A DNA stretch of 61,285 nt from Stegostoma tigrinum. Its lineage: Eukaryota. Shown here piece after piece: positions 1-61,285 of this stretch. Both the position numbers and the translations under genes were made by a program. The notes under the pieces are model-generated. The model was not told the DNA's origin. It did no database searches and worked only from the letters and a program-made list of their open reading frames with translations. The stretch covers positions 11,118,822-11,180,106 of the forward strand of contig NC_081387.1 of NCBI RefSeq assembly GCF_030684315.1, given 5' to 3'. How positions within the stretch are numbered: position 1 is the first letter of the stretch; every line of letters starts with the position of its first letter.

Positions 1-744
1 TGAGGAAGCCATTCAGCCCTTCAAGCCTGCTATGCAGGAATAGGAAGAGGTCATTTGGCCCCTTCAGTTTTTGACACAGTGACAGAAACAAGTCCCTCGG
101 ACCCACGATGCTGGCCATTCCCATGTCACTTTTAGTTTCCACCTGTGTTCCATTTCTGATGTTGAGGTTTTGTGGACCTCGGCAGCTGATGGTTGATTTG
201 TGGCATGCACAGCTGCAGGGAAGGAATGGTTCCTCCATTTGTGTGTATGCACTGCGATGGTATCGAGTCAGAGTCACACAGCAAGGAAACAGACCTTCAG
301 ACAGTTTAGTTAAATCGATGAGAATACCACAGTTAGGCCGACTGGAGAGAATAAAATATGATTTACTGAAATAAAACGAAGATTTGAGAAGCCATTTTGT
401 TAGCTTATTATCCAAAGCTGGGGAATGGAGAGAATTTCACAATTCACTTCAGCCTCATCCATTGAATAATCAGACTTTGTTTAGTTCTCAAGTTCATGCA
501 TTTTTCACTTTTTGCTTTACTTGTAAATGTATTTACTAATATTTTAACTTCACTTTTCTATCCTTTAACGTTCAATAAATCATTTGAAACAAAGGTTTTT
601 GCTGTCGCATTATAGTTAAGTCTCATACAAACCTGAATAATTTTAAATATTGGATTCACCAAAGTTAAAAACATGTAATCAAATAAATTGTACCAAATAA
701 AACACTCTGACAGTCATATGTTCCAGGGTTAAAATCGCAGTCAG

Positions 745-1529
745 CACCCTTCTTCAGAAATGGGGAAGTGGGAAGGAAACTCTGAAATAAATAGAGTGGG
801 GACAGGTGGGACTGGGAAAGGTAGCCGGGGTGGTGATAGGGATTGGTCAGTGAGGGGACACGAGCAGATAGGTGGTAGAGAAGATGGGCAGGTTGAGTCA
901 GGTCAAGGAGGTGGGGATGTGAAGAAGGTTTGGTCATGGGATGAGGACGGGATGGGGCGATTTTGAAGCGAGCAAAGTCCACATTGGGACCATTGGGCTG
1001 TAGGCTCCTAAGGTGGAACATGAGGTGCTGTTCCTCCAGTTTCCACGCAGCATAATTGTGACACTGGGGGAGGCCCAGGATGGATATGTTGTCCGTGGAG
1101 TGGGAGGGGGAGTTGAAGTGGTTAGCGACTGGAAGGTGTTGTCGTTTGTCGCAAACACAGCGCAAGTACTCTACAAAGCGGTCCCTGAGCCTCCGCTTCG
1201 CCTCACCAATGGCGAGGAGGCTGCAGGGGGAGCAGCGGATGCAATAGACCACATTGATAGATGTGCAGGTGACCCTCTGTCTGATGTGAAATATTTGTTT
1301 GGAGCCTGGGGATTGAGGTGGCCGGGGGCGGGGGGGTGAGGGGGGAGGAGATGTAGGGGCATGGTTCGAACTTCCTGCAGTTGCACAAAAAGGTCCTGTG
1401 GGTAGGGGACCAGAGGGGAGTGTCTAGTGGACGAGGGAGTCACAGAAAGAGCAATCCACAGGGAAGGCAGGGTGGGGGAATTATTTTCGGCTGTGGGATC
1501 AGATTGCAGGTGGCAGACGTGACGGAGAA
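745..1529 (-). mobile_element. Penelope-like element (PLE), 3' part with degenerate GIY-YIG endonuclease
   Basis: ORF 665..1252 reads VYCIRCSPCSLLAIGEAKRRLRDRFVEY..HFNS; same family as the intact copy at 15814-17610; frameshifted. Confidence 0.9.
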
Positions 1530-1839
1530 CACGGACTCCCACAGCTACATTAGAATACACTTCCTCTCACCCACGTCCCTGACCAGGAATGCAATCCCTT
1601 ACTCCAAATTCCTCCACCTCCCAAGATGGGGCGTTCCACTCCTCAACATCCCAAATATCCTCTCATTTCAAGGACGGCAACGTCCCCCCTTCAGTGGTCG
1701 AAAGTCATCTTGATCACATCCCTTGCGTTTCCCGCACCTCTGCCCTCACATCCCCTCACTGCAAAAACAAAGACAGAATTCCCCTTGTCCTCATATCACC
1801 CCATTAACCTCAGAATTCAGTGTATCATTCGCCGCCACT
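1530..1839 (+). mobile_element. Inverted 5' segment of the same PLE (RT thumb region)
   Basis: TDSHSY..NAIPYSKF..RIPLVL..INLRIQCIIRRH; it ends where the minus-strand segment begins (LRHVCHLQSDP). Confidence 0.8.
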
Positions 1840-1891
1840 GACTGAGGACTAATGCACCAGGACCCAGCTGGAATTGTGCCCAGTTACCCAC

Positions 1892-1940
1892 CTGCAGAGA
1901 GCTCTCCACACAGAAGCCCCAGCACGAACAGTCGGATCAT
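1892..1940 (-). CDS. MHC class I gene C, exon 1 (signal peptide MIRLFVLGLLCGELSA); rest of gene presumably left of the window
   Basis: 49-nt exon ATG..GCAG|GTGGGT, near-identical to the gene B leader at 23015-23063, with paralogous 5'UTR and promoter. Confidence 0.85.
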
Positions 1941-2060
1941 TGCGCCTTCAGCCACCGGCCTGGGAGGAGAAATGGGTGAGAGAAATCGTTTTCCAGTGAA
2001 ATGTCTCCAGACTGTGAGCTGCGCCTTGGGCTGATCTCCTTTCACTCAGGCACCTTCACA

Positions 2061-2210
2061 CTGATTGGTCCCAAACTATCATTGATCCAATCAGAATAAA
2101 AAGAATCAGTGAGTCATCTGTCTCCGGAAGAATAGATTTCAAACGGGTTGCGAATTCGCGCATTGACTCCTGGAAACTTCCCAAACAGATCCACACCTTT
2201 CACTTTCAGA
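2061..2210 (-). promoter_or_regulatory. Gene C promoter: ISRE, kB-like site, S, X1/X2, Y box and a second CCAAT
   Basis: Minus strand reads GAAAGTGAAAG (ISRE)..GGGAAGTTTCC..CAACCC (S)..CCGGAGACAGA-TGACTCA (X1-X2)-15 nt-CTGATTGG (Y)-18 nt-CCAATCAG. Confidence 0.8.
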
Positions 2211-2211
2211 A

Positions 2212-4995
2212 TGAGATAACAAAGTATGGAGCCGGAGGAACACGGCAAGCCTGGCAGCATCAGAGGAGCAGGAAAGCTGATGAATCGGTTCGGGACCCTT
2301 CAGAAATGGGGGAGAAGGAAGGGTCTCTTTAAAAATAAATAGAGCGGGGCGTGAATAGGCGGTATATAGGCTTCGGAGTTGGCCGGTGGTGGGGACGGGA
2401 GGAGCTAGTAGGTGGGAGAGAAGACGGACAGGTCAGTGAGGCTGGACGAGGAGCGGGGTGCCGGTCTTGCGATGAGGTCGGGGAGTAGGGAGATTTTGAA
2501 GCTGGTAAAGTCCACATTGATGCTGTTGGGTTGCAGGGTTCCCAGGCGGAATATGAGGTGCTGATCCTCCAGTTTCCGGATGGCATCACTGTAGCCCCAG
2601 GATGGACATGTCGTCCAGAGAGTGGGAGGGGGAGTTGAAGTTCTTTGAGACTGGAAGGTTGTTGTTTGTCACTAACCGAACGTAAGTGTTCCACAAAGTA
2701 GTCTCCGAGCCTCTGCTTGCTCTCACCGATGGAGAGGAGGCCACATCGCGTACAGCGGATGCAGTATATCACATTAGCAGATGTGCAAGTGAACATCTGT
2801 TTGATGAGGAAGTTCTTATTAGAGCCTGGAATGGGGGTGAGGAGGGAGGTATAGGGGCAGATGTAGCACTTCCTGTCGGGGCAACTGAGGAGTGTGGAGC
2901 GGAAGAGGGAGTTGCAGAGAGAGTGGTCCTTCCAGAAAGCAGATAAGGGTGGGGAGGTAAATATATCCTTGGTAGTGGGGTCAGATTGCAGATGGCAGAA
3001 GTGGTGGAGAATGGTGTGTTGAATTGAGAGGTTAATGGGGTGATGTGTGAGGACAAGGGGAATTCTGTCTTTGTTGTTATTGTGGCGAGAGGGTGTGAGG
3101 GCTGAGGTGCGGGAAACACAAAAGGTGCGGTCGAGGAAGTTTTCGACCACTGTTGGGGGGAGGTTGCAGTTATTGAAATACGAGGACATCTGGGATGTTC
3201 AGGAGTGGAATGCCTCATCTTGGGAGCAGTTGCAGTGGAGGCAGAGGAATTGGGAATAGGGGAATGCATTCTTGCAGGAAAGTGTGTGAGAAGAATGTAG
3301 TCTGGGTAGCTAGTGGACTTGAAGTAGATATCAGTTTTGAGGTGATCACCAGAGATGGAGACAGAGAGGTCCAGGAAGGAGAGAGAGGTATCAGAGATGG
3401 TCCAGGTGAACTTGAGGCTGGCGTTGGAGGCGTTAATAAAGTGGATGAACTGTTTGAGCTCCTCGTTAGAGTATGAGATGGTGCCAATACAGTTATCGAT
3501 GCAGCGGAGGAAGAGTTGGGGGATTGTGGCAGACTAGCTGCGAAAGAGGGACTGTTGCATGTATCCTACAAAGAGGCAGGCATAGCTTGGGCCCATGCGG
3601 GTACCCATGGCCACCCCCTTAGTCTATAGGAGGTGGGAGGAGTTGAAGGAGTTGTTAAGGGTAATGATGAGTTCAGTTAAGTGGATAAGGATATCGGTGG
3701 AGGGGGTCTGGTTGGGCCTGCAGGAGAGGAAGAAGCTTTTGGGCCGTCGGACTGGCGAAGGTAAGATGTTGGGGGCCAGGGAATCTGAATTTTGGAGGAG
3801 GTGGAGAGCATGGGTGGTGTCCCAGATGGAGGTGGGGAGTTCCTAGACCAGGAGGGAGGTAGTAGAGTCAAGATAAGTGGAGATAAGTTCGGTGGGGCAG
3901 GAGCAGGCGGAGACAATGGGTTGGCTGGGGCAGTCAAGTTTGTGGATTTTGGGAGGGAGAAAGAAACAGACAATGCGGGGTTGGGGAATGATGAGGTTGG
4001 AGGCTGTGGGTGGGAGGTCACCTGAGGCGATGAGGTTATGGATGTTCTGGGAGATGAAGTTTTGGTGGTTGGGGGGGTGGGGTCATGATCAAGGGGGCGG
4101 TAGGAGGAGGTGCCGGAGAGATGGCATCTGGCCTTGGCGATGTAGAGGTCAGTGCGCCATACTACAACTGCACCACTCATGTCCGCCGGCCCAATAGTGA
4201 GCTTGGGGTTGGAGCAGAGGACTGCAAGTTCCATAGGGGAGAGGTTGAGGCATTCAGTGTCTCAATGGCAGTTGGAGATGAAGCGATCAAGGGAGGGTAG
4301 GAGGCCTTGGGGTGTTGTCCAGGATGATGGGGTGTGTTGGAGGCGGGAGAAGGGATCGGTAGAGGGGGGTTTGTCTTGCATCTAAAGAAATAAGTGCGGA
4401 GGCGGCGGAAAAACTGTTTGATGTCCCAGTGTGGGGGGGTATTCGTTGATGTTCAGGTGGAGGAGGATAAAGGTGAGCCCTTTACTGAGGACTGACCATT
4501 CGTCCTCAGTGAGGGGGAGGCCGGGGGTGATGGTGAAGGCAGGGCTGGGGGCTGATGTTGGCTGTATAGCTAGTGGCTGTTGAGAAAGTCGGTGGAGCGG
4601 CGTCGGTGTCGGCATTGGCAGGGGGCATCCTTGATGTTGGCAGTGACAGCCCCTGCCAACATCGAAGCCTCTTCCACAGACCCCTTCTCCTGCCTCCAGT
4701 AACAAATTTCCTGGCTTCGCAACAGCAATTGCTACGTTGCCACTGCTTTCCTCGGTGTTCTGGGAGATCTCTGGGCTCGTGGTCCCCAGAATCTGGATTT
4801 GCTGCCTTGATGCTCCTTTTCATTCGGGATCTACAAGACCTCTTTTGTTGAGTGTGCTGAGATCATCTCACCCAAAATCTATTCACACCATTGCAGTAAG
4901 TGACATTGAATCCATTCCACTACATTAACCCTTTCAGAACCAAATGACTTAGACTTCACCAAACACAAGTCAAGAATACATTGCATCACTCCAAA
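2212..4995 (-). mobile_element. Long degenerate Penelope-like (Neptune-type) retroelement
   Basis: Fragments of RT (AVVVWRTDLYIAKA, GVAMGTRMGPSY) and EN (NVIYCIRCTRCGLLSIGESK) across ORFs 2329..3189 and 3677..4234; family terminus at 2212-2305. Confidence 0.9.
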
Positions 4996-4996
4996 A

Positions 4997-5830
4997 CATA
5001 GAGTCACAGAATTATACAGCACAGAAAGAGGCCTTTAAGTCCAATTCATCTATGGTCACTGGGTTTCCTAAACTGAGCTAGTCCCATTTGTCTCTGCTTG
5101 GCACATATTCCTCTAAATCTTTCCTATCCATGTACTCATCCAAATGTCTTTGAAATGTTATAATTGTACCCACTTCTACCACTTCTCTTGGCATTTCGTT
5201 CCATATATGCACCACCCTCTGTGTGAAAAAGTTCACCTTACCTATGCCCCTTGTGATTTTATAAACCTCTATAAGGAACTGTTCAGCCTCCTATCCTTCA
5301 GGCAAGGAAATCCCTGCCTATCCAGCTGCTCTTTATAACACATAATGTGAATGTTCCCCCTCTTAGAACCATTTTTTCAAACCTTTTTTTGCACCTTTAC
5401 CAGTTTAATAACATTCTTGTGTAGTAGGGTGCCCAGAATTGTATGCAGCACAATTGTATGACCTTACCAATGCCTTGTTTAGCCATAACATGTGATCCTG
5501 TACTCAAGTATGTCAAACACCTGTCAACTTGTGATACCACTCCCAAGGAGCTATGCACCTGCACTTTGACAACTCTACCCAGGGCCCTGCCATTAACTCT
5601 GTAAGCCCTGTCCTCGTTTGTCTCACCAAAATAAGACACCTCGCATTTTTCTGAATTAAACTCCACCTGCAATTCCTCGGCCCACTGACCCAGTTGATCA
5701 AGATCCTGTTGTATTCTGAGGTAACTTTCTTCACTGTCCAGTATACTGCCAATTTTACTGTCACGAGCAAACTTACTAACCTTAAACTCCTGCACTCTCA
5801 TCCACATCATTTATTTAATTGAAGAACAAC
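4997..5830 (-). mobile_element. Degenerate CR1/HER1-like LINE 3' fragment
   Basis: ORF 5397..5810 VSKFARDSKIG..LQVEFNSEKCEV..IQFWAPYY matches the CR1 RT C-terminus. Confidence 0.8.
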
Positions 5831-5951
5831 AGTGCTCCCGAGAGGGGGATATAGGTTCAAGAAAAAAATTGACACACAGACAGTGGAGGCAACTGTGGAT
5901 TTAGCAGCTTTTAGAATAGATAGGTGCAGAGACCTGAATGAGGTTTATCAC

Positions 5952-6970
5952 AGAGATAATGGGAACTGCAGATGTTGGAGAATCAAAGATAACAAAGTCT
6001 GGAGCTGGATGAACACAGCAGGCCAAGCAGCATCTTAGGAGCACCAAAGCTGATGTTTCGGGCCTAGACCCTTCATCAAAAAAGGGGAAGGGGGAGAGGG
6101 TTCTGAAATAAATAGGGAGAGACGGGGAGGAGGATCACAGATGGATAGAGGAGAAGATAGGTGGAGAGGGAACAGACAGGTTAAAGAGGCGGGGATGGAG
6201 CTAGTAGAGGTGAGTGTAAGTGGGGAGGTAGGGAGGGGATAGGTCAGTCCAGGGAGGACAGACAGGTCAAGGGAGCGGGATGAGGTTAGTAGGTAGGAAT
6301 TGGGGGTGCGGCTTGAGGTGAGAGGAGGGGATAGGTGAGAGGAATAACAGGTTAGGGAGGTGGGGACAAGCTGGGCTGGTTTTGGGATGCAGCGGGGGGG
6401 AGGGGAGATTTTGAAGCTTGTGAAATCCACAATGATACCATTGGGCTGCAGGGTTCCCAAGTGAATATGAGTTGCTGTTCCTGCAACCTTTGGATGGCAT
6501 CGTGGTGGCACTGCAGGAGGGCCAGGATGGACATGTCGTCTAAGGAGTGGGAGGGGGAGTTGAAATGGTCTAACTGGGAGGTGCAGTTGTTTATTGCAAA
6601 CCGAGCATAGGTGTTCTGCAAAGCAGTCCCTAAGCATCCGCTTGGTTTCCCCAATGTAGAGGAGGCGACAACGTGTACAGCAGATGGAGTATACCACATT
6701 GGCAGATGTGCAGGGGAACATCTGCTTGATGTGGAATGTCATCTTGGGGCCTGGGAAGGGGGTGAGGGAGGAGGTGTGGGGGCAAGTGTAGCACTTCCTG
6801 CGGTTGCAGGGGAAAGTGTCGGGTGCGGTGGGGTTGGCGGGGAGTGTGGAGCGGACAAGGGAGTCACAGAGAGAGTGGTCTCTCTGAAAAGCAGACAAGG
6901 GTGGGGATGGAGAAATATCTTTGGTGGTGGGGTTGGATTGCAGATGGTGAAAGTGTCAGAGAATGATCAC
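5952..6970 (-). mobile_element. 5'-truncated PLE (linker, GIY-YIG EN and terminus)
   Basis: ORF 6035..6898 FPCNRRKCYTCP..NVVYSICCTRCRLLYIGETKR. Confidence 0.9.
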
Positions 6971-7174
6971 CAGGCATAAAATATCAGATGCTCTGGCAGC
7001 AATTCAAATATTATCTCTGGCTGCAGATGTGATGCTGAAGGCTGCTAACGTTGTTCCATTTTTCAAAGAGGTAGGAAGTGTAGCCCAGTCAGTCTGAACT
7101 CAGTGGTGGGGAATCTGTCAGAAAGAATTCTGAGGCACAGAATATATCGGTTCATGAGAAACATGGACTAATCA

Positions 7175-7660
7175 GAAGCCAAAGAACTATGGATGCTGGA
7201 AATCAGAAACCTCTGGAAAATCTTTGAAGTTCTGGCAGCATCTGTGGAGAGAAAGCAGTGTTAACATTTCAGGTCCAGTGACCCTTCTTCAGAACTGATT
7301 GCAACTAGGAAAAGGCTGTAGGGTGACAAGTTGGGGAAGGAGAACGTTATAGGTGGAGATGGAGCCCAGAGATAGAGAGAAATACCACTGGGAAGGCCAA
7401 GGACTAGGTAAAGGTCAGCTTGGGGGAATGACTAGCTGTAACAGGAACCATTAGTGGCTGGCAGTGGGCTCCCAAGTGGAAAATGAGGTGCTGTTCTTCC
7501 AGCTGTGCTGAGCTTTGCTGGAGCACTGCAGCAAGCCTGAGATGGGAATGTTGGCCAGAGAACACGGCAGAGTGTTGAAGTTATAGGCAACCTGAAGCTC
7601 AGGGTCAGAACATTGGTATTCTGCAAAACAGTCACTCAATCTGTGCTTCATTTCCCCAAA
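7175..7660 (-). mobile_element. Second, older PLE subfamily: 3' fragment plus terminus
   Basis: MKHRLSDCFAE..VAYNFN; terminus CTGAAGAAGGGTCACTGGACCTGAAATGTT on minus; related to 44125-45112. Confidence 0.65.
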
Positions 7661-9105
7661 TGGAGTTTAATTCAGATAAATGCAAGGTTGCATTTTGGTA
7701 AGACAAACCAGGACAGAACGTACACAGATAATCTTTGGGCCCTGGGGAGTGTTGTTGAAGAGATACTTAGGGGTGCAGGTACACAGTGCCTTGAAATTAG
7801 TGTCACACATAGATGGGTGATGAAGAAGGTATTTGGCTTCATTAGTCAGAGCATTGAGTATACTGGCAGATGAGGTTAATCCAGGTAAGTGTGCACTTTG
7901 GGGGGTCAAATGTTAAGGAAGAGTATATAGTCAATGGCAGGACCCTGAGCAGCATTGTTATACAGAGGAATCTTGAGGTTCAAGACCATAGCTTCATGAA
8001 AGTGGCCATGCAGGTACATTGGGTGGGAAAGAAGGCGTATGGCATGCTTGCCTTTATTAGTCAGGGAACTGCGTACAAGAGTCAGGTTGTCATTTTGCAG
8101 CTTTATAAGACTTTGGTTAAGCCACACTTAAAGCATTCAATTTTGGTCACGACATTACAGGAAGAATGTGGAAGCTTTGGAGAGGATGAAGAAGAGGTTT
8201 ACCAGGATGCTGCCTGGATTAGAGGGTATGAGCTAGAAGGAGAGGCGAGAAAAACTCGGGTTTCTCTGGAGTGACGGAGCTTGAGGGAAGACGTGATAGA
8301 AGTCTGTAAAATTATAAGCAGCAGAGATAGGATTGACGGTCAGAATCTTTTTGTCAGACTGGAAATATCTAATACTAGTGGGCATGCATTTAAGGTGAGA
8401 CGGGGAAAGTTCAAAGGAGATGTCAGGGGCACGTTTTTCACACAGAGAGTGGCAGAAGTCTGGAACATGCTGACAGGTGTGGTGGTGGAGGCAGATACGA
8501 TAGGTTCATTTAAGGGCCTTTTAGATAAGAACATGAATATGCACGGAATGGAACGATAGCGACCAAGACCAGGCTGAAGGGATTGGTTTCATTTGGCACC
8601 ATGGGTCTGTGCTGCACAGTTCTGTATTCTGTATTCTATTGGAGTTGGGACATCACGTTAGGGATGAACAAGACATTGGACATTTGGAGCACTGTATCCA
8701 GTGGTGTTGCATCGCTATAAGAAAGATTTTATGAAACTGGAAAGGGTGAAGTACCAAGACTGGAGGGTGTGATTCATAAGGAGAGTTTGGATAGACTAGG
8801 ACGGTTTTCCCTGGAACATGGGATGCTGAGGTGTGACCTCATGGAGGCTCATAAAATCACGAGAGGCACAGATAAGATGAATAGCCAAGGTCTTTCCCCC
8901 AGGTTAGGGAAGCCCAAAACTAGAGGTTTTACATGAAAGGGGGCAGATTCGAGGGACAAATTTTTCAGACAGAGTGTGGCACACATATGGAATGAACTTC
9001 CAGAGGAAGTGGAACAGGCAGGTACAATTCCAACATTTAAAAAAAATGGACAGTTATATGAATAGGAAAGGCTTAGAGGTATACAGTCCAAACACAGGCA
9101 AATGG
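7660..9105 (+). mobile_element. Cluster of degenerate CR1-like LINE 3' fragments
   Basis: KKAYGMLAFI..LYKTLVKPHL and FFTQRVAEVWNML motifs in ORFs 7870..8274 and 8281..8559. Confidence 0.8.
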
Positions 9106-9281
9106 GTCGCATCATCCTATGACAATTCCGCCATCTGTAATCTGACCCAACTGCGAAAGACATTTTTCCCTCCCCACCCTTATCTGCCTTGCGGAGGCAC
9201 CACTCTCTCTGTGACTCCCTTGTCCGCTCCACACTCCACGCCCAGCCTCACAACGCCGACGCTATTCCCTGCAACCGCAGG
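9105..9281 (+). mobile_element. Short PLE fragment directly upstream of MHC fragment A
   Basis: Matches ~16593-16766 of the intact PLE (atcatcct..ttccgccat..cttgtccgctccacact..ccctgcaaccgcagg). Confidence 0.85.
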
Positions 9282-9895
9282 TGCAGACAGTTCAGGTCAC
9301 CATGTGGTTGAAAGGACATTCAGGTATTGTAGAGGGTGCAGAGAAGAATGACAATGACAATGTCAGAAATATGTGAGTGAATATTATCAGGGAAAGGATT
9401 GGCAGGCTGGGTGTCTCTGGAATAATAAATCCCAAAGGATGGATCAACAGAGATCTTTAAGTGGATAAAACATTTTGATAGAGTGGATGCAGAGCGCGTG
9501 TTTGGTGAAGAAACTCAAGATTACCAACACAAGACAATCACCAAAAATTCCAAAAGGAATTCAAAAGAAACTTCTCCAGCCAAAGAATGGGGAGAATGTG
9601 AAAGTTGGTGCTACAGGAAGCCTGACTTGTTCAAATGTATTTAAGTGGAAATTAGAAAGGAATAGCAAGTGTCAATGACAGATTTAGATCAGGAAGGATC
9701 AGGATAAAAGTGAGGATATACTGATTGGACCAAATGACCTGGATGTATGCAGTATATCCTGTATAACACACATTTTTCTTTACTTTCTTGCTCTCTGTCT
9801 CTGTCTCCCTGCCTCCCCTCTCTCTTTGTGTTGGTCTCTCTCCCTCCTTTTTTTTTCTGTCATTCGCTCTGGTTTTTTCTCTCTTTATTCGACAG

Positions 9896-11691
9896 ATCTG
9901 AAGTCTCTCTCCCAGGTTCCTGTTATCGTTGGGATTGTATTTGGAGTCCTTGGGATCATCGCTCTCACTGCTGGGGCTGTCATCATTTACAAGAAGAAAT
10001 GTAAGGGTTTGTGTTAAAATTGCAGCCTCTCTCTGGGGTCTCAGCATGTTGGAGAGCCAGAAGGGAGATGGCCATAAAATAGTGAAGGAACATTGTAAGC
10101 AGTTTTGGGTCCAATGTCTGAGAAAGGATGTGCTGCCCTTGGGAATCCAGAGGAGGTTTACAAGAATGATCCCTGGGTTGAAGGGTTTGTCAAATGAGGA
10201 GTGGGTGAGAACTCTGGGTCTGTGTTTCCTGGAGTTTTGAAGGTCGGGGGTGAATCTCATTGAAACTTACAGATTACTGAGAGGCCTGGATAGAGTGGAT
10301 GTGGAGAAGATGTTTCCATGAGCAGGAGAGACAAGGACCAAAGGGGCCAGTATAGTGTAAGAAGGGACAATCCTTTAGAACTGAGGAGGAATTTCCTCAG
10401 CCAGACAGTGGTGATTCTTTGGAAACCCATTGTTGCAGGAGGGTGTGGAGGCCAAGACACTAAGCGTCCTTAAGACAGGGATAGTTAGGTATTTAATTGG
10501 TAAGCGGATGAAGGGTTATGCAGAAAAGGCAGGTGAATGGGTTTGAGGAATACATCAACCACAATTGAATGATGGAGCAAGCCCGATGTACCAAATAGCC
10601 TAAATCTGCTGCAGTATCTTCTGGTCCTCGGTTATTTGTTTGGGTTAGGAGGGTGTGCAAGGAATCTCTGTGTTTAGGAGTCGGTCTTTGTGTTAGCAAT
10701 GGCTCAGGCTGTGGGGAGAGGGCCTCCATTTTTTGAAGGAGGGTCTGCAATGGTGCCCTGCTTCTCAGGATAATGTGGAAGGTCTCAGGGTTCGGACTCT
10801 CACGTTATGAACGTAACATCAGATATTTCAGATTGGGGCTGGCCCTCAGTTAAGTGTTGGGCATCAGCAGATCAGGGCAATGTGGGCATGAGGGGCTGAA
10901 TCTAGATGGGAGTGAGAGTCTCCAGCTTTTCTTCTGATTTTCTCTCAGTCTCTCGACACTCACTGAACGTTCCTTGATTTACAGGAGTGAGGAGCAACTA
11001 CAATCGCGTAAACAGTGAGCCGACAGTGCACATATCTCTGTTACTGTTTGACTAACTCATTTCTGTTTCAGACAAAGATCCATAAAATGCTGGAGATCTG
11101 AAACACAAAAAGAACAGAAATTACTAAAGAAACTCCACAGTTCTGGCAGCATCTATCACGAAAAAAATGTTAACATTTTGAGTCCTTTGGAGTTCTGTTG
11201 GGAGTGTCACTGGACCCAAAGCATTAATTGTGCTTTCTCTCTGCAGATGATGTCTCAGGTGTTGAGTTTCTCCAGTAATGTCAGTTTTTGTTGTTTGTCT
11301 GGTCTAGTCTTGACTGGTGTGGTCTGTTTGTCTTTCATTCTTCTCTCGCTCTCTCATTTCTCCTCAGGTGCTCTCTCCCTCTCTCTCGTGCGTTCTCTTT
11401 ATGACTTTCATTTGCCTCCCCTCATACTCTCTATCTCTCATTTCTCCTGCTGTTGAACTGTCTCTTTTATTTGTCTCTCTCATGCTTTCTCTGTCAATTC
11501 TACGATTCATGCCATCTCCCGCACTCCCTCTCTCTTGTTTCTCTCTCCTGCACTCTGTCATTCTTCCTCTCATGTCTGATGTCTCCATCATATTTTCTCT
11601 TGCTGTGATAATGAACAGTATTTAATGCCTCTCTTTCCATTAACAGCTTCTGACGAAAGGTCATCTTGTCACAGTTCAACCACTACCTGAG
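9896..11691 (+). pseudogene. Orphan 3' half of an MHC class I gene (A): TM exon 9896-10000, cytoplasmic exons 10985-11014 and 11647-11691
   Basis: TM DLKSLSQVPVIVGIVFGVLGIIALTAGAVIIYKKK; tail VRSNYNRVN/TSDERSSCHSSTTT*; canonical AG/GT sites; paralogous to 33731-35558; TM-to-tail splice makes T|GA stop; no alpha3 exon found upstream. Confidence 0.8.
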
Positions 11692-12579
11692 GTATGATTG
11701 GGGTTGGTCAATGTTGGGAGCAGATCATTATAATTGGGATATTGGAGCTGGTTTTAATTATAAATCTGAGTGTGGACTCTGAGCTCAGTGTCTTTCTCTC
11801 TCATCATCACTAAAGACCAGCTTCCGTACTGACCTTGTAGAAATGGTTGCTGCTGTAAGGGTGTCAACCTCGAGATAGCTTTGAGCGGTGGGGTTTGGGC
11901 TTAGAGAAACAACCATAAACATCTCATCCTGGATGTGGCCTTCTGTCACCTGCTCAACTTTCTCAAGTAAGTCAATATTCTGTAAGATCTTGCTGCAGTT
12001 GGCTCCTGGAGTTTGGTGTTGCTCTTCCAGGATTCTGAATCACCGAATGTTTGCAGAATGCAGTGTGGTGGGTAGGGCCTGGATCTGATGGAGAACTCGC
12101 AGCAGTTCAGGAGACCAGACTGTGAGCAGTTTTCGCATCTCATAGGGAGTGCAGAGGAGGCAGACAACAGTGAAATGTAGACATCAAGGGTTAAATCGCA
12201 CAGAGATTTCAGAAAAAAACTGGGGTTGTGTTCCCTGAAATGTAGAAGGTTAAGGGCTGACTAAATGGAGGTTTTCAAGAAATTAAGCGAGGGGAACTAT
12301 TTCCACTGGTTAGGGTGTGTAGTTTCAGACTAGATTCAGTGTAATTAGAGCCAGGCCAATCCAGAGTGAAACTTGGAAACTTCGACACACACAAGGTGGG
12401 AAATGGTTAGAATGCTCTTCCTCAATAGGAAATTAATGCAAAATAAACATTACAGATTTAAAGTCAGTAAAACTCATAATTAAGGGACATGTGGAAGACC
12501 GGCAAATAGATTGAGACGACAAACCATCTATGATCTCCTTGAATAGTAGAACATGGTAGAACAACTTTGGTGTTTTTGT

Positions 12580-12950
12580 GCACCAGTGGATATTCATCGT
12601 GTTTCAGGTGTGGGTCTGATGTGTTTTGCTGATGGTTTAGGAATGGGTCACAGGGAGTTTGCTGATATTTGGGGAGGGGGTCACAGGGGGTTTGGCAGTG
12701 AGTTAGAGGGATTTTGCTGGTGTTTGGGGAGTGGGTCACGGGGTTTTATTTGTGGTTTAGGGAGTGGTTAACAGGAGTTTGCTGGTGTTTAGGGAGTGGG
12801 TCACAGGGATTTTGCTGGCATTTCGGGAGTGGGTCACAAGGTGTTTGCTGGTGCTTGGGGAGTGGGAGAGAGGGATTTTGCTGGTATTTGGGGAATGGAT
12901 CACAGGAATTTTGCTGGTGGTTTACGAGTGGGTCATGAGTTTTGCTTGTA
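12580..12950. repeat. ~33-bp minisatellite in last intron of A (gggagtgggtcacagggattttgctggtgttta)
   Basis: About 10 degenerate units; a shorter related array lies at 38083-38200 in gene B. Confidence 0.8.
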
Positions 12951-13055
12951 TTTCAAATTCTGTCTGATGTATCTTATTGTTGATGCTTATGTCAGACATG
13001 CTGTCCCTGCTGTGTTTCCTTATTGTGTAACCATGTATTTGTTCCTCTTTTTTAG

Positions 13056-13810
13056 ATGCCTCAGTGACCTGCCTTGTAATACGGGGATGTTCTTTCCTGT
13101 TATCTAAGGGAAATGAGAGTCTTGGATAATTGTCCTTGTATCATATTCACTTTTGCATTCTGAAGCATTTCAACTCAATGAACACTATTTCTTACCAGTG
13201 TTTGCAATTTATTCTGTGTTACATTTTGCTGCAGTGTTTTTTCAAGCTAATTACTAAACTGTATTATCAACCTGTGACAATATGACTATTATTCCACATA
13301 GAAATCTCATCTCTACCTGACACCCTACTGATTGTGTCACAGGCCCCAGGAAGTCCATCATGTAGTTAAAGTGACAAGAACATGTGTGATTCCTTCTCCA
13401 GCTGTTCAGCAGCCTCACGGCAAATAACTCTCCGATTTGATAAAGCGCCATGCCAAGACTTGTTGCAAAAATGAAAAACTCAATGTGTAGGCAGCATCAT
13501 TCAATTTGAGTATGAAAAATAATGAGCCAAAGATTTGTTTCCCAAATAAAACCTGAAAAGACCTGTCGATGCTGCAAACCACGAATAAAAACACAAGTTC
13601 CTGGAAATGCTCAGCAGGTCTGGCAGCCGAAGAAAAAAAAAATCAAACAACTCATTTGTTTCCCAAAGTCAATCATGACTAATGAACAAGTGTGTGTGCG
13701 CGTGTCCATGTGTGAACTGTAAATATTTGTACATTCATTTCTAAAAAGATGTGCACCATCCAACTTTGCACCTTTGCTGAATGAATCCTGTTTTTAAATA
13801 AATTGGTATA
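13056..13810 (+). other. Putative 3'UTR exon of fragment A
   Basis: Acceptor gtaaccatgtatttgttcctcttttttag resembles the gene B acceptor at 38234; AATAAA near 13545, 13585 and 13797. Confidence 0.45.
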
Positions 13811-14262
13811 TCTTTGCAGTTTATGAAAGTTTCTGCAGCTAGTGAGTGTGAGATAAGTGACTGGCAAGGTTACTACTTGTTTAAAATCGCTTAAATATAT
13901 GCTGTGACCAGTGACACAGTACTCTCTCTCAAAGGAGACAGTGCATTCACTCACTCTGTCATAACATTAAGTTCAAGACTGAGATTGAGAGATTTCTACA
14001 TTCTGAAAGATGAAGCTTCCACAGCCCTCTGTAGCGAGGAGTTCCAAAAATTCACTGCCTTCTGAGCAAAAGCTACTCTCCCTCTTCTCAGTCCTCAATG
14101 GCCTGCCCATTATGAGAAAAGACTGTGTTGCTGGGTGAATGCAAGCCATTTGTTAAAACCATGGTAAATGTTTTCTGTTCTACAGCCAGTTCATTGACGT
14201 TGTCAGTCATACCTCTCCCCGTGTCACTTCTGCTCTGACATTTAAGCAGCACCACCAGTATT

Positions 14263-14520
14263 CACAGAATCCCCACAATGTGGAAGCAGGCTATTTGCCA
14301 AGTCCAAATTGAACCTTTGAAGAGCATTCTGCCCAGACCCACCCCCTTAGCCTCTCTCTATAACCCTACATTTCCCATCACCAAGCTGCCTAACTTGGAC
14401 AGCTTTGGACTGTGGGAGGAAACACCAAAGGGAACCCAAGCAGACCCAGGGGAAAAAATGTGCAACACTCCACACAGATGGTTGCAGAGGGTGGGATCAA
14501 ACAGCACTGCTCACCACTGG
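14263..14520 (-). mobile_element. HE1-like SINE (degenerate)
   Basis: Reverse-complement similarity to the SINE at 15381-15690. Confidence 0.55.
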
Positions 14521-15162
14521 ACCACACCGCTGCCCCTATATTCTGTAACCTAAATAAAGACCACAACCATGACTTTCTTTACTCTTGCAGACAATACAGT
14601 TGCCCATGAACTGATTGGCTTATTTGACAGGGCAGTTGTTGCCAAGAGTCTGGAGTCATATCTAGGCCAGACCAGGCAAGAGGGGTTCATTTCATTCCCC
14701 AAAAGGACACAAGATTGTCTTTGATGGCAACTGGCAATGGTTTACATCTAACCATTAAACTAGCTATTAATTACTTTTTTTCAAGCTCAAATTTCAGGAT
14801 CTGCCATGTGGGATACAAGACCATGTATGAGCTGAAGGTTCAGGCTTAGCCATCCAGTGATAGTGCCAGACATTAACAGATTGCCCTCCTTGCTTTCGAT
14901 TCAAATGTTTACAAATCTTTCCAAAACTAAAATCAAGAAATAAAGAATTTTACACTCCTTCAGGTGGAATGGGCAATGGGGAGAAAGCTGGGAAAGTACA
15001 GAGAAAATTAGTTATTGAATTCTTGACTTTGGGGAAAAAGTCTTCTGACATTCCCTTTACCATTTAAACAAGGAGTTTCGCAACTTGTATCTCAGTATTA
15101 GCAAACCTGTACAATCAGCTGCTCCCAAATGTTGTCTTTATACAGTGGCTCCTGAATAAAGG

Positions 15163-15338
15163 TATCAGAGATAATGGGAACTGCAGATGCTGGAGATTCC
15201 AAGATAATAAAATGTGAGGCTGGATGAACACAGCAGGCCAAGCAGCATCTCAGGAGCACAAAAGCTGACGTTTCGGGCCTAGACCCTGAAGGGTCTAGGC
15301 CCGAAACGTCAGCTTTTGTGCTCCTGAGATGCTCCATA
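15163..15338. mobile_element. Palindromic non-autonomous PLE-terminus element with 16-bp TSD
   Basis: Inverted arms meet at ..ctagaccc|tgaagggtctag..; TSD GGCTCCTGAATAAAGG at 15147-15162 and 15339-15354. Confidence 0.85.
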
Positions 15339-15380
15339 GGCTCCTGAATAAAGGCATTTTGCCAGAAATGCTTCCCGAAC

Positions 15381-15517
15381 ATGGTGGCTCAGTGGTTAGC
15401 ATCGCTGCCTCACAGCACCAGGGACCTCGATTCAATTCTAGCCTCGGGCAACTGTCTGTGTGGGTTCTGCACATTCTCCGAGGGTGCTCTGCTTCCACCC
15501 ACCCACCCAACAACCCA

Positions 15518-15548
<31 letters not shown>

Positions 15549-15690
15549 CCAAGATGTGCCGTTTCGGTGGTTTGGCCACGGGAAACGCAGGCAGAGGGCA
15601 GGAGGGTGAGTCTGCGTGGGATGCTCTTCAGAGAGTTGTGGGGATTTGTTGGGCCAAAGAGCCTATTTCCATGCTGTAGGGACTCTGATT
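15381..15690 (+). mobile_element. tRNA-derived SINE, HE1-like, with internal (CA)n
   Basis: A box TGGCTCAGTGG, B-box-like GATTCAATTC, 3' tail similar to the CR1 LINE tail. Confidence 0.75.
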
Positions 15691-15813
15691 CAAAGATACC
15701 TTTTGCAGGCGAATTTCTTCAGGAGCAGAGATAATAAGAACTGTACATGCTGGAGAATCCGAGATAACAAGGCGTGGAGCTGGATGAACACGCCGGGCCA
15801 AACAGCATCTCAG

Positions 15814-17610
15814 CAGTCCCTGTACACCTGCATTCCGCATGGAGATGGCCTCAAGGCCCTCCGCTTCTTCCTGTCCCGCAGGCCCGACCAGGCCCCCTCC
15901 ACCGACACTCTCATCCGCCTAGCGGAACTCGTCCTCACACTCAACAACTTCTCTTTTGACTCCTCCCACTTCCTACAGACTAAGGGGGTGGCCATGGGCA
16001 CCCGCATGGGCCCCAGCTATGCCTGCCTCTTTGTAGGTTACGTGGAACAGTCCATCTTCCGCACCTACACAGGCCCCAAACCCCACCTCTTCCTCTGGTA
16101 CATTGATGACTGTATCGGCGCCGCCTCTTGCTCCCCAGAGGAGCTCGAACAGTTCATCCACTTCACCAACACCTTCCACCCCAACCTTGAGTTCACCTGG
16201 GCCATCTCCAGCACATCCCTCGCCTTCCTGGACCTCTCAGTCTCCATCTCAGGCAACCAGCTTGTAACTGATGTCCATTTCAAGCCCACCGACTCCCACA
16301 GCTACCTAGAATACACCTCCTCCCACCCACCCTCCTGCAAAAATTCCATCCCCTATTCCCAATTCCTCCGCCTCCGCCGCATCTGCTCCCACGATAAGAC
16401 ATTCCACTCCCGCACATCCCAGATGTCCAAGTTCTTTAAGGACCGCAACTTCCCCCCCACGGTGATTGAGAACGCCCTTGACCGCGTCTCCCGCATTTCC
16501 CGCGACACATCCCTCACACCCCGCCCCCGCCACAACCGCCCCAAGAGGATCCCCCTCGTTCTCACACACCACCCTACCAACCTCCGGATACAACGCATTA
16601 TCCTCCGACACTTCCGCCATTTACAATCCGACCCCACCACCCAAGACATTTTTCCATCCCCACCCCTGTCTGCTTTCCGGAGAGACCACTCTCTCCGTGA
16701 CTCCCTTGTTCGCTCCACACTGCCCTCCAACCCCACCACACCCGGCACCTTCCCCTGCAACCGCAGGAAATGCTACACTTGTCCCCACACCTCCTCCCTC
16801 ACCCCCATCCCAGGCCCCAAGATGACATTCCACATTAAGCAGAGGTTCACCTGCACATCTGCCAATGTGGTATACTGCATCCACTGTACCCGGTGCGGCT
16901 TTCTCTACATTGGGGAAACCAAGCGGAGGCTTGGGGACCGCTTTGCAGAACACCTCCGCTCAGTTCGCAACAAACAACTGCACCTCCCAGTCGCATACCA
17001 TTTCCACTCCCCCTCCCATTCTCTTGATGACATGTCCATCATGGGCCTCCTGCACTGCCACAATGATGCCACCCGAAGGTTGCAGGAACAGCAACTCATA
17101 TTCCGCCTGGGAACCCTGCAGCCATATGGTATCAATGTGGACTTCACCAGTTTCAAAATCTCCCCTTCCCCCACTGCATCCCTAAACCAGCCCAGTTCAT
17201 CCCCTCCCCCCACTGCACCACACAACCAGCCCAGCTCTTCCCCCCCACCCACTGCATCCCAAAACCAGTCCAACCTGTCTCTGCCTCCCTAACCGGTTCT
17301 TCCTCTCACCCATCCCTTCCTCCCACCCCAAGCCGCACCCCCAGCTACCTACTAACCTCATCCCACCTGCTTGACCTGTCCGTCTTCCCTGGACTGACCT
17401 ATCCCCTCCCTACCTCCCCACCCACACCTTCTCCACCTATCTTCTTTACTCTCCATCTTCGGTCCGCCTCCCCCTCTCTCCCTATTTATTCCAGTTCCCT
17501 CCCCCCATCCCCCTCTCTGATGAAGGGTCTAGGCCCGAAACGTCAGCTTTTGTGCTCCTGAGATGCTGCTTGGCCTGCTGTGTTCATCCAGCCTCACATT
17601 TTATTATCTT
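15814..17610 (+). mobile_element. Young 5'-truncated Neptune-type Penelope element; open frame for partial RT, Cys linker and GIY-YIG EN (stop at 17292)
   Basis: QSLYT, GVAMGTRMGPSYACLF, YIDD, CNRRKCYTC, NVVYCIHCTRCGFLYIGETKRRLGDRFAEH; TSD AGCATCTCAG at 15804-15813 and 17611-17620. Confidence 0.95.
17517..17547 (+). ncRNA. Minimal hammerhead ribozyme motif in the PLE terminus
   Basis: CUGAUGA-A-GGGUC-UA-GGCCC-GAAA-CGUC; minimal hammerheads are an established feature of PLE termini. Confidence 0.7.
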
Positions 17611-18039
17611 AGCATCTCAGGAGGCTTGCCCGGAGGGAGGAGTTCCAACTCTTTTCCGGTAAAAAGTTAAAAGTCCGGTCTGACCTTCCCAGCTCCTGAG
17701 ACGCTGCTTTCTTCAGGAGCAGACTATTGCACTCTGGTCACCACGGTAATAACTCCGAAAGGAGCAGGGTTCCAATCACCAAGTCCCCTTTATTTAAATT
17801 TGCACAGCGAATCAGTGCTAATTCATCGACTCCGAGCCAGTACCTGATTGAAGTCTTTGAATCTCGTGTTTATATCTGTTATAGGGTTCCATGAAAAACC
17901 ACAATCACTACAAGTGCAAATCAACTTCGAAAAACCTGTTAAGAGGACAGAATCCAGTTTTAAAAGCACAAACATGGGAAGTTGTTATAAAATTACCGGA
18001 TGGGTGGGCAATATAAATACAGTGCAGGGGGTGTTGTTA

Positions 18040-18780
18040 GAACATTAATGAGGGTGTGTTTCATAAACACTAGGCTGAGGGGGGTTGATATAAACATTTT
18101 GCGGGTGTGTTATATAAACACTGGGCTGGGGGGTTTGTTACAAAAATATTAGGGGTGTGTGTGTTATATAAACACTGGGCTGGGGGGTTTGTTACAAAAA
18201 TATTAGGGGTGTGTGTGTTATATAAACACTGGGCTGGAGGGATTGATATAAAAATATCGGGGGGGGTGTTACATAAACACTGGGCTGGGGGGGTTGACAT
18301 AAAAAATATTGGAATGTGTGTCATATAAACACTGGGCTGGGGGTTTGTTATAAAAAATTGGGGGATGTGTCACATAAACACTGGGCTGAGGGGGTTGGTA
18401 TAAAAATATCGAGGGGGGGGGGTGTGTTACATAAACACAGGGTTGAGGGCCTTGTTATAAAAATATTGCTGGTGTGTGTTATATAAACACTGGGCTGGGG
18501 GCTTGTTATAACATTACTGTGGGGGGCGTTATTTAAACTCTGGGCTGGGGGTTTCTTATAACATTACTGTGGGGGGTGTTACGTAAACACTGGGCTGGAT
18601 TGGCTTTTATAAAATTACTGGGGGGGGTGTTATATAAACATATTGGCTAGGGGTGTTGTTATAACAATATTGGAGGTGTGTTATCTGAACGCTGCACTGC
18701 GGGGGGGTTGTTATAAAATTAATATTATAAAATTTGTTGTAAATTCGCATTGTATTACACTGGGCTGGAGTGGGGGTGCC
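18040..18780. repeat. ~42-46 bp minisatellite (tataaacactgggctggggg..)
   Basis: About 15 degenerate tandem units. Confidence 0.9.
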
Positions 18781-19129
18781 CCAGCTGGCACGCAGGCAGC
18801 CTGTAGGAGTTTCTGCTCAACAGCCAGAGGATGGGAGGAATGGTGCTGGGGTCTTGGTCCCCAGCACTGTGTGAGCAGGAGACGTTGAGTGAGGTCTGAG
18901 AAGGTAAAGAACAGTGAGGGAGGGGAGGTAGGGGAAACAGGCCAGGCAGGCAGGTAGCTGTGAGCTCAGACAGTTGTGGACCAGGTTACTCCTGCCATCT
19001 GTATAGCCTATCATTTCAAAAACAGTAATCTTTGGTTCCTCGCTCAAATGAGGGAAGGAGTAAAAGGATCTCGTAGATAAATGAATCACTAAAGATGTGG
19101 TGTAACATTCAGGGATTCAGTGTCTTGGA

Positions 19130-21290
19130 TCTTTGAGATCTCTTCTGGCCAGAAATGATCTGTTCAATAAGGATGGGTTTCACCTCTGTACTGCAAAGGG
19201 GTCAACATCCCAGCGGGAAAATTTGCTACTTCTATTAGGAGAGACTGCAAACCATTGAGGGGGGTGTGGAGGGACATTAACCTGAAGAATAAATTGAAAG
19301 ATAGATGGGGATGTTTTGAATCTGAAAATAAAACAAATTAATTTGAAAACATAGACAAGAGGAAGACAGACAACAAAGTAATTCTGAAGAATTAAACTGC
19401 ATTTTAATGGAAGCGGTCTTACAGGTAAGGCTGATGAACTCAGGGTACGTTTAGGGACACGGGACAGGTATTACTAAAATTGTGACTAAAACTCGGCTGA
19501 AGGATGGACGGGATTTGCTGCTCAATGTACCGGGTTTCAGATGCTATAGGAAGACTAGAAAGGGTGGCCAAAGATGGGACTGTGGTGTTTTTGATTAAGG
19601 AAAGCATTACTGCTGTGACCGGAGAAGATATTCCAGAAAATTCATCTAGTGTAAACATATGGGTCGAAGGTTGAAATAAGAAAAACTTGCCCACCTTCAT
19701 AGGATTATACAATAGACCATCCAATATTAAGAGAGAAATTGAGGATCAAATATGTGGAGAGATCTCAGATATATGTCAGAATAATAAGCTCGTAGTAGCA
19801 GGGAATTTTAACTTTCCAAACATTGACTGCGAATAACATAACCTTAAAGACTTGGAGGGTGAAAGAAATGGAGGGGGAGAGAACTTGGGGAAATAAGATT
19901 CATGTCTTGAAATTGGTGCATATTACAGAAGAGGAAGTGCTGGCATTCTTAGAAAATACACAGGTGGATAAATCTCTGGGAACCGATCTCAGGCAACCCA
20001 GGGCATGTGAGAAAGTAGGGAGGAAATTGAAGAAATACGTGCAGAAATATTTGTGTCATCTATAATTATGGGTGAGGTGCCAGATGACTGGAGACTGGCT
20101 AATGCTGCGCCTTCGTTTAAGATTGGATGTAAGGAGAAGCTTGGGAACTATAGACCTGTCAATCTGACTTCAGTGGTGGGTAAATTTTTAGATGTGATTC
20201 TGAAAGATAGAATTGAGATGCATTTGGAGAGGCATGGAGCGATTAGAGATAGTCAGCATGGTTTTGAAAATTGCATCTGACAAATGTGATTGATTTTTTT
20301 TGAGCAAGTAACCAAGAAGACTGATGAGGGCAGGGAGACTTTGTTTACTTCAGTAAAGCCTTGGACAGGATTCCGCATAGTAGGCTAATTAGTAAAGTTA
20401 GATCACTAGAAAGCATGCTTAGCAGGTTTGTGGATGGCAATAAAATTGGTGGCATAGTGGACAGTGTGGAAGGTTATCTAAGATGACCAACAGATATTGA
20501 TCAATTGGGTCAATGGGCTGAGGAATGGTAGATGGAGTTTAATTTCTATAAATGCAAGGTATTGCATTGTGGCGAAACAAACAAGGGCAGACTGATACAT
20601 TTAAAATTCATTACAGTTAAGGCTTGGATAGTATTGTAGAACAGGGAGACCTTCGGTTCAGGAAAACAATTCTTTGAAGTATGCATCACATGTAGGCAGG
20701 ATGGTTAAGAAGGTGTTTAAAAATGGGGCGTCATGTTGAGGTCATACAGTATGTTGGTGAAGCCTATTCTGGAATACTGTATCCACTTCTGATTGCCGAG
20801 TTATAGGAAGGATATTATTAAGCTCGAGAGCGTTCCGAAGAGATGTACCAGGATGTGGCCAGGAATGGAGGACTTGTGTGAAAAGGAGAGGCTGGATAGG
20901 CTGGGACATTTTTCACTGGAGCATAGGAGGTTGAGGGATGACTTTACAGAGACGTATAAAATTGTGAGATGCATAGGTAAGTTGAATACAGATGTTTTTC
21001 CCTGCAGTGTGTGATTTCAAGACGAGGGGAAACCGCTTTAAAAGTTTGAAAAAGACACAAAGGACTTTTTTTTAACATAGAGTGAGGTTCGTGTCTGAAA
21101 TGAACTTACACGGGTCATGGTGGTGACAACATTTAAAAGACATTTGGATAGGTGCATGAATAAGGAATGTTTGGACAGATATGGGTGAAATGCAGGTAGC
21201 TGGGATTTGTTTAGTTTGGAACTATGGTCGGCGGGGGCTAGTTGGAATGAATGGTCTGTTTCCGTGCTGTATGACTCTATAACTCTATGT
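19130..21290 (+). mobile_element. Long degenerate CR1-like LINE (EN and RT remnants)
   Basis: GEVPDDWRLANAAP..GNYRPVNLTSVVGK..SQHGF; PSYRKDIIKLESV; tail ctatgactctat. Confidence 0.85.
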
Positions 21291-21379
21291 GATCGCTGCA
21301 CTCGAACAGTCTGACTAGGGGCACATTACTTTCAGGATGTTGTTGGGGCCCATTGTATTTGCTGTGTATCCTGTGGCTT

Positions 21380-22320
21380 CAATTGTATTGCTGACCATTG
21401 TCGGCAACTTTACAGAGGCATATGGGAGCATGGGTCTCACCCTGAACGTCCACAAAATGGGAGGTGCTTCATCAACCTAGCCTGGCATGGTGCAGCAATG
21501 TCCTGCACATCAAGGTCCGCAGGGAGGCCTTGGAGAATGTTGACCACTTCCAAAACCTCGGGACTGTCCTGTCGGCCAAAGCAGTTATTGATGAGGAGAT
21601 CCAGTGCCACCACAGTGTGCTAGCACAGCCTTTGGCTGCTTGAGGGAAAGGGTGTTTGAGAACAACAACATCAGATCCAATTCCGAGGACATGGAGTACA
21701 GAGCTGTGGCGGGTTCCCACCCTCCTAGATGGCTCAGAGACACAGGCTGTCTGCAGTGGACACCTCAATGCCCTGGAACAGTACCACCAAAGCTGTCTGC
21801 GCTAGATCCTGCCAATCTGCTGGAAATAAAGACGCACTGACACCAGGGCCCTCGACCAGACCAACATCCCCAGCATCAGGGCACTGGCAGCCCTTGCTCG
21901 GCTGCAACAGGCTGGGCCCATCATCCACGTGACTGACACAAGTCTCCCTGAGCAGGTGCTCTACTCCCAGCTCCGAAATGTCAGGCAAGCCCCAGGTGGA
22001 CAGAGGGAGGCGCTCCAGTGACACCCTCAAGGCCTCACTGGGGAAGTGCGGCATTCCCACAGGCACCTGGGAATCACTGTCCTGCGGCCGTACAAAGTGG
22101 AGGAGGAGCAACGGGGAAAGCATGAGGCACCTGGAGACTTGCCATCAAGAATAAAATGGAAGCCAGGCGAAAACAGCAAAAGGAGCGTGCTGTCACACTA
22201 ATGCGCTATCCACATGTTCCCATGACCATCACCTGATCCTTATGAATGACCACCTACAGACTCACCGTGAGAGGGGAAGAGGGTCAACTTCACCTGTGAG
22301 GGACTGCGGCTGATAATGTT
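21380..22320 (+). mobile_element. Degenerate RTE-clade LINE 3' fragment
   Basis: LENVDHFQNLG..IDEEIQ..ASTAFGCLRERVFENNNIR, typical of RTE RT C-termini. Confidence 0.7.
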
Positions 22321-22517
22321 ACTATTGCATTTATCAGGAGTTGGGGGAGTGTCAGGAGGCCCATGGAATGTGGACATAATTGGCCGGGCAGCGTTTATCG
22401 TCCATCTCTAATTTTTCACCAGAGCTCTTGAGATGCTGCTTGGCCTGCTGTGTTCATCCAGCTTCACACTTTGTTATCTTGGATTCTCCAGTATCTGCAG
22501 TTCCCATTATCTCTCAT

Positions 22518-22528
22518 GTTTCACTTTC
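22518..22528 (+). promoter_or_regulatory. ISRE (GTTTCACTTTC) ~490 bp upstream of the gene B ATG
   Basis: Matches the IRF consensus TTTCNNTTTC. Confidence 0.55.
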
Positions 22529-22794
22529 ATTTTGCAATCATTTTTCCCTTGTCTGAGCAATACATCTGAAAATGTCTCCTGACGTCCTGATGGTATGGCT
22601 GCAGAGTTGGGGTCTAGCGCTTTGGCTTTTGAGGGAGATGACACTGGAGTTCAGATCATTGGACGCTCTAGCAGCTCCGATGGGTTGAATGGCCTCGCCC
22701 TTTCCGGAAATGTTTCTCAATCGAATTATTGCCATTTCCCAGCAACTGAAGTGTCGGTCTGGCTGGGTCATTCCGATACCGAAAGGAATTCCTC

Positions 22795-22884
22795 AAACCT
22801 TTCTGCGATCTATTCTTCCGGAGACTGAGGACTCAATGATTCCTTTTATTCTGATTGGTCCCAAACTATCATTGATCCAATCAG
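22795..22884 (+). promoter_or_regulatory. Gene B SXY module plus second CCAAT
   Basis: AAACCT (S)..CCGGAGACTGA-GGACTCA (X1, altered X2)-15 nt-CTGATTGG (22851-22858)-18 nt-CCAATCAG (22877-22884). Confidence 0.8.
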
Positions 22885-23014
22885 TGTGAAGGTCCCTGAG
22901 TGAACCCGGAACAGGGTTTGAGTTCAGCCCAGGGTGCAGCTCGCAGTCTGAGACATTTCGCTGGAAAATGATTTCTCACCCATTTCTCCTCCCACGCCGG
23001 AGACTGAAGGCACA

Positions 23015-23063
23015 ATGATCAGACTGTTAGTGCTCGGGCTTCTGTGTGGAGAGCTCTCTGCCG
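23015..23063 (+). CDS. Gene B exon 1, signal peptide MIRLLVLGLLCGELSA
   Basis: ATG 130 bp after the second CCAAT box; hydrophobic; phase-1 donor G|GTGGGT; in frame with alpha1. Confidence 0.88.
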
Positions 23064-26000
23064 GTGGGTAACTGGGGGGCAATGCCAGGCAGGGTCCAGG
23101 TGCATTAGTCCTCAGTCAGTCAGCAATGGGATGTTGGGGTCAGTACTAGTCTGGGTCCTGGTGCATTAGTCCTCAGTCAGAGAGCAATGGGATGTGGGGG
23201 GCAGTACCAGGCTGCGTCCTGGTGCATTAGTCCTCAGTCAGTCAGTAATGGGATGTTGGGGTCAGTACCAGGCTGCGTCCTGGTGCATTAGTCCTCAGTC
23301 AGTCAGCAATGGGATGTTGGGGTCAGTACCAGGCTGGGTCCTGGTGCATTAGTCCTCAGTCAACGGGGTAAGAGGATGTGGCGGGGGGGGGGGGGGTGCG
23401 CGGTGGCGGTAGTGCCTGGTTAGGTACGATGACTTTAACACTCAATCATGTTACTGTTAGGATAAAAAAGTGTGGAGCTGGATGAACACATCTTCGTAGG
23501 TGCTGCTTGGCCTGCTGTGTTCATCCAGCTCCACACTTTTTTAAAATCTCGGATTCTCCAACATCTGCAGTTCCCATTATCTCTGATACTGTTAGAATAG
23601 TTGACCCTTGAGAGTTTGTACAACCATGGGTAGCTCTGTTTCAAGGTACTATTATGTTTCACTTTAAATTTTGGAGCAGAATGCCCTATTTTGTTTAAGC
23701 AGGTACGGGTCACTTTATAGGACAGGTATATTTCCTACATCCATGTTTGTGAGCATTTCTCCTGCACTAATAAATCGGAACTGATTAGAATGTTTCCGTC
23801 TCTGATGGTTTTGAATATTTGAATAATACGCAATTCTTTGACCTCTTACACGCTCAGTAAATAAGGTAGTCAGGAAGATTTCAACTCTGAGATAATGGGA
23901 ATTGCCGATGCTGGAGAATCCAAGATAACAAAGTGTGCAGCTGGATGAACACAGCAGGCCAAGCAGCATCTCAGGAGCACAAAAGCTGATTTTTCGGGCC
24001 GAGACCCTTACGGAAACGTCAGCTTTTGTGCACCTAAGATGCTGCTTGGCCTGCTGTGTTCATCCAGCCCGACACTTTGTTACCTTAGATTTCAGCTCTG
24101 TATTCTTTATCCCTTTGCATGGGAATCACCATTTTGTAGAGTGCAACTTAGTTGTGACTGTTGATTATACTATTGAAGTAAATAACCAAATATACTGTTG
24201 CAACCACAGCACATACAGCTGGAATTGGAATACAACATTTGGAGCTATTGCAATCAAAAAAGACACATTATTAATCAGGTTTCACAGTATTAAGAAAATT
24301 CAAGGGAGTGAATACATATTTTTACCTGGGACCATGAACAGATGTGGTTAAAAATGACAGCTCACCACCACACTCTCGAGGAAATTCGGGATGGGCAGAA
24401 AATGCTGCCCTAAACAGTGATGCCCACATGCTATGAATGAAGAAAATAAACTGTTTTTGGGTGTTCCATTATGTGTGATATTGCTGTGGAGATGGGTGGA
24501 GCTCAGTGGGACTCCTTATTTTGAGTTTAGCTTCCTGAATTTAGTTAGGGCTCAGTCAGCCGGCAAGTATAATGCAATGTTTGGAAAAGCACAGAGAGAC
24601 CCTAAAGAATGAAGCTGGAAACACTCAGAAGGCCAGTCAGTGGAAATAGTTCGTCAACACTGACGGGAGACTGAGGTGTTCGAACTTTTAAGGCAGCGGC
24701 AGAGCAAAGGTGGAGATGTGATAGAGGTGAAGGCCAGAACAGATAAAATAACAGAAGGTCTCATAGTGCAACATCCAGAAAGGGTATGCAGTTTTAAGTG
24801 GCTTATGTAGGTCAGTTTTTAGCCACTGTTAATCTCCAGCATGGTGATAGTGTGGAATTAGTAATGCCACTGAATGTCAAGATGGATGGTTAGACTCTAT
24901 ATTGTTTGAGGGTTTTGTGGTGGTCATTGCCTGTGAATTGTGTGGTGTTGCTTGGCACATATCAGCCCAATCCTGAATCTTGTCCAGGTCTTTCTTAATT
25001 TGAACTTGGACTGCTTAATGTAGATGATTCGGACTTGGGGATCCAAGCATAATGTGTCAAAGCTTGCAAATGACACTAAGTTGAGTGGTGGAGAAAAGTG
25101 TGCAGAGGACACTGAAAGTCTGCAGAAGGACATGGATCAGTTAAGTGAGTGGGCATGGGTCTGGTAGATGGAGTACTATGTTGATAAATGTGAGATCATC
25201 CATTTTGGTAGCAATAACAGCAAAATGGAATATTATTGAAGTGATGAAAAATATACTGCAACATACTGCTGTGCAGAGGGAGCTGGGTGTCTTTGTGCAT
25301 GAATCACAAAGTGCTGGTTTGCGGGTGCAGTGGGTAATTAGGAAGGCAAATGGAACATTGTCCTTCATTGCTAGAGGAATGGAGTTCAAAAGTGGGGAGG
25401 CTATGCTGCAGCTTTACAGGGTGCTGGTGAGGCCAGGAGTGCTGTGTATTGTTGTGGTCACCATACTTGAGGAAGGATGGACTGGCACTGGAGGGGTACA
25501 GAGGCAATTCATAAGGTTGATTCTGATGTTGAAAGGTTTGGCTTATGTTGAGAGATTGAGTAGACTAGGACTATCCTCACTGGAATTTTAAAGCATGAGG
25601 GGGGACACCTTTATAGGAATGTATAATATAATGAAGGGAATAGATCAGATAGAATCAGGGAGGTTGTTCCCACTGGTTGAACTAGGGAGCCTCAAATAGT
25701 GAGACCAAATTTAGGACTGAGTTGGGGAGGAACTCCTTCACCAAAAGGTTGTGAATCTATGGAATGCCCTGCCCCATGAAGCAGTTGAGGCCACCTAATT
25801 GAATGTTTTTAAGGCAAAGATAGATTTTTGAACAGTGAAGGAATTGAAGGTAGTGGTGAGCGTGTGGGTAAGTGAGTCTATGAAAAGATCAGCCATGGGC
25901 TTATTGAATGGAGGAGCAGGCTCAAGGGGCCAGATGGCTCCTGTTTCTTATGTTCTTATGTTGATTATCAGCGGAGTTGTGAATGGTACGGAATATTGTG

Positions 26001-29000
26001 CAGTTATCTGCCAACATCCCTGTGTCTGACCTTATGATGGAGGGAGAATCAGTATTGAAACACTAGAAGAGGGTGCAATGACTGCATAGAGGCTGGTATC
26101 CCGTCACCATGTCACCTTTTATTTATTTGTGCACAGTACACTGGCTGTGGCCAGCCAGCCTGGAGTCAGTCCCCTGAACTGAGGAGATCCTCATTTCCTG
26201 ATTATATTAGTAGGTCAGGGCTTTCCTAAGTGGCCCAGCTGAGCAACACCGAACAATGATCTTTTAGTCAACAAGGTCAACCTGGTTCCAGTGGTTGAGT
26301 CTGGAGAAAACTCTGCAGTAAGATCCTGGAGATGAGCTGACCGACCTCCTAAAACCACCATCATCTTCCTTTGTCCCACTTAAGACTTTAGCCAGTGGAG
26401 AGATTTCTAATGATTTCCCAGTGCCTGTGGCTTTGCTTGGTCAAATGTATGATGCTGTACTTGGTGAAATGTGGCTTTGAATTCAAGAGCTGCCACTTTC
26501 ACCTCATCTGTGGAGTTCAGCTGTTTTTGTCTTTGTTTTCTTGGTTGGACTGTAATGAGATGAGAAGCTGTGCTTCAGCGAAAAGCAAACCAAATGTTAT
26601 TAAACAATTTATTGCTGACCTTGATAACTCCCTCAGCAACCCCATTAATCATCTTGCTGATGACCAAGAGTAGCCTGATGTGATGGGAACTTTGTATTGG
26701 ATTTAACCTGCCTTTTGTGCACAGGACAATACCTGGCCATTGCTGAGCCAATGTCAGTGTTGTCCCTATATTAGGACAGCTTAGCAAAGATGTAGGGAAT
26801 TTGGGAGTACAAGTCTTTCGTACTATTACAAGAAAATTGTCAGGATTCATAGCCTTTGCAGCATCCAGTGTCTTCAGTCATTTCTTGATGTCACAAAGAC
26901 TGAATGGAATTGGCTGAAGACAGGAATCTGTGATGTGGACACCATAGGAGGAGAGGACAGTGGATCATCCACTTGACCCTTCCGGCTGAAGGTGTTTACA
27001 GCAGCTTCAGCTTTGTCGTTCAGCTGGGCCATGGGGATATTTCTGGAGCTTCATCCTGTTGTGAATTGCTTGCGACCACCACACTCACAACTTGGTGAAA
27101 GACGATTACAGAGCTGGATGTCAGACCTGTCGATTGTGGTATGGCTTGATTTTCTCCATTGCGAGTTGGTACCACTGTTTGACATGCAAAAGTCCTGTAG
27201 CTTCACCACATTGACAGCTTACTTTTAGGTCTGCCAGGTGCTGCTCCTGGCTTGCCTTCCTGCGCTCTTCATTGAACTGGCGTTATGATCCTAAATGATA
27301 TTACTTCGACACAACTCAATTCTCAGAATGACATTTATTAAGATAGTTTTTTTATGTGCCGATTGTCCGTGGGACATTCACAGAGGTTACGAATTTCCTT
27401 ATACAGAATTGCGGTTTTTAACATAATTTGTTGAAAAAAATTAAGGTATCCAATTATAGAAGACAGTTAGAAAAATATCAAGATAACAGCAAAACCAAGT
27501 TTCAACCTGTTTCCCAACACTACCCAATGACATGAAACACCGAAACAGAAAATAGGAGCAGGAGAGGATATAGGTTTAAGGTGAGAGGGCAAAGATTTAA
27601 AAGGGACCCAAGGGACATCTTTTTAATGCAGAGGGTGGTGCTAGAGGATCTGTTGGAGGCTGGTACAATTGCAGCATTTAAAAAAACATCTGGATGGGTA
27701 TATGAATAGGAAGGGTTTTGCGGGCTCTGGGTCAAATGCTGACAAAGGTATAAATCTAGTCACAGTGGGCGTGGATGAGTTGGACTGAAGGGTCTGTTTC
27801 TGAGCTGTGTATCTCAATGGCACTGTGACTGTGAGCAGACCATTTGGCCCTTCAAGCCTGCACCACAATTCAAGTCGTTCCTGACTGATCATGCAATTTC
27901 AGGACTCCATTCCCGCTTTCTCTCCATACCCCTCGATCCACATCCAGCTCACTCTTGAGCATATCGAGCAAACTGGCTCCAACAGTTTTGAGTCTTAGAG
28001 AATTCCAAGGGTTCACAGCTCACAGCCAGTCCCACTCTCCTGTCTTTGTCGCTTTACTCTGCAATTTCCATCTCTTCAAGTAATTATCCAATATTTGATT
28101 GAAAGTCTCAATTGAATCTTCCACCATCACACTCCCAATCACTGCATCCTAATCTTCCAAAGGGTCAGTATTCAAATCTCTGCCTTTCCTGCTACATTCT
28201 CTCAAAGATTTGCTTGGTGTACAGAATTCTGAGGCCAGTGTGCCGTGACGATTTACGATCAGTCTGTGTGGAACCTCAGAGCAGCTGTGTGGTATTCTGA
28301 TGGATATTAATGATCCAGATCTGTACAGACAACATACTACAATTTGCAAACAATGCAAATCTTGCAGCATTGTAAACGATGACGAGGATCCTGACAGACT
28401 TCAAGAGGAGACGGAAATGTGGGTAGAACGGGCCAACAAGTGGCAACTCAAATTTAATGTGCAAAAATGCCAATTTATACTTTTTGACAGGAAGAAAAAA
28501 GAAGTCAAAAGAGGGGTAATATTCCAAAGCCTATGTGGAGACCTGGAGCTATATGTGTAAAAATAATAAGAGCCAGGCAGGCTGGTTCAGAAAGCGGAAG
28601 GTGGGAACCTGACCTCCTGAATACAGGCGTAGAGTATAAAGTGAGGTGTGAGTGGAAACGTGTGACCGGTCTTTTGAGCTGCATACCCTATTGGATTTCC
28701 TCTCTGTGTTTCAGAAACTCACTCTCTTCGGTATTTCCTGAGTGCTATGACTCCAGTTTCTGGTTACCCGCAGTTTGTCATTGTTGGATATGTGGACGGG
28801 GTCCAGTTTATCAAGTACGACGGCGATCAGAAGGTGTTGATTCCTCGGGAACAGTGGATGGTGGAGAGCGAGGGACGTAAGGCCTGGTTGCGGAAACTAT
28901 ACCTTGCCCAGTTGCAGGAGCTGGATTTCAGAGCCTTTGTTCCCAGGATCATGGAACGGATCAACCAGACAAGTGGTGAGTCCATACCACCCCACTGCTC

Positions 29001-32000
29001 GGATTCTCCGGGGGGGTTACTTGGAACCGAGGAGCAGGAATAGGCCATTCAGCCCCTCTAGCTTGTTCCATTTTTCATTGAAACCATGGCTGATCCGTGG
29101 CCTAAATCCACATACTCGTTTTTGGTCCGTGTCCCTTAAAAGCTGTGTTTATCAAAAATGCATCTGTCACAGATTTAGAAATTGACAACTGACCCAGCAA
29201 CCTTTGCCATTTGTTGCAAACATCTACCACCCTTTGTGTGTCGGAGTGCTTCGTAACATCTCTGTTAGGACAGTCTGGACCCACCCCTAGTGAGTCCCCA
29301 ACCAGTGGGAAAAAAATTCTTATCGACTGTGTCCCTTTCCCTGTTTCATATCTCGTTGTTCTGCAGGTTCAGGGGTTATTTGGGGAAAGCCATGTGGGGA
29401 GTTGATGTTGTTTTGATCAGTTCCAGACAGAGTTTCTCGTGGAGATGAACCCTGTTGGCAGTTCACATTTCTGATTAACAGGGATGATGGTCTGTCTCTG
29501 ACTGGCAACTTGTGTTTCTGATTGACAGGGATCTACACATACCAGATGATGACTGGCTGTGACCTGAGGGACGATGTGGTTCTGGTTGGGTTCAATCAGT
29601 ACGCGTGGAATGGACGAGATGTCCTCAGCTTTGACAAGGAGCACATGGTGTGGGTGAGCCCGGTTCCTTGGGGAGAGAGCATCAAAAACAGGTGGGACCA
29701 GGACGTGTCAGGCAACCGGCAATGGAAGCAATACCTGGAGAAGGAGTGTGGCACATGGCTGAGGAAATACCTGGAGTACGGACAGAGAGAACTGGAAGTT
29801 GGTGAGTGAGGCAGGGAGTGAGGGTCAGTGAGTGAATGAGTGGGGATGGGGAGGGAAGTGCTGTGAGTCAAGGGCCTATTTTGATCGCATCTGATATTAT
29901 TACATGACAAATTAGATCATGGACAAGATCCTAAGATTGCGTGATCTTATTTTGATGGATAATGTACTTTCTGTTGAGGTTCATTCAGATTTTCTTTTGT
30001 CAGCTTTAAAAGGAATCTGGATGGGTCCATGAATAGGAAGGGTTTAGACTGATATGGGCCAAATAGAGGCAAATGAGACAACATTAAAGTAGGATATTTG
30101 TTCAGCATGAATGGGTTAGCCCAAAGGGTCTGTTTCTGTGCTGTACAACTCTAAAACTCTTTAACTCAAATGGTGCCACTCAGCTTTCGGACTGTCTCAT
30201 AAATTTGTGACAGAGATATAAAGAGTTGTTTCTGAACTTTAGTTTATTAACTTTAATTTAAGTACTCCACATGCATCATTTCCATATGTTAGATTGAAAC
30301 GACTAAATACTGTGCATGTCTAATTTCCCAATCCTTAACGTCGTATAAGAAGATAGAAATAAACACATCTTCCACCTATGAAACAGATCCAATTATTATT
30401 AAACACCCAGGAAAAGTATAAACCTGTTAATGTCTTTGAGAAATAAAAAGAAACAAACCAGCATTTGGATCGGACTGACAACCCACCCTTGGTACAGTAC
30501 CCAAGTCAGATCTTGTACAGTACTCACTGCAGGATCCTGATATTTAACACCTCAGTGGATTTAAGTAATTTATAAATTTAATTTTGGAATGGAGCCGCAG
30601 ATAATTCTTGGAAGGAACTGTCATACACCTGAACTTCAACATACTCGGCTAGAAGCAACCTTTTCAGGGCTTTATCCCAACATATCTGGTCTAGGACGAA
30701 CAAGAACTGTTCACTCTAAGGTAATCTTTCAGGATACACTCTTCTTGCCTCCAGAACACTGGTCTACATAGCCATCCTGTTCCAAGAATTTCAGAGAATG
30801 GCTCAAAACCAAAACTAAAATTGCCGTTTCTAATCTGTGGGTCTGACTCTTTATCTTAGAAAAAGCCTCTTCTGACCTTCTACAGCAAAGCTCGTTCATA
30901 TAGTTACATCATAAAACTCGACCAAAATACATACAATTGAGTTAATTTGAAGTTAAGTCTCAACCTATTCACTATGGCTGCAAAAATACTCTCAAGTTAA
31001 TGCTTAACTCTCAAGCATACGTGAAGCTCACCACCGAATGAACTCAGAAACCCAAACTGGCAATAAATAACATTTGTTCATAAATATAGATAAATAGACC
31101 CCACAGTTTTCTTTACAGGGAGCATGTCGGGGATTGAGGCAGTCAGACTGAGTGTTTTGGGGTAGCTGCGTAAGAGGGGAGGGCGTGTGGTTGAGGTGAG
31201 ACTTGTTCAGTTGACTGGTGCCTGGGCCTTTCTCTATCCTGATGTTCGTGCACTGACTCATGTTCCTCTCTCCCTCAGCTGCCCCCATTGTGTCCCTTAC
31301 CCGTCTGGGCGATTCCAACCGGCTGTCCTGTCTCGTCACCGGGTTTTACCCCCAAGCCATCGAGGTGACTCTGTGGAGGGATGGAGTGTTGATCGATGAG
31401 ACCCTGTCCACTGGAATCTTACCCAATCATGACAGGACCTACCAGATCCGGAAATGGATAGAATTTGATCCGGTGGATCAGGCCGAGTACTCCTGTCGGG
31501 TGGAACACAGTGGGCTGGAGGACAAGCTGGTGGTGATTTATGGTAAGAACTTTTTCTCATTATTAGGATAGAGAGGGGGCAAAAATATTGACATCAGTGT
31601 GTCACATTGCTCGCACCATTGCTGGAGAGCAGTCATAAAGACAGTGAATCCAGGGGTGCTATGGTAGGACATATCCCAGTGTATCCTGGAGTACATTGCT
31701 ATTTCCAGCATCTTAAAGATCCAAGAACACTGCAGGGTTAAGGAATATGGTATATCATCTGACATTAGTGTGACAGAACCTGCTGTATCCATTGAATTCT
31801 ATAGTGGGGCCAGGTGGATCCAATAGAATATGAAATAAAAACCGAATGATGTGTGGATGCCGATCAGGAACAAAAACTGAAGTTGCTGGAAAAGATCAGC
31901 AGGTCTGGCATCATTTGTGAGGAAGAAATCAGAGTTAAGGTTTCGGGTCCGGTGAGGTCATTCTGAGTAAGGGTCCCTGGACCTGAAACATTAACTCTGA

Positions 32001-33687
32001 CTATTTTCTTCACAGATGCTGCCAGACCTGCTGAGCTTTTCCGGAAACTTCTGTTTTTGTTCCACATAGAATATGAATTTGTTGATTTGGGTAACCTGGG
32101 TTAATGAGGGAGCCCTGGCTGACAGATGTAAACAGGAGATTTAGCTGTTGCCTTCACCCTTTGATTTATTATTCTACCCATCAATCCTTAAGTGCCAGTT
32201 ACAAAATCTCCTTAATCCTGTGGAGTCGGGTTGGAATCAAATAAACACAAACAAGGTTTGAGAACTTCAACTCCTAATCATTGTGAACAGTTTTACTGTA
32301 ATTTGGGAAAACAAAGTGCAAAGCTGGATGAACACAGCAGACCAAGCAGCGTCAGAGGAGCAGGAAGGCTGATGTTTGAAGCCTAGACCGTTCTTCTGAA
32401 AAAAAAGTCTAGGCCCGAAACATCAGCCTTCCTGCTCCTCTGATGCTACTTGGCCTGCTGTGTTTATCCAGCTCTATATGCCTTGTGATCTCAGATTCTC
32501 CAGCATCTGCAGTTTCTAGTACCCCTTTACTGTAATGAAATAGATTGAAACAAAAACAGCTGATGGGGTGGTCAGAAAAAAAGAAACAGAATTGTAACAG
32601 GGGATTCAGAAGGTTTCCTCAGTCAAAGGACAGTGGCAGTGAGAGAAAACAGTGCGTGCCTGAAGTAAACTGTTTCTCTCGCATGTGGCCGGCATTGGCA
32701 TTCCTGCTGCCATTTCACTCCCATCCCAGGGCCAGGAATATCGGTTTATCGTGGTACAGAAGCGTTGAGCTGCCTCCCGCTGATAGATACCCCAGTGGTG
32801 GTGTGCTTCCCCTGGAAGAGTCCATTCTGGTTGTACACTTCCTGGACACCCTTCCAGTCACTGCTGACAATATCAGCCCATGGGCACAGAAAGATCCCGT
32901 CTTGGTGAAACTAAAACCGCTGGTGGTGACGGGGGAAACAAATGTGCCGTCACAACCAGGATTGAAGCTTTTCTGGACCCTACAGCATCACTCAGCCCCC
33001 AACTGTGAATTCTCCCATGACCATGAATATTGTTTTATTTAAACAGAGTTTCAGAATTAAATTCCCATTTTTATTATGGGCCGCAGCACCAAACATTCTC
33101 AAGAAGAGTCAGGAATCTCAGGCAGTCCAAGGAATGAGAGACATTTCCAGATATTCTACGAGAGGGCAGAGATGAGCTTGAGATAAGGCTTTGTGACAGG
33201 AGACAAGCAATCCAAAATCCCAAGGACAGGAATAATAAATTCTGAAGGGTGAGACTATCGAGATCTTTAAATGGATAAAACATTTTGATAGAGTGGGTGC
33301 ACAGCGTGTGTTTGGTGAAGAAACTCGAGATTACCAACACAAGACAATCACGAAAAATTCCAGGAGGAATTCAAAAGAAACTTCTCCAGCCAAAGAAAGG
33401 GGAGAATGTGAAGCCTGGTGCTGCAGGGAGCCTGACTTGTTCAAATGTATTTAAGTGGAAATTAGAAAGGAATAGCAAGTGTCAATGACGGATTTAGATC
33501 AGGAAGGAGCTTCAGTGGATAAAAGTGAGGATATACTGATTGGACCAAATGACCTGAATGTATGCAGTATATCCTGTATAACACACATTTTTCTTTACTT
33601 TCTTGCTGTCTGTCTCTGTCTCCCTGCCTCCCCTCTCTCTTTGTCTGTCTCTCTCCCACATTTTTTCTTCTCTCTCACTCGCTCTGA

Positions 33688-33726
<39 letters not shown>

Positions 33727-35557
33727 ACAGACCCGACGTCTCTCTCCCAGGTTCCTGTCATTGTTGGGGTTGTATTTGGAGTCCTTGGGATCATTGCTGT
33801 CGCTGTTGGGGTTGTCATCATTTACAAGAAGAAAGGTAAGGGTTTGTGTTGAAAATTGCAGCTTCTCTCTGGGATCTCAGGGAGTTGCAGAGCCAGAAGG
33901 GAGTTGGCCAGAATAAAGCGAAGGAACATTGTGAGCACTTTTGGGCCCCATGTCTAAGAAAGGATGTGCTGCCCTTGGGAATCCAGAAGAGGTTTACAAG
34001 AATGATCCCTGGGTTGAAGGGTTTGTCAAATGAGGAGTTGGTGAGAACTCTGGGTCTGTGTTTCCTGGAGTTTTGAAGGTCGGGGGTGAATCTCATTGAA
34101 ACTTACAGATTACTGAGAGGCCTGGATAGAGTGGATGTGGAGATTTTTCCATGAGCAGGAGAGACTAGGACCAAAGGGGCCAGTATAGTGTGAGAAGGGA
34201 CAATCCTTTATAATTGAGGAGGAACTTCCTCAGCCAGACAATGGTGATTCTGTGGAAATCCATTGTTGCTGGAGGGTGTGGAGGCCAAGACACTGAACAT
34301 CCTTAAGACGGATAGTTAGATATTTGATTGGTAAGGGGATCAAGGGTTATAGGGGAAGGCAGGGGAATGGGGTTGAGAAACATGTCAGTCACGATTGAAT
34401 GGTGGAGCATTCCTGATGGGCTGAATGGCCTAATTCTGCTGCAGCGTCTCATGGTCCCCGGCTGTTTGCTTGGGTTCGGAGGGTGGGCAAGGAACCTCTG
34501 TGTTTATGACTCAGTCTCTGGGTTAGCAATGGCTGAGGCTGTGGGGAGAGGGCCTCAGTTTGTGAAGGAGGGTCTGTGACAGTGCCATTTCTCAGGGTAA
34601 GGTGGAAGGTCTCAGGGTTCAGAGTCTCAGGTTGTGAATGTGAAGTCAGATATTTCAGATTGTGTTTGGCTCTCAGTTCACTGTTGGGCTTCAGCAGCTC
34701 AGAGAGAAGTGGACACAAGGGGCTGAGTCTAATTGGGAGTGAGGGTCTCCAACATTTCTTCTGATTTTCTGACAGTCTCTCGACACTCACCAAACATTCC
34801 TTGATTTACAGGAGGAGAGAAGAAGAAGTACAGCCCCACAAACGGTAAGCTGATAATTCACCTCTCGGCATCTGTGTTTGTGTACGATGAGCTGCTTTTC
34901 TGTTTCAAACAAAAAATCTGCAAATGCTGGAGATCTGAAACAGAAAAGAAAACATAAATTGCTGAGGCAACTAATTAGGTTTGTCAGCATCTGTGGAGAG
35001 AAAACAAGAAACATTTTGAGTCCAGTGACATTTCGTTCTGGGAGTTCTGTTGAGGGGTCACTGAATCCAAAGTGTTAACTCTGCTGTCTGTCTCCTCAGA
35101 TGCTGCCAGACATAGTGTGTTTCTCAAGCAGTTTCTGTTTCTGTTCTCTGTCTGATCTGTCTGTCTGTCTGTCTGTCATTCTTCTCTTGGTCTCGTGTGC
35201 TCTCTGTCTCTCGTTTAGCCCTCTCATACAATCTCTCTTTCGTACATTTCTCCCTCTCACACTCTTTACGTCTCTGGCTCTCATTTCTCTCAATTGTTTG
35301 TTCTGTCTCTCATTTTTCCTCTCGTGCTTTCTCTCTTATTTGTTTCTCTCTATCATGCTCTTTCTGTCGCTCTCTCATTTTGTTCTGTTTCTCTCGTTTC
35401 TTGCTGTCTATTATTGTCTCACCCTCTTGTTTCTCGCTGCCTCTGTTACATATTCTCTGTCTCATTCTTTCTGTTGCTGTGATAATGAATGATTTTTAAT
35501 CTTGTGTTTCCCTTAACAGCTTCTGATGAAACAAGCTCCAGTTCTGTCATTTCCTGA
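23015..35557 (+). CDS. MHC class I heavy chain (gene B), complete 7-exon CDS, 340 aa, probably non-classical
   Basis: Exons 23015-23063, 28715-28975, 29529-29801, 31279-31542, 33731-33835, 34812-34844, 35520-35557; all phase-1 GT-AG introns; 1023 nt, open frame. Confidence 0.93.
23090..23361. repeat. 60-bp minisatellite (~4.5 copies) at start of gene B intron 1
   Basis: Unit ggtgcattagtcctcagtcagtcagcaatgggatgttggggtcagtaccaggctgggtcct. Confidence 0.9.
23461..23586. mobile_element. Short palindromic PLE-terminus insertion
   Basis: Arms aaaaaagtgtggagctggatgaacac / gtgttcatccagctccacactttttt; TSD TACTGTTAG. Confidence 0.75.
23888..24090. mobile_element. Palindromic PLE-terminus insertion
   Basis: Inverted arms of the same terminal sequence. 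Confidence 0.75.
25030..25960 (+). mobile_element. Degenerate CR1-like LINE 3' fragment
   Basis: IRKANGTLSFIARGMEFKS..LQLYRVLVRP in ORF 25145..25591. Confidence 0.8.
26300..27290 (-). mobile_element. Degenerate CR1/L2-like LINE RT fragment
   Basis: MNPDNFLVIVRKTCTPKF resembles the GPDNIP..LK.CAPEL motif. Confidence 0.55.
28715..28975 (+). CDS. Gene B exon 2, alpha1 domain
   Basis: THSLRYFLSAMTPVSGYPQFVIVGYVDGVQFIKYD..PREQWM..MERINQTS; NQT glycosylation site. Confidence 0.95.
29529..29801 (+). CDS. Gene B exon 3, alpha2 domain
   Basis: GIYTYQMMTGCDL..WVSPVPWGESIKNRWD..YLEKECGTWLRKYLEYG; Cys pair present. Confidence 0.95.
31279..31542 (+). CDS. Gene B exon 4, alpha3 Ig C1-set domain
   Basis: LSCLVTGFYPQAIEVTLWRDG..LPNHDRTYQ..YSCRVEHSGL. 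Confidence 0.95.
31834..32065. mobile_element. Palindromic PLE-terminus insertion (older subfamily), shared with D at 50830-51057
   Basis: Inverted arms; TSD ATAGAATATGA. Confidence 0.75.
32305..32525. mobile_element. Palindromic PLE-terminus insertion specific to gene B
   Basis: TSD TTTACTGTAAT; absent at the paralogous site ~50590. Confidence 0.75.
32560..32990 (+). mobile_element. Probable Gypsy/LTR-retrotransposon pol remnant in intron 4 (copy at 50130-50570, minus)
   Basis: FLDTLPVTADNISPWAQKDPVLVKLK resembles the RNase H-integrase linker of Gypsy pol. Confidence 0.5.
33731..33835 (+). CDS. Gene B exon 5, connecting peptide and TM
   Basis: DPTSLSQVPVIVGVVFGVLGIIAVAVGVVIIYKKK; (CT)n tract before the acceptor. 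Confidence 0.92.
34812..34844 (+). CDS. Gene B exon 6, cytoplasmic (GGEKKKYSPTN)
   Basis: 33-nt exon, tttacag|..|gtaag, conserved tail Tyr; paralogous to 10985-11014. Confidence 0.8.
35520..35557 (+). CDS. Gene B exon 7, cytoplasmic (ASDETSSSSVIS*)
   Basis: taacag acceptor; SD motif of class I tails; TGA G|gtatg. Confidence 0.8.
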
Positions 35558-35654
35558 GGTATGAACATTGTTGTTCATTGTTGGGAACAGGTCATTGTAA
35601 CTGGGGGATTGGAGCTGGTGTGAATTGGACAATCTGGAGGGTGTACTCTGTGCT

Positions 35655-35692
<38 letters not shown>

Positions 35693-36175
35693 GTGTGATC
35701 ACTAACGACAAGCTTACATAGTTCAACACGGAGCATTTAGACTGACCTCCTGGAGAGGGCTGATCCTGTCTGGGTGTAAGCCTCAATGTACCTCTGAGGG
35801 GTGGGGTTTGGGCTATAGAAATAACCGGACACTTTTTGTCCTGGATGCAGCCTTTCTAAAGGGAGTCAATACGATGACAGTTCTCACTGTAGTTTGTTCC
35901 TTGAGTTCAGCGTTGCTGTCCTAGAATTCTGCATTTCTGGGTGCTTGTGGAATGCAGAGAAGTGGGTGGGGTCTGGACCTGATAGAGAACTGAGCGCAGT
36001 TCAGGAAACTAGATTGTGAGGGGATTTATGGTATTGGAGGGAGTGCAGTGTCGATAGACCTGAATGAAAGCTGGTCTTCAAGGGTTAAATGACACAGAGA
36101 TTAAACAAACTGGGGCCGTGTTCCCTAAAATGTAGAACGTTAAGGGCTGATTTGATGGAGGTTTTGAAATATTAG

Positions 36176-37748
36176 AACATAGAACATAGAACAGTACAGC
36201 ACAGAACAGGCCCTTCAGCCCACAATGTTGTGCCGACCATTGATCCTCATGTATGCACCCTCAAATTTCTGTGACCATATACATGTCCAGCAGTCTCTTA
36301 AATGACCCCAATGACCTTGCTTCCACAACTGCTGCTGGCAACGCATTCCATGCTCTCACAACTCTCTGCGTAAACAACCTGCCTCTGACATCCCCTCTAT
36401 ACTTTCCACCAACCAGCTTAAAACTATGACCCCTCGTGCTAGCCATTTCTGCCCTGGGAAATAGTCTCTGGCTATCAACTCTATCTATGCCTCTCATTAT
36501 CTTGTATACCTCAATTAGGTCCGCTCTCCTCCTCCTTTTCTCCAATGAAAAGAGACCGAGCTCAGTCAACCTCTCTTCATAAGATAAGCCCTCCAGTCCA
36601 GGCAGCATCCTGGTAAACCTCCTCTGAACCCTCTCCAAAGCATCCACATCTTTCCTATAAAAGGGCGCCCAGAACTGGACGCAGTATTCCAAGTGCGGTC
36701 TAACCAAAGTTTTATAGAGCTGCAACAAGATCTCACGACTCTTAAACTCAATCCCCCTGTTAATGAAAGCCAAAACACCATATGCTTTCTTAACAACCCT
36801 GTCCACTTGGGTAGCCATTTTAAGGGATCTATGTATCTGCACACCAAGATCCCTCTGTTCCTCCACGCTGCCAAGAATCCTATCCTTAATCCTGTACTCA
36901 GCTTTCAAATTCGACCTTCCAAAATGCATCACCTCGCATTTATCCAGGTTGAACTCCATCTGCCACGTCTCAGCCCATCTCTGCATCCTGTCAATGTCCC
37001 GCTGCAGCCTACAACAGCCCTCTACACTGTCAACGACACCTCCGACCTTTGTGTCGTCTGCAAACTTGCTGACCCATCCTTCAATCCCCTCATCCAAGTC
37101 ATTAATAAAAATTACAAACAGTAGAGGCCCAAGGACAGAGCCCTGTGGAACCCCACTCACCACTGACTTCCAGGCAGAATATTTTCCTTCTACTGCCACT
37201 CGCTGTCTTCTGTTGGCCAGCCAATTCTGTATCCAGACAGCTAAGTTCCCCTGTATCCCATTCCTCCTGACCTTCTGAATGAGCCTACCATGGGGAACCT
37301 TATCAAATGCCTTACTGAAGTCCATATACACCACATCCACAGCTCGACCCTCATCAACTTTTCTAGTCACATCCTCAAAAAACTCGATAAGGTTTGTAAG
37401 GCATGACCTACCCCTCACAAAGCCGTGTTGACTGTATTTGATCAAGCCATGCTCTTCCAGATGGTCATAAATCTTATCCCTCAGAACCCTTTCTAACACC
37501 TTGCAGACGACAGACGTGAGACTTACTGGTCTATAATTGCCGGGGATTTCCCTATTTCCTTTCTTGAAGAGAGGAATTACATTTGCCTCTCTCCAGTCCT
37601 CAGGTACGACTCCAGTGGAGAGCGAGGATGCAAAGATCTTCGCAAGTGGCGAAGCAATTGCATTTCTCGCTTCCCAAAGCAGCCGAGGACAAATCTGGTC
37701 CGGGCCTGGCGACTTGTCAATCTTAATGTTTGACAAAATTTTCAGCAC
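36176..37748 (-). mobile_element. Young 5'-truncated CR1/HER1-like LINE with open RT frame, in the last intron of gene B
   Basis: SPGPD, NYRPVSLTS, YMDFSKAFDKV, GVPQGSVLGP, FADD; (ATGTTCT)n tail; TSD AATATTAG at 36168-36175 and 37749-37756. Confidence 0.95.
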
Positions 37749-38234
37749 AATATTAGGAGAAGCGGACATGGTAGATAGAGGGGAACTGCTTCCAATGGTT
37801 GGAGCGTCTTGGACTTGAATGTCAGTGTAATTAGAATTGCACCCACTGAGAGTGAAAATAGGAAACGCTTCCACACAAACAGAGCAGGAAATGGTTCGAA
37901 CTCTCCTCAAAAGAAAATTCATGCAAAGTTGGCTTTGGTGAAATAAAAATCAATAAAACTGAAAATTAAGGGACAGGTTGAAGATGGGTAAATAGATTGA
38001 GGTGCCAGACTACCCGTGATCTCATTGAACAGTGGAACAGGATTGAGGGGCTAAATGGCCTCACTATCTTCCTGTGCCCCTGTGGGTTTTGCTGGTCTTT
38101 AGGGTGTGGGTCTAAGGGGTTTTACTGATGCTTCGGGAATGGGTTTCTGTGTTTTGCTGCTGGTGTTTGTGGGAGATGCTTCAGGGTCTGCTGGGTTTTC
38201 TGTGGTCTGTAACCATGCTATTTCTCTTCCCCAG

Positions 38235-39810
38235 TGGTCTCTGATGTCCTGCTAGAAACTCGATTTCCATTACTGTGATTGATCTTCTGGTTAATTCTCC
38301 TGCAATTTCTGGAGTAATAGACGATCTGGATTTGAGAAATGATATCACTTTGTTAATTATAGATTATTGAGACAACATCTGACATGATATGGAGAGTTTC
38401 ACATTCGGCGCAGATGGTGGCACAGTGCTGAGGTCACTGCCCTGAGAATCCAGAAGGCCAGCTTAATATTTTGTGGGGGCACAGGTTCAAATAATTCTGT
38501 GGCAGATGGTGAAATACAAATTCAGTCAAATTTAGAATTAAGAGCTGGTTTAATGGTGACCACATAATCATCACTGATTGTCATAAAAAGTCATCTGGTT
38601 CACTCATGCCCTTTCGGGAAAGAAATCTGTCATCCTTATCTGGCATGGACCACATGTCACTGCACAACTGGTTAAATCTTAACTACCCTCTGGACAATGA
38701 GAAACAACTTTTAAGCCTTGACTATTTTTCCTCAGAAAAATTTCATCTCCATAGATCACCGCCCAATGGTCATGCCACATGCATTGTCCTGTCAGTCAAT
38801 TCAGCACATACACCTGATCTCTTTGTCAGTCACTCTTCAGTGAGATCATCCCAGATTTCATTTCAATTTTCATGCACCTTAAATACTGAGTGAAGCCTTT
38901 TCCATGCTCTTGTTACAGAGACTGACTGAAGCCAATTGTTACTTTTAATTTGGTATACACTGCCAAATGGCAATAGATGTCATGAATTGATCTCCTGCTC
39001 ATGGCATGCTGCAGCCTCAGACTCTCTGACTTAAATTATTTCCTATTTTCACACTTCTATCAATTTATAAACTTCCTGGTGCAAAGCCTCATTCAAGCAG
39101 GGTAATCATGGTTTGCAGCTCTCATGCCTTGGGTTCAAGGCACCACTATTTTCTGTTCCTCTCTCTCTGACTCAAAGATTCTGTTCAGCTGTTTATGAAG
39201 CATCTAGTCATACAGAACAGAAACAGACCCTTCAATCCATGCCGAACATAATCCCAGACTAAACTAGTCCTACCTGCCTGCATACCCCTCCAAATAGTTC
39301 TTATTCATGTACGTATCCAAATATAAATGTTGTAACTGTACCTATTTCCAACACTTCCTTTTGGAATTTCATTCCACACATGGACCACTCACTGTGGTGC
39401 TCATGTCTTTTTAAAATATTTCTCCTCTCACCGTAAAAGTATGGCCCCCCGAGTCATGCCATCTCCCACACAAATGAATCTTGCAGCTGGTCCTGAGATT
39501 TATGTCGCAAATTCTTAGTGTTATTACAAATCAGTGATAAAAGATTTGTGTGTTAATTCATTTTTGAATATTTTATAAGTAAAGCAAAAGCAAGTGATTT
39601 TATTTAATTGGACGTCTGGATTTCTTAAAGTTGTTACATTTTTATCGTTTTGTTCTCACACTGCAGCCCCAAATCTTGCCAAAGTTTGCATTTCTGATCA
39701 TTTAGGTTTATCTGTTCAGGATACTTGATTTATTCTTTCAACGTAGATTCCATTGCACTAATGTTGTCTTTGCTGAAGCTGCAAAAATAAAATAATTTTT
39801 TTCTTCCACT
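38235..39810 (+). other. Putative 3'UTR exon of gene B
   Basis: Acceptor tttctcttccccag paralogous to the A acceptor at 13055; AATAAA at ~39786. Confidence 0.5.
38416..38695 (+). mobile_element. Old tRNA-headed SINE (SacSINE1/DeuSINE-like); related copy on minus at ~43750-44120
   Basis: GGTGGCACAGTG A box, GGTTCAAAT B box, body ctggttcact..cccttt..ggaa.gaaatctg. Confidence 0.55.
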
Positions 39811-41806
39811 TCCTGTCTCTGTCCTTAGTCCTATTCTGAAGACATGTCCTCCTGATGTATAGAAGAACAATACTGAGTCCCTGACAGATAGAACTGAAAG
39901 GAATTAATAATTAAAAACTACACCCAGTGCAGAGTGTGCAAAAAGATAGAAACAACTTGTCAAACCAGTCATCTTTGTTTGAGGAGATGATAGACACATG
40001 ATAGGGGGATGTGGTGGATGAAGAATACATAGACTTTAGAAATACATTTAACAATGACCACGTAGGTGATTACTAGAGAAGCTAAAATGAGAAACTGACA
40101 TTGGTTTTCGTACAAGAGAGCTTTAACTGGAGCACGATGCCCTCGGACCATTCCAGGCCCTCATTGCGAATTTGGAGCTAGAATGCTGAGGATTGGCAAA
40201 AAGTAATCTTCAAGACCCTGTCTGCTCCTCCTGCCCAGTCAGTGGATCCTGATTTTGATTGCTCCAGGAGTTTCGTGGAGAAGTGAATCTGTCTAGTAAC
40301 TTGGACCAACTCTGATCAGGCAAATGTGGACGTGTGCTCACCAGGTTGGGGGCAGTAGCAGAGAGACCTGTGCGTGTTTACAATCCTTCCGTACCCAGTT
40401 GTGAATGGTAATCAACAGGAAAAGGAGGCTGTACACACTGCCTCATCCTGAATGAAACTGGAGTAAAACACTTCAGAACAAAAGACAATTTGATCATGAA
40501 TGTGTGGAATTCAGTACCCCAGAGTGAAGTAGATACTGCGACATTTAGTGAAGTTTAGGAGGATACAGACAAGTTTTTAATCAGTCATGGATGGACGGGA
40601 TACGGGAAACTGGCAGGAACATGGGTTGAGACCACACTGAGTGTTAGGCTCGAGGCGTTGAATTGCTCACTACTGCTCCTAATTCTTATATTCCCATTTG
40701 CATCCATTTTCAGTCATGTGCTGAGTGGATGAGCTCCCAGAAGAGCAGATGCCAGTTTTCAGCAACTTGATGTCAAGGAATGGTCTTAATCTTAGGAAGT
40801 GGTTGAGTGTGAGGGGTAAAGGTATTGAGAAAGGATGCAGCACCCCAGGCAAAACTTGAATATCCCAACTCAACTTATAATTCAACAAGAGATAGTATAT
40901 TGTATTGCTATCCATTCTTGTGAATTCAAATTGTGGACGTGCATGACAGGTTTATATGTTTGGAATGACATTTTTATATCCATGACTATGAACTTTCTCA
41001 GAGTACTGAAAGGGACATTTTCATCACCCTCTGAGACATCAGAACCATGCAGGAGAGGATACATGAAAATCAGACACTTTGAACTTTTGATAAGATTATT
41101 TGAAAGTAAACAAAGTGTGGTCTGATACTGGGATATTATGTAACTTCATAGATTGTGACCTGCACAACAGGAAAACACTGAGTCAAGCACTGAGCAGAGA
41201 AACTGACATGATGGCAATGAATGTGTTAGCAGTGAGAGGGAGTAAAATGGACAAATGGAGAAATTAACAGCACTCCATCCAAAGAATAAGAAATATGACT
41301 GAATGAGGTGATCTGCAGAGAGGTAGTGCTGAACAAAGTCAATAACAGTCAGATAATTCTGGGACCTTTGATATGTGTTTGATGCAAATTTGAGAAATTA
41401 GGGAAATTAGTCCTTCAGGAATAACTAGGTTTAGCTGAAAACTAGTTTGGAGAGATGAATAATAATATGTCTTTCATAAAGAAAAGTAAGAAAAGTTATA
41501 GGATATTCAGAAAAAAACACTAGTGATGTGGACACCATGTTACCTGAGCAGCAGGAAAGGTTGCAGTAATTCATGACGAATGATTGTGATTCTGTGTGCA
41601 AGAGCAATTTCAAAGCATGTGGATGACACAAAACTTGGGAGAGTCATCAACTGCGAGGAGAGAAGTGAAGGAGCAGAGGGACCTTGCTGTAAATGTGCAC
41701 AGGTTATCGAAGGACAAGTGGAGAGAGCAATGTACAAAATATAGTGTATTTACAGGGACACAATACACGAGCGAGGATGTGATGAAGACAGACATTACAC
41801 CTCAGC

Positions 41807-42162
41807 GATAGTGTTCATCCAGCTTCACACTTTGTTATCTTGGATTCTCCAGTATCTGTAGTTCCCATTATCTCTGATCACAATTTTAACCTCACTGCGA
41901 AGCATCTTCCAGGGATGCCTAACCTGAAGAAGTTACCCTCCTCCCTCGGGACGAACCTCAGGGAATCTCTTTCCCAATGTAACTCTCCTGTACTCTCCTC
42001 TCCACCTATCTTCTCCTCTATCCTCCCCCTCTCTCCCTATTTATTTCAGAATCCTCTCCCCATCCCCCTCTCTGATGAAGGGCCGAGGCCCAAAACGTCA
42101 GCTTTTGTGCTCGTGAGATGCTGCTTGGCCTGCTGTGTTCATCCAGCTTCACACTTTGTTAT
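41807..42162 (+). mobile_element. Internally deleted PLE with tandem termini, inserted in an old CR1
   Basis: TSD CATTACACCTCAGC at 41793-41806 and 42163-42176. Confidence 0.8.
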
Positions 42163-42779
42163 CATTACACCTCAGCTACAGCTTTGTATCCAGTTCAGGG
42201 CAGCCACACTACAGGAAAGAGATAAATTCAATAGACAGAAGGCATTTGCAACAATGGTCCCACGGTTGAGAAACTTAAGTTATGATAATAAATAGAAGAG
42301 TTCAGGACTGTTCTTTTTTGATTGAAGAACATTAAGTGGAAAAAACATCAAAAAGATGTGGGGCTGAATGGAGTAGGTAGGGAGAATGTCTTCCCACTCA
42401 AAAGAAAAACCAAGAATGAGTGGGGCATACATATAAACTGAGTTGCAAAAGAAGCAAACACAAGTTTAGAATGAATGGTTCAGATCTGGAACACATTGCC
42501 TGGAAGTATGATGGAAGCAGAATCAACTGAGGCTTTCGAGACAGCATTACATGATTATTTAATGGAAACAACATGCAAGGGAAATAGGAGAATAGCCCGA
42601 AATCAGAATGTTCATTTAGAGAGGCAGTGCAGACAACGGCCTCTTTCTGCATCACAGCACTTCTGCGTCTCTGTGAATTATGGTGCTTTAATTGAGTAGT
42701 ACTTTTTCAAATAACATAGAACTCCTGAGGAATCAGGGGGCACAGCATTAAAACTCTGCCTTTCTCTGTTTGGAAAAAC

Positions 42780-43720
42780 ATAAACAATTCCAAGTATTCG
42801 GGGACAATGACAAGGTTGAAGACAAACATTGCATTCCCTGCATTGAGGCCGCTAGATTCTACAGATATTCCTGAATTGATCACAGAGAGATTTTTGACAA
42901 CCTGTGTACCCCTCTGGTAATGGCTGGCAGGTGATCTTCAACCCTCAACAAGTAAACTAAGAAACAATCTTGAAGCATATGAATAGACAGAGACTGAGTG
43001 ATGATCCTGAAACCTTGGTTACCTGACCAAATGCATTGGGTAGAAATGCTGAACAAAGTGCCTGACAGATTGTAAACTGACCAACCCTTTGCACTGAAGT
43101 ACATTAACAAGTGTTTGGAGGCAGGGGCAGTTCTCGTCAGGTAGGCAGGTGGCAAATGGCACATGGGAAATGCAGTAAGACCTGGGGAAGAACTCCCTGA
43201 CACTTTGTCCAGGGGACAGAATACTCCCAGGGAACACTGATGTTCACACCGTCCTCATCAGCATCAAACAGGCTTGCACGGAAAGTTTGAGTATATTCAA
43301 AAACTGACCTCAGGTGTTTTATCCGAAGATCTGACAGGGAGAGAGACAGGTGGAGGGCAACAATGATCTTATAAACATACTTAGAACATGCCAAATCTTC
43401 AGATTCTTCTCCTGGTGTAACAGCAGCCGTTGGTCAGGAGTGAGTGCAGTATTGTTAAGGCAGTTGCCTGGGACCAGTTGATCCACCCTCCTTGTATAGT
43501 CTGAAACCAGGCCCATGGGAAAATTTACTGAGCTTCCACAAAATCTAATCAAGTACTGATGGAAGGACCATTGTCTTACAAGAAACCTGGAAGATTCAGG
43601 AACTTGTTGCTGAGATTGAGCTCCCGAGTGTGCACTATTGATTGTAGCTGTGTGCATCATTGTGTCCTAGCTCCTCACTGATATAATGGTGGTGAGAGAC
43701 TAGTAGGCTGCAGTGCTGAT
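42780..43720 (-). mobile_element. Highly degenerate LINE, possibly Vingi/Ingi-like
   Basis: Weak ordered motifs SQQQVP, NFPMGLVSDYT and SVPWEYSVPWTKC resemble SQHRP, NFRKADW and IPRG..IPCW. Confidence 0.3.
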
Positions 43721-44124
43721 ACTGAAGCTCATCAGCAATTGATATTAATTTTTTTTATTCATTCACAAGATGTAGATGACACTTGCTCGGCCAGCATTTG
43801 ATGCCCATCCCTGTTTCAGAGTCAATTGCTTTCTTATGGCTTTGGAAACACACATCAGTCAGATCAAGTAAGGACAGTAGTTTGCTTCCTCTAAGGGCAA
43901 TAGAGAATCAGGTGGGAGTTTCCATGACAATGGTTTCCTCATCATTGCTAGATGCTCATTTTCAGATATAGATATCTGAATATCTTCAATATATCAGTAT
44001 AGTTCTATTGAATTCAAATTCCATCATCTGCACAGTGGGATTTGAGCCCCAATCCACAGAATATTACCCAAATGATCAACAGGCTGGTGATCATATTACT
44101 GGGCCACCACATTCCCTCTGACTA

Positions 44125-45112
44125 CTGTGGCTCCATTATCTTTCAACAATACCCTAACCGCATCCCACCAGCATCAGAAGAGCATCAGAAGCCATTTCCA
44201 CCATCTCCCACAAGATGCCACCACCAGACACATATTCCTCTCCCCTCCCTTGTCCACCTTCCATAGGGACCGTTCCTTCCAGTACAGCCTGGTCTACTCT
44301 TCCTTCTGTCCCAACACCCACCCCCACCCCCAGCATCACAGCACCTTCCTCTGTAACCGGTGAAAGTACAACACCTGTCCATTTACTTCCTCCCTAGTAT
44401 CCAAGGGCCCAAAGATACCTTCCAGGTGAGGTAACACTCCACCTGCACTTCGCAGAATCTGGTTGACTGCATTCACTGATCACAATGTGGTCTCCTTTAC
44501 ATTTGGGAAACAAAGTGTAGACTGGGTGACTGCTTTACAGAACATTTACCTTACGCTCGCAAAATAGACCCTGAACTACCTGTTGCCTGCTACTTCGACA
44601 CTCCAGCCTGTTCCCTGGCCAACATCTCTGTCTCTGGCTTGCTGCAGTGTTCCTGTGAAGCTCAAAGCAAGCTGGAGAAAGAACACCTCATTTTCCATTT
44701 GGGGACCTACAGTCCTCCAAGGCTCAACATTGAGTTCAATAATTTTAGGGCTGAATCTCTCCCATGTCCTCACCCCCTACCTCACATGCTAGGCCTTGTT
44801 ACCTCATAGCCTGCCATTACACACTACCTGTTATTAATCCCTAATAGTCCCCATTAACAACTATTCGCCCTCCCAGTCAGATCATTAACAACTCCTTCGT
44901 TATCCAAATGGTCTTCTCTCTCTTTGGACTCTATCCTTTTGTTTACACCCTCCTCCATCTCCCTCCCTATTTTCTACATAAAAACTGATGGTTTCCCAGC
45001 TACCATCAGTTCTGAGGAAGGGTCACCGGACTGAAATGTTAACTCTGATTTTTCTCTTCACAGATGCTGCCAAAACTGCTGAGCTTTTCCAGTAACTTCT
45101 GTTTTTGTTCCC
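44125..45112 (+). mobile_element. Older-subfamily PLE 3' part with hammerhead-like terminus
   Basis: EN remnant; terminus agtt-CTGAGGA-agggtcaccggact-GAAA-tgtt-aact at ~45008-45045. Confidence 0.75.
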
Positions 45113-46009
45113 ATCCCCAGCAAGATGTTCTCTTATTCAACTGAGAACATTTATGATTTGGAACATCATCAAGTCATTGTGAAAGGAAAATGCTCTTTGT
45201 AAACATCAGGTATTCGAATCAAATCAATTTGAGAAGGAAGCTGAAGTTTTGCAATCAAGTTCCATTTAGGGAACTTCTACAGTTGCAGCAATGAACTCCG
45301 CTCCATCTGATGATCATCATTTCTGCTGATGCTTGTACAATGCTCGGTACTTTTTCTGTCTTCACATTTACTAAAGTAGGCTGTGTCCATATATAGCAAG
45401 AGCTGTGTCTCCTGACGTGAGAATGATGAGGCAGCAGATACACAGAGACACCACTTTCTGAACGATCCCCTCTAAGTCATACTTACTTTGAACAGTGTAG
45501 TTCGTCCTTTACTGTCACTGGGTCAAAACCCTGGAACTCCCTGATGAATATCAGTGTGGGTCTACCACATGCAGTGCGGCAGTTCAAAGAGGTGGCTTAT
45601 CATCATTTTCTTCATGGTGATTAGTGACAGTGAATAAATGCTAGTGAGGCCCACAACCTGTACTGAAGGCAAATCTACTTTTGGAGTGTAACAAGGCAAG
45701 TGGATGAACTGTACCATACATATAGGTACTACAGCTCCAACTGCAGCTCAGAGGATGGGAGTTCTGTGATGAGTAATTGACCTCCTATCTTCTCAGTACC
45801 TACCTACAAAGCACAAATTGATGTCAGTGAATACTTTCCACTTATCTGGAGGGTAGAGCTTCAGCAGGTCAAGATGGCATCTCAGAGCTACTTTCTCAAG
45901 GGCTGTTCTGGATTGGGTATCAATCCTGTCTAAGCCAGCATTGCTCAAATCTTATCGATGAATTAAAATTTGCCATTGAATCACAACAGGGCAAGTGCAC
46001 GAGATGAAC

Positions 46010-46691
46010 TTTCCTTGAAAGTTGCCACCCAGGTTTCCTTGAAAGTTGCCACCCAGGTTGACAGGGCTGTTAAGAAGGCATACAGCTTTTATTAATAGAT
46101 GGATCGAGTTCCGGAACCAAGAGGTTATGCTGCAGCTGTACAAAACTCTGGTGCGGCCGCACTTGGAGTATTGCGTGCAGTTCTGGTCACCGCATTATAA
46201 GAAGGATAATGCTTTGGAAAGGGTGCAGAGGAGATTTACTAGGATGTTGCCTGGTATGGAGGGAAGGTCTTATGAGGAAAGGCTGAGGGACTTGAGGCTA
46301 TTTTCATTAGAGAGAAGAAGGTTGAGAGGTGACTTAATTGAAACATATAAAATAATCAGAGGGTTAGATAGGGTGGATAGGGAGAGCCTTTTTCCTAGGA
46401 TGGTGACGGCAAGCATGAGGGGGCATAGCTTTAAATTGAGGGGTGAAAGATATAGGACAGATGTCAGAGGTAGTTTCTTTACTCAGAGAGTAGTAAGGGA
46501 ATGGAATGCTTTGCCTGTAACGATAGTAGATTTGCCAACTTTAGGTACATCTAAGTTGTCATTGGATGAGCATATGGACGTACATGGAATAGTGTAGGTT
46601 AGATGGGCTTGAGATCGGTATGACAGGTCGGCACAACATCGAGGGCCGAATGGCCTGTACTGTGCTGTAATGTTATATGTTCGATGTTCTA
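46010..46691 (+). mobile_element. CR1/HER1-like LINE 3' fragment
   Basis: LYKTLVRPHLEYCVQFWSPHY..FFTQRVVREWNALP; tail atgttc repeats. Confidence 0.9.
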
Positions 46692-47149
46692 TGAAAGGGA
46701 ACGTGGACATATGCTGAAAATCCGGGATGAGGCCAATGAAATAGAAATGTCTCATGAACTCTGTAAACTGCAGCACACACTGATGTGATATTCTTCTCTT
46801 TATTACATGTCATCTGACCCTGGGCAGTGCAGTTCAGCTCTGACTATCTAACTATTGAGAAGGCTATCACTCTGGAAGCTGCAAATCACTCTCTCCAAAA
46901 AATACTTGCAAGAAAACTACAGAGGAGGGCTCAGATGGACTGCAACCAATAAGTGGCCTAGTCCCAGAAGAAAATGAGAGAATGTCAATCTAAATGAGAG
47001 CCATGTCAACAGTGCACATCTCGGCCATGGGTGTTATTTTGTTCTTATAGGGTCATAGAGGTATACAGCATGGACACAAGCCCTTCAGCCCAACTTCTAA
47101 ATGCTGGCCAGGCTTCCGAAACTGAACTCGTCCCATTTGGAAATAATAG

Positions 47150-49995
47150 GAAATGCCGATGCTGAAGGTGTAGAGCTGGATGAATGCAGCGGGCCAAGTG
47201 GCATCAGAGGAGCAAGAAGGCTGGCGTTTCAGGTCTGGACCCTTCTTCAGAAATGGAGGAGGGGAAGGGGATTCTGAAATAAATAAGAGAGCGAGGGGAG
47301 GCAGATGGAAAATGGATAAAAGTGCAGATAGGTGGAGAGGAGATGGACAGGTCAAGGAGGCGGGGATAGAGCCAGTAAATGTGAGTGTAGGTAGGCAGTT
47401 AGGGTGGGGGTTGGTCAGTCCAGGGAAGACAGACAGGTCAAGGAGGCAGGGATGAGACTGGTAGGTAGGAGATGGGGATGGCGGTTGAGGTGGGAGGAGT
47501 GGATAGGTGGGAGAAAGAATGGAATGGTTAGCACGCAGGGACGAGGTGGGTTGATTTTGGCTTGCAGTAGGGGAAGGGGGGATTTTCAAGCTTGTGAAGT
47601 CCACATTGATCCCATTGGACTGCAGGGTTCCCAAGCGGAATATGAGATGCTGTTCTTGCCACTTTCGGGTGGCATCATTGTGGCACTTCTGGAGGCCCAG
47701 GAAGGACATGTCGTCCAGGGTGTGGGAGTGGCAGTTGAAGTGGTACGCAGTTGTTTGTCGTTAACCGAGCGCAGGTGTTCCACAACGCGGTCTCCGAGCC
47801 TCCGCTTGGTTTCCCTGAGGTAGAGGAGGCCACATCTGGAACAGCGGATACAATATACCACATTAGCAGATGTGCAGATGAACATCTGTTTGATGTGGAA
47901 GGTTTTCTTGGGGACTGGAATGGGGGTAAGCGGGGAGCTGTAGGGGCAGGTGTAGCTGGGCTGCTTCAGGGATGCAGTGGGGGGAGGGGACGAGCTGGGC
48001 TGGTTTTGGGATGCAGTGGGGGAGTGGGAGATTTTGAAGCTTGTGAAGTCCAGATTGATACCATTGGGCTGTAGGGTTCCCAAGCGGAATATGAGTTACT
48101 GTTCCCACAACCTTTGGGTGGCATCATTGTGGCACTGCAGGAGGCCCATGATGGACATGTCATCTAAGGAATGGGAGGGGAAGTTAAAATGGTTCGCGAC
48201 TGGGAAGTGCAGTTGTTTATTGCAAACTGAGCGGAGGTGTTCTGCAAAGTGATCCCCTAGCATCTGCTTGGTTTCCCCAATGTAGAGGAAGCCACACCGG
48301 GTACAGTGGATACAGTGTACCACATTGGCAGATGTGCAGGTGAACATCTGCTTAATATGGAAGGTTATCTTGGAGCCTGGGATGGGGGTGAGGGACGAGG
48401 TGTGGGGGCAAGTGTAGCACTTCCTGCAGTTGCAGGGGAATGTGCCGGGTGTGATGAGGTTGGAGTGGAGTGTGGAGCGGACAAGGGAGTCACAGAGAGA
48501 GTGGTCTCTCCAGAAGGCAGACAAAGGTGGGGATGGAAAAATGGCTTGGGTGGTGGGGTCAGATTGTAGATGGTGGAAGTGTCGGAGGATGATGCATTGT
48601 ATCCGGAGGTTGGTGGGGTGGTATGTGAGAATGAGGGGGATCCTCTTGGCAGGGTTATTGCAGAGGCAGGGTGTGAGGGGTATGTTGTGGGAAATGCGGG
48701 AGACGCGGTCAAGGGCATTCTCGACCAATGCGGGGGGGAGGTTGCGATCCTTGAAGAACGTGGACATCTGGAATGTGCTGGAGTGAATGCCTCATCTTGG
48801 GAGCAGATGCGACGGAGGTGAAGGAATTGGGAATAGGGGATGGAATTTTTGCAGGAGGGTGGGTGGGAGGAGGTGTATTCTTGGTAGCTGTGGGAGTCGG
48901 TGGGCTTGAAATGGACATCAGTTACAAGCTGGTTGCCTGAGATGGAGACTGAGAGGTCCAGGAAGGTGAGGGATGTGTTGGAGATGGCCCAGGTGAACTT
49001 GAGGTTGGGGTGGAAGGTGTTGGTGAAGTGGATGAACTGTTCGAGCTCCTCTTGGGAGCAAGAGGCGGCGCCAATACAGTCATCAATGTACCAGAGGAAG
49101 AGGTGGGGTTTGGGGCCTGTGTAGGTGCGGAAGAGGGACTGTTCTACGTAACCTACAAAGAGGCAGGCATAGCTTGGGCCCATGCGGATACCCATGTCCA
49201 CCCCCTTTGTTTGTAGGAAGTGGGAGGAAGTGAAAGAGAAGTTGTTGAGGGTGAGGACGAGTTCGGCTAGGCGGATGAGGGTTTCAGTGGAGGGGGACTG
49301 GTCAGGCCTGCAGGACAGGAAGAAGCGGAGGTCCTTGAGGCCATCTGCATGCGGAATACAGGTGTATAGGGACTGGACGTCCAAGGTGAAAATGAGGTGT
49401 TGGGGGCCAGGGAATTGGAAGTTCTGGAGGAGGTGGAGGGCGTGGGTGGTGTCACGGACGTAGGTAGGGAGTTCCTGGGCCAAGGGAGAGAAAATGGAGT
49501 CCAGATAGGTGGAGATGAGTTCGGTAGTGCAGTAGCAGGCTGAAATAATGGGTCGACCAGGGCAGGCAGGTTTGTGGATTTTGGGAAGGAGATAGAAGCG
49601 GGTGGTGTGGGGGTGGGGAACAATGAGGTTGGAGGCTGTGAGTGGGAGGTCCCCTGAGGTGATGAGGTCATGGATGGTATTGCAGATGATGGTTTGGTGC
49701 TCGGGGATGGGGTCATGATCAAGGGGGTGGTAGGAGGAGGTGTCAGAGAGTTGACGTTTGGCCTCGGCGATGTAGAGGTCAGTGCGCCATACTATCACTG
49801 CGCCACCCTTGTCTGTGGGTTTGATGGTGAGGTTAGGGTTGGAGCGGAGGGAGCGGAGGGCTGCCCGTTCTGCAGGGGAGAGGTTCAAGTGGGTGAGAGG
49901 GGTACAAAGGTTGAGGTGGTTAATGTCTCGACAGCAGTTGGAGATGAAGAGGTCGTGGGAGGGTAGGAGGCTGGGGGTGGGGTCCAGGAGGAGGT
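47150..49995 (-). mobile_element. Tandem PLE: near-complete RT/EN copy (47955-49995, frameshift at ~48790) plus a second 3' copy
   Basis: IKPTDKGGAVIVW, FYLLPKIHK, GRPIIS, LDVQSLYT, YIDD; EN in ORF 48096..48767. Confidence 0.95.
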
Positions 49996-52650
49996 TTCCT
50001 GTCTCTTCTTGAGAATGTTCGGTGCTGTGGCCCATAACAAAAATGGGAATTTAATTCTGAAACTCTGTTTAAATAAAACAATCTTCATGGTTATGGGAGA
50101 ATACACAGTTTGGCGCTGAGTGATGCTGTAGGGTCCAGAAAAGCTTCAATCCTGGTTGTGACGGCACATTTGTTTCCCCCGTCACCACCAGCGGTTTTAG
50201 TTTCACCAAGACGGGATCTTTCTGTGCCCACAGGCTGATATTGTCAGCAGTGACTGGAAGGGTGTCCAGGAAGTTTACAACCAGAATGGACTCTTCCAGG
50301 GGAAGCACACCACCACTGGGGTATCTATCAGCGGGAGGCAGCTCAACGCTTCTGTACCACGTTAAACCAATATTCCTGGCCCTGGGATGGGAGTGAAATG
50401 GCAGCAGGAATGCCAATGCCGGCCACATGCCTCCTCAGAGCAAGAGAAACAGTTTACTTCAGGCACGCACTGTTTTCTCTTACTGCCACTGTCCTTTGAC
50501 TGAGGAGACCTTCTGAATCCCCTGTTACAATTCTGTTTCTTTTTTTCTGACCACCCCAAACAGCTGTTTTTGTTTGAATTTACATAATTACAATAAAGTT
50601 GTTCACAATGATTAGGAGCTGAAGTTCTCAAATCTTGTTTGTCTTTTTTTGATTCCAACCCAACTCCACGGGATTGAGGAGATTTTGTAACCGGCTCTTA
50701 AAGACTGATGGGTATAATAATAAATCAAAGGGTCAAGCAACAGCTAAATCTCCTGTTTACATCTGTCAGCCAGGGCTCCCTGATTAGCCCAGGTTAACAA
50801 CCCCACTCAGGAAACTCATATTCTATGAGGAACAAAAACAGAAGTTGCTGGAAAAGCTCAGCAGGTCTGGCAGCATCTGTGAGGAATAAATCAGAGTTAA
50901 GGTTTCGGGTCCAGTGGCACTTCCTCAGAATGTCCTCACTGGACGTGAAACCTTAACTCTGATTTATTTTCTTCACAGATGCTGCCAGGCTTGCTGAGGT
51001 TTTCCGGCAACTTCTATTTTTGTTCCTGATTTCCGCAGTACTTTCAGTTTTTCTTTCATATTCTCTGAGATCTACCTGGTCCTGATTCCAATCACTACAG
51101 GATTGGAAGGATAGAGCGGGTTCTGTCACACTAACACCGGATGTTATACCATGTACCTTAATTTTATAGCGTTCCTGGATATTTAAGATGCTGGAGTAGC
51201 ATCATCCTCCAGTATAAACTAGGCAAGGTCCTACTGTAACACCCCTAGATTCAGCGTCTTTATCACTGTTCTCTACCAATGGTATGAGCACTGTGCAACA
51301 CTTACAGTTAATATTAGCCCTCTCTCTATCCTCGGGTGTCCTGGTCAAGCAGCTCAGCAATGACCCTCCCTCCCACGATCCTGGTCTGAGTCTGTGTCCT
51401 CTCTAACCCCTCCTCACTCGCTTGCCCGCCCGCCCACCTGCCTGCCCCCCCTTTATTCACCCACCCACCTCCCCCCCTTGCTTGCACACCCACACCCCCC
51501 ACTCGCTCGCCTGCCCTACCCCATCAGTTGCCCACCCACCCTGACTCGACTGCCCTCCTCCCCCACCGCCCGCATTCACCTGTCAGCTCCCTCACTCAAC
51601 CTTCCCTCCCTCTCGCTTGTCCGTCTGCCCTCTCCCTTCACTTGCTCACTTTTTCTGCTCTTACTTGCCCGCCTGCCCCCTCACTCGCTCGCCCGCCTCT
51701 CCTCCCCTTCACTTGACCTCCCCTTCCTCTGGCTCACCCGCCTGTCCTGCCCCTCACTCGCCATCCCCTTCCTCTGGCTCACCCGTCTGCCGTCCCCCTT
51801 CACTTGCTTGCCTTCCCCTCACTTGCTTGCTTGCCCTCTCTCCCCTCTCACTCATCCACACTCCCACCCTTCCCCTTCACTCATCGACTCTCCATCCCTC
51901 CCCACCCCCTCACTCACCCACACGCCTTCACTCCCACCCATCCAGCTCCCTCTGTCCGTAATCCAAGTACTTCCTCAGCCACTCGACACACACCACCTCC
52001 AGGTAATGCTTCCACTGCTGATTATTCACACACTCATGGTCGCACCTGTTTTTGGCGCTCTCCCCCCAAAGGACTGGTGTACCCACACCATGTGATCCTT
52101 ATCGAAGCTCAGCAAATCTTGTCCATCCCATCCATACTGATTGAACCCAATTGTCGTCCCATCACTCCTTAGGTCAAAACCAGTCATCATTTGGTAGGTA
52201 TTGATCCCTGTCCATCAAAAATACAAGTTGCCAATCAGACACACTGAACCTTCACCCACTACAAGCACAGGCAATCAGGTTCAGGCACAACAGATAACTG
52301 AGCCCATTGCCACCAGTATCTGACTCCCAGATCCTAGGCCAATCCTGGCCTCCCCCCACTCCTGTAGGATGAGTCCCCGGGAAGGGCCAGCAAAGCCCTG
52401 GTGGGTCCGGCACATGAGCTTTGGAATACGACCTTGGAAATACAGCTACTGCTTCTGTGCGAGCATCATCTTCTGCTCTTAGGAATCCTGTCCCTTGCTC
52501 TCCACCATCCACTGCTTCCCGGGGATCGGTTGCTTCCAATCACTGTCCTACTTAATAAACTGGACCTTGTCCACATATCCGTCAAGCACAGAGTCCAAAA
52601 AGCCAGGAATTGGAGACACGCCGGTCAGGAAATACCAGAGAGAGTGGAGG
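49996..52650 (-). pseudogene. MHC class I pseudogene 5' half (D): alpha1 52391-52650, alpha2 ~51936-52207, alpha3 missing, intron-4 homology 49996-51332
   Basis: alpha1 LHSLWYFLTGVSPIPGF..GYVDKVQFIK*..QWMVESKG with 3 stops and no GT donor; alpha2 GINTYQMMTGFDL (Cys>Phe), 1-nt deletion after VW, ..YLEVVCVEWLRKYLDYG. Confidence 0.92.
51360..51935. repeat. C/T-rich low-complexity tract
   Basis: Degenerate ctcac/cttgcccgcctgccc repeats; G/A-rich on the D sense strand. Confidence 0.8.
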
Positions 52651-55191
52651 CTGAAACAGGAAAGAGGAAGGGAGAGCTCATAGTAAGACAAAAATGTCAG
52701 GATATGAAACCCAGAGCACCATCAGTACCACAGGCTAATTTACTCCCATTTGGCAGCATTTGGCCCGTAAAACCGTTCCTAATCATGTACCCACCCAGAT
52801 GCTTTTTAAATGTGGTGATTTTATCAGCCTCCACTACTTCCTCTGGCAGCTGATCCCATACACATACATATGAATACATACAAGGATGAGTTTGACTGTT
52901 TGATCTTCAATGGAGTCAATGGTTCTGGGGAGCAGTAAAGTAAATGGAGTTCAGGCCACAGTTAGATTGATCATGATCACATTGAATGGCAGAATAGGCT
53001 CAAGACACTGATTGGCCACCTCCACTCTTACTTCTGATATCTTGATGTTAGAAAGCAGAGACTGAGTGAGTAATGGAAAACTCATTCATTCTCAGTGGAT
53101 GTGTACAATAAAGAGATTTGGAAAGGATGATAGAATGTTGTTGCCCTTTATTTTGAGGAGTGGGACACAAAAGTTAGTTTTGATCCAGAGCAACTGCATT
53201 CAGTCCTGTGCATCTGGCCTCAGGAAGGGGAATGGGTGCAGATTCACCAGAATGATAACGGGGTGGAGAAGGTGAAATTAGGCAACAAAACCTTGGGTTC
53301 TCGTCAGTTTGCAGGAAGGAAGGAAGATTCAGTTGAGGTGCTGAAGATCATAGAAGTATTAGACTGAATCAATTCAGATCCCCTGATGAGGGAATGGAGA
53401 ACAGGGGGAGATAATTGTAAAATTAAAACTCAGCTGTTCCAGGATAACACCAGGAAGTGCCTCAAGGGTAGGGTTTATTGGGAAAATGATGTGAAACTTT
53501 AAAAGGACATTGACATGTTGATGAAGTGGCCAGATAGGTGGCAGATAAAATTCAATGTGGAGATATGTGAGGGCTGAAATATTTTGACATAAAGATACAA
53601 GGGTGTGCAGGAGTGGGAGAACTGAGTGGGCATGTCATTGAAGAGCCATTATTGAAACCATTCAGTATTTTAGGTTTTATAAATAGACCACAAGAGCAGG
53701 GAACATGTGACAAACTTATACAGGGCACCGGTCTGATTTCAGTTGAGCATTGTGATGTGGATGTGCTGGTGTTGGGCTGGATGGACAAAGTTAGAAGTTA
53801 CACAACACCAGATAATAGCCCAACAGGTTTATTTAAAATCACAAGCTTTTGAAGCACTGCTCCTTTGTCAAATGCCTAATGAAGGAGCAATGGCCTAAAA
53901 GCTTATGACTTCAAATGAGCCTGTTAAACTATAACCTAGTGTCACATGGCATTTGACTTTGGCCGCTCAAGGATTGCCTTCTATCCATCTGTCCAGGATT
54001 TAATAAATTTCTTTATTCTTCCTTTGGAGTTTTCCATTGCTGCCTCAGCTTTGCCATTGGAAAGGGTGGATGGTGTTGAATTTCCTAATCTTTCATGAAG
54101 TGAGCTGCCAGAGGAAGTGGTGGAGGCTGGTACATGAATAGGGAGGGTTCAGATGGATTATGGACAAAGGCTGGCAAATGGATTTAGCTGGTCGGCATGG
54201 ACGAGTTGGACTGAAGGGTCTGTTTCCATACTGTACATCTTGATAACTGGCTCGTTCTCCGCTTGTGAACAGCAGGCGTTTTTCACTCACCTTAAAGCTT
54301 TAAAGCACTCAACAATCTCACCAACAGTTGTTGAAGTCAGCTGGTCCTCCACCAAACAGACAGAAGATTAGTCTGCTGCATGACACAATAATCAGCTCCT
54401 GTGAGAGACTGAAATTCCCAGTTTTGTCCCATATCTGCAGTCGTTTGACCAGGAACTGTCAGGGAAAAGCAGCGGTCGTCGTCATTTGAGCCGTAATTTT
54501 ACTATGAATCTGTGTTTTCTTTTCAGTGGCAGTTCACAGCTCTGCTGCTGTGCTTTTAATTTCAGCTCTGGAGATTTATCTCAGTATCTCCATTTTTTTT
54601 TAGTGTAAAACATTTGAATGAAGCTTAAGATGCATTTCCCATATTTTACTTCAGTTTTGAGGTGAAAGTTTGAAATGCGAAGGCTGTATAGGGAGTGCTG
54701 GAAATGAGATGAGAATGTAATTAGGTGCTTGATGACTGGCACTGAGATGTTATTGGGATAACATCCCATTGATTTCTATATTTCCATAAATTAATGTCCC
54801 TTATCTGCTTACACATAGGCATGCAGGCACTGCCCTAAAGCTTCCTGTCCAGCTAGGAATTCGGAGTAAAACTTTGTAACTCCTTATCTTCTTACACATC
54901 GGCATGCAGACACTGCCTTAAGCTTCCTGTTTGTCTGAATAGAATTCGAGTTAAACTGTGCAAATCTTTATCTTCCTGCATAGGGATATGTGGAAACTGT
55001 CTCAAATAAAGTTAAGTGAAGAACATTTGTAAAGGTGTGAGACTTCTGAAGTCTGTAACTTCTGTCTCTGACAAAGGGCCCAGGACACTGACTTTGTTCC
55101 AGCCAGACACATCGGTAACTTAAAATTACAATGTCTCGTTAACAACTGGAAATTGCCTCCTGCCATTAGCAGTCACTTCATGAACGATCGA

Positions 55192-55600
55192 TACAATGTG
55201 AACTTCGCAAGCTTCAAAATCTCCCCCTCCCCCATTGCATCCCAAAACCAGCCCAGCTCGTCCCTGCCTCCCTAATCTGTCTTCTTCTCACCTATTCCCT
55301 CTTCCCACCTCAAGCCGCACCTCCACTTCCTACCTACTAACCTCATCCCATCTCCTTGACCTGTCCGTCCTCCCCGGACTGACCTATCCCCTCCCCACCT
55401 CCCCACCCATAAACTCCTCTCTTCCCCTCTCTCCCTATTTATTTCGGAGCCCTCTCCCCATCCCCGTCTCTGATGAAGGGTCTTGGCCCGAAACGTCAGC
55501 TTTTGTGCTCCTGAGATGCTGCTTGGCCTGTTGTGTTCATCCAGCTTCACACTTTGTTATTCTGGATTCTCCAGCATCTGCAGTTCCCATTATCTCTGAT
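55192..55600 (+). mobile_element. Short 3' PLE copy with hammerhead core at 55470-55497
   Basis: Matches ~17153-17610 and continues into the family terminus; CTGATGAAGGGTCTTGGCCCGAAACGTC. Confidence 0.85.
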
Positions 55601-55850
55601 ACTATATCCTGGTCTTTTATGTTCTTGATGTAATAACTGTTTTGTATCCTGTCTTTGTCTGTTGTAAGAATTGTTTCATGTATCATGTCATTGTGAAATG
55701 TGAAATTGTTTTATGTATTATGCACTTAGTAAAGTATAAAAAGCGGGGACTGTCCGCTGCTCAGGGAGAATCGCTTACAAGACTCTGCACTCTGTGCCGG
55801 GTTAAGTACAATGATTCTCCGCAGCTTGTACTTGCTTGGTAATAAAGGAT

Positions 55851-56039
55851 AATAAAATGTGAGGCTGGATGAACACAGCAGGCCAAGCAGCATCTCAGGA
55901 GCACAAAAGCTGACGTTTCGGGCCTAGACCCTTCATCAGAGAGCTTTTGTGCTCCTGAGATGCTGCTTGGCCTGCTGTGTTCATCCAGCCTCACATTTTA
56001 TTATCTTGGAATCTCCAGCATCTGCAGTTCCCATTATCT
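55851..56039. mobile_element. Palindromic PLE-terminus insertion with intact hammerhead core on minus
   Basis: TSD TTGGTAATAAAGGAT at 55836-55850 and 56040-56054; ~60-bp perfect inverted arms. Confidence 0.85.
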
Positions 56040-57389
56040 TTGGTAATAAAGGATTTGTGTTTTTCTAACAGGTCAGTGTCTTGTTATTGCAGCAAGTCCG
56101 TGAGGGTGTCCGAAAAAGAGCCTGACAGCACAGATATGTTGGGCCACAGGGTTCTGTGCTTTAACATTTTGACCCTGTCAGTCTTTGGCATATATACCTC
56201 ATGATGGAGGTCACATGCCTACAACAAACAAGGAACGTCGAAACAGAAGTAGGCCTTTCAGGCCCTCAGACCTCTTCACCCATTCATTGACATAGCTGAT
56301 CTGTGGCCTAACTCCATCTACCTGCCTTTGGCCCATGTCCCTTAATACTTCTGCTTAACACAAGTTTATTTGTACATAATTAACAACTTATCCATCCTCC
56401 GGTGTCATTTGCGGAAGAGCGTTCCAAACCTCTATCATCGTGGTGTGTAGAAGTGCTTCCTATCATCTCTCCTGAATGATCTGGCCCTAATTTTCAGATC
56501 ATGCCCCCAGTTCGAGAATCCCCAATCAGTGAAAATAGTTTCCCTAACAACCTGGGCCAGGCATTTGTACATGATTGCATGTCAATCCAAATGCAGCCTA
56601 AGATTATTACTCAGGAGTGCGCAGAGGTCCTTCAACCTTTTATGCTTGTCAGACAGGAACAAGAGGAGACACCAACTGTGTCTTTGGCAAAGTTGGAGTT
56701 CAATCTTTTATCGCTGGTGTAAAGTGATGCGGGTATTAGCAGAAAGGGAATCAGGAACTGGGGAGACAACCGACGATCCAGAGTTTGGGGAAGGTGGCAA
56801 GAGTGGAGAGGGTGAGTGGTAATTGCAAAAGCAGGAAGAAAAATCGGGTGGGGGAGAGAGAGTGAAAAGATGAAAATATTATTTCCAACTTCTAAGTTAC
56901 TCAGATATTCTTCCTCATTTTCTGCTTGGCTCTATCTTTGTCTCTCACTGCCCTCTTTTTCTGCACAGTGACTCTCTGTCACATACACTGCTTTGTGCCA
57001 TTTCCAGTGCCTCTGGCTGTCTGCTGTCTCCCCTTAAATCTTTGTCCTTTCTTCAAATCTCTTCCCACAGTACCTCTTCCTCTATCTCTGTCTTGCCGTC
57101 TTCATCTGACTGCATGTCTCTCTCACTACCTCATCCGCACTCTCACATAGAGGAGTGAGGGACACTAATAGCGACTATCATGAACACTTTGTTCAGATCA
57201 GAGTTCAAACCGTATCTGCCTCAAAAACATGAAGACACTTCCTGCAATTTCCATTCATTATGTTCAGAGTGACTCCTCCCAGAGAATGATTTCCTGGTTG
57301 CTGAGTACCCATTTTGTTCACATTGCTCTCTCAGTAACAGCGCCTGAAGAGACTGTAGCTGGAGAGAACTAACAGGAGTGAAGGAGTCC

Positions 57390-57935
57390 CACACTGACAG
57401 AGGGTCAGCACTGAGGGAGTGCCGCACTGTCAGAGGGTTGGTACTGAGGGAGTCAAACACTGTCACAGGGTCAGTACTGACGGAGTGCTGCACTGTCAGA
57501 GGGTCGGTGCTGAGGGAGTGATACACTGTCAGAGGGTGTGTACTGAGGGAGTGCCGCACTGTCAGAGGGTCAGCGCTGAGGGAGTGCCGCACTGTCAGAG
57601 GGTTAGTACCGAGGGAGTCCCACGCTGTCAGAGGGTCAGTACTGAGGGAATGCCGCACTGTCAGAGGGTCAGTACTGAGGGAGTGCCGCACTGTCAGAGG
57701 GTCAGTACTGAGGGAGTGCCGCACTGTCGGAGGGTCACTACTGAGGGAGTGCCGCACTGTCAGAGGGTCAGTACTGAGGGAGTGCCGCACTGTCAGAGGG
57801 TCAGTACTGAGGGAGTGCTGCACTGTCAGAGGGTCAGTACTGAGGGAGAGCCGCACTGTCAGAGGGTCAGTACTGAGGGAGTGCTGCACTGTCAGAGGGT
57901 CAGTGCTGCAGGGTTGGAGAGTCAGTGCTGAGGGT
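57390..57935. repeat. 33-bp minisatellite (gagggagtgccgcactgtcagagggtcagtact), ~16 copies
   Basis: Clear tandem units; degenerate relatives at 59330-59425. Confidence 0.95.
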
Positions 57936-60900
57936 GTGCTGCAGTTTCCGAGGCTTTAGTTTCTTTTTAAGTTACGTATGATGTAAGTCAAGCGCAGATT
58001 GCTTCTTCTTAGAGCCAATCAGAGTTTATTTTAACAACTGAAGTCCCAAGTACTTTAAACCTACCAACGTGTTAGAGGGAGACTGCTGTATTATGTGAAT
58101 TATGTTTTGAAAATTGCACCAGGAGTGTTTTATATTATTTCAATGTAGAAAGCACTGTTCTGAGATTAATAGAACTATATTTTTACTTTTCTTACTGAAG
58201 TCATTGACAAAATAAAGATCTTTGAACTTGTGAATAAATTGGATATTTTATTTTCTCTTTATTCATTTGGTAATTTCTTTTTGTTTTGTTGTTAAATAAA
58301 ACTGCAGTATGTGTTTCTGTTCCAGTGAGAGACCACTTAATTGAAACCAAACCAAAAAAGTAATCTATCCAGTTAGATTCCCAACCTCCCTCCCAAAATG
58401 GGATGACTTGTCTGGTAAGAACATTCGCTGCTGTCATTCATGAGCCAGTTGGGAACCCTCTCCTTTGTCCAATGGGAGAAGTGATCAAACAGGCTCGATT
58501 GCCACACAATCACCCGCAGCCTCCAGAGATGACGAGCTGTGTTAGGATAGCTCCGTCCGTGCTACAGTGTCCACTTCTGAAGGCGAGGCTGTTTCCTTCA
58601 CTCAAAGAAGATAGCAGTTTGGAGGCCATTCATCCCCCTAGTCCTCTCTGCTCGTCAATAAAACCTTCGACTTCAAATATTCTATTCTGCCAGATCCCAA
58701 TACCCCTTCAAAGCCTGTGTTCAAACACCGGCAGTGCAGAAACTTCCTGGTAACTGAGAACATGCACCTCCCTGTGACGCAGACTGCCCTCCCTGACTGT
58801 GCATGTGGCAGCGACTCAATGAGGGCATCAACCGTAGATTAGCTGTGAACGGTCAATGTGATGGAACTGGGAGCCTGGCAATTCCTTAACTCAAGGTCAC
58901 TGAGTGAGCTTTAGCTTAACCCTGCCATTGGAACTTATAAGAAAATCTTTGATGAGCTGTCGTTGCCACTGGCAAGGCCAGCATTTGTCATCTGGCATCT
59001 GTAATTAATGTTGAGTCAACTTCATTGATTCAGTTGATGTTTCCCATTGTAGGGCATCAGCACTGGGCAGCAGAGGTACCTGTCCATCATCATGACATTC
59101 TACAGAGCAACTCCCCTAGTCTAGACCAGCAGGATGTTGACAGCATCAAATGGCAGATGATGTTGGGTGCTTAATGTTTCATATCGAATTACAGACAATT
59201 TGTCCACTACACTTACACTTTGGGTGATGTTATTTATCTATGGCACAACCTCAAGCTTTCAGTTTGATACCAACATAAGCTCTGCCCTCAACTCCACTGT
59301 ATCACCAAGATCTATGACATTGTGAGGATCAACTCTGGGGGCAAGCACCACACTGTTGGAGGGTCAACTCTGGGGCTGCGCCACAGTGTCAGAGGGTCAG
59401 TTCGGGGGAGCGCCACACTGGGAGAGGTTTTCTATGAAGAGTTCATTACAGCCTCAGTTTCACAATCACTCCGATAAGACATTAAATTGAGGTCTTGCCC
59501 ACCCTTGCAAATGGGCTTACGAGTTTGTTGGGCTCCTAATGCAAAAAGCAGGGTAGTTTGTCCCTAAATGAACATTACTGAATTCAGCTGATGTAGTACT
59601 TTCTCATGATGCTCTGTTGGATCTTCTTGTGCATAATATAGTTGTGTTTCCTATCCTACAACAGCGATAGTGCATCAAAATAAACTGAATCTTTAACTGG
59701 AAATGTTTTTGGAAGATGCTGAGATGTTGTAAGGCTCTGTAGAAAACAAATACCTTGTGTTTGAAAGGTTATGTTTCTGCTGAGGAAAGGGACAAGTTTC
59801 TGGATTATCTGAAAAGCCCCAACCAGCAGCAGTATCAGAAACAATCCCCTTTTATCGTCAGAACTGTGAAGAGGGCATCCAGGAAACAAAGTCAACGCTT
59901 GCAACTGAAATGGAAGATGAGAATGGGAGGGAAAGTTATGAACTGCTCATTGCCTTTCATTCTTCTAATTAGGCCCCTTACCTCAAGTGCCTCACCTCCT
60001 GTTAATCAGAGGTCCACATCCACCAAAATTCCACTGAATCCCAGACCCTTAGCTGATGTTGATCCCGGCTCCTTACTTACCGTGCTGTAGTCAATCCTAG
60101 ACCCCTAGCAACCACATTCCATCCCTGACCTCCAAACCTGAATTAATTCCAGGTCCCTGTTTCCAAATCACATTCCAGTCTTTGCCTGAGCTTTGTGGCA
60201 AACTGTGGAATAATTAATTTGATTGGCTTCCAACAGATCAATTGCATTTCTGGAACCAAGTCAGACTGGAGATCCAACACCATCAAGGGCCTCTGCGCTT
60301 GGTGGCTGAATCATGTCTGACTCGACTGAGTATGAAAGAACTATCACACCTCCCAATAAATTTATTTGTCAGCAGTTTTTGATGGTTCATGGTTGTTTTC
60401 TGTTGAAGAGTTCCTTATTTCGAGGCTCTTCACAACATCAAAATGCTCCATGTCTACGAATATTTTCCTTGGAGAGTGATCAGTGATGTGACCAGAGTGA
60501 GGGGACAATATTTAAATGACAGGAGTTACCTAATAAAAGCAGAGACAAGGGCCATTTCGTTTCCTACAGGTTGAGTGTCTTTGTGATACTCTTCTTGAAA
60601 AGGTGGTGGAAGAAGACTCCCTGAATATTTTTGAGGCAGAGGTAGATAGATTCAGGGGTAGGTGGAAACATGGCTTTATAAATTGCAATCAATCAGATCA
60701 GCATGATCACGCGGGACGAGGGAGCAGGCTCAAGGGACTGAATAGTGCACTTGTTCATAGGAGCATGAGAAGTAGAGCAGCTAATTCACGCAAAACAAAC
60801 ACCCACAAACAGAAATGTGTAATGCCTCATCAGACAGGTGGTAATTCCGACATCATGGCACACCCCTAGTCCTGACTGGCCAACAGTGCGGTGTCAATGG

Positions 60901-61285
60901 TCACCTTAAGGGAGTGGGAAGTGAGGAAGCTGAGGTAGGTACTTTCCAACATTGGACCCAGATAAGCAAGAACACTGCCATATAGCATCTATTAGTGGAA
61001 ATCAGGTGGGTGAAACTCAATTTGTCAGAATCCAAAAGATTCTCAAGCTGCGTCTGCCGAATCTGTGACACTGATAATGCTTTTTAAAATCAAAACATGT
61101 TTGAAGAAGGTCATTCAGCCCAACCTCATGGTCTCTCCTATCCTCTGCTGGAAAAAAAATTCATTGCTCTCAGTTACGAATGCATTCACAGTGAGGGATC
61201 ATCCTTTCTTCTGTGGGATAGGATTTCCAAAAAACAAATTCACCACCAACTGAATGTAGAAGCTTGATCCCTTTTGGCCTGAAAC

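What the first reader, a model, noticed from the sequence alone, without database searches (positions are those of the whole stretch)
2061..2094. Exact 18-bp micro-inversion between paired CCAAT boxes distinguishes two MHC class I promoters
Seen: in gene orientation C reads CTGATTGG-ATCAATGATAGTTTGGGA-CCAATCAG and B (22851-22884) reads CTGATTGG-TCCCAAACTATCATTGAT-CCAATCAG. The spacers are perfect reverse complements while the flanks are collinear, and the two boxes form the 8-bp inverted repeat. The spacer is also fully conserved although the flanks have diverged. Inference: a hairpin or template-switch inversion, possibly a recurrent flip that changes the 3' context of each NF-Y site.
Basis: partly seen in the sequence, partly recalled or inferred. 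Interest (0 to 1): 0.7.

Follow-up and report, generated by a model that had tools for sequence, protein, structure and literature searches.

The report
Flipped spacer in shark MHC promoter
An 18-base stretch between two CCAAT boxes lies backwards in one of two neighbouring zebra shark MHC class I promoters; it is likely a one-off DNA copying slip of a known kind, and it would swap which of the two boxes binds the activator NF-Y well.

Summary
Confirmed. The 34-mers at 2061-2094 and 22851-22884 are identical on the + strand while their flanks are inverted paralogues (about 90% alike). In gene orientation the 18-bp spacer is therefore exactly reverse-complemented between perfect 8-bp arms. The genes are two head-to-head MHC class I paralogues of zebra shark (C, B). 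The arms are the Y box of an X1-X2-Y-like module and a downstream CCAAT box. This matches the known class of inverted-repeat-flanked micro-inversions (17-33 bp; template switch or microhomology repair). A whale-shark read-through peptide fits B's orientation, so C probably flipped, once. The spacer's identity is not beyond chance (P 0.09-0.16). The useful twist: the spacer ends supply the -1/-2 flanks of both NF-Y sites, one favourable and one carrying the unfavourable T at -1. The flip would move the good site from the position-critical Y slot (B) to the downstream slot (C). No evidence for a recurrent switch. Raw reads, other individuals and other paralogues' DNA could not be examined.

The parts
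2087..2094 (-). Gene C upstream arm, Y box (inverted CCAAT); after the flip its CCAAT strand has T at -1 (predicted weak NF-Y site)
   Evidence: PMC6843132 passages
2069..2086 (-). Gene C 18-bp spacer, inverted relative to B (likely the derived state)
   Evidence: polarity
2061..2068 (-). Gene C downstream arm, CCAAT box with G/A at -2/-1 (fits RRCCAATSR, predicted strong site)
2110..2116 (-). Gene C X2-like AP-1/CRE-type heptamer, 18 bp upstream of the ATTGG
   Evidence: spacing compared with PMC7753138 passages
2120..2137 (-). 18-bp block identical in B and C directly upstream of X2; putative X1 (RFX) box, inferred from position
2172..2182 (-). NF-kB-like site, C only
   Evidence: 0.04 expected per 400 bp
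2198..2207 (-). ISRE-like site, C only
   Evidence: 0.05 expected per 400 bp
1893..1940 (-). Gene C exon 1 (leader), 16 of 16 residues identical to the N-terminus of P0013 (XP_059495393.1); the rest of the gene lies left of the window
22808..22825 (+). Gene B putative X1 block
22829..22835 (+). Gene B X2 position, one mismatch to the heptamer, 18 bp upstream of the ATTGG
22851..22858 (+). Gene B upstream arm, Y box with favourable flank (fits RRCCAATSR on the lower strand)
22859..22876 (+). Gene B 18-bp spacer (likely the ancestral orientation)
22877..22884 (+). Gene B downstream arm, CCAAT box with T at -1 (predicted weak site)
   Evidence: PMC6843132 passages
23015..35554 (+). Gene B coding exons: leader 23015-23062, alpha1 about 28714-28977, alpha2 about 29528-29800, alpha3 31278-31541, TM 33730-33837, cytoplasmic 34811-34843 and about 35520-35554; = P0003 (XP_059495504.1)

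Best explanation
The 18 bases between the Y box and the CCAAT box are exactly inverted between two zebra shark MHC class I promoters, likely through a single replication or repair slip at the 8-bp inverted repeat in the lineage of gene C, and this would swap the strong and the weak NF-Y site. Shown: the inversion, the perfect arms abutting it, gene identity, and the position of the upstream arm 18 bp behind an X2-like element. Inferred mechanism: two polymerase switches at the arms, or microhomology-mediated break repair using the sister chromatid; sequence cannot tell these apart. Inferred polarity: B-type ancestral, C derived, after the B and C promoters last shared an ancestor (by duplication or gene conversion). 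Predicted consequence: B has a good NF-Y site in the enhanceosome (Y) slot and a poor one downstream; C has the reverse, so C would depend less on the RFX/NF-Y/NLRC5-type enhanceosome and more on the proximal CCAAT box and its ISRE and kB-like sites. I put about 0.45 on a measurable expression effect. Both arms survive the flip, so the cassette could flip again, but nothing indicates a programmed switch.
For: Exact reverse complement between collinear flanks. Size 18 bp, pure, arms flush with the breakpoints: all 59 human-chimp micro-inversions were 17-33 bp and repeat-flanked, 45 of 59 pure, 23 of 59 with arms of 8 bp or more (PMC8755829, parts 1-3 of 5 read). Either strand folds an 8-bp stem of -6.0 to -6.4 kcal/mol, z about -3. 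Polarity: whale-shark model P0005 reads through the promoter; its 6 residues before the CCAAT box need 5 base changes from B's spacer and 10 from C's (973 of 200,000 random 18-mers reach 5 or fewer); likelihood B:C about 900 or more in all 9 settings; allowing one deletion gives 7-8 versus 12-13 changes, null 0.4-0.6%. In the 5'UTR and leader the whale peptide fits B at 5 codons and C at 5, with 11 private changes, so whale lies outside or level with B and C there. B and C exchange sequence: alpha1-alpha2 tree joins B with whale (100/100), alpha3-TM tree joins B with C (100/99) (17 of 23 proteins). NF-Y: T at -1 is described as extremely detrimental for mammalian NF-Y and essentially absent from ChIP-seq sites (PMC6843132 passages); only one box per promoter fits RRCCAATSR, and it is the opposite one in B and C. 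Orientation and distance of the NF-Y site relative to X decide NLRC5/CIITA transactivation in reporter assays (PMC7753138 passages).
Against: No raw reads or second individual were examined. Polarity rests on one back-translated, low-quality whale-shark model; against unrelated sequence the B fit is favoured only 2- to 32-fold, and the model seems to lack about 16 nt including the Y box. Whale as outgroup is weakly supported (P=0.056 against a star tree). The cassette is somewhat more alike than its flanks (34 of 34, P 0.01), which constraint on the boxes or a recent conversion must explain. NF-Y preferences are mammalian, untested in sharks. B and C also differ at X2, ISRE and kB sites, so an expression difference could have other causes. 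The S box was not identified. In mouse, the Y box contributed only partly to NLRC5 activity (PMC4374748 passages).
Confidence: 0.72

Rival explanations
1. Recurrent, reversible flip: the two NF-Y boxes maintain the inverted repeat, so the spacer flips repeatedly across shark class I paralogues and alleles and acts as a two-state regulatory toggle.
For: Both arms are intact in both states. Spacer inversions recurred 2-5 times in four yeast genes (PMC8604942 passages), and template switching altered a yeast promoter's output (PMC13100816 abstract). B carries a second perfect 8-bp inverted repeat overlapping the spacer (22833-22875), possibly a trace of further template switching.
Against: Three observations (B, C, whale B-like) need one event. 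The recurrent yeast cases had arms longer than 9 bp and spacers of 2-5 bp; here the arm is 8 and the spacer 18. Definite micro-inversions are put at about five orders of magnitude rarer than substitutions (PMC8755829). A recombinase cannot loop a segment this short (argument in PMC8755829). Such repeats are common: 42 with arm of 8 or more and spacer 10-30 in this window.
Confidence: 0.1
2. Inter-locus copying: because the genes are head-to-head, the cassette is a perfect 34-bp direct repeat on the chromosome, and C may have copied B's spacer in direct register through the 8-bp arms, or flipped it during a conversion event from B.
For: Explains 18 of 18 identity outright (otherwise P 0.09-0.16). 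B and C show sequence exchange in alpha3-TM (86 of 88 and 56 of 58 residues identical versus 56 of 87 and 58 of 91 in alpha1, alpha2).
Against: It needs 8-bp microhomology to win over about 300 bp of 90% homology in the other register, 20.8 kb away, while an identical template lies 18 bp away. The identity gain is only about 6- to 11-fold.
Confidence: 0.1
3. One event, but in B's lineage: C keeps the ancestral orientation.
For: C keeps more canonical upstream elements (X2 heptamer, kB, ISRE), and the whale peptide starts with an exact match to C's X2, so C is the more ancestral promoter at some sites.
Against: The whale peptide fits B's spacer orientation; B's state puts the good NF-Y site in the canonical Y slot.
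Confidence: 0.05
4. Assembly or polishing artefact at one locus.
For: The shared 34-mer is a repeat and a hairpin; no read-level check was possible.
Against: The change is clean, each copy keeps its own diagnostic flank variants on both sides, both genes lie on a 31.9-Mb sequence, and B's orientation has independent support from whale shark.
Confidence: 0.03

Closest known systems
Inverted-repeat-flanked micro-inversions between human and chimpanzee (Potapova, Kondrashov, Mirkin 2022, PMC8755829)
   Same: Length within 17-33 bp, pure reverse complement, perfect arms flush with the breakpoints, arm length in their longest class (8 bp or more).
   Different: Seen between paralogues in one genome, in a shark; the arms are themselves transcription-factor boxes, whereas that study saw no functional bias.
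Spacer inversion by template switching in yeast (PMC8604942) and template switching in yeast promoters (PMC13100816)
   Same: Perfect arms unchanged, spacer inverted, in principle reversible; promoter location with a possible effect on expression.
   Different: Yeast spacer inversions were 2-5 bp with arms over 9 bp in coding DNA; the promoter study concerns arm expansion. Recurrence and an expression effect are shown there, not here.
W/S-X1-X2-Y module plus downstream CCAAT box of mammalian MHC class I promoters (PMC7866136, PMC4374748, PMC7753138, PMC4753418, PMC11266202)
   Same: Order X1-like, X2-like, ATTGG 18 bp behind X2, then a CCAAT box; kB- and ISRE-like sites upstream in C.
   Different: S box not identified; no TATAWA within 400 bp of either start codon; ISRE lies upstream of kB in C; no binding data for sharks.
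Expanded shark nonclassical MHC class I families UBA and UEA (PMC10751288, PMC12562908)
   Same: Multicopy class I family present in all sharks hit by the search, with species-wise homogenised alpha3-TM.
   Different: Lineage not assigned here: no named UBA or UEA reference came up. UBA is my recalled guess from closeness to horn shark O19480 and to classical class I.
Recombinase-driven invertible promoters (fim, hin; recalled)
   Same: A promoter segment between inverted repeats found in two orientations.
   Different: Those segments are hundreds of bases long, need a site-specific recombinase and flip within one locus; none of that is seen.

Membership tests
IR-flanked micro-inversion | Bubble of 15 bp or more that is the (near) exact reverse complement between otherwise collinear homologues | tested here: met
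   18 of 18, flanks collinear
IR-flanked micro-inversion | Inverted repeat whose inner edges abut the inverted segment | tested here: met
   8-bp perfect arms at distance 0
IR-flanked micro-inversion | Polarised by an outgroup | tested here: inconclusive
   Whale-shark peptide favours B as ancestral, indirect and low-quality
IR-flanked micro-inversion | Supported by raw reads | not tested
SXY module of MHC promoters | Y box (ATTGG) in inverted orientation 17-18 bp behind the X box | tested here: met
   18 bp from the end of the X2 heptamer in both genes; spacing from PMC7753138, where the X boundary may be drawn slightly differently
SXY module of MHC promoters | X2 (CREB/ATF/AP-1-type) element | tested here: met
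   Exact heptamer in C at 2110-2116; one mismatch in B
SXY module of MHC promoters | X1 box bound by RFX | tested here: inconclusive
   An 18-bp block identical in B and C sits at the expected place; no matrix was scored
SXY module of MHC promoters | S box about 16 bp upstream of X | not tested
SXY module of MHC promoters | Occupancy by RFX, NF-Y and NLRC5/CIITA | not testable with these tools
   Needs ChIP, EMSA or reporter assays
MHC class I alpha chain | Leader, MHC_I alpha1-alpha2, C1-set alpha3, TM and tail | tested here: met
   PF00129 and PF07654 above cut-off in both P0003 and P0013; exons mapped
Shark UBA nonclassical lineage | Clusters with named UBA sequences; lies in the UBA cluster of the MHC | not tested
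   No named reference among the hits; PMC8454915 is not held; no genome held
Recombinase-driven invertible promoter | Segment long enough to loop, with a dedicated recombinase | tested here: not met
   18-bp segment; too short by the argument in PMC8755829
Recombinase-driven invertible promoter | Both orientations at one locus in a population or tissue | not tested
   No reads available

The most novel reading that the evidence does not exclude
The Y box and CCAAT box of shark MHC class I promoters form a selection-maintained inverted repeat around an asymmetric spacer: a built-in evolutionary toggle that, by one reversible mutation, moves the single high-affinity NF-Y site in or out of the enhanceosome position and has flipped repeatedly across paralogues or alleles to retune their expression.
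Probability: 0.08. Interest if true: 0.68.

Novelty: new member of a known kind. Interest (0 to 1): 0.3.

Why it matters
As a mutation it is ordinary. It matters modestly as a clean natural experiment: one event leaves both core boxes and all spacings intact yet exchanges their NF-Y flanks, giving a sharp reporter and EMSA prediction for how duplicated immune genes diverge in regulation. It also shows a mammal-like X1-X2-Y/CCAAT layout in shark class I promoters, which I did not find described in four searches on shark MHC (subscription papers are mostly missing from the library). The flip is also a low-homoplasy marker for dating exchange between these paralogues. If it proved recurrent, it would show binding-site symmetry creating its own regulatory mutation hotspot.

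Tried and rejected
Whole genome: none held. Sequencing runs: one search with the alpha3 exon, DNA runs, library word PACBIO; none was listed, which is no evidence; no reads could be laid. Metagenome pattern scan: 34 of 34 loci match only the pattern, longest alignment 22 nt, so chance hits. Other read-through proteins: P0005 residues 1-72 found only itself among 17 candidates; the antisense-frame alignment found 0 of 18 candidates; the sense-frame profile gave 3 weak hits (E 5e-4 to 9e-4) whose best stretches end before the spacer residues. Earlier findings: no look-alike windows. A third promoter copy in the window: none; the alpha1-alpha2 pseudogene at 52646-51940 has no leader or promoter match. 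Spacer conservation as a sign of function: rejected as not significant. Background: in 35,023 aligned columns of repeats and paralogues this was the only clear micro-inversion; 2 other signals lie in palindromic repeat dimers and were not pursued. Whale-shark domain identities were mis-registered and were redone. Trees omit 6 of 23 proteins that my domain parser missed (P0006, P0008, P0009, P0020, P0028, P0033). Literature: the search on micro-inversion with CCAAT/NF-Y was swamped by NF-Y papers; none of the 25 listed of 2,170 held an inversion term, a weak test.

Full report
Observation. The two 34-mers are identical on the + strand at 2061-2094 and 22851-22884; the pattern occurs 2 times against 0.01 expected. 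Their surroundings are an inverted duplicate, 1837-2157 against 23120-22786, differing at 6 of 46 bases upstream and 20 of 221 downstream. In gene orientation the arms and flanks are collinear while the spacers match at 6 of 18 positions and are exact reverse complements. Since the arms are each other's reverse complement, flipping 18 or 34 bases gives the same result. The spacer's identity is unremarkable: P=0.16 at 9.7% divergence (arithmetic) or 0.087 with indels counted; the whole 34-mer P=0.010; the longest identical run, 50 bp, P=0.055.

Genes. The alpha2 exon of B is 100% identical to P0003, named a class I alpha chain of Stegostoma tigrinum (XP_059495504.1). All B exons map in 23015-35554, and 1940-1893 on the - strand encodes the 16-residue leader of P0013 (XP_059495393.1), gene C. 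Both carry PF00129 and PF07654 above cut-off. They are head-to-head, 21 kb apart. B and C share 15 of 16 leader, 56 of 87 alpha1, 58 of 91 alpha2, 86 of 88 alpha3 and 56 of 58 TM-tail residues. On 17 of 23 proteins, alpha1-alpha2 joins B with whale-shark P0005 (100/100), while alpha3-TM joins B with C (100/99). The genes are thus old paralogues whose 3' halves were homogenised after the species split (inference: gene conversion). The family is probably one of the expanded nonclassical lineages, UBA or UEA (PMC12562908, PMC10751288, passages); I did not assign it.

Promoter anatomy. Upstream of the cassette lie an 18-bp block identical in B and C and an AP-1/CRE-type heptamer, exact in C and with one mismatch in B. 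The ATTGG follows 18 bp later in both. MHC promoters usually have ATTGG 17-18 bp behind the X box, and orientation and distance of this NF-Y site decide NLRC5 and CIITA transactivation (PMC7753138, passages; general layout PMC7866136, PMC4374748, passages). So the upstream arm is best read as the Y box and the downstream arm as the separate class I CCAAT box (listed after S-X-Y in bat and human promoters, PMC4753418; bound by NF-Y in a pig class I gene, PMC11266202; passages). C also has kB-like (2172-2182) and ISRE-like (2198-2207) sites that B lacks; neither has TATAWA in 400 bp (motifs recalled). The S box was not tested.

What the flip changes. Read on its CCAAT strand, each box takes its 5' flank from the spacer. 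One spacer end gives G and A at -2 and -1, the other gives T at -1. For mammalian NF-Y a T at -1 is described as extremely detrimental in vitro and essentially absent from ChIP-seq sites (PMC6843132, passages). Only one box per promoter fits RRCCAATSR: the Y box in B, the downstream box in C. The predicted effect is a weaker enhanceosome site and a stronger proximal CCAAT box in C. This is extrapolated from mammals and untested, and it is confounded by the X2, kB and ISRE differences.

Polarity. The whale-shark model P0005 has an N-terminal extension that reads through the CCAAT box and 5'UTR. Its six residues before the box need 5 base changes from B's spacer and 10 from C's; 973 of 200,000 random 18-mers score 5 or fewer. 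Likelihood ratios B:C were about 900 or more in all 9 settings, but B against unrelated sequence only 2 to 32. Residues 1-3 match C's X2 element exactly, 16 nt closer to the CCAAT box than in zebra shark. With one free deletion B orientation needs 7-8 changes and C orientation 12-13, with 0.4-0.6% of shuffled spacers as good. Over 56 downstream codons whale fits B at 5 and C at 5, with 11 private changes (P=0.056 against a star tree). Whale is therefore probably an outgroup for this region, making B ancestral and C derived. The evidence is indirect and comes from a model flagged low quality.

Mechanism. Either strand can form an 8-bp stem (-6.0 and -6.4 kcal/mol, z about -3). The event fits the 59 definite human-chimpanzee micro-inversions: 17-33 bp, all repeat-flanked, 45 pure, 23 with arms of 8 bp or more. 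The authors consider double template switching plausible for longer perfect arms, propose microhomology-mediated break repair as a general route, and exclude homologous and site-specific recombination at this scale (PMC8755829, parts 1-3 of 5 read). Recurrent spacer flips are known in yeast, but with arms over 9 bp and spacers of 2-5 bp (PMC8604942, passages); promoter effects of template switching are shown for GRE2 (PMC13100816, abstract). The window holds 42 inverted repeats of similar size, and one clear flip in 35,023 aligned columns. An earlier finding of this scan (e1-5527012) reached a similar verdict for an archaeal case; it is an analogy, not evidence.

Limits. No genome is held and no sequencing run was listed, so assembly error, polymorphism and the state of other paralogues remain untested. 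Metagenome and protein detours gave nothing. No supplements were read; those of the shark MHC papers might hold promoter sequence. PMC8454915 is not held; PMC6523485 passages mention only conserved fish promoter elements.

Verdict. Real; a new member of a known kind of mutation; most likely a single flip in gene C (0.72). It carries a specific, cheap prediction about NF-Y site swapping in an X1-X2-Y-like shark promoter. A recurrent toggle is not excluded (about 0.08-0.1). Interest 0.3.

Noticed in passing
window 22833-22875: B has a second perfect 8-bp inverted repeat overlapping X2 and the spacer; it exists only with B's spacer orientation, and the base that perfects it (22836) differs from C and from the whale peptide, so it may be a B-specific quasi-palindrome correction.
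   Followed up: partly
genes B and C (P0003, P0013): Mosaic divergence: promoter, leader, alpha3 and TM-tail nearly identical, alpha1-alpha2 about 64% identical; trees conflict between the halves, pointing to gene conversion that spares the binding groove. The other sharks also group by species in alpha3-TM.
   Followed up: partly
whale-shark protein P0005, residues 1-11: The read-through peptide suggests that the whale-shark orthologue of B lacks about 16 nt covering the Y box; low-quality model, unverified.
   Followed up: partly
gene C isoforms P0026, P0027: Two of three listed isoforms of C use an alternative first exon that is not in the window, so probably inside intron 1: a possible second promoter for the gene with the weakened Y box.
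   Followed up: no
window 2172-2207 versus 22740-22785: C keeps ISRE-like and kB-like sites directly next to a repeat insertion that starts at 2214; B has lost or never had them.
   Followed up: partly
window 51940-52646 (-): Broken class I pseudogene: alpha1 with stop codons, alpha2 with a frameshift; no leader or promoter match in the window.
   Followed up: partly
window 9419-12278 (+): Orphan copy of B's 3' end (33229-36168, 77% over 3 kb) with a TM exon at 9895-9999, lying between C and B without alpha exons.
   Followed up: no
window 23073-23377: 61-bp tandem repeat at the start of B's intron 1, whose first unit is shared with C as a single copy.
   Followed up: no
window 15231-15346, 23917-24091, 32322-32473, 55848-56005: Short interspersed repeats repeatedly occur as palindromic dimers (arm up to 64 bp perfect at 55848-56005).
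   Followed up: no

Follow-up and report, generated by a model that had tools for sequence, protein, structure and literature searches.

Nested transposon remnants point to a 39-kb inversion in a zebra shark MHC class I cluster, possibly bridged by Penelope-like element cDNA

The occurrence of what look like two halves of one MHC class I gene on opposite strands, each abutting Penelope-like element (PLE) sequence, raises the question of how the halves were parted and what part the elements played in it. The locus, analysed here in a window of 61,285 nucleotides (the whole stretch of DNA examined), is a non-classical MHC class I cluster of the zebra shark (Stegostoma tigrinum). Its intact gene B (23015..35557, plus strand) is identical to XP_059495504.1, has XP_048472677.1 as an orthologue and comprises exons for the leader (23015-23063), alpha-1 (28715-28975), alpha-2 (29529-29801), alpha-3 (31279-31542) and TM (33731-33835), followed by two last exons (34812-34844 and 35520-35557), all on the plus strand. 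Besides B and the two half-genes, named D and A, the only MHC piece in the window is a leader exon (1892..1940, minus strand), which we took as the gene C of the preliminary description; its translation is the leader of XP_059495393.1, its promoter region (2157-1879) is 81.6% alike that of B, and the remainder of C falls outside the window, to its left. The B and C proteins are identical at 142 of 146 C-terminal residues, a likeness by which the paralogues of this cluster appear to exchange sequence.

Classical MHC class Ia chains are characterized by eight conserved residues that bind the peptide termini. Compared with 6LUP, five of the eight are kept in B and three (Y59, T143 and K146) are replaced, by which B would fall outside classical class Ia. 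In the tree, a clade with support of 99/99 that holds 20 of the 37 rows includes B, C and D as well as AAC60347.1 from nurse shark and AAC60348.1 from horn shark, which we take to be UBA sequences, and leaves 6LUP outside; this grouping suggests that B, C and D belong to the shark UBA lineage (class Ib). UBA is credited to Bartl 1997 in PMC12562908. In being multicopy, and in the separation of B, C, D and these two sequences from 6LUP, the classical nurse shark chain, the locus resembles the elasmobranch non-classical class I UBA cluster (PMC10751288; PMC12562908), from which it differs in the orientation of B, now opposite to that of C, and in having one copy that has been split and has decayed; the genes c4 and rxrb that flank the UBA cluster lie beyond the bounds of the window here.

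Half-gene D (49996..52650, minus strand), delimited by alignment to B, retains an alpha-1 exon with three stops (about 52650-52390), an alpha-2 exon with a frameshift at 52080 (about 52209-51938) and the 5′ part of intron 4. No alpha-3 exon was found in D or elsewhere in the window outside B, and no leader was found in the 8.6 kb of the window upstream of D. Half-gene A (9282..12648, plus strand) carries the 3′ part of intron 4, three exons with open frames and AG/GT sites (TM, 9896-10000; cytoplasmic, 10985-11014 and 11647-11690) and the 3′ flank, and aligns to B 33229-36168 and 37778-38144. As the preliminary description had stated, D follows intron 4 of B exactly to the equivalent of B 33115 (50598->49996 against 32525-33115, 94%), with PLE sequence at 49995, and A, preceded by a PLE fragment that ends at 9281, matches B weakly at its start and strongly further on. 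Identity to B is 96.7% over the last 581 nt of D, 70.2% over A 9282-9470 (against B 33116-33280, 113 matches and 48 mismatches) and 92.5% over A 9471-10545, that is, highest on either side of the D|A break apart from the 70% island at A's start. These first 190 nt of A interrupt the dome of high identity, and the register there is not base-precise.

The complementarity claimed for the two halves held insofar as the parts of B matched by D and by A are separate, whereas a base-precise fit and a whole gene did not emerge: A's start maps to B 33108-33116, so the fit is precise to no better than about 8 bp, and the first 16 nt of A score best elsewhere than at B 33116. A single conversion tract running through the D|A break, considered as proof of one gene, was ruled out by the 70% island after the break. 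The reading of A's start as a LINE remnant was dropped as well; since its direct alignment to LINE is weak (scores 24-25), that reading would rest on a general resemblance to LINE sequences. No intact orthologue of D was present among the 36 proteins in the tree, and a 47-residue piece of D's alpha-2, used as a query, gave as its single candidate (1/1) a 70% zebra shark paralogue, both of which weigh little as evidence; nor did any intact protein come up as the common best match of D's exons and A's tail. From the alignments to B, D and A are likely to be parts of one MHC class I (pseudo)gene that has since been split.

The inversion itself is recorded by an old Penelope-like insertion, X, which lies in two pieces, 9107-9281 (+) and 47956→47140 (−). 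The 5′ half, X5 (9107..9281, plus strand), covers positions 24-194 of the 5940-6990 copy, and the 3′ half with the tail, X3 (47140..47956, minus strand), covers positions 199-997; the two abut, with 4 nt of X lost between them. Private substitutions amount to 21/171 (12.3%) in X5 (fragment 9111-9281, multiple alignment) and 43/396 (10.9%) in X3, by which both halves appear equally old. X is hosted by the remnant of a LINE 3′ tail, of which the 5′ part (8860..9106, plus strand) matches other LINE tails in the window and the 3′ part, including the right copy of the target duplication, lies at 47020..47139 (minus strand). This host rejoins in single-base register, the left match on the 5271->4998 copy ending at 5083 and the right one starting at 5082, and once the empty site is rebuilt, seven further LINE tails can be aligned through it. 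The 8-bp target duplication of X, CAAATGGG, stands at both outer ends (9099-9106 on the left, 47139-47132 on the right); because a common 8-bp word was also found in 135 of 5000 window pairs in a random control, it counts only alongside its position and the LINE register.

From the abutting halves of X, their common target duplication and the rejoining of the LINE, together with the substitution counts, the segment 9282-47956 (38,675 bp) was therefore identified as almost certainly inverted, and inversion with these breakpoints is highly probable: on the left at 9281|9282, where X5 is joined to A, and on the right at about 47956|47957, where the PLE copy Y described below is joined to X3 with a 3-nt ambiguity. 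As expected of a simple inversion, reversing the segment rejoins X5 with X3, the LINE tail with its duplication, and D with A to within about 8 bp. The inversion of about 39 kb parting D from A, as first proposed, is thus borne out by the split X and the LINE register, and undoing it does place B, C and D(+A) all on the minus strand. At the left junction, a 318-letter contig with 0 differences, reaching 72 letters to the left and 246 to the right, was found in both organism-B runs compared (X10 and X12); in both organism-A runs compared, the alignment of a 319-letter contig begins at exactly 9282, with 59 other letters on the left, and this contig may derive from a paralogue. This comparison covered the left junction only, in 4 of the 16 listed runs, none of them among the three bisulfite runs; A-type contig cover at 9527-9800 and a contig of the ancestral junction in organism B were absent among the matches listed and were not used as evidence.

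The stretch from 49995 down to 47140, which the preliminary description had not resolved, consists of two copies, the young Y and the old X3. Y (47957..49995, minus strand; 2,039 bp) is a young Penelope-like copy, 90.7% identical to the copy at 15.8 kb, 5′-truncated, without a 3′ tail or a target duplication and with one frameshift near 48790; it sits whole between half-gene D and X3, overlapping X by 3 nt, and carries 5/171 and 15/396 private substitutions in the regions matching X5 and X3, respectively. The young reference copy (15814..17610, plus strand) encodes RT, a CX4CX2C linker and a CCHH-type GIY-YIG endonuclease, the last C-terminal to RT in the same ORF, retains the 3′ tail and has a 10-bp word repeated at its flanks. 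Pfam RVT_1 matched Y at E=1.9e-6, below Pfam's cut-off, and GIY-YIG matched the 90.7% identical reference copy at E=0.0015, likewise under the cut-off, with the motifs visible in the translation. Both patterns that define the Neptune/Nematis type in PMC8557442, a CX2-5CXXC linker and a pair of cysteines between GIY and YIG, are present, and by ORF layout and motifs the family of Y is probably an EN+ Penelope-like element of this type. The order Y-then-X3 is unlike the partial tandem usual for such elements: Y, which lies upstream, has no 3′ end of its own, and X3, downstream of it, is three times older. The tail is kept in five of the six other copies that reach the ORF end (BLAST), and old internal PLE fragments without a tail also occur in the window (44321-44544). 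No hammerhead family was found by Rfam in 46900-56200, where the five matches were all miRNA-model hairpins below gathering scores.

This arrangement suggests that Y was probably inserted as a cDNA bridge in the same event as the inversion; the fuller reading, in which the inversion, the likely split of the D/A gene and the insertion of Y were all one event, is one to which we give slightly better than even credence. One break would have fallen inside X and the other in the D+A gene, within its intron 4. Reverse transcription would then have been primed inside the PLE RNA by the free 3′ end on the X3 side, through a 3-nt match just beyond the ORF end, and because of this internal priming Y would lack the tail. 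The 2,039-nt cDNA would then have been joined to D's end rather than back to X5, and the leftover ends of X5 and A would have been joined directly, probably aided by the likeness of the break sites (the gene site reads CAGGAA then TGC, and X reads CAGGAAGTGC), with a loss of 4 nt from X and of at most a few from the gene. As in retrotransposition-mediated rearrangement, Y is placed exactly at the right junction without a target duplication; at its 3′ end, where a target-priming signature would be expected, there is a 3-nt overlap only, the normal tail being absent. A single event is supported by Y's position at the junction without duplication or tail, whereas X has a duplication and the other copies mostly have tails. 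The 3-nt overlap and the 6-nt similarity of the break sites are, as such, weak signals, the old tail-less PLE fragments (44321-44544) also speak against a single event, and the order of events is read from one sequence.

Precedents for the separate steps exist in several studies. L1 cDNA intermediates join distal breaks and so produce rearrangements, with one inversion among six sequenced (PMC13526784), and in L1 the reciprocal ends join without an insert (PMC11702581). A PLE protein was shown in vitro to cleave both strands and to begin reverse transcription at an internal position of its RNA (PMC11167929), near the 5′ end of the ORF in that Poseidon-clade element and after the ORF here. In L1 reporter work, long homology promoted rearrangements; there is none at this locus. 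The likeness to L1 retrotransposition-mediated rearrangements (PMC13526784; PMC11702581; PMC7058536) lies in a 5′-truncated copy bridging distant break ends, without target duplication and with an insert-free reciprocal junction, inversions being among the L1 outcomes. The L1 cases are human, from somatic tissue or cell lines, and there the poly(A) and the TT/AAAA cut motif prove priming; here the element is Penelope-like and lacks its normal 3′ end, the material is a reference genome plus contigs of two samples (left junction), and priming can only be inferred.

The mechanism first put forward was ectopic recombination between the inverted PLEs. The two PLE pieces are indeed mutually inverted and share a stretch (9109-9281 / 48595-48423) of 81.6% identity, and ectopic recombination between elements prevails in the Drosophila virilis phylad according to PMC6278893. 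Recombination in the 9105-9281 region is nevertheless rejected because Y is uniformly young across it, while X5 is old along its whole length: the subfamily switch sought at 48400-48600 is absent, the identity of Y to the young 15.8-17.2 kb copy being 92.2, 90.2 and 89.9% before, inside and after the common region. Contrary to NAHR, the left junction runs from PLE to gene intron, and the right breakpoint is a non-homologous join about 462 nt out of register; the partner of X5 is X3, not Y, and X's duplication flanks both. This explanation is hardly credible. An apparent closeness of X5 to Y (85.7% pairwise) fell to 79.5% in the multiple alignment, where other copies were at least as close. The locus shares with inversions by ectopic recombination between transposon copies (Galileo, DAIBAM; PMC6278893, PMC2775673) the inverted transposon pieces at both breakpoints, and differs from them in having no in-register crossover or chimeric copies but one old copy cut in two. 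A misassembly, whether of the right junction or of the interval between the junctions, would fit the facts that the contig comparison covered the left junction only, that one compared sample may be the assembly's source, and that PLE insertions trouble assemblies (PMC8557442). It is very improbable, as the left junction occurs in unbranched contigs of two samples, the joins link non-homologous, old, unique sequences, and a mis-join would not yield base-precise complementary halves with a target duplication.

As the main rival, two steps could have led here, Y inserting normally into intron 4 of D+A and an end-joining inversion following later, with breaks in X and in the 3′ part of Y and the loss by resection of Y's target duplication and of its tail, which amounts to about 370 bp or more. 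Coupled retrotransposition would then be unnecessary, end-joining is a prevalent inversion route in D. melanogaster (PMC6278893), and the short match with the end of X5 would come from a target duplication ending CAGG(AA); yet the deletion must halt within a few bases of A's start although X loses only 4 nt, Y's insertion site must resemble X's break site by chance, and no remnant of Y's tail was found when looked for at the left junction, so we regard this course as rather unlikely. A 6-nt word, AGACAG, occurs both where D ends and where A starts, and taken as a target duplication of Y that has decayed, it would favour the two steps; that reading is not favoured because B continues like D past the word and the organism-A contigs match A from 9282. 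Were the inversion made alone, by microhomology-mediated joining at break sites that when rebuilt both have CAGGAA and a nearby TGC, Y would have had to strike the junction later, to the base, without target duplication and losing its tail, which makes this, too, very improbable. The inversion may instead be real with D and A stemming from different paralogues, either because the gene at the right break had lost its own 3′ half or because later conversion and deletion created the D|A fit. The contrast between A's 70% start and D's 96.7% end, the missing alpha-3 exon, the lack of a common best-match protein and of a D orthologue among the tree proteins, and the local exchange seen between B and C speak for it; it is improbable since the split X demands a partner break, and at that break the ends contributed by D and A map to within about 8 bp in the 2.2-kb intron 4 of B.

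Taken by themselves, an inversion and one dead gene copy are ordinary birth-and-death evolution for a multicopy class Ib cluster. What sets this one apart is that the nested old insertions allow both breakpoints to be reconstructed almost base for base, so that recombination between repeats, the default, is excluded and a retroelement cDNA bridge is indicated; the presence of transposons at either end of an inversion is not in itself proof of ectopic recombination. That a PLE made a fixed germline inversion in one step, its putative EN and RT priming in an older copy of its family from an internal RNA start and the cDNA being joined 39 kb away, is a tentative reading that we hold with less than even confidence, and a search of paper listings found no comparable PLE-made inversion. 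If true, the locus would preserve a natural instance of a PLE priming internally and bridging a rearrangement with its cDNA, and would extend to PLEs and the germline a route so far established, in tumours and cell lines, for human L1. It would also provide a signature that can be counted across shark genomes, namely a young PLE without tail or duplication at one junction and a clean reciprocal junction at the other, and would mean that the very abundant PLEs of sharks directly cause re-orientation and gene loss in MHC clusters.

The self-alignment of the window bore out three observations of the preliminary description: half-gene D (49996-52650, minus strand; alpha-1/alpha-2 and 5′ intron 4) tracks intron 4 of the intact MHC class I gene B to 33115 and gives way at 49995 to a Penelope-like element (PLE), half-gene A (9282-12648, plus strand; 3′ intron 4 and tail exons) begins after PLE sequence that stops at 9281, and the pieces of PLE lie in mutually inverted orientation with one common stretch at about 80% identity. 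From D to 47140, the PLE sequence described as one element actually comprises two copies, Y (49995 to 47957) and X3 (47956 to 47140), both on the minus strand. The fragment 9111-9281, within the left piece X5 (9107-9281, plus strand), corresponds to positions 24-194 of an intact short copy (5940-6990), and 47956 to 47165 to its positions 199-997, the two halves meeting with 4 nt absent between them. Private substitutions (21/171 in X5 and 43/396 in X3) indicated that both are old, while Y carried 5/171 and 15/396 over the same columns. An identical 8-bp word lies just outside each half (9099-9106, plus; 47139-47132, minus). As 135 of 5000 random window pairs had such a common word, it is not rare alone, and its weight comes from its position at both element ends and from the flanks, which are two halves of one LINE tail: against another LINE copy the left flank stops at 5083 and the right flank begins at 5082, and the rebuilt empty site is spanned by alignments of seven further LINE tails (best E=3e-40). 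Since the halves abut, are of similar age, share the word and rejoin a LINE tail, the sequence argues strongly for a single insertion, X, cut in two by a very probably real inversion of 9282-47956 (38,675 bp), with breakpoints other than first proposed. Un-flipping places B, D+A and gene C all on the minus strand, as had been claimed. The PLE copies at 9107, 6967 and 1527 start at almost one internal position (805-814 of the reference), which suggests either a non-autonomous subfamily of roughly 1 kb or a favoured stopping position; an inverted piece, at 1530-1839, adjoins this start.

The proposed split of one MHC class I gene held insofar as D and A adjoin on intron 4 of B, D ending at B 33115 and A starting at B 33108-33116, and failed for a complete gene. 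The partner break would lie in intron 4 of the D/A gene, although the A-start register is weak, being a 36-column match equalled by 1/2000 shuffles, and A's first 16 nt fit best elsewhere than at B 33116. D+A as a complete gene was rejected: the window holds no alpha-3 exon except that of B and no leader for D, whose reading frame is broken by three stops and a frameshift; all three small exons of A are open. A purine-rich low-complexity tract (51340-51935) stands where D would have its alpha-3 exon and roughly 1.7 kb of sequence equivalent to B. D 50576-49996 is 96.7% identical to B 32535-33115 right up to the breakpoint, compared with 75-81% farther upstream and 68-78% in exons, a tract that probably arose by gene conversion between two copies now lying inverted and that ends at the junction. 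The intron-4 stretch before the break (32560-33040; 50560-50070) resembles part of an LTR-retrotransposon pol gene, and a Pfam search of it returned no match.

Y lies whole at the right junction as a 5′-truncated copy of 2,039 bp. It ends within the 39-bp repeats that follow the ORF and lacks the roughly 370-bp tail that BLAST found in five of the six other copies reaching the ORF end; no target duplication surrounds Y, and Y and X3 overlap by 3 nt. The family encodes a reverse transcriptase (RT), a CX4CX2C linker and a GIY-YIG endonuclease that has two cysteines inside it, the RT and GIY-YIG Pfam matches falling under curated cut-offs. These are features of Neptune/Nematis-type PLEs in the available text of PMC8557442, and the family would be of this type as placed by domains and motifs. 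The PLE tail carries a hammerhead-like core, CTGANGA...GAAA (17517-17540, 47140-47280), with no Rfam hammerhead match in 46900-56200, and is also found alone (15166-15346, 23886-24091, 32307-32514, 55833-56050), often in palindromic pairs.

Recombination between the inverted PLEs in their common region, the mechanism first put forward, predicted chimeric copies, and the identity profile shows none: Y matches the young copy at 15.8-17.2 kb (plus strand) at 92.2, 90.2 and 89.9% before, inside and after that region. With Y uniformly young, X5 old along its whole length and the right junction displaced from register by about 462 nt, ectopic recombination was rejected; in the accessible part of PMC6278893, Penelope has no more than an indirect link to virilis-group inversions. 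A single event, to which we give slightly better than an even chance, would instead account without coincidence for a whole Y at the junction, its missing tail and target duplication, the 3-nt overlap and the rebuilt break sites, which are alike over 6-9 nt. The free end of X3 would have primed reverse transcription within a PLE RNA, the resulting cDNA, Y, would have been ligated to D, and X5 to A.

The main rival is that Y inserted first and later end-joining deleted its tail and the target duplication up to A's start. For this order the deletion must halt within a few bases of A's start, and Y's insertion site must by chance resemble X's break, but it stays plausible, if less probable, and a 6-nt word common to the end of D and the start of A counts slightly in its favour. 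The cDNA-bridge route has been demonstrated for L1, whereas bridging by Y is deduced from its sequence. As far as the available texts go, breaks far apart are joined through L1 cDNA intermediates, one of six sequenced events being an inversion (PMC13526784), reciprocal ends are joined without inserts (PMC11702581), and bridges of L1 are found at rearrangements in tumours (PMC7058536). A PLE protein in vitro cuts both strands and starts internally on its template (PMC11167929, in the part available); that PLE, however, belongs to another clade and starts near the ORF start, whereas Y ends after the ORF.

Contigs from four of 16 listed runs were compared over 8500-10300, two from each of two source organisms, here called organism A and organism B; the organism-B runs are samples S4 and S5 of one study, and one may be the assembly source. 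In both organism-B runs a single 318-letter contig spans 9210-9527 with zero differences, at a depth similar to single-copy neighbours, and the unbroken contig suggests that these samples hold no common alternative path into half-gene A. Each organism-A run yielded a 319-letter contig that matches 9282-9536 with 29 differences and has 59 unlike letters on its left; this contig, which may be a paralogue, places the break at 9282. B 33116-33260 is a strongly diverged island, 70% identical to half-gene A, and organism-A contigs are about 89% like the latter; at 9434-9448 half-gene A has five substitutions in 15 bases, where organism A matches gene B. Longer contigs put the two organisms about 6-11% apart, and since the private divergence of Y (3-4%) is similar to half of this distance, the event is, as a rough estimate, probably no older than their split.

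The spliced product of gene B (23015-35557, plus strand, seven exons) is identical to XP_059495504.1 of Stegostoma tigrinum, which identifies the window as a zebra shark MHC class I cluster. The leader exon of gene C (1892-1940, minus strand) encodes the leader of XP_059495393.1, its gene body lying beyond the window's left edge. A tree built on 37 alpha-1/alpha-2 rows grouped B, C and pseudogene D in a 20-row clade (support 99/99) that also holds AAC60347.1 of nurse shark and AAC60348.1 of horn shark, both of which we take to be UBA, and placed the classical chain 6LUP outside it. Gene B retains five of eight classical anchor residues. The placement and anchors fit a multicopy non-classical UBA cluster, as described for elasmobranchs in the available portions of PMC10751288 and PMC12562908. 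Within the tree, B groups with a whale shark protein and C with AAC60347.1. Over the part from alpha-3 onward (31279-35557 in B), B and C (P0013, XP_059495393.1) share 142/146 residues, compared with just 114/177 in alpha-1/alpha-2, and contigs of B-type intron 4 have about 2x single-copy depth; the 3′ halves of B and C thus appear recently homogenised despite their different tree partners. Directly downstream of B, a young LINE (36173-37781, minus strand; long open RT frame, RVT_1 E=2e-34) interrupts a stretch homologous to the 3′ flank of half-gene A (12278|12289). Minisatellites occur at 17981-18718 (51 bp), 23085-23362 (61 bp), 57379-57913 and 12640-12935 (both 33 bp), the 61-bp array beginning right after the gene B leader exon.

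Searches of the literature covered, which takes in few subscription papers, showed neither a description of this locus nor an inversion bridged by a PLE. We hold with high confidence that the inversion is real, while its breakpoints and mechanism differ from the first proposal; the PLE bridge, if true, would be a variant of a route already shown for L1.
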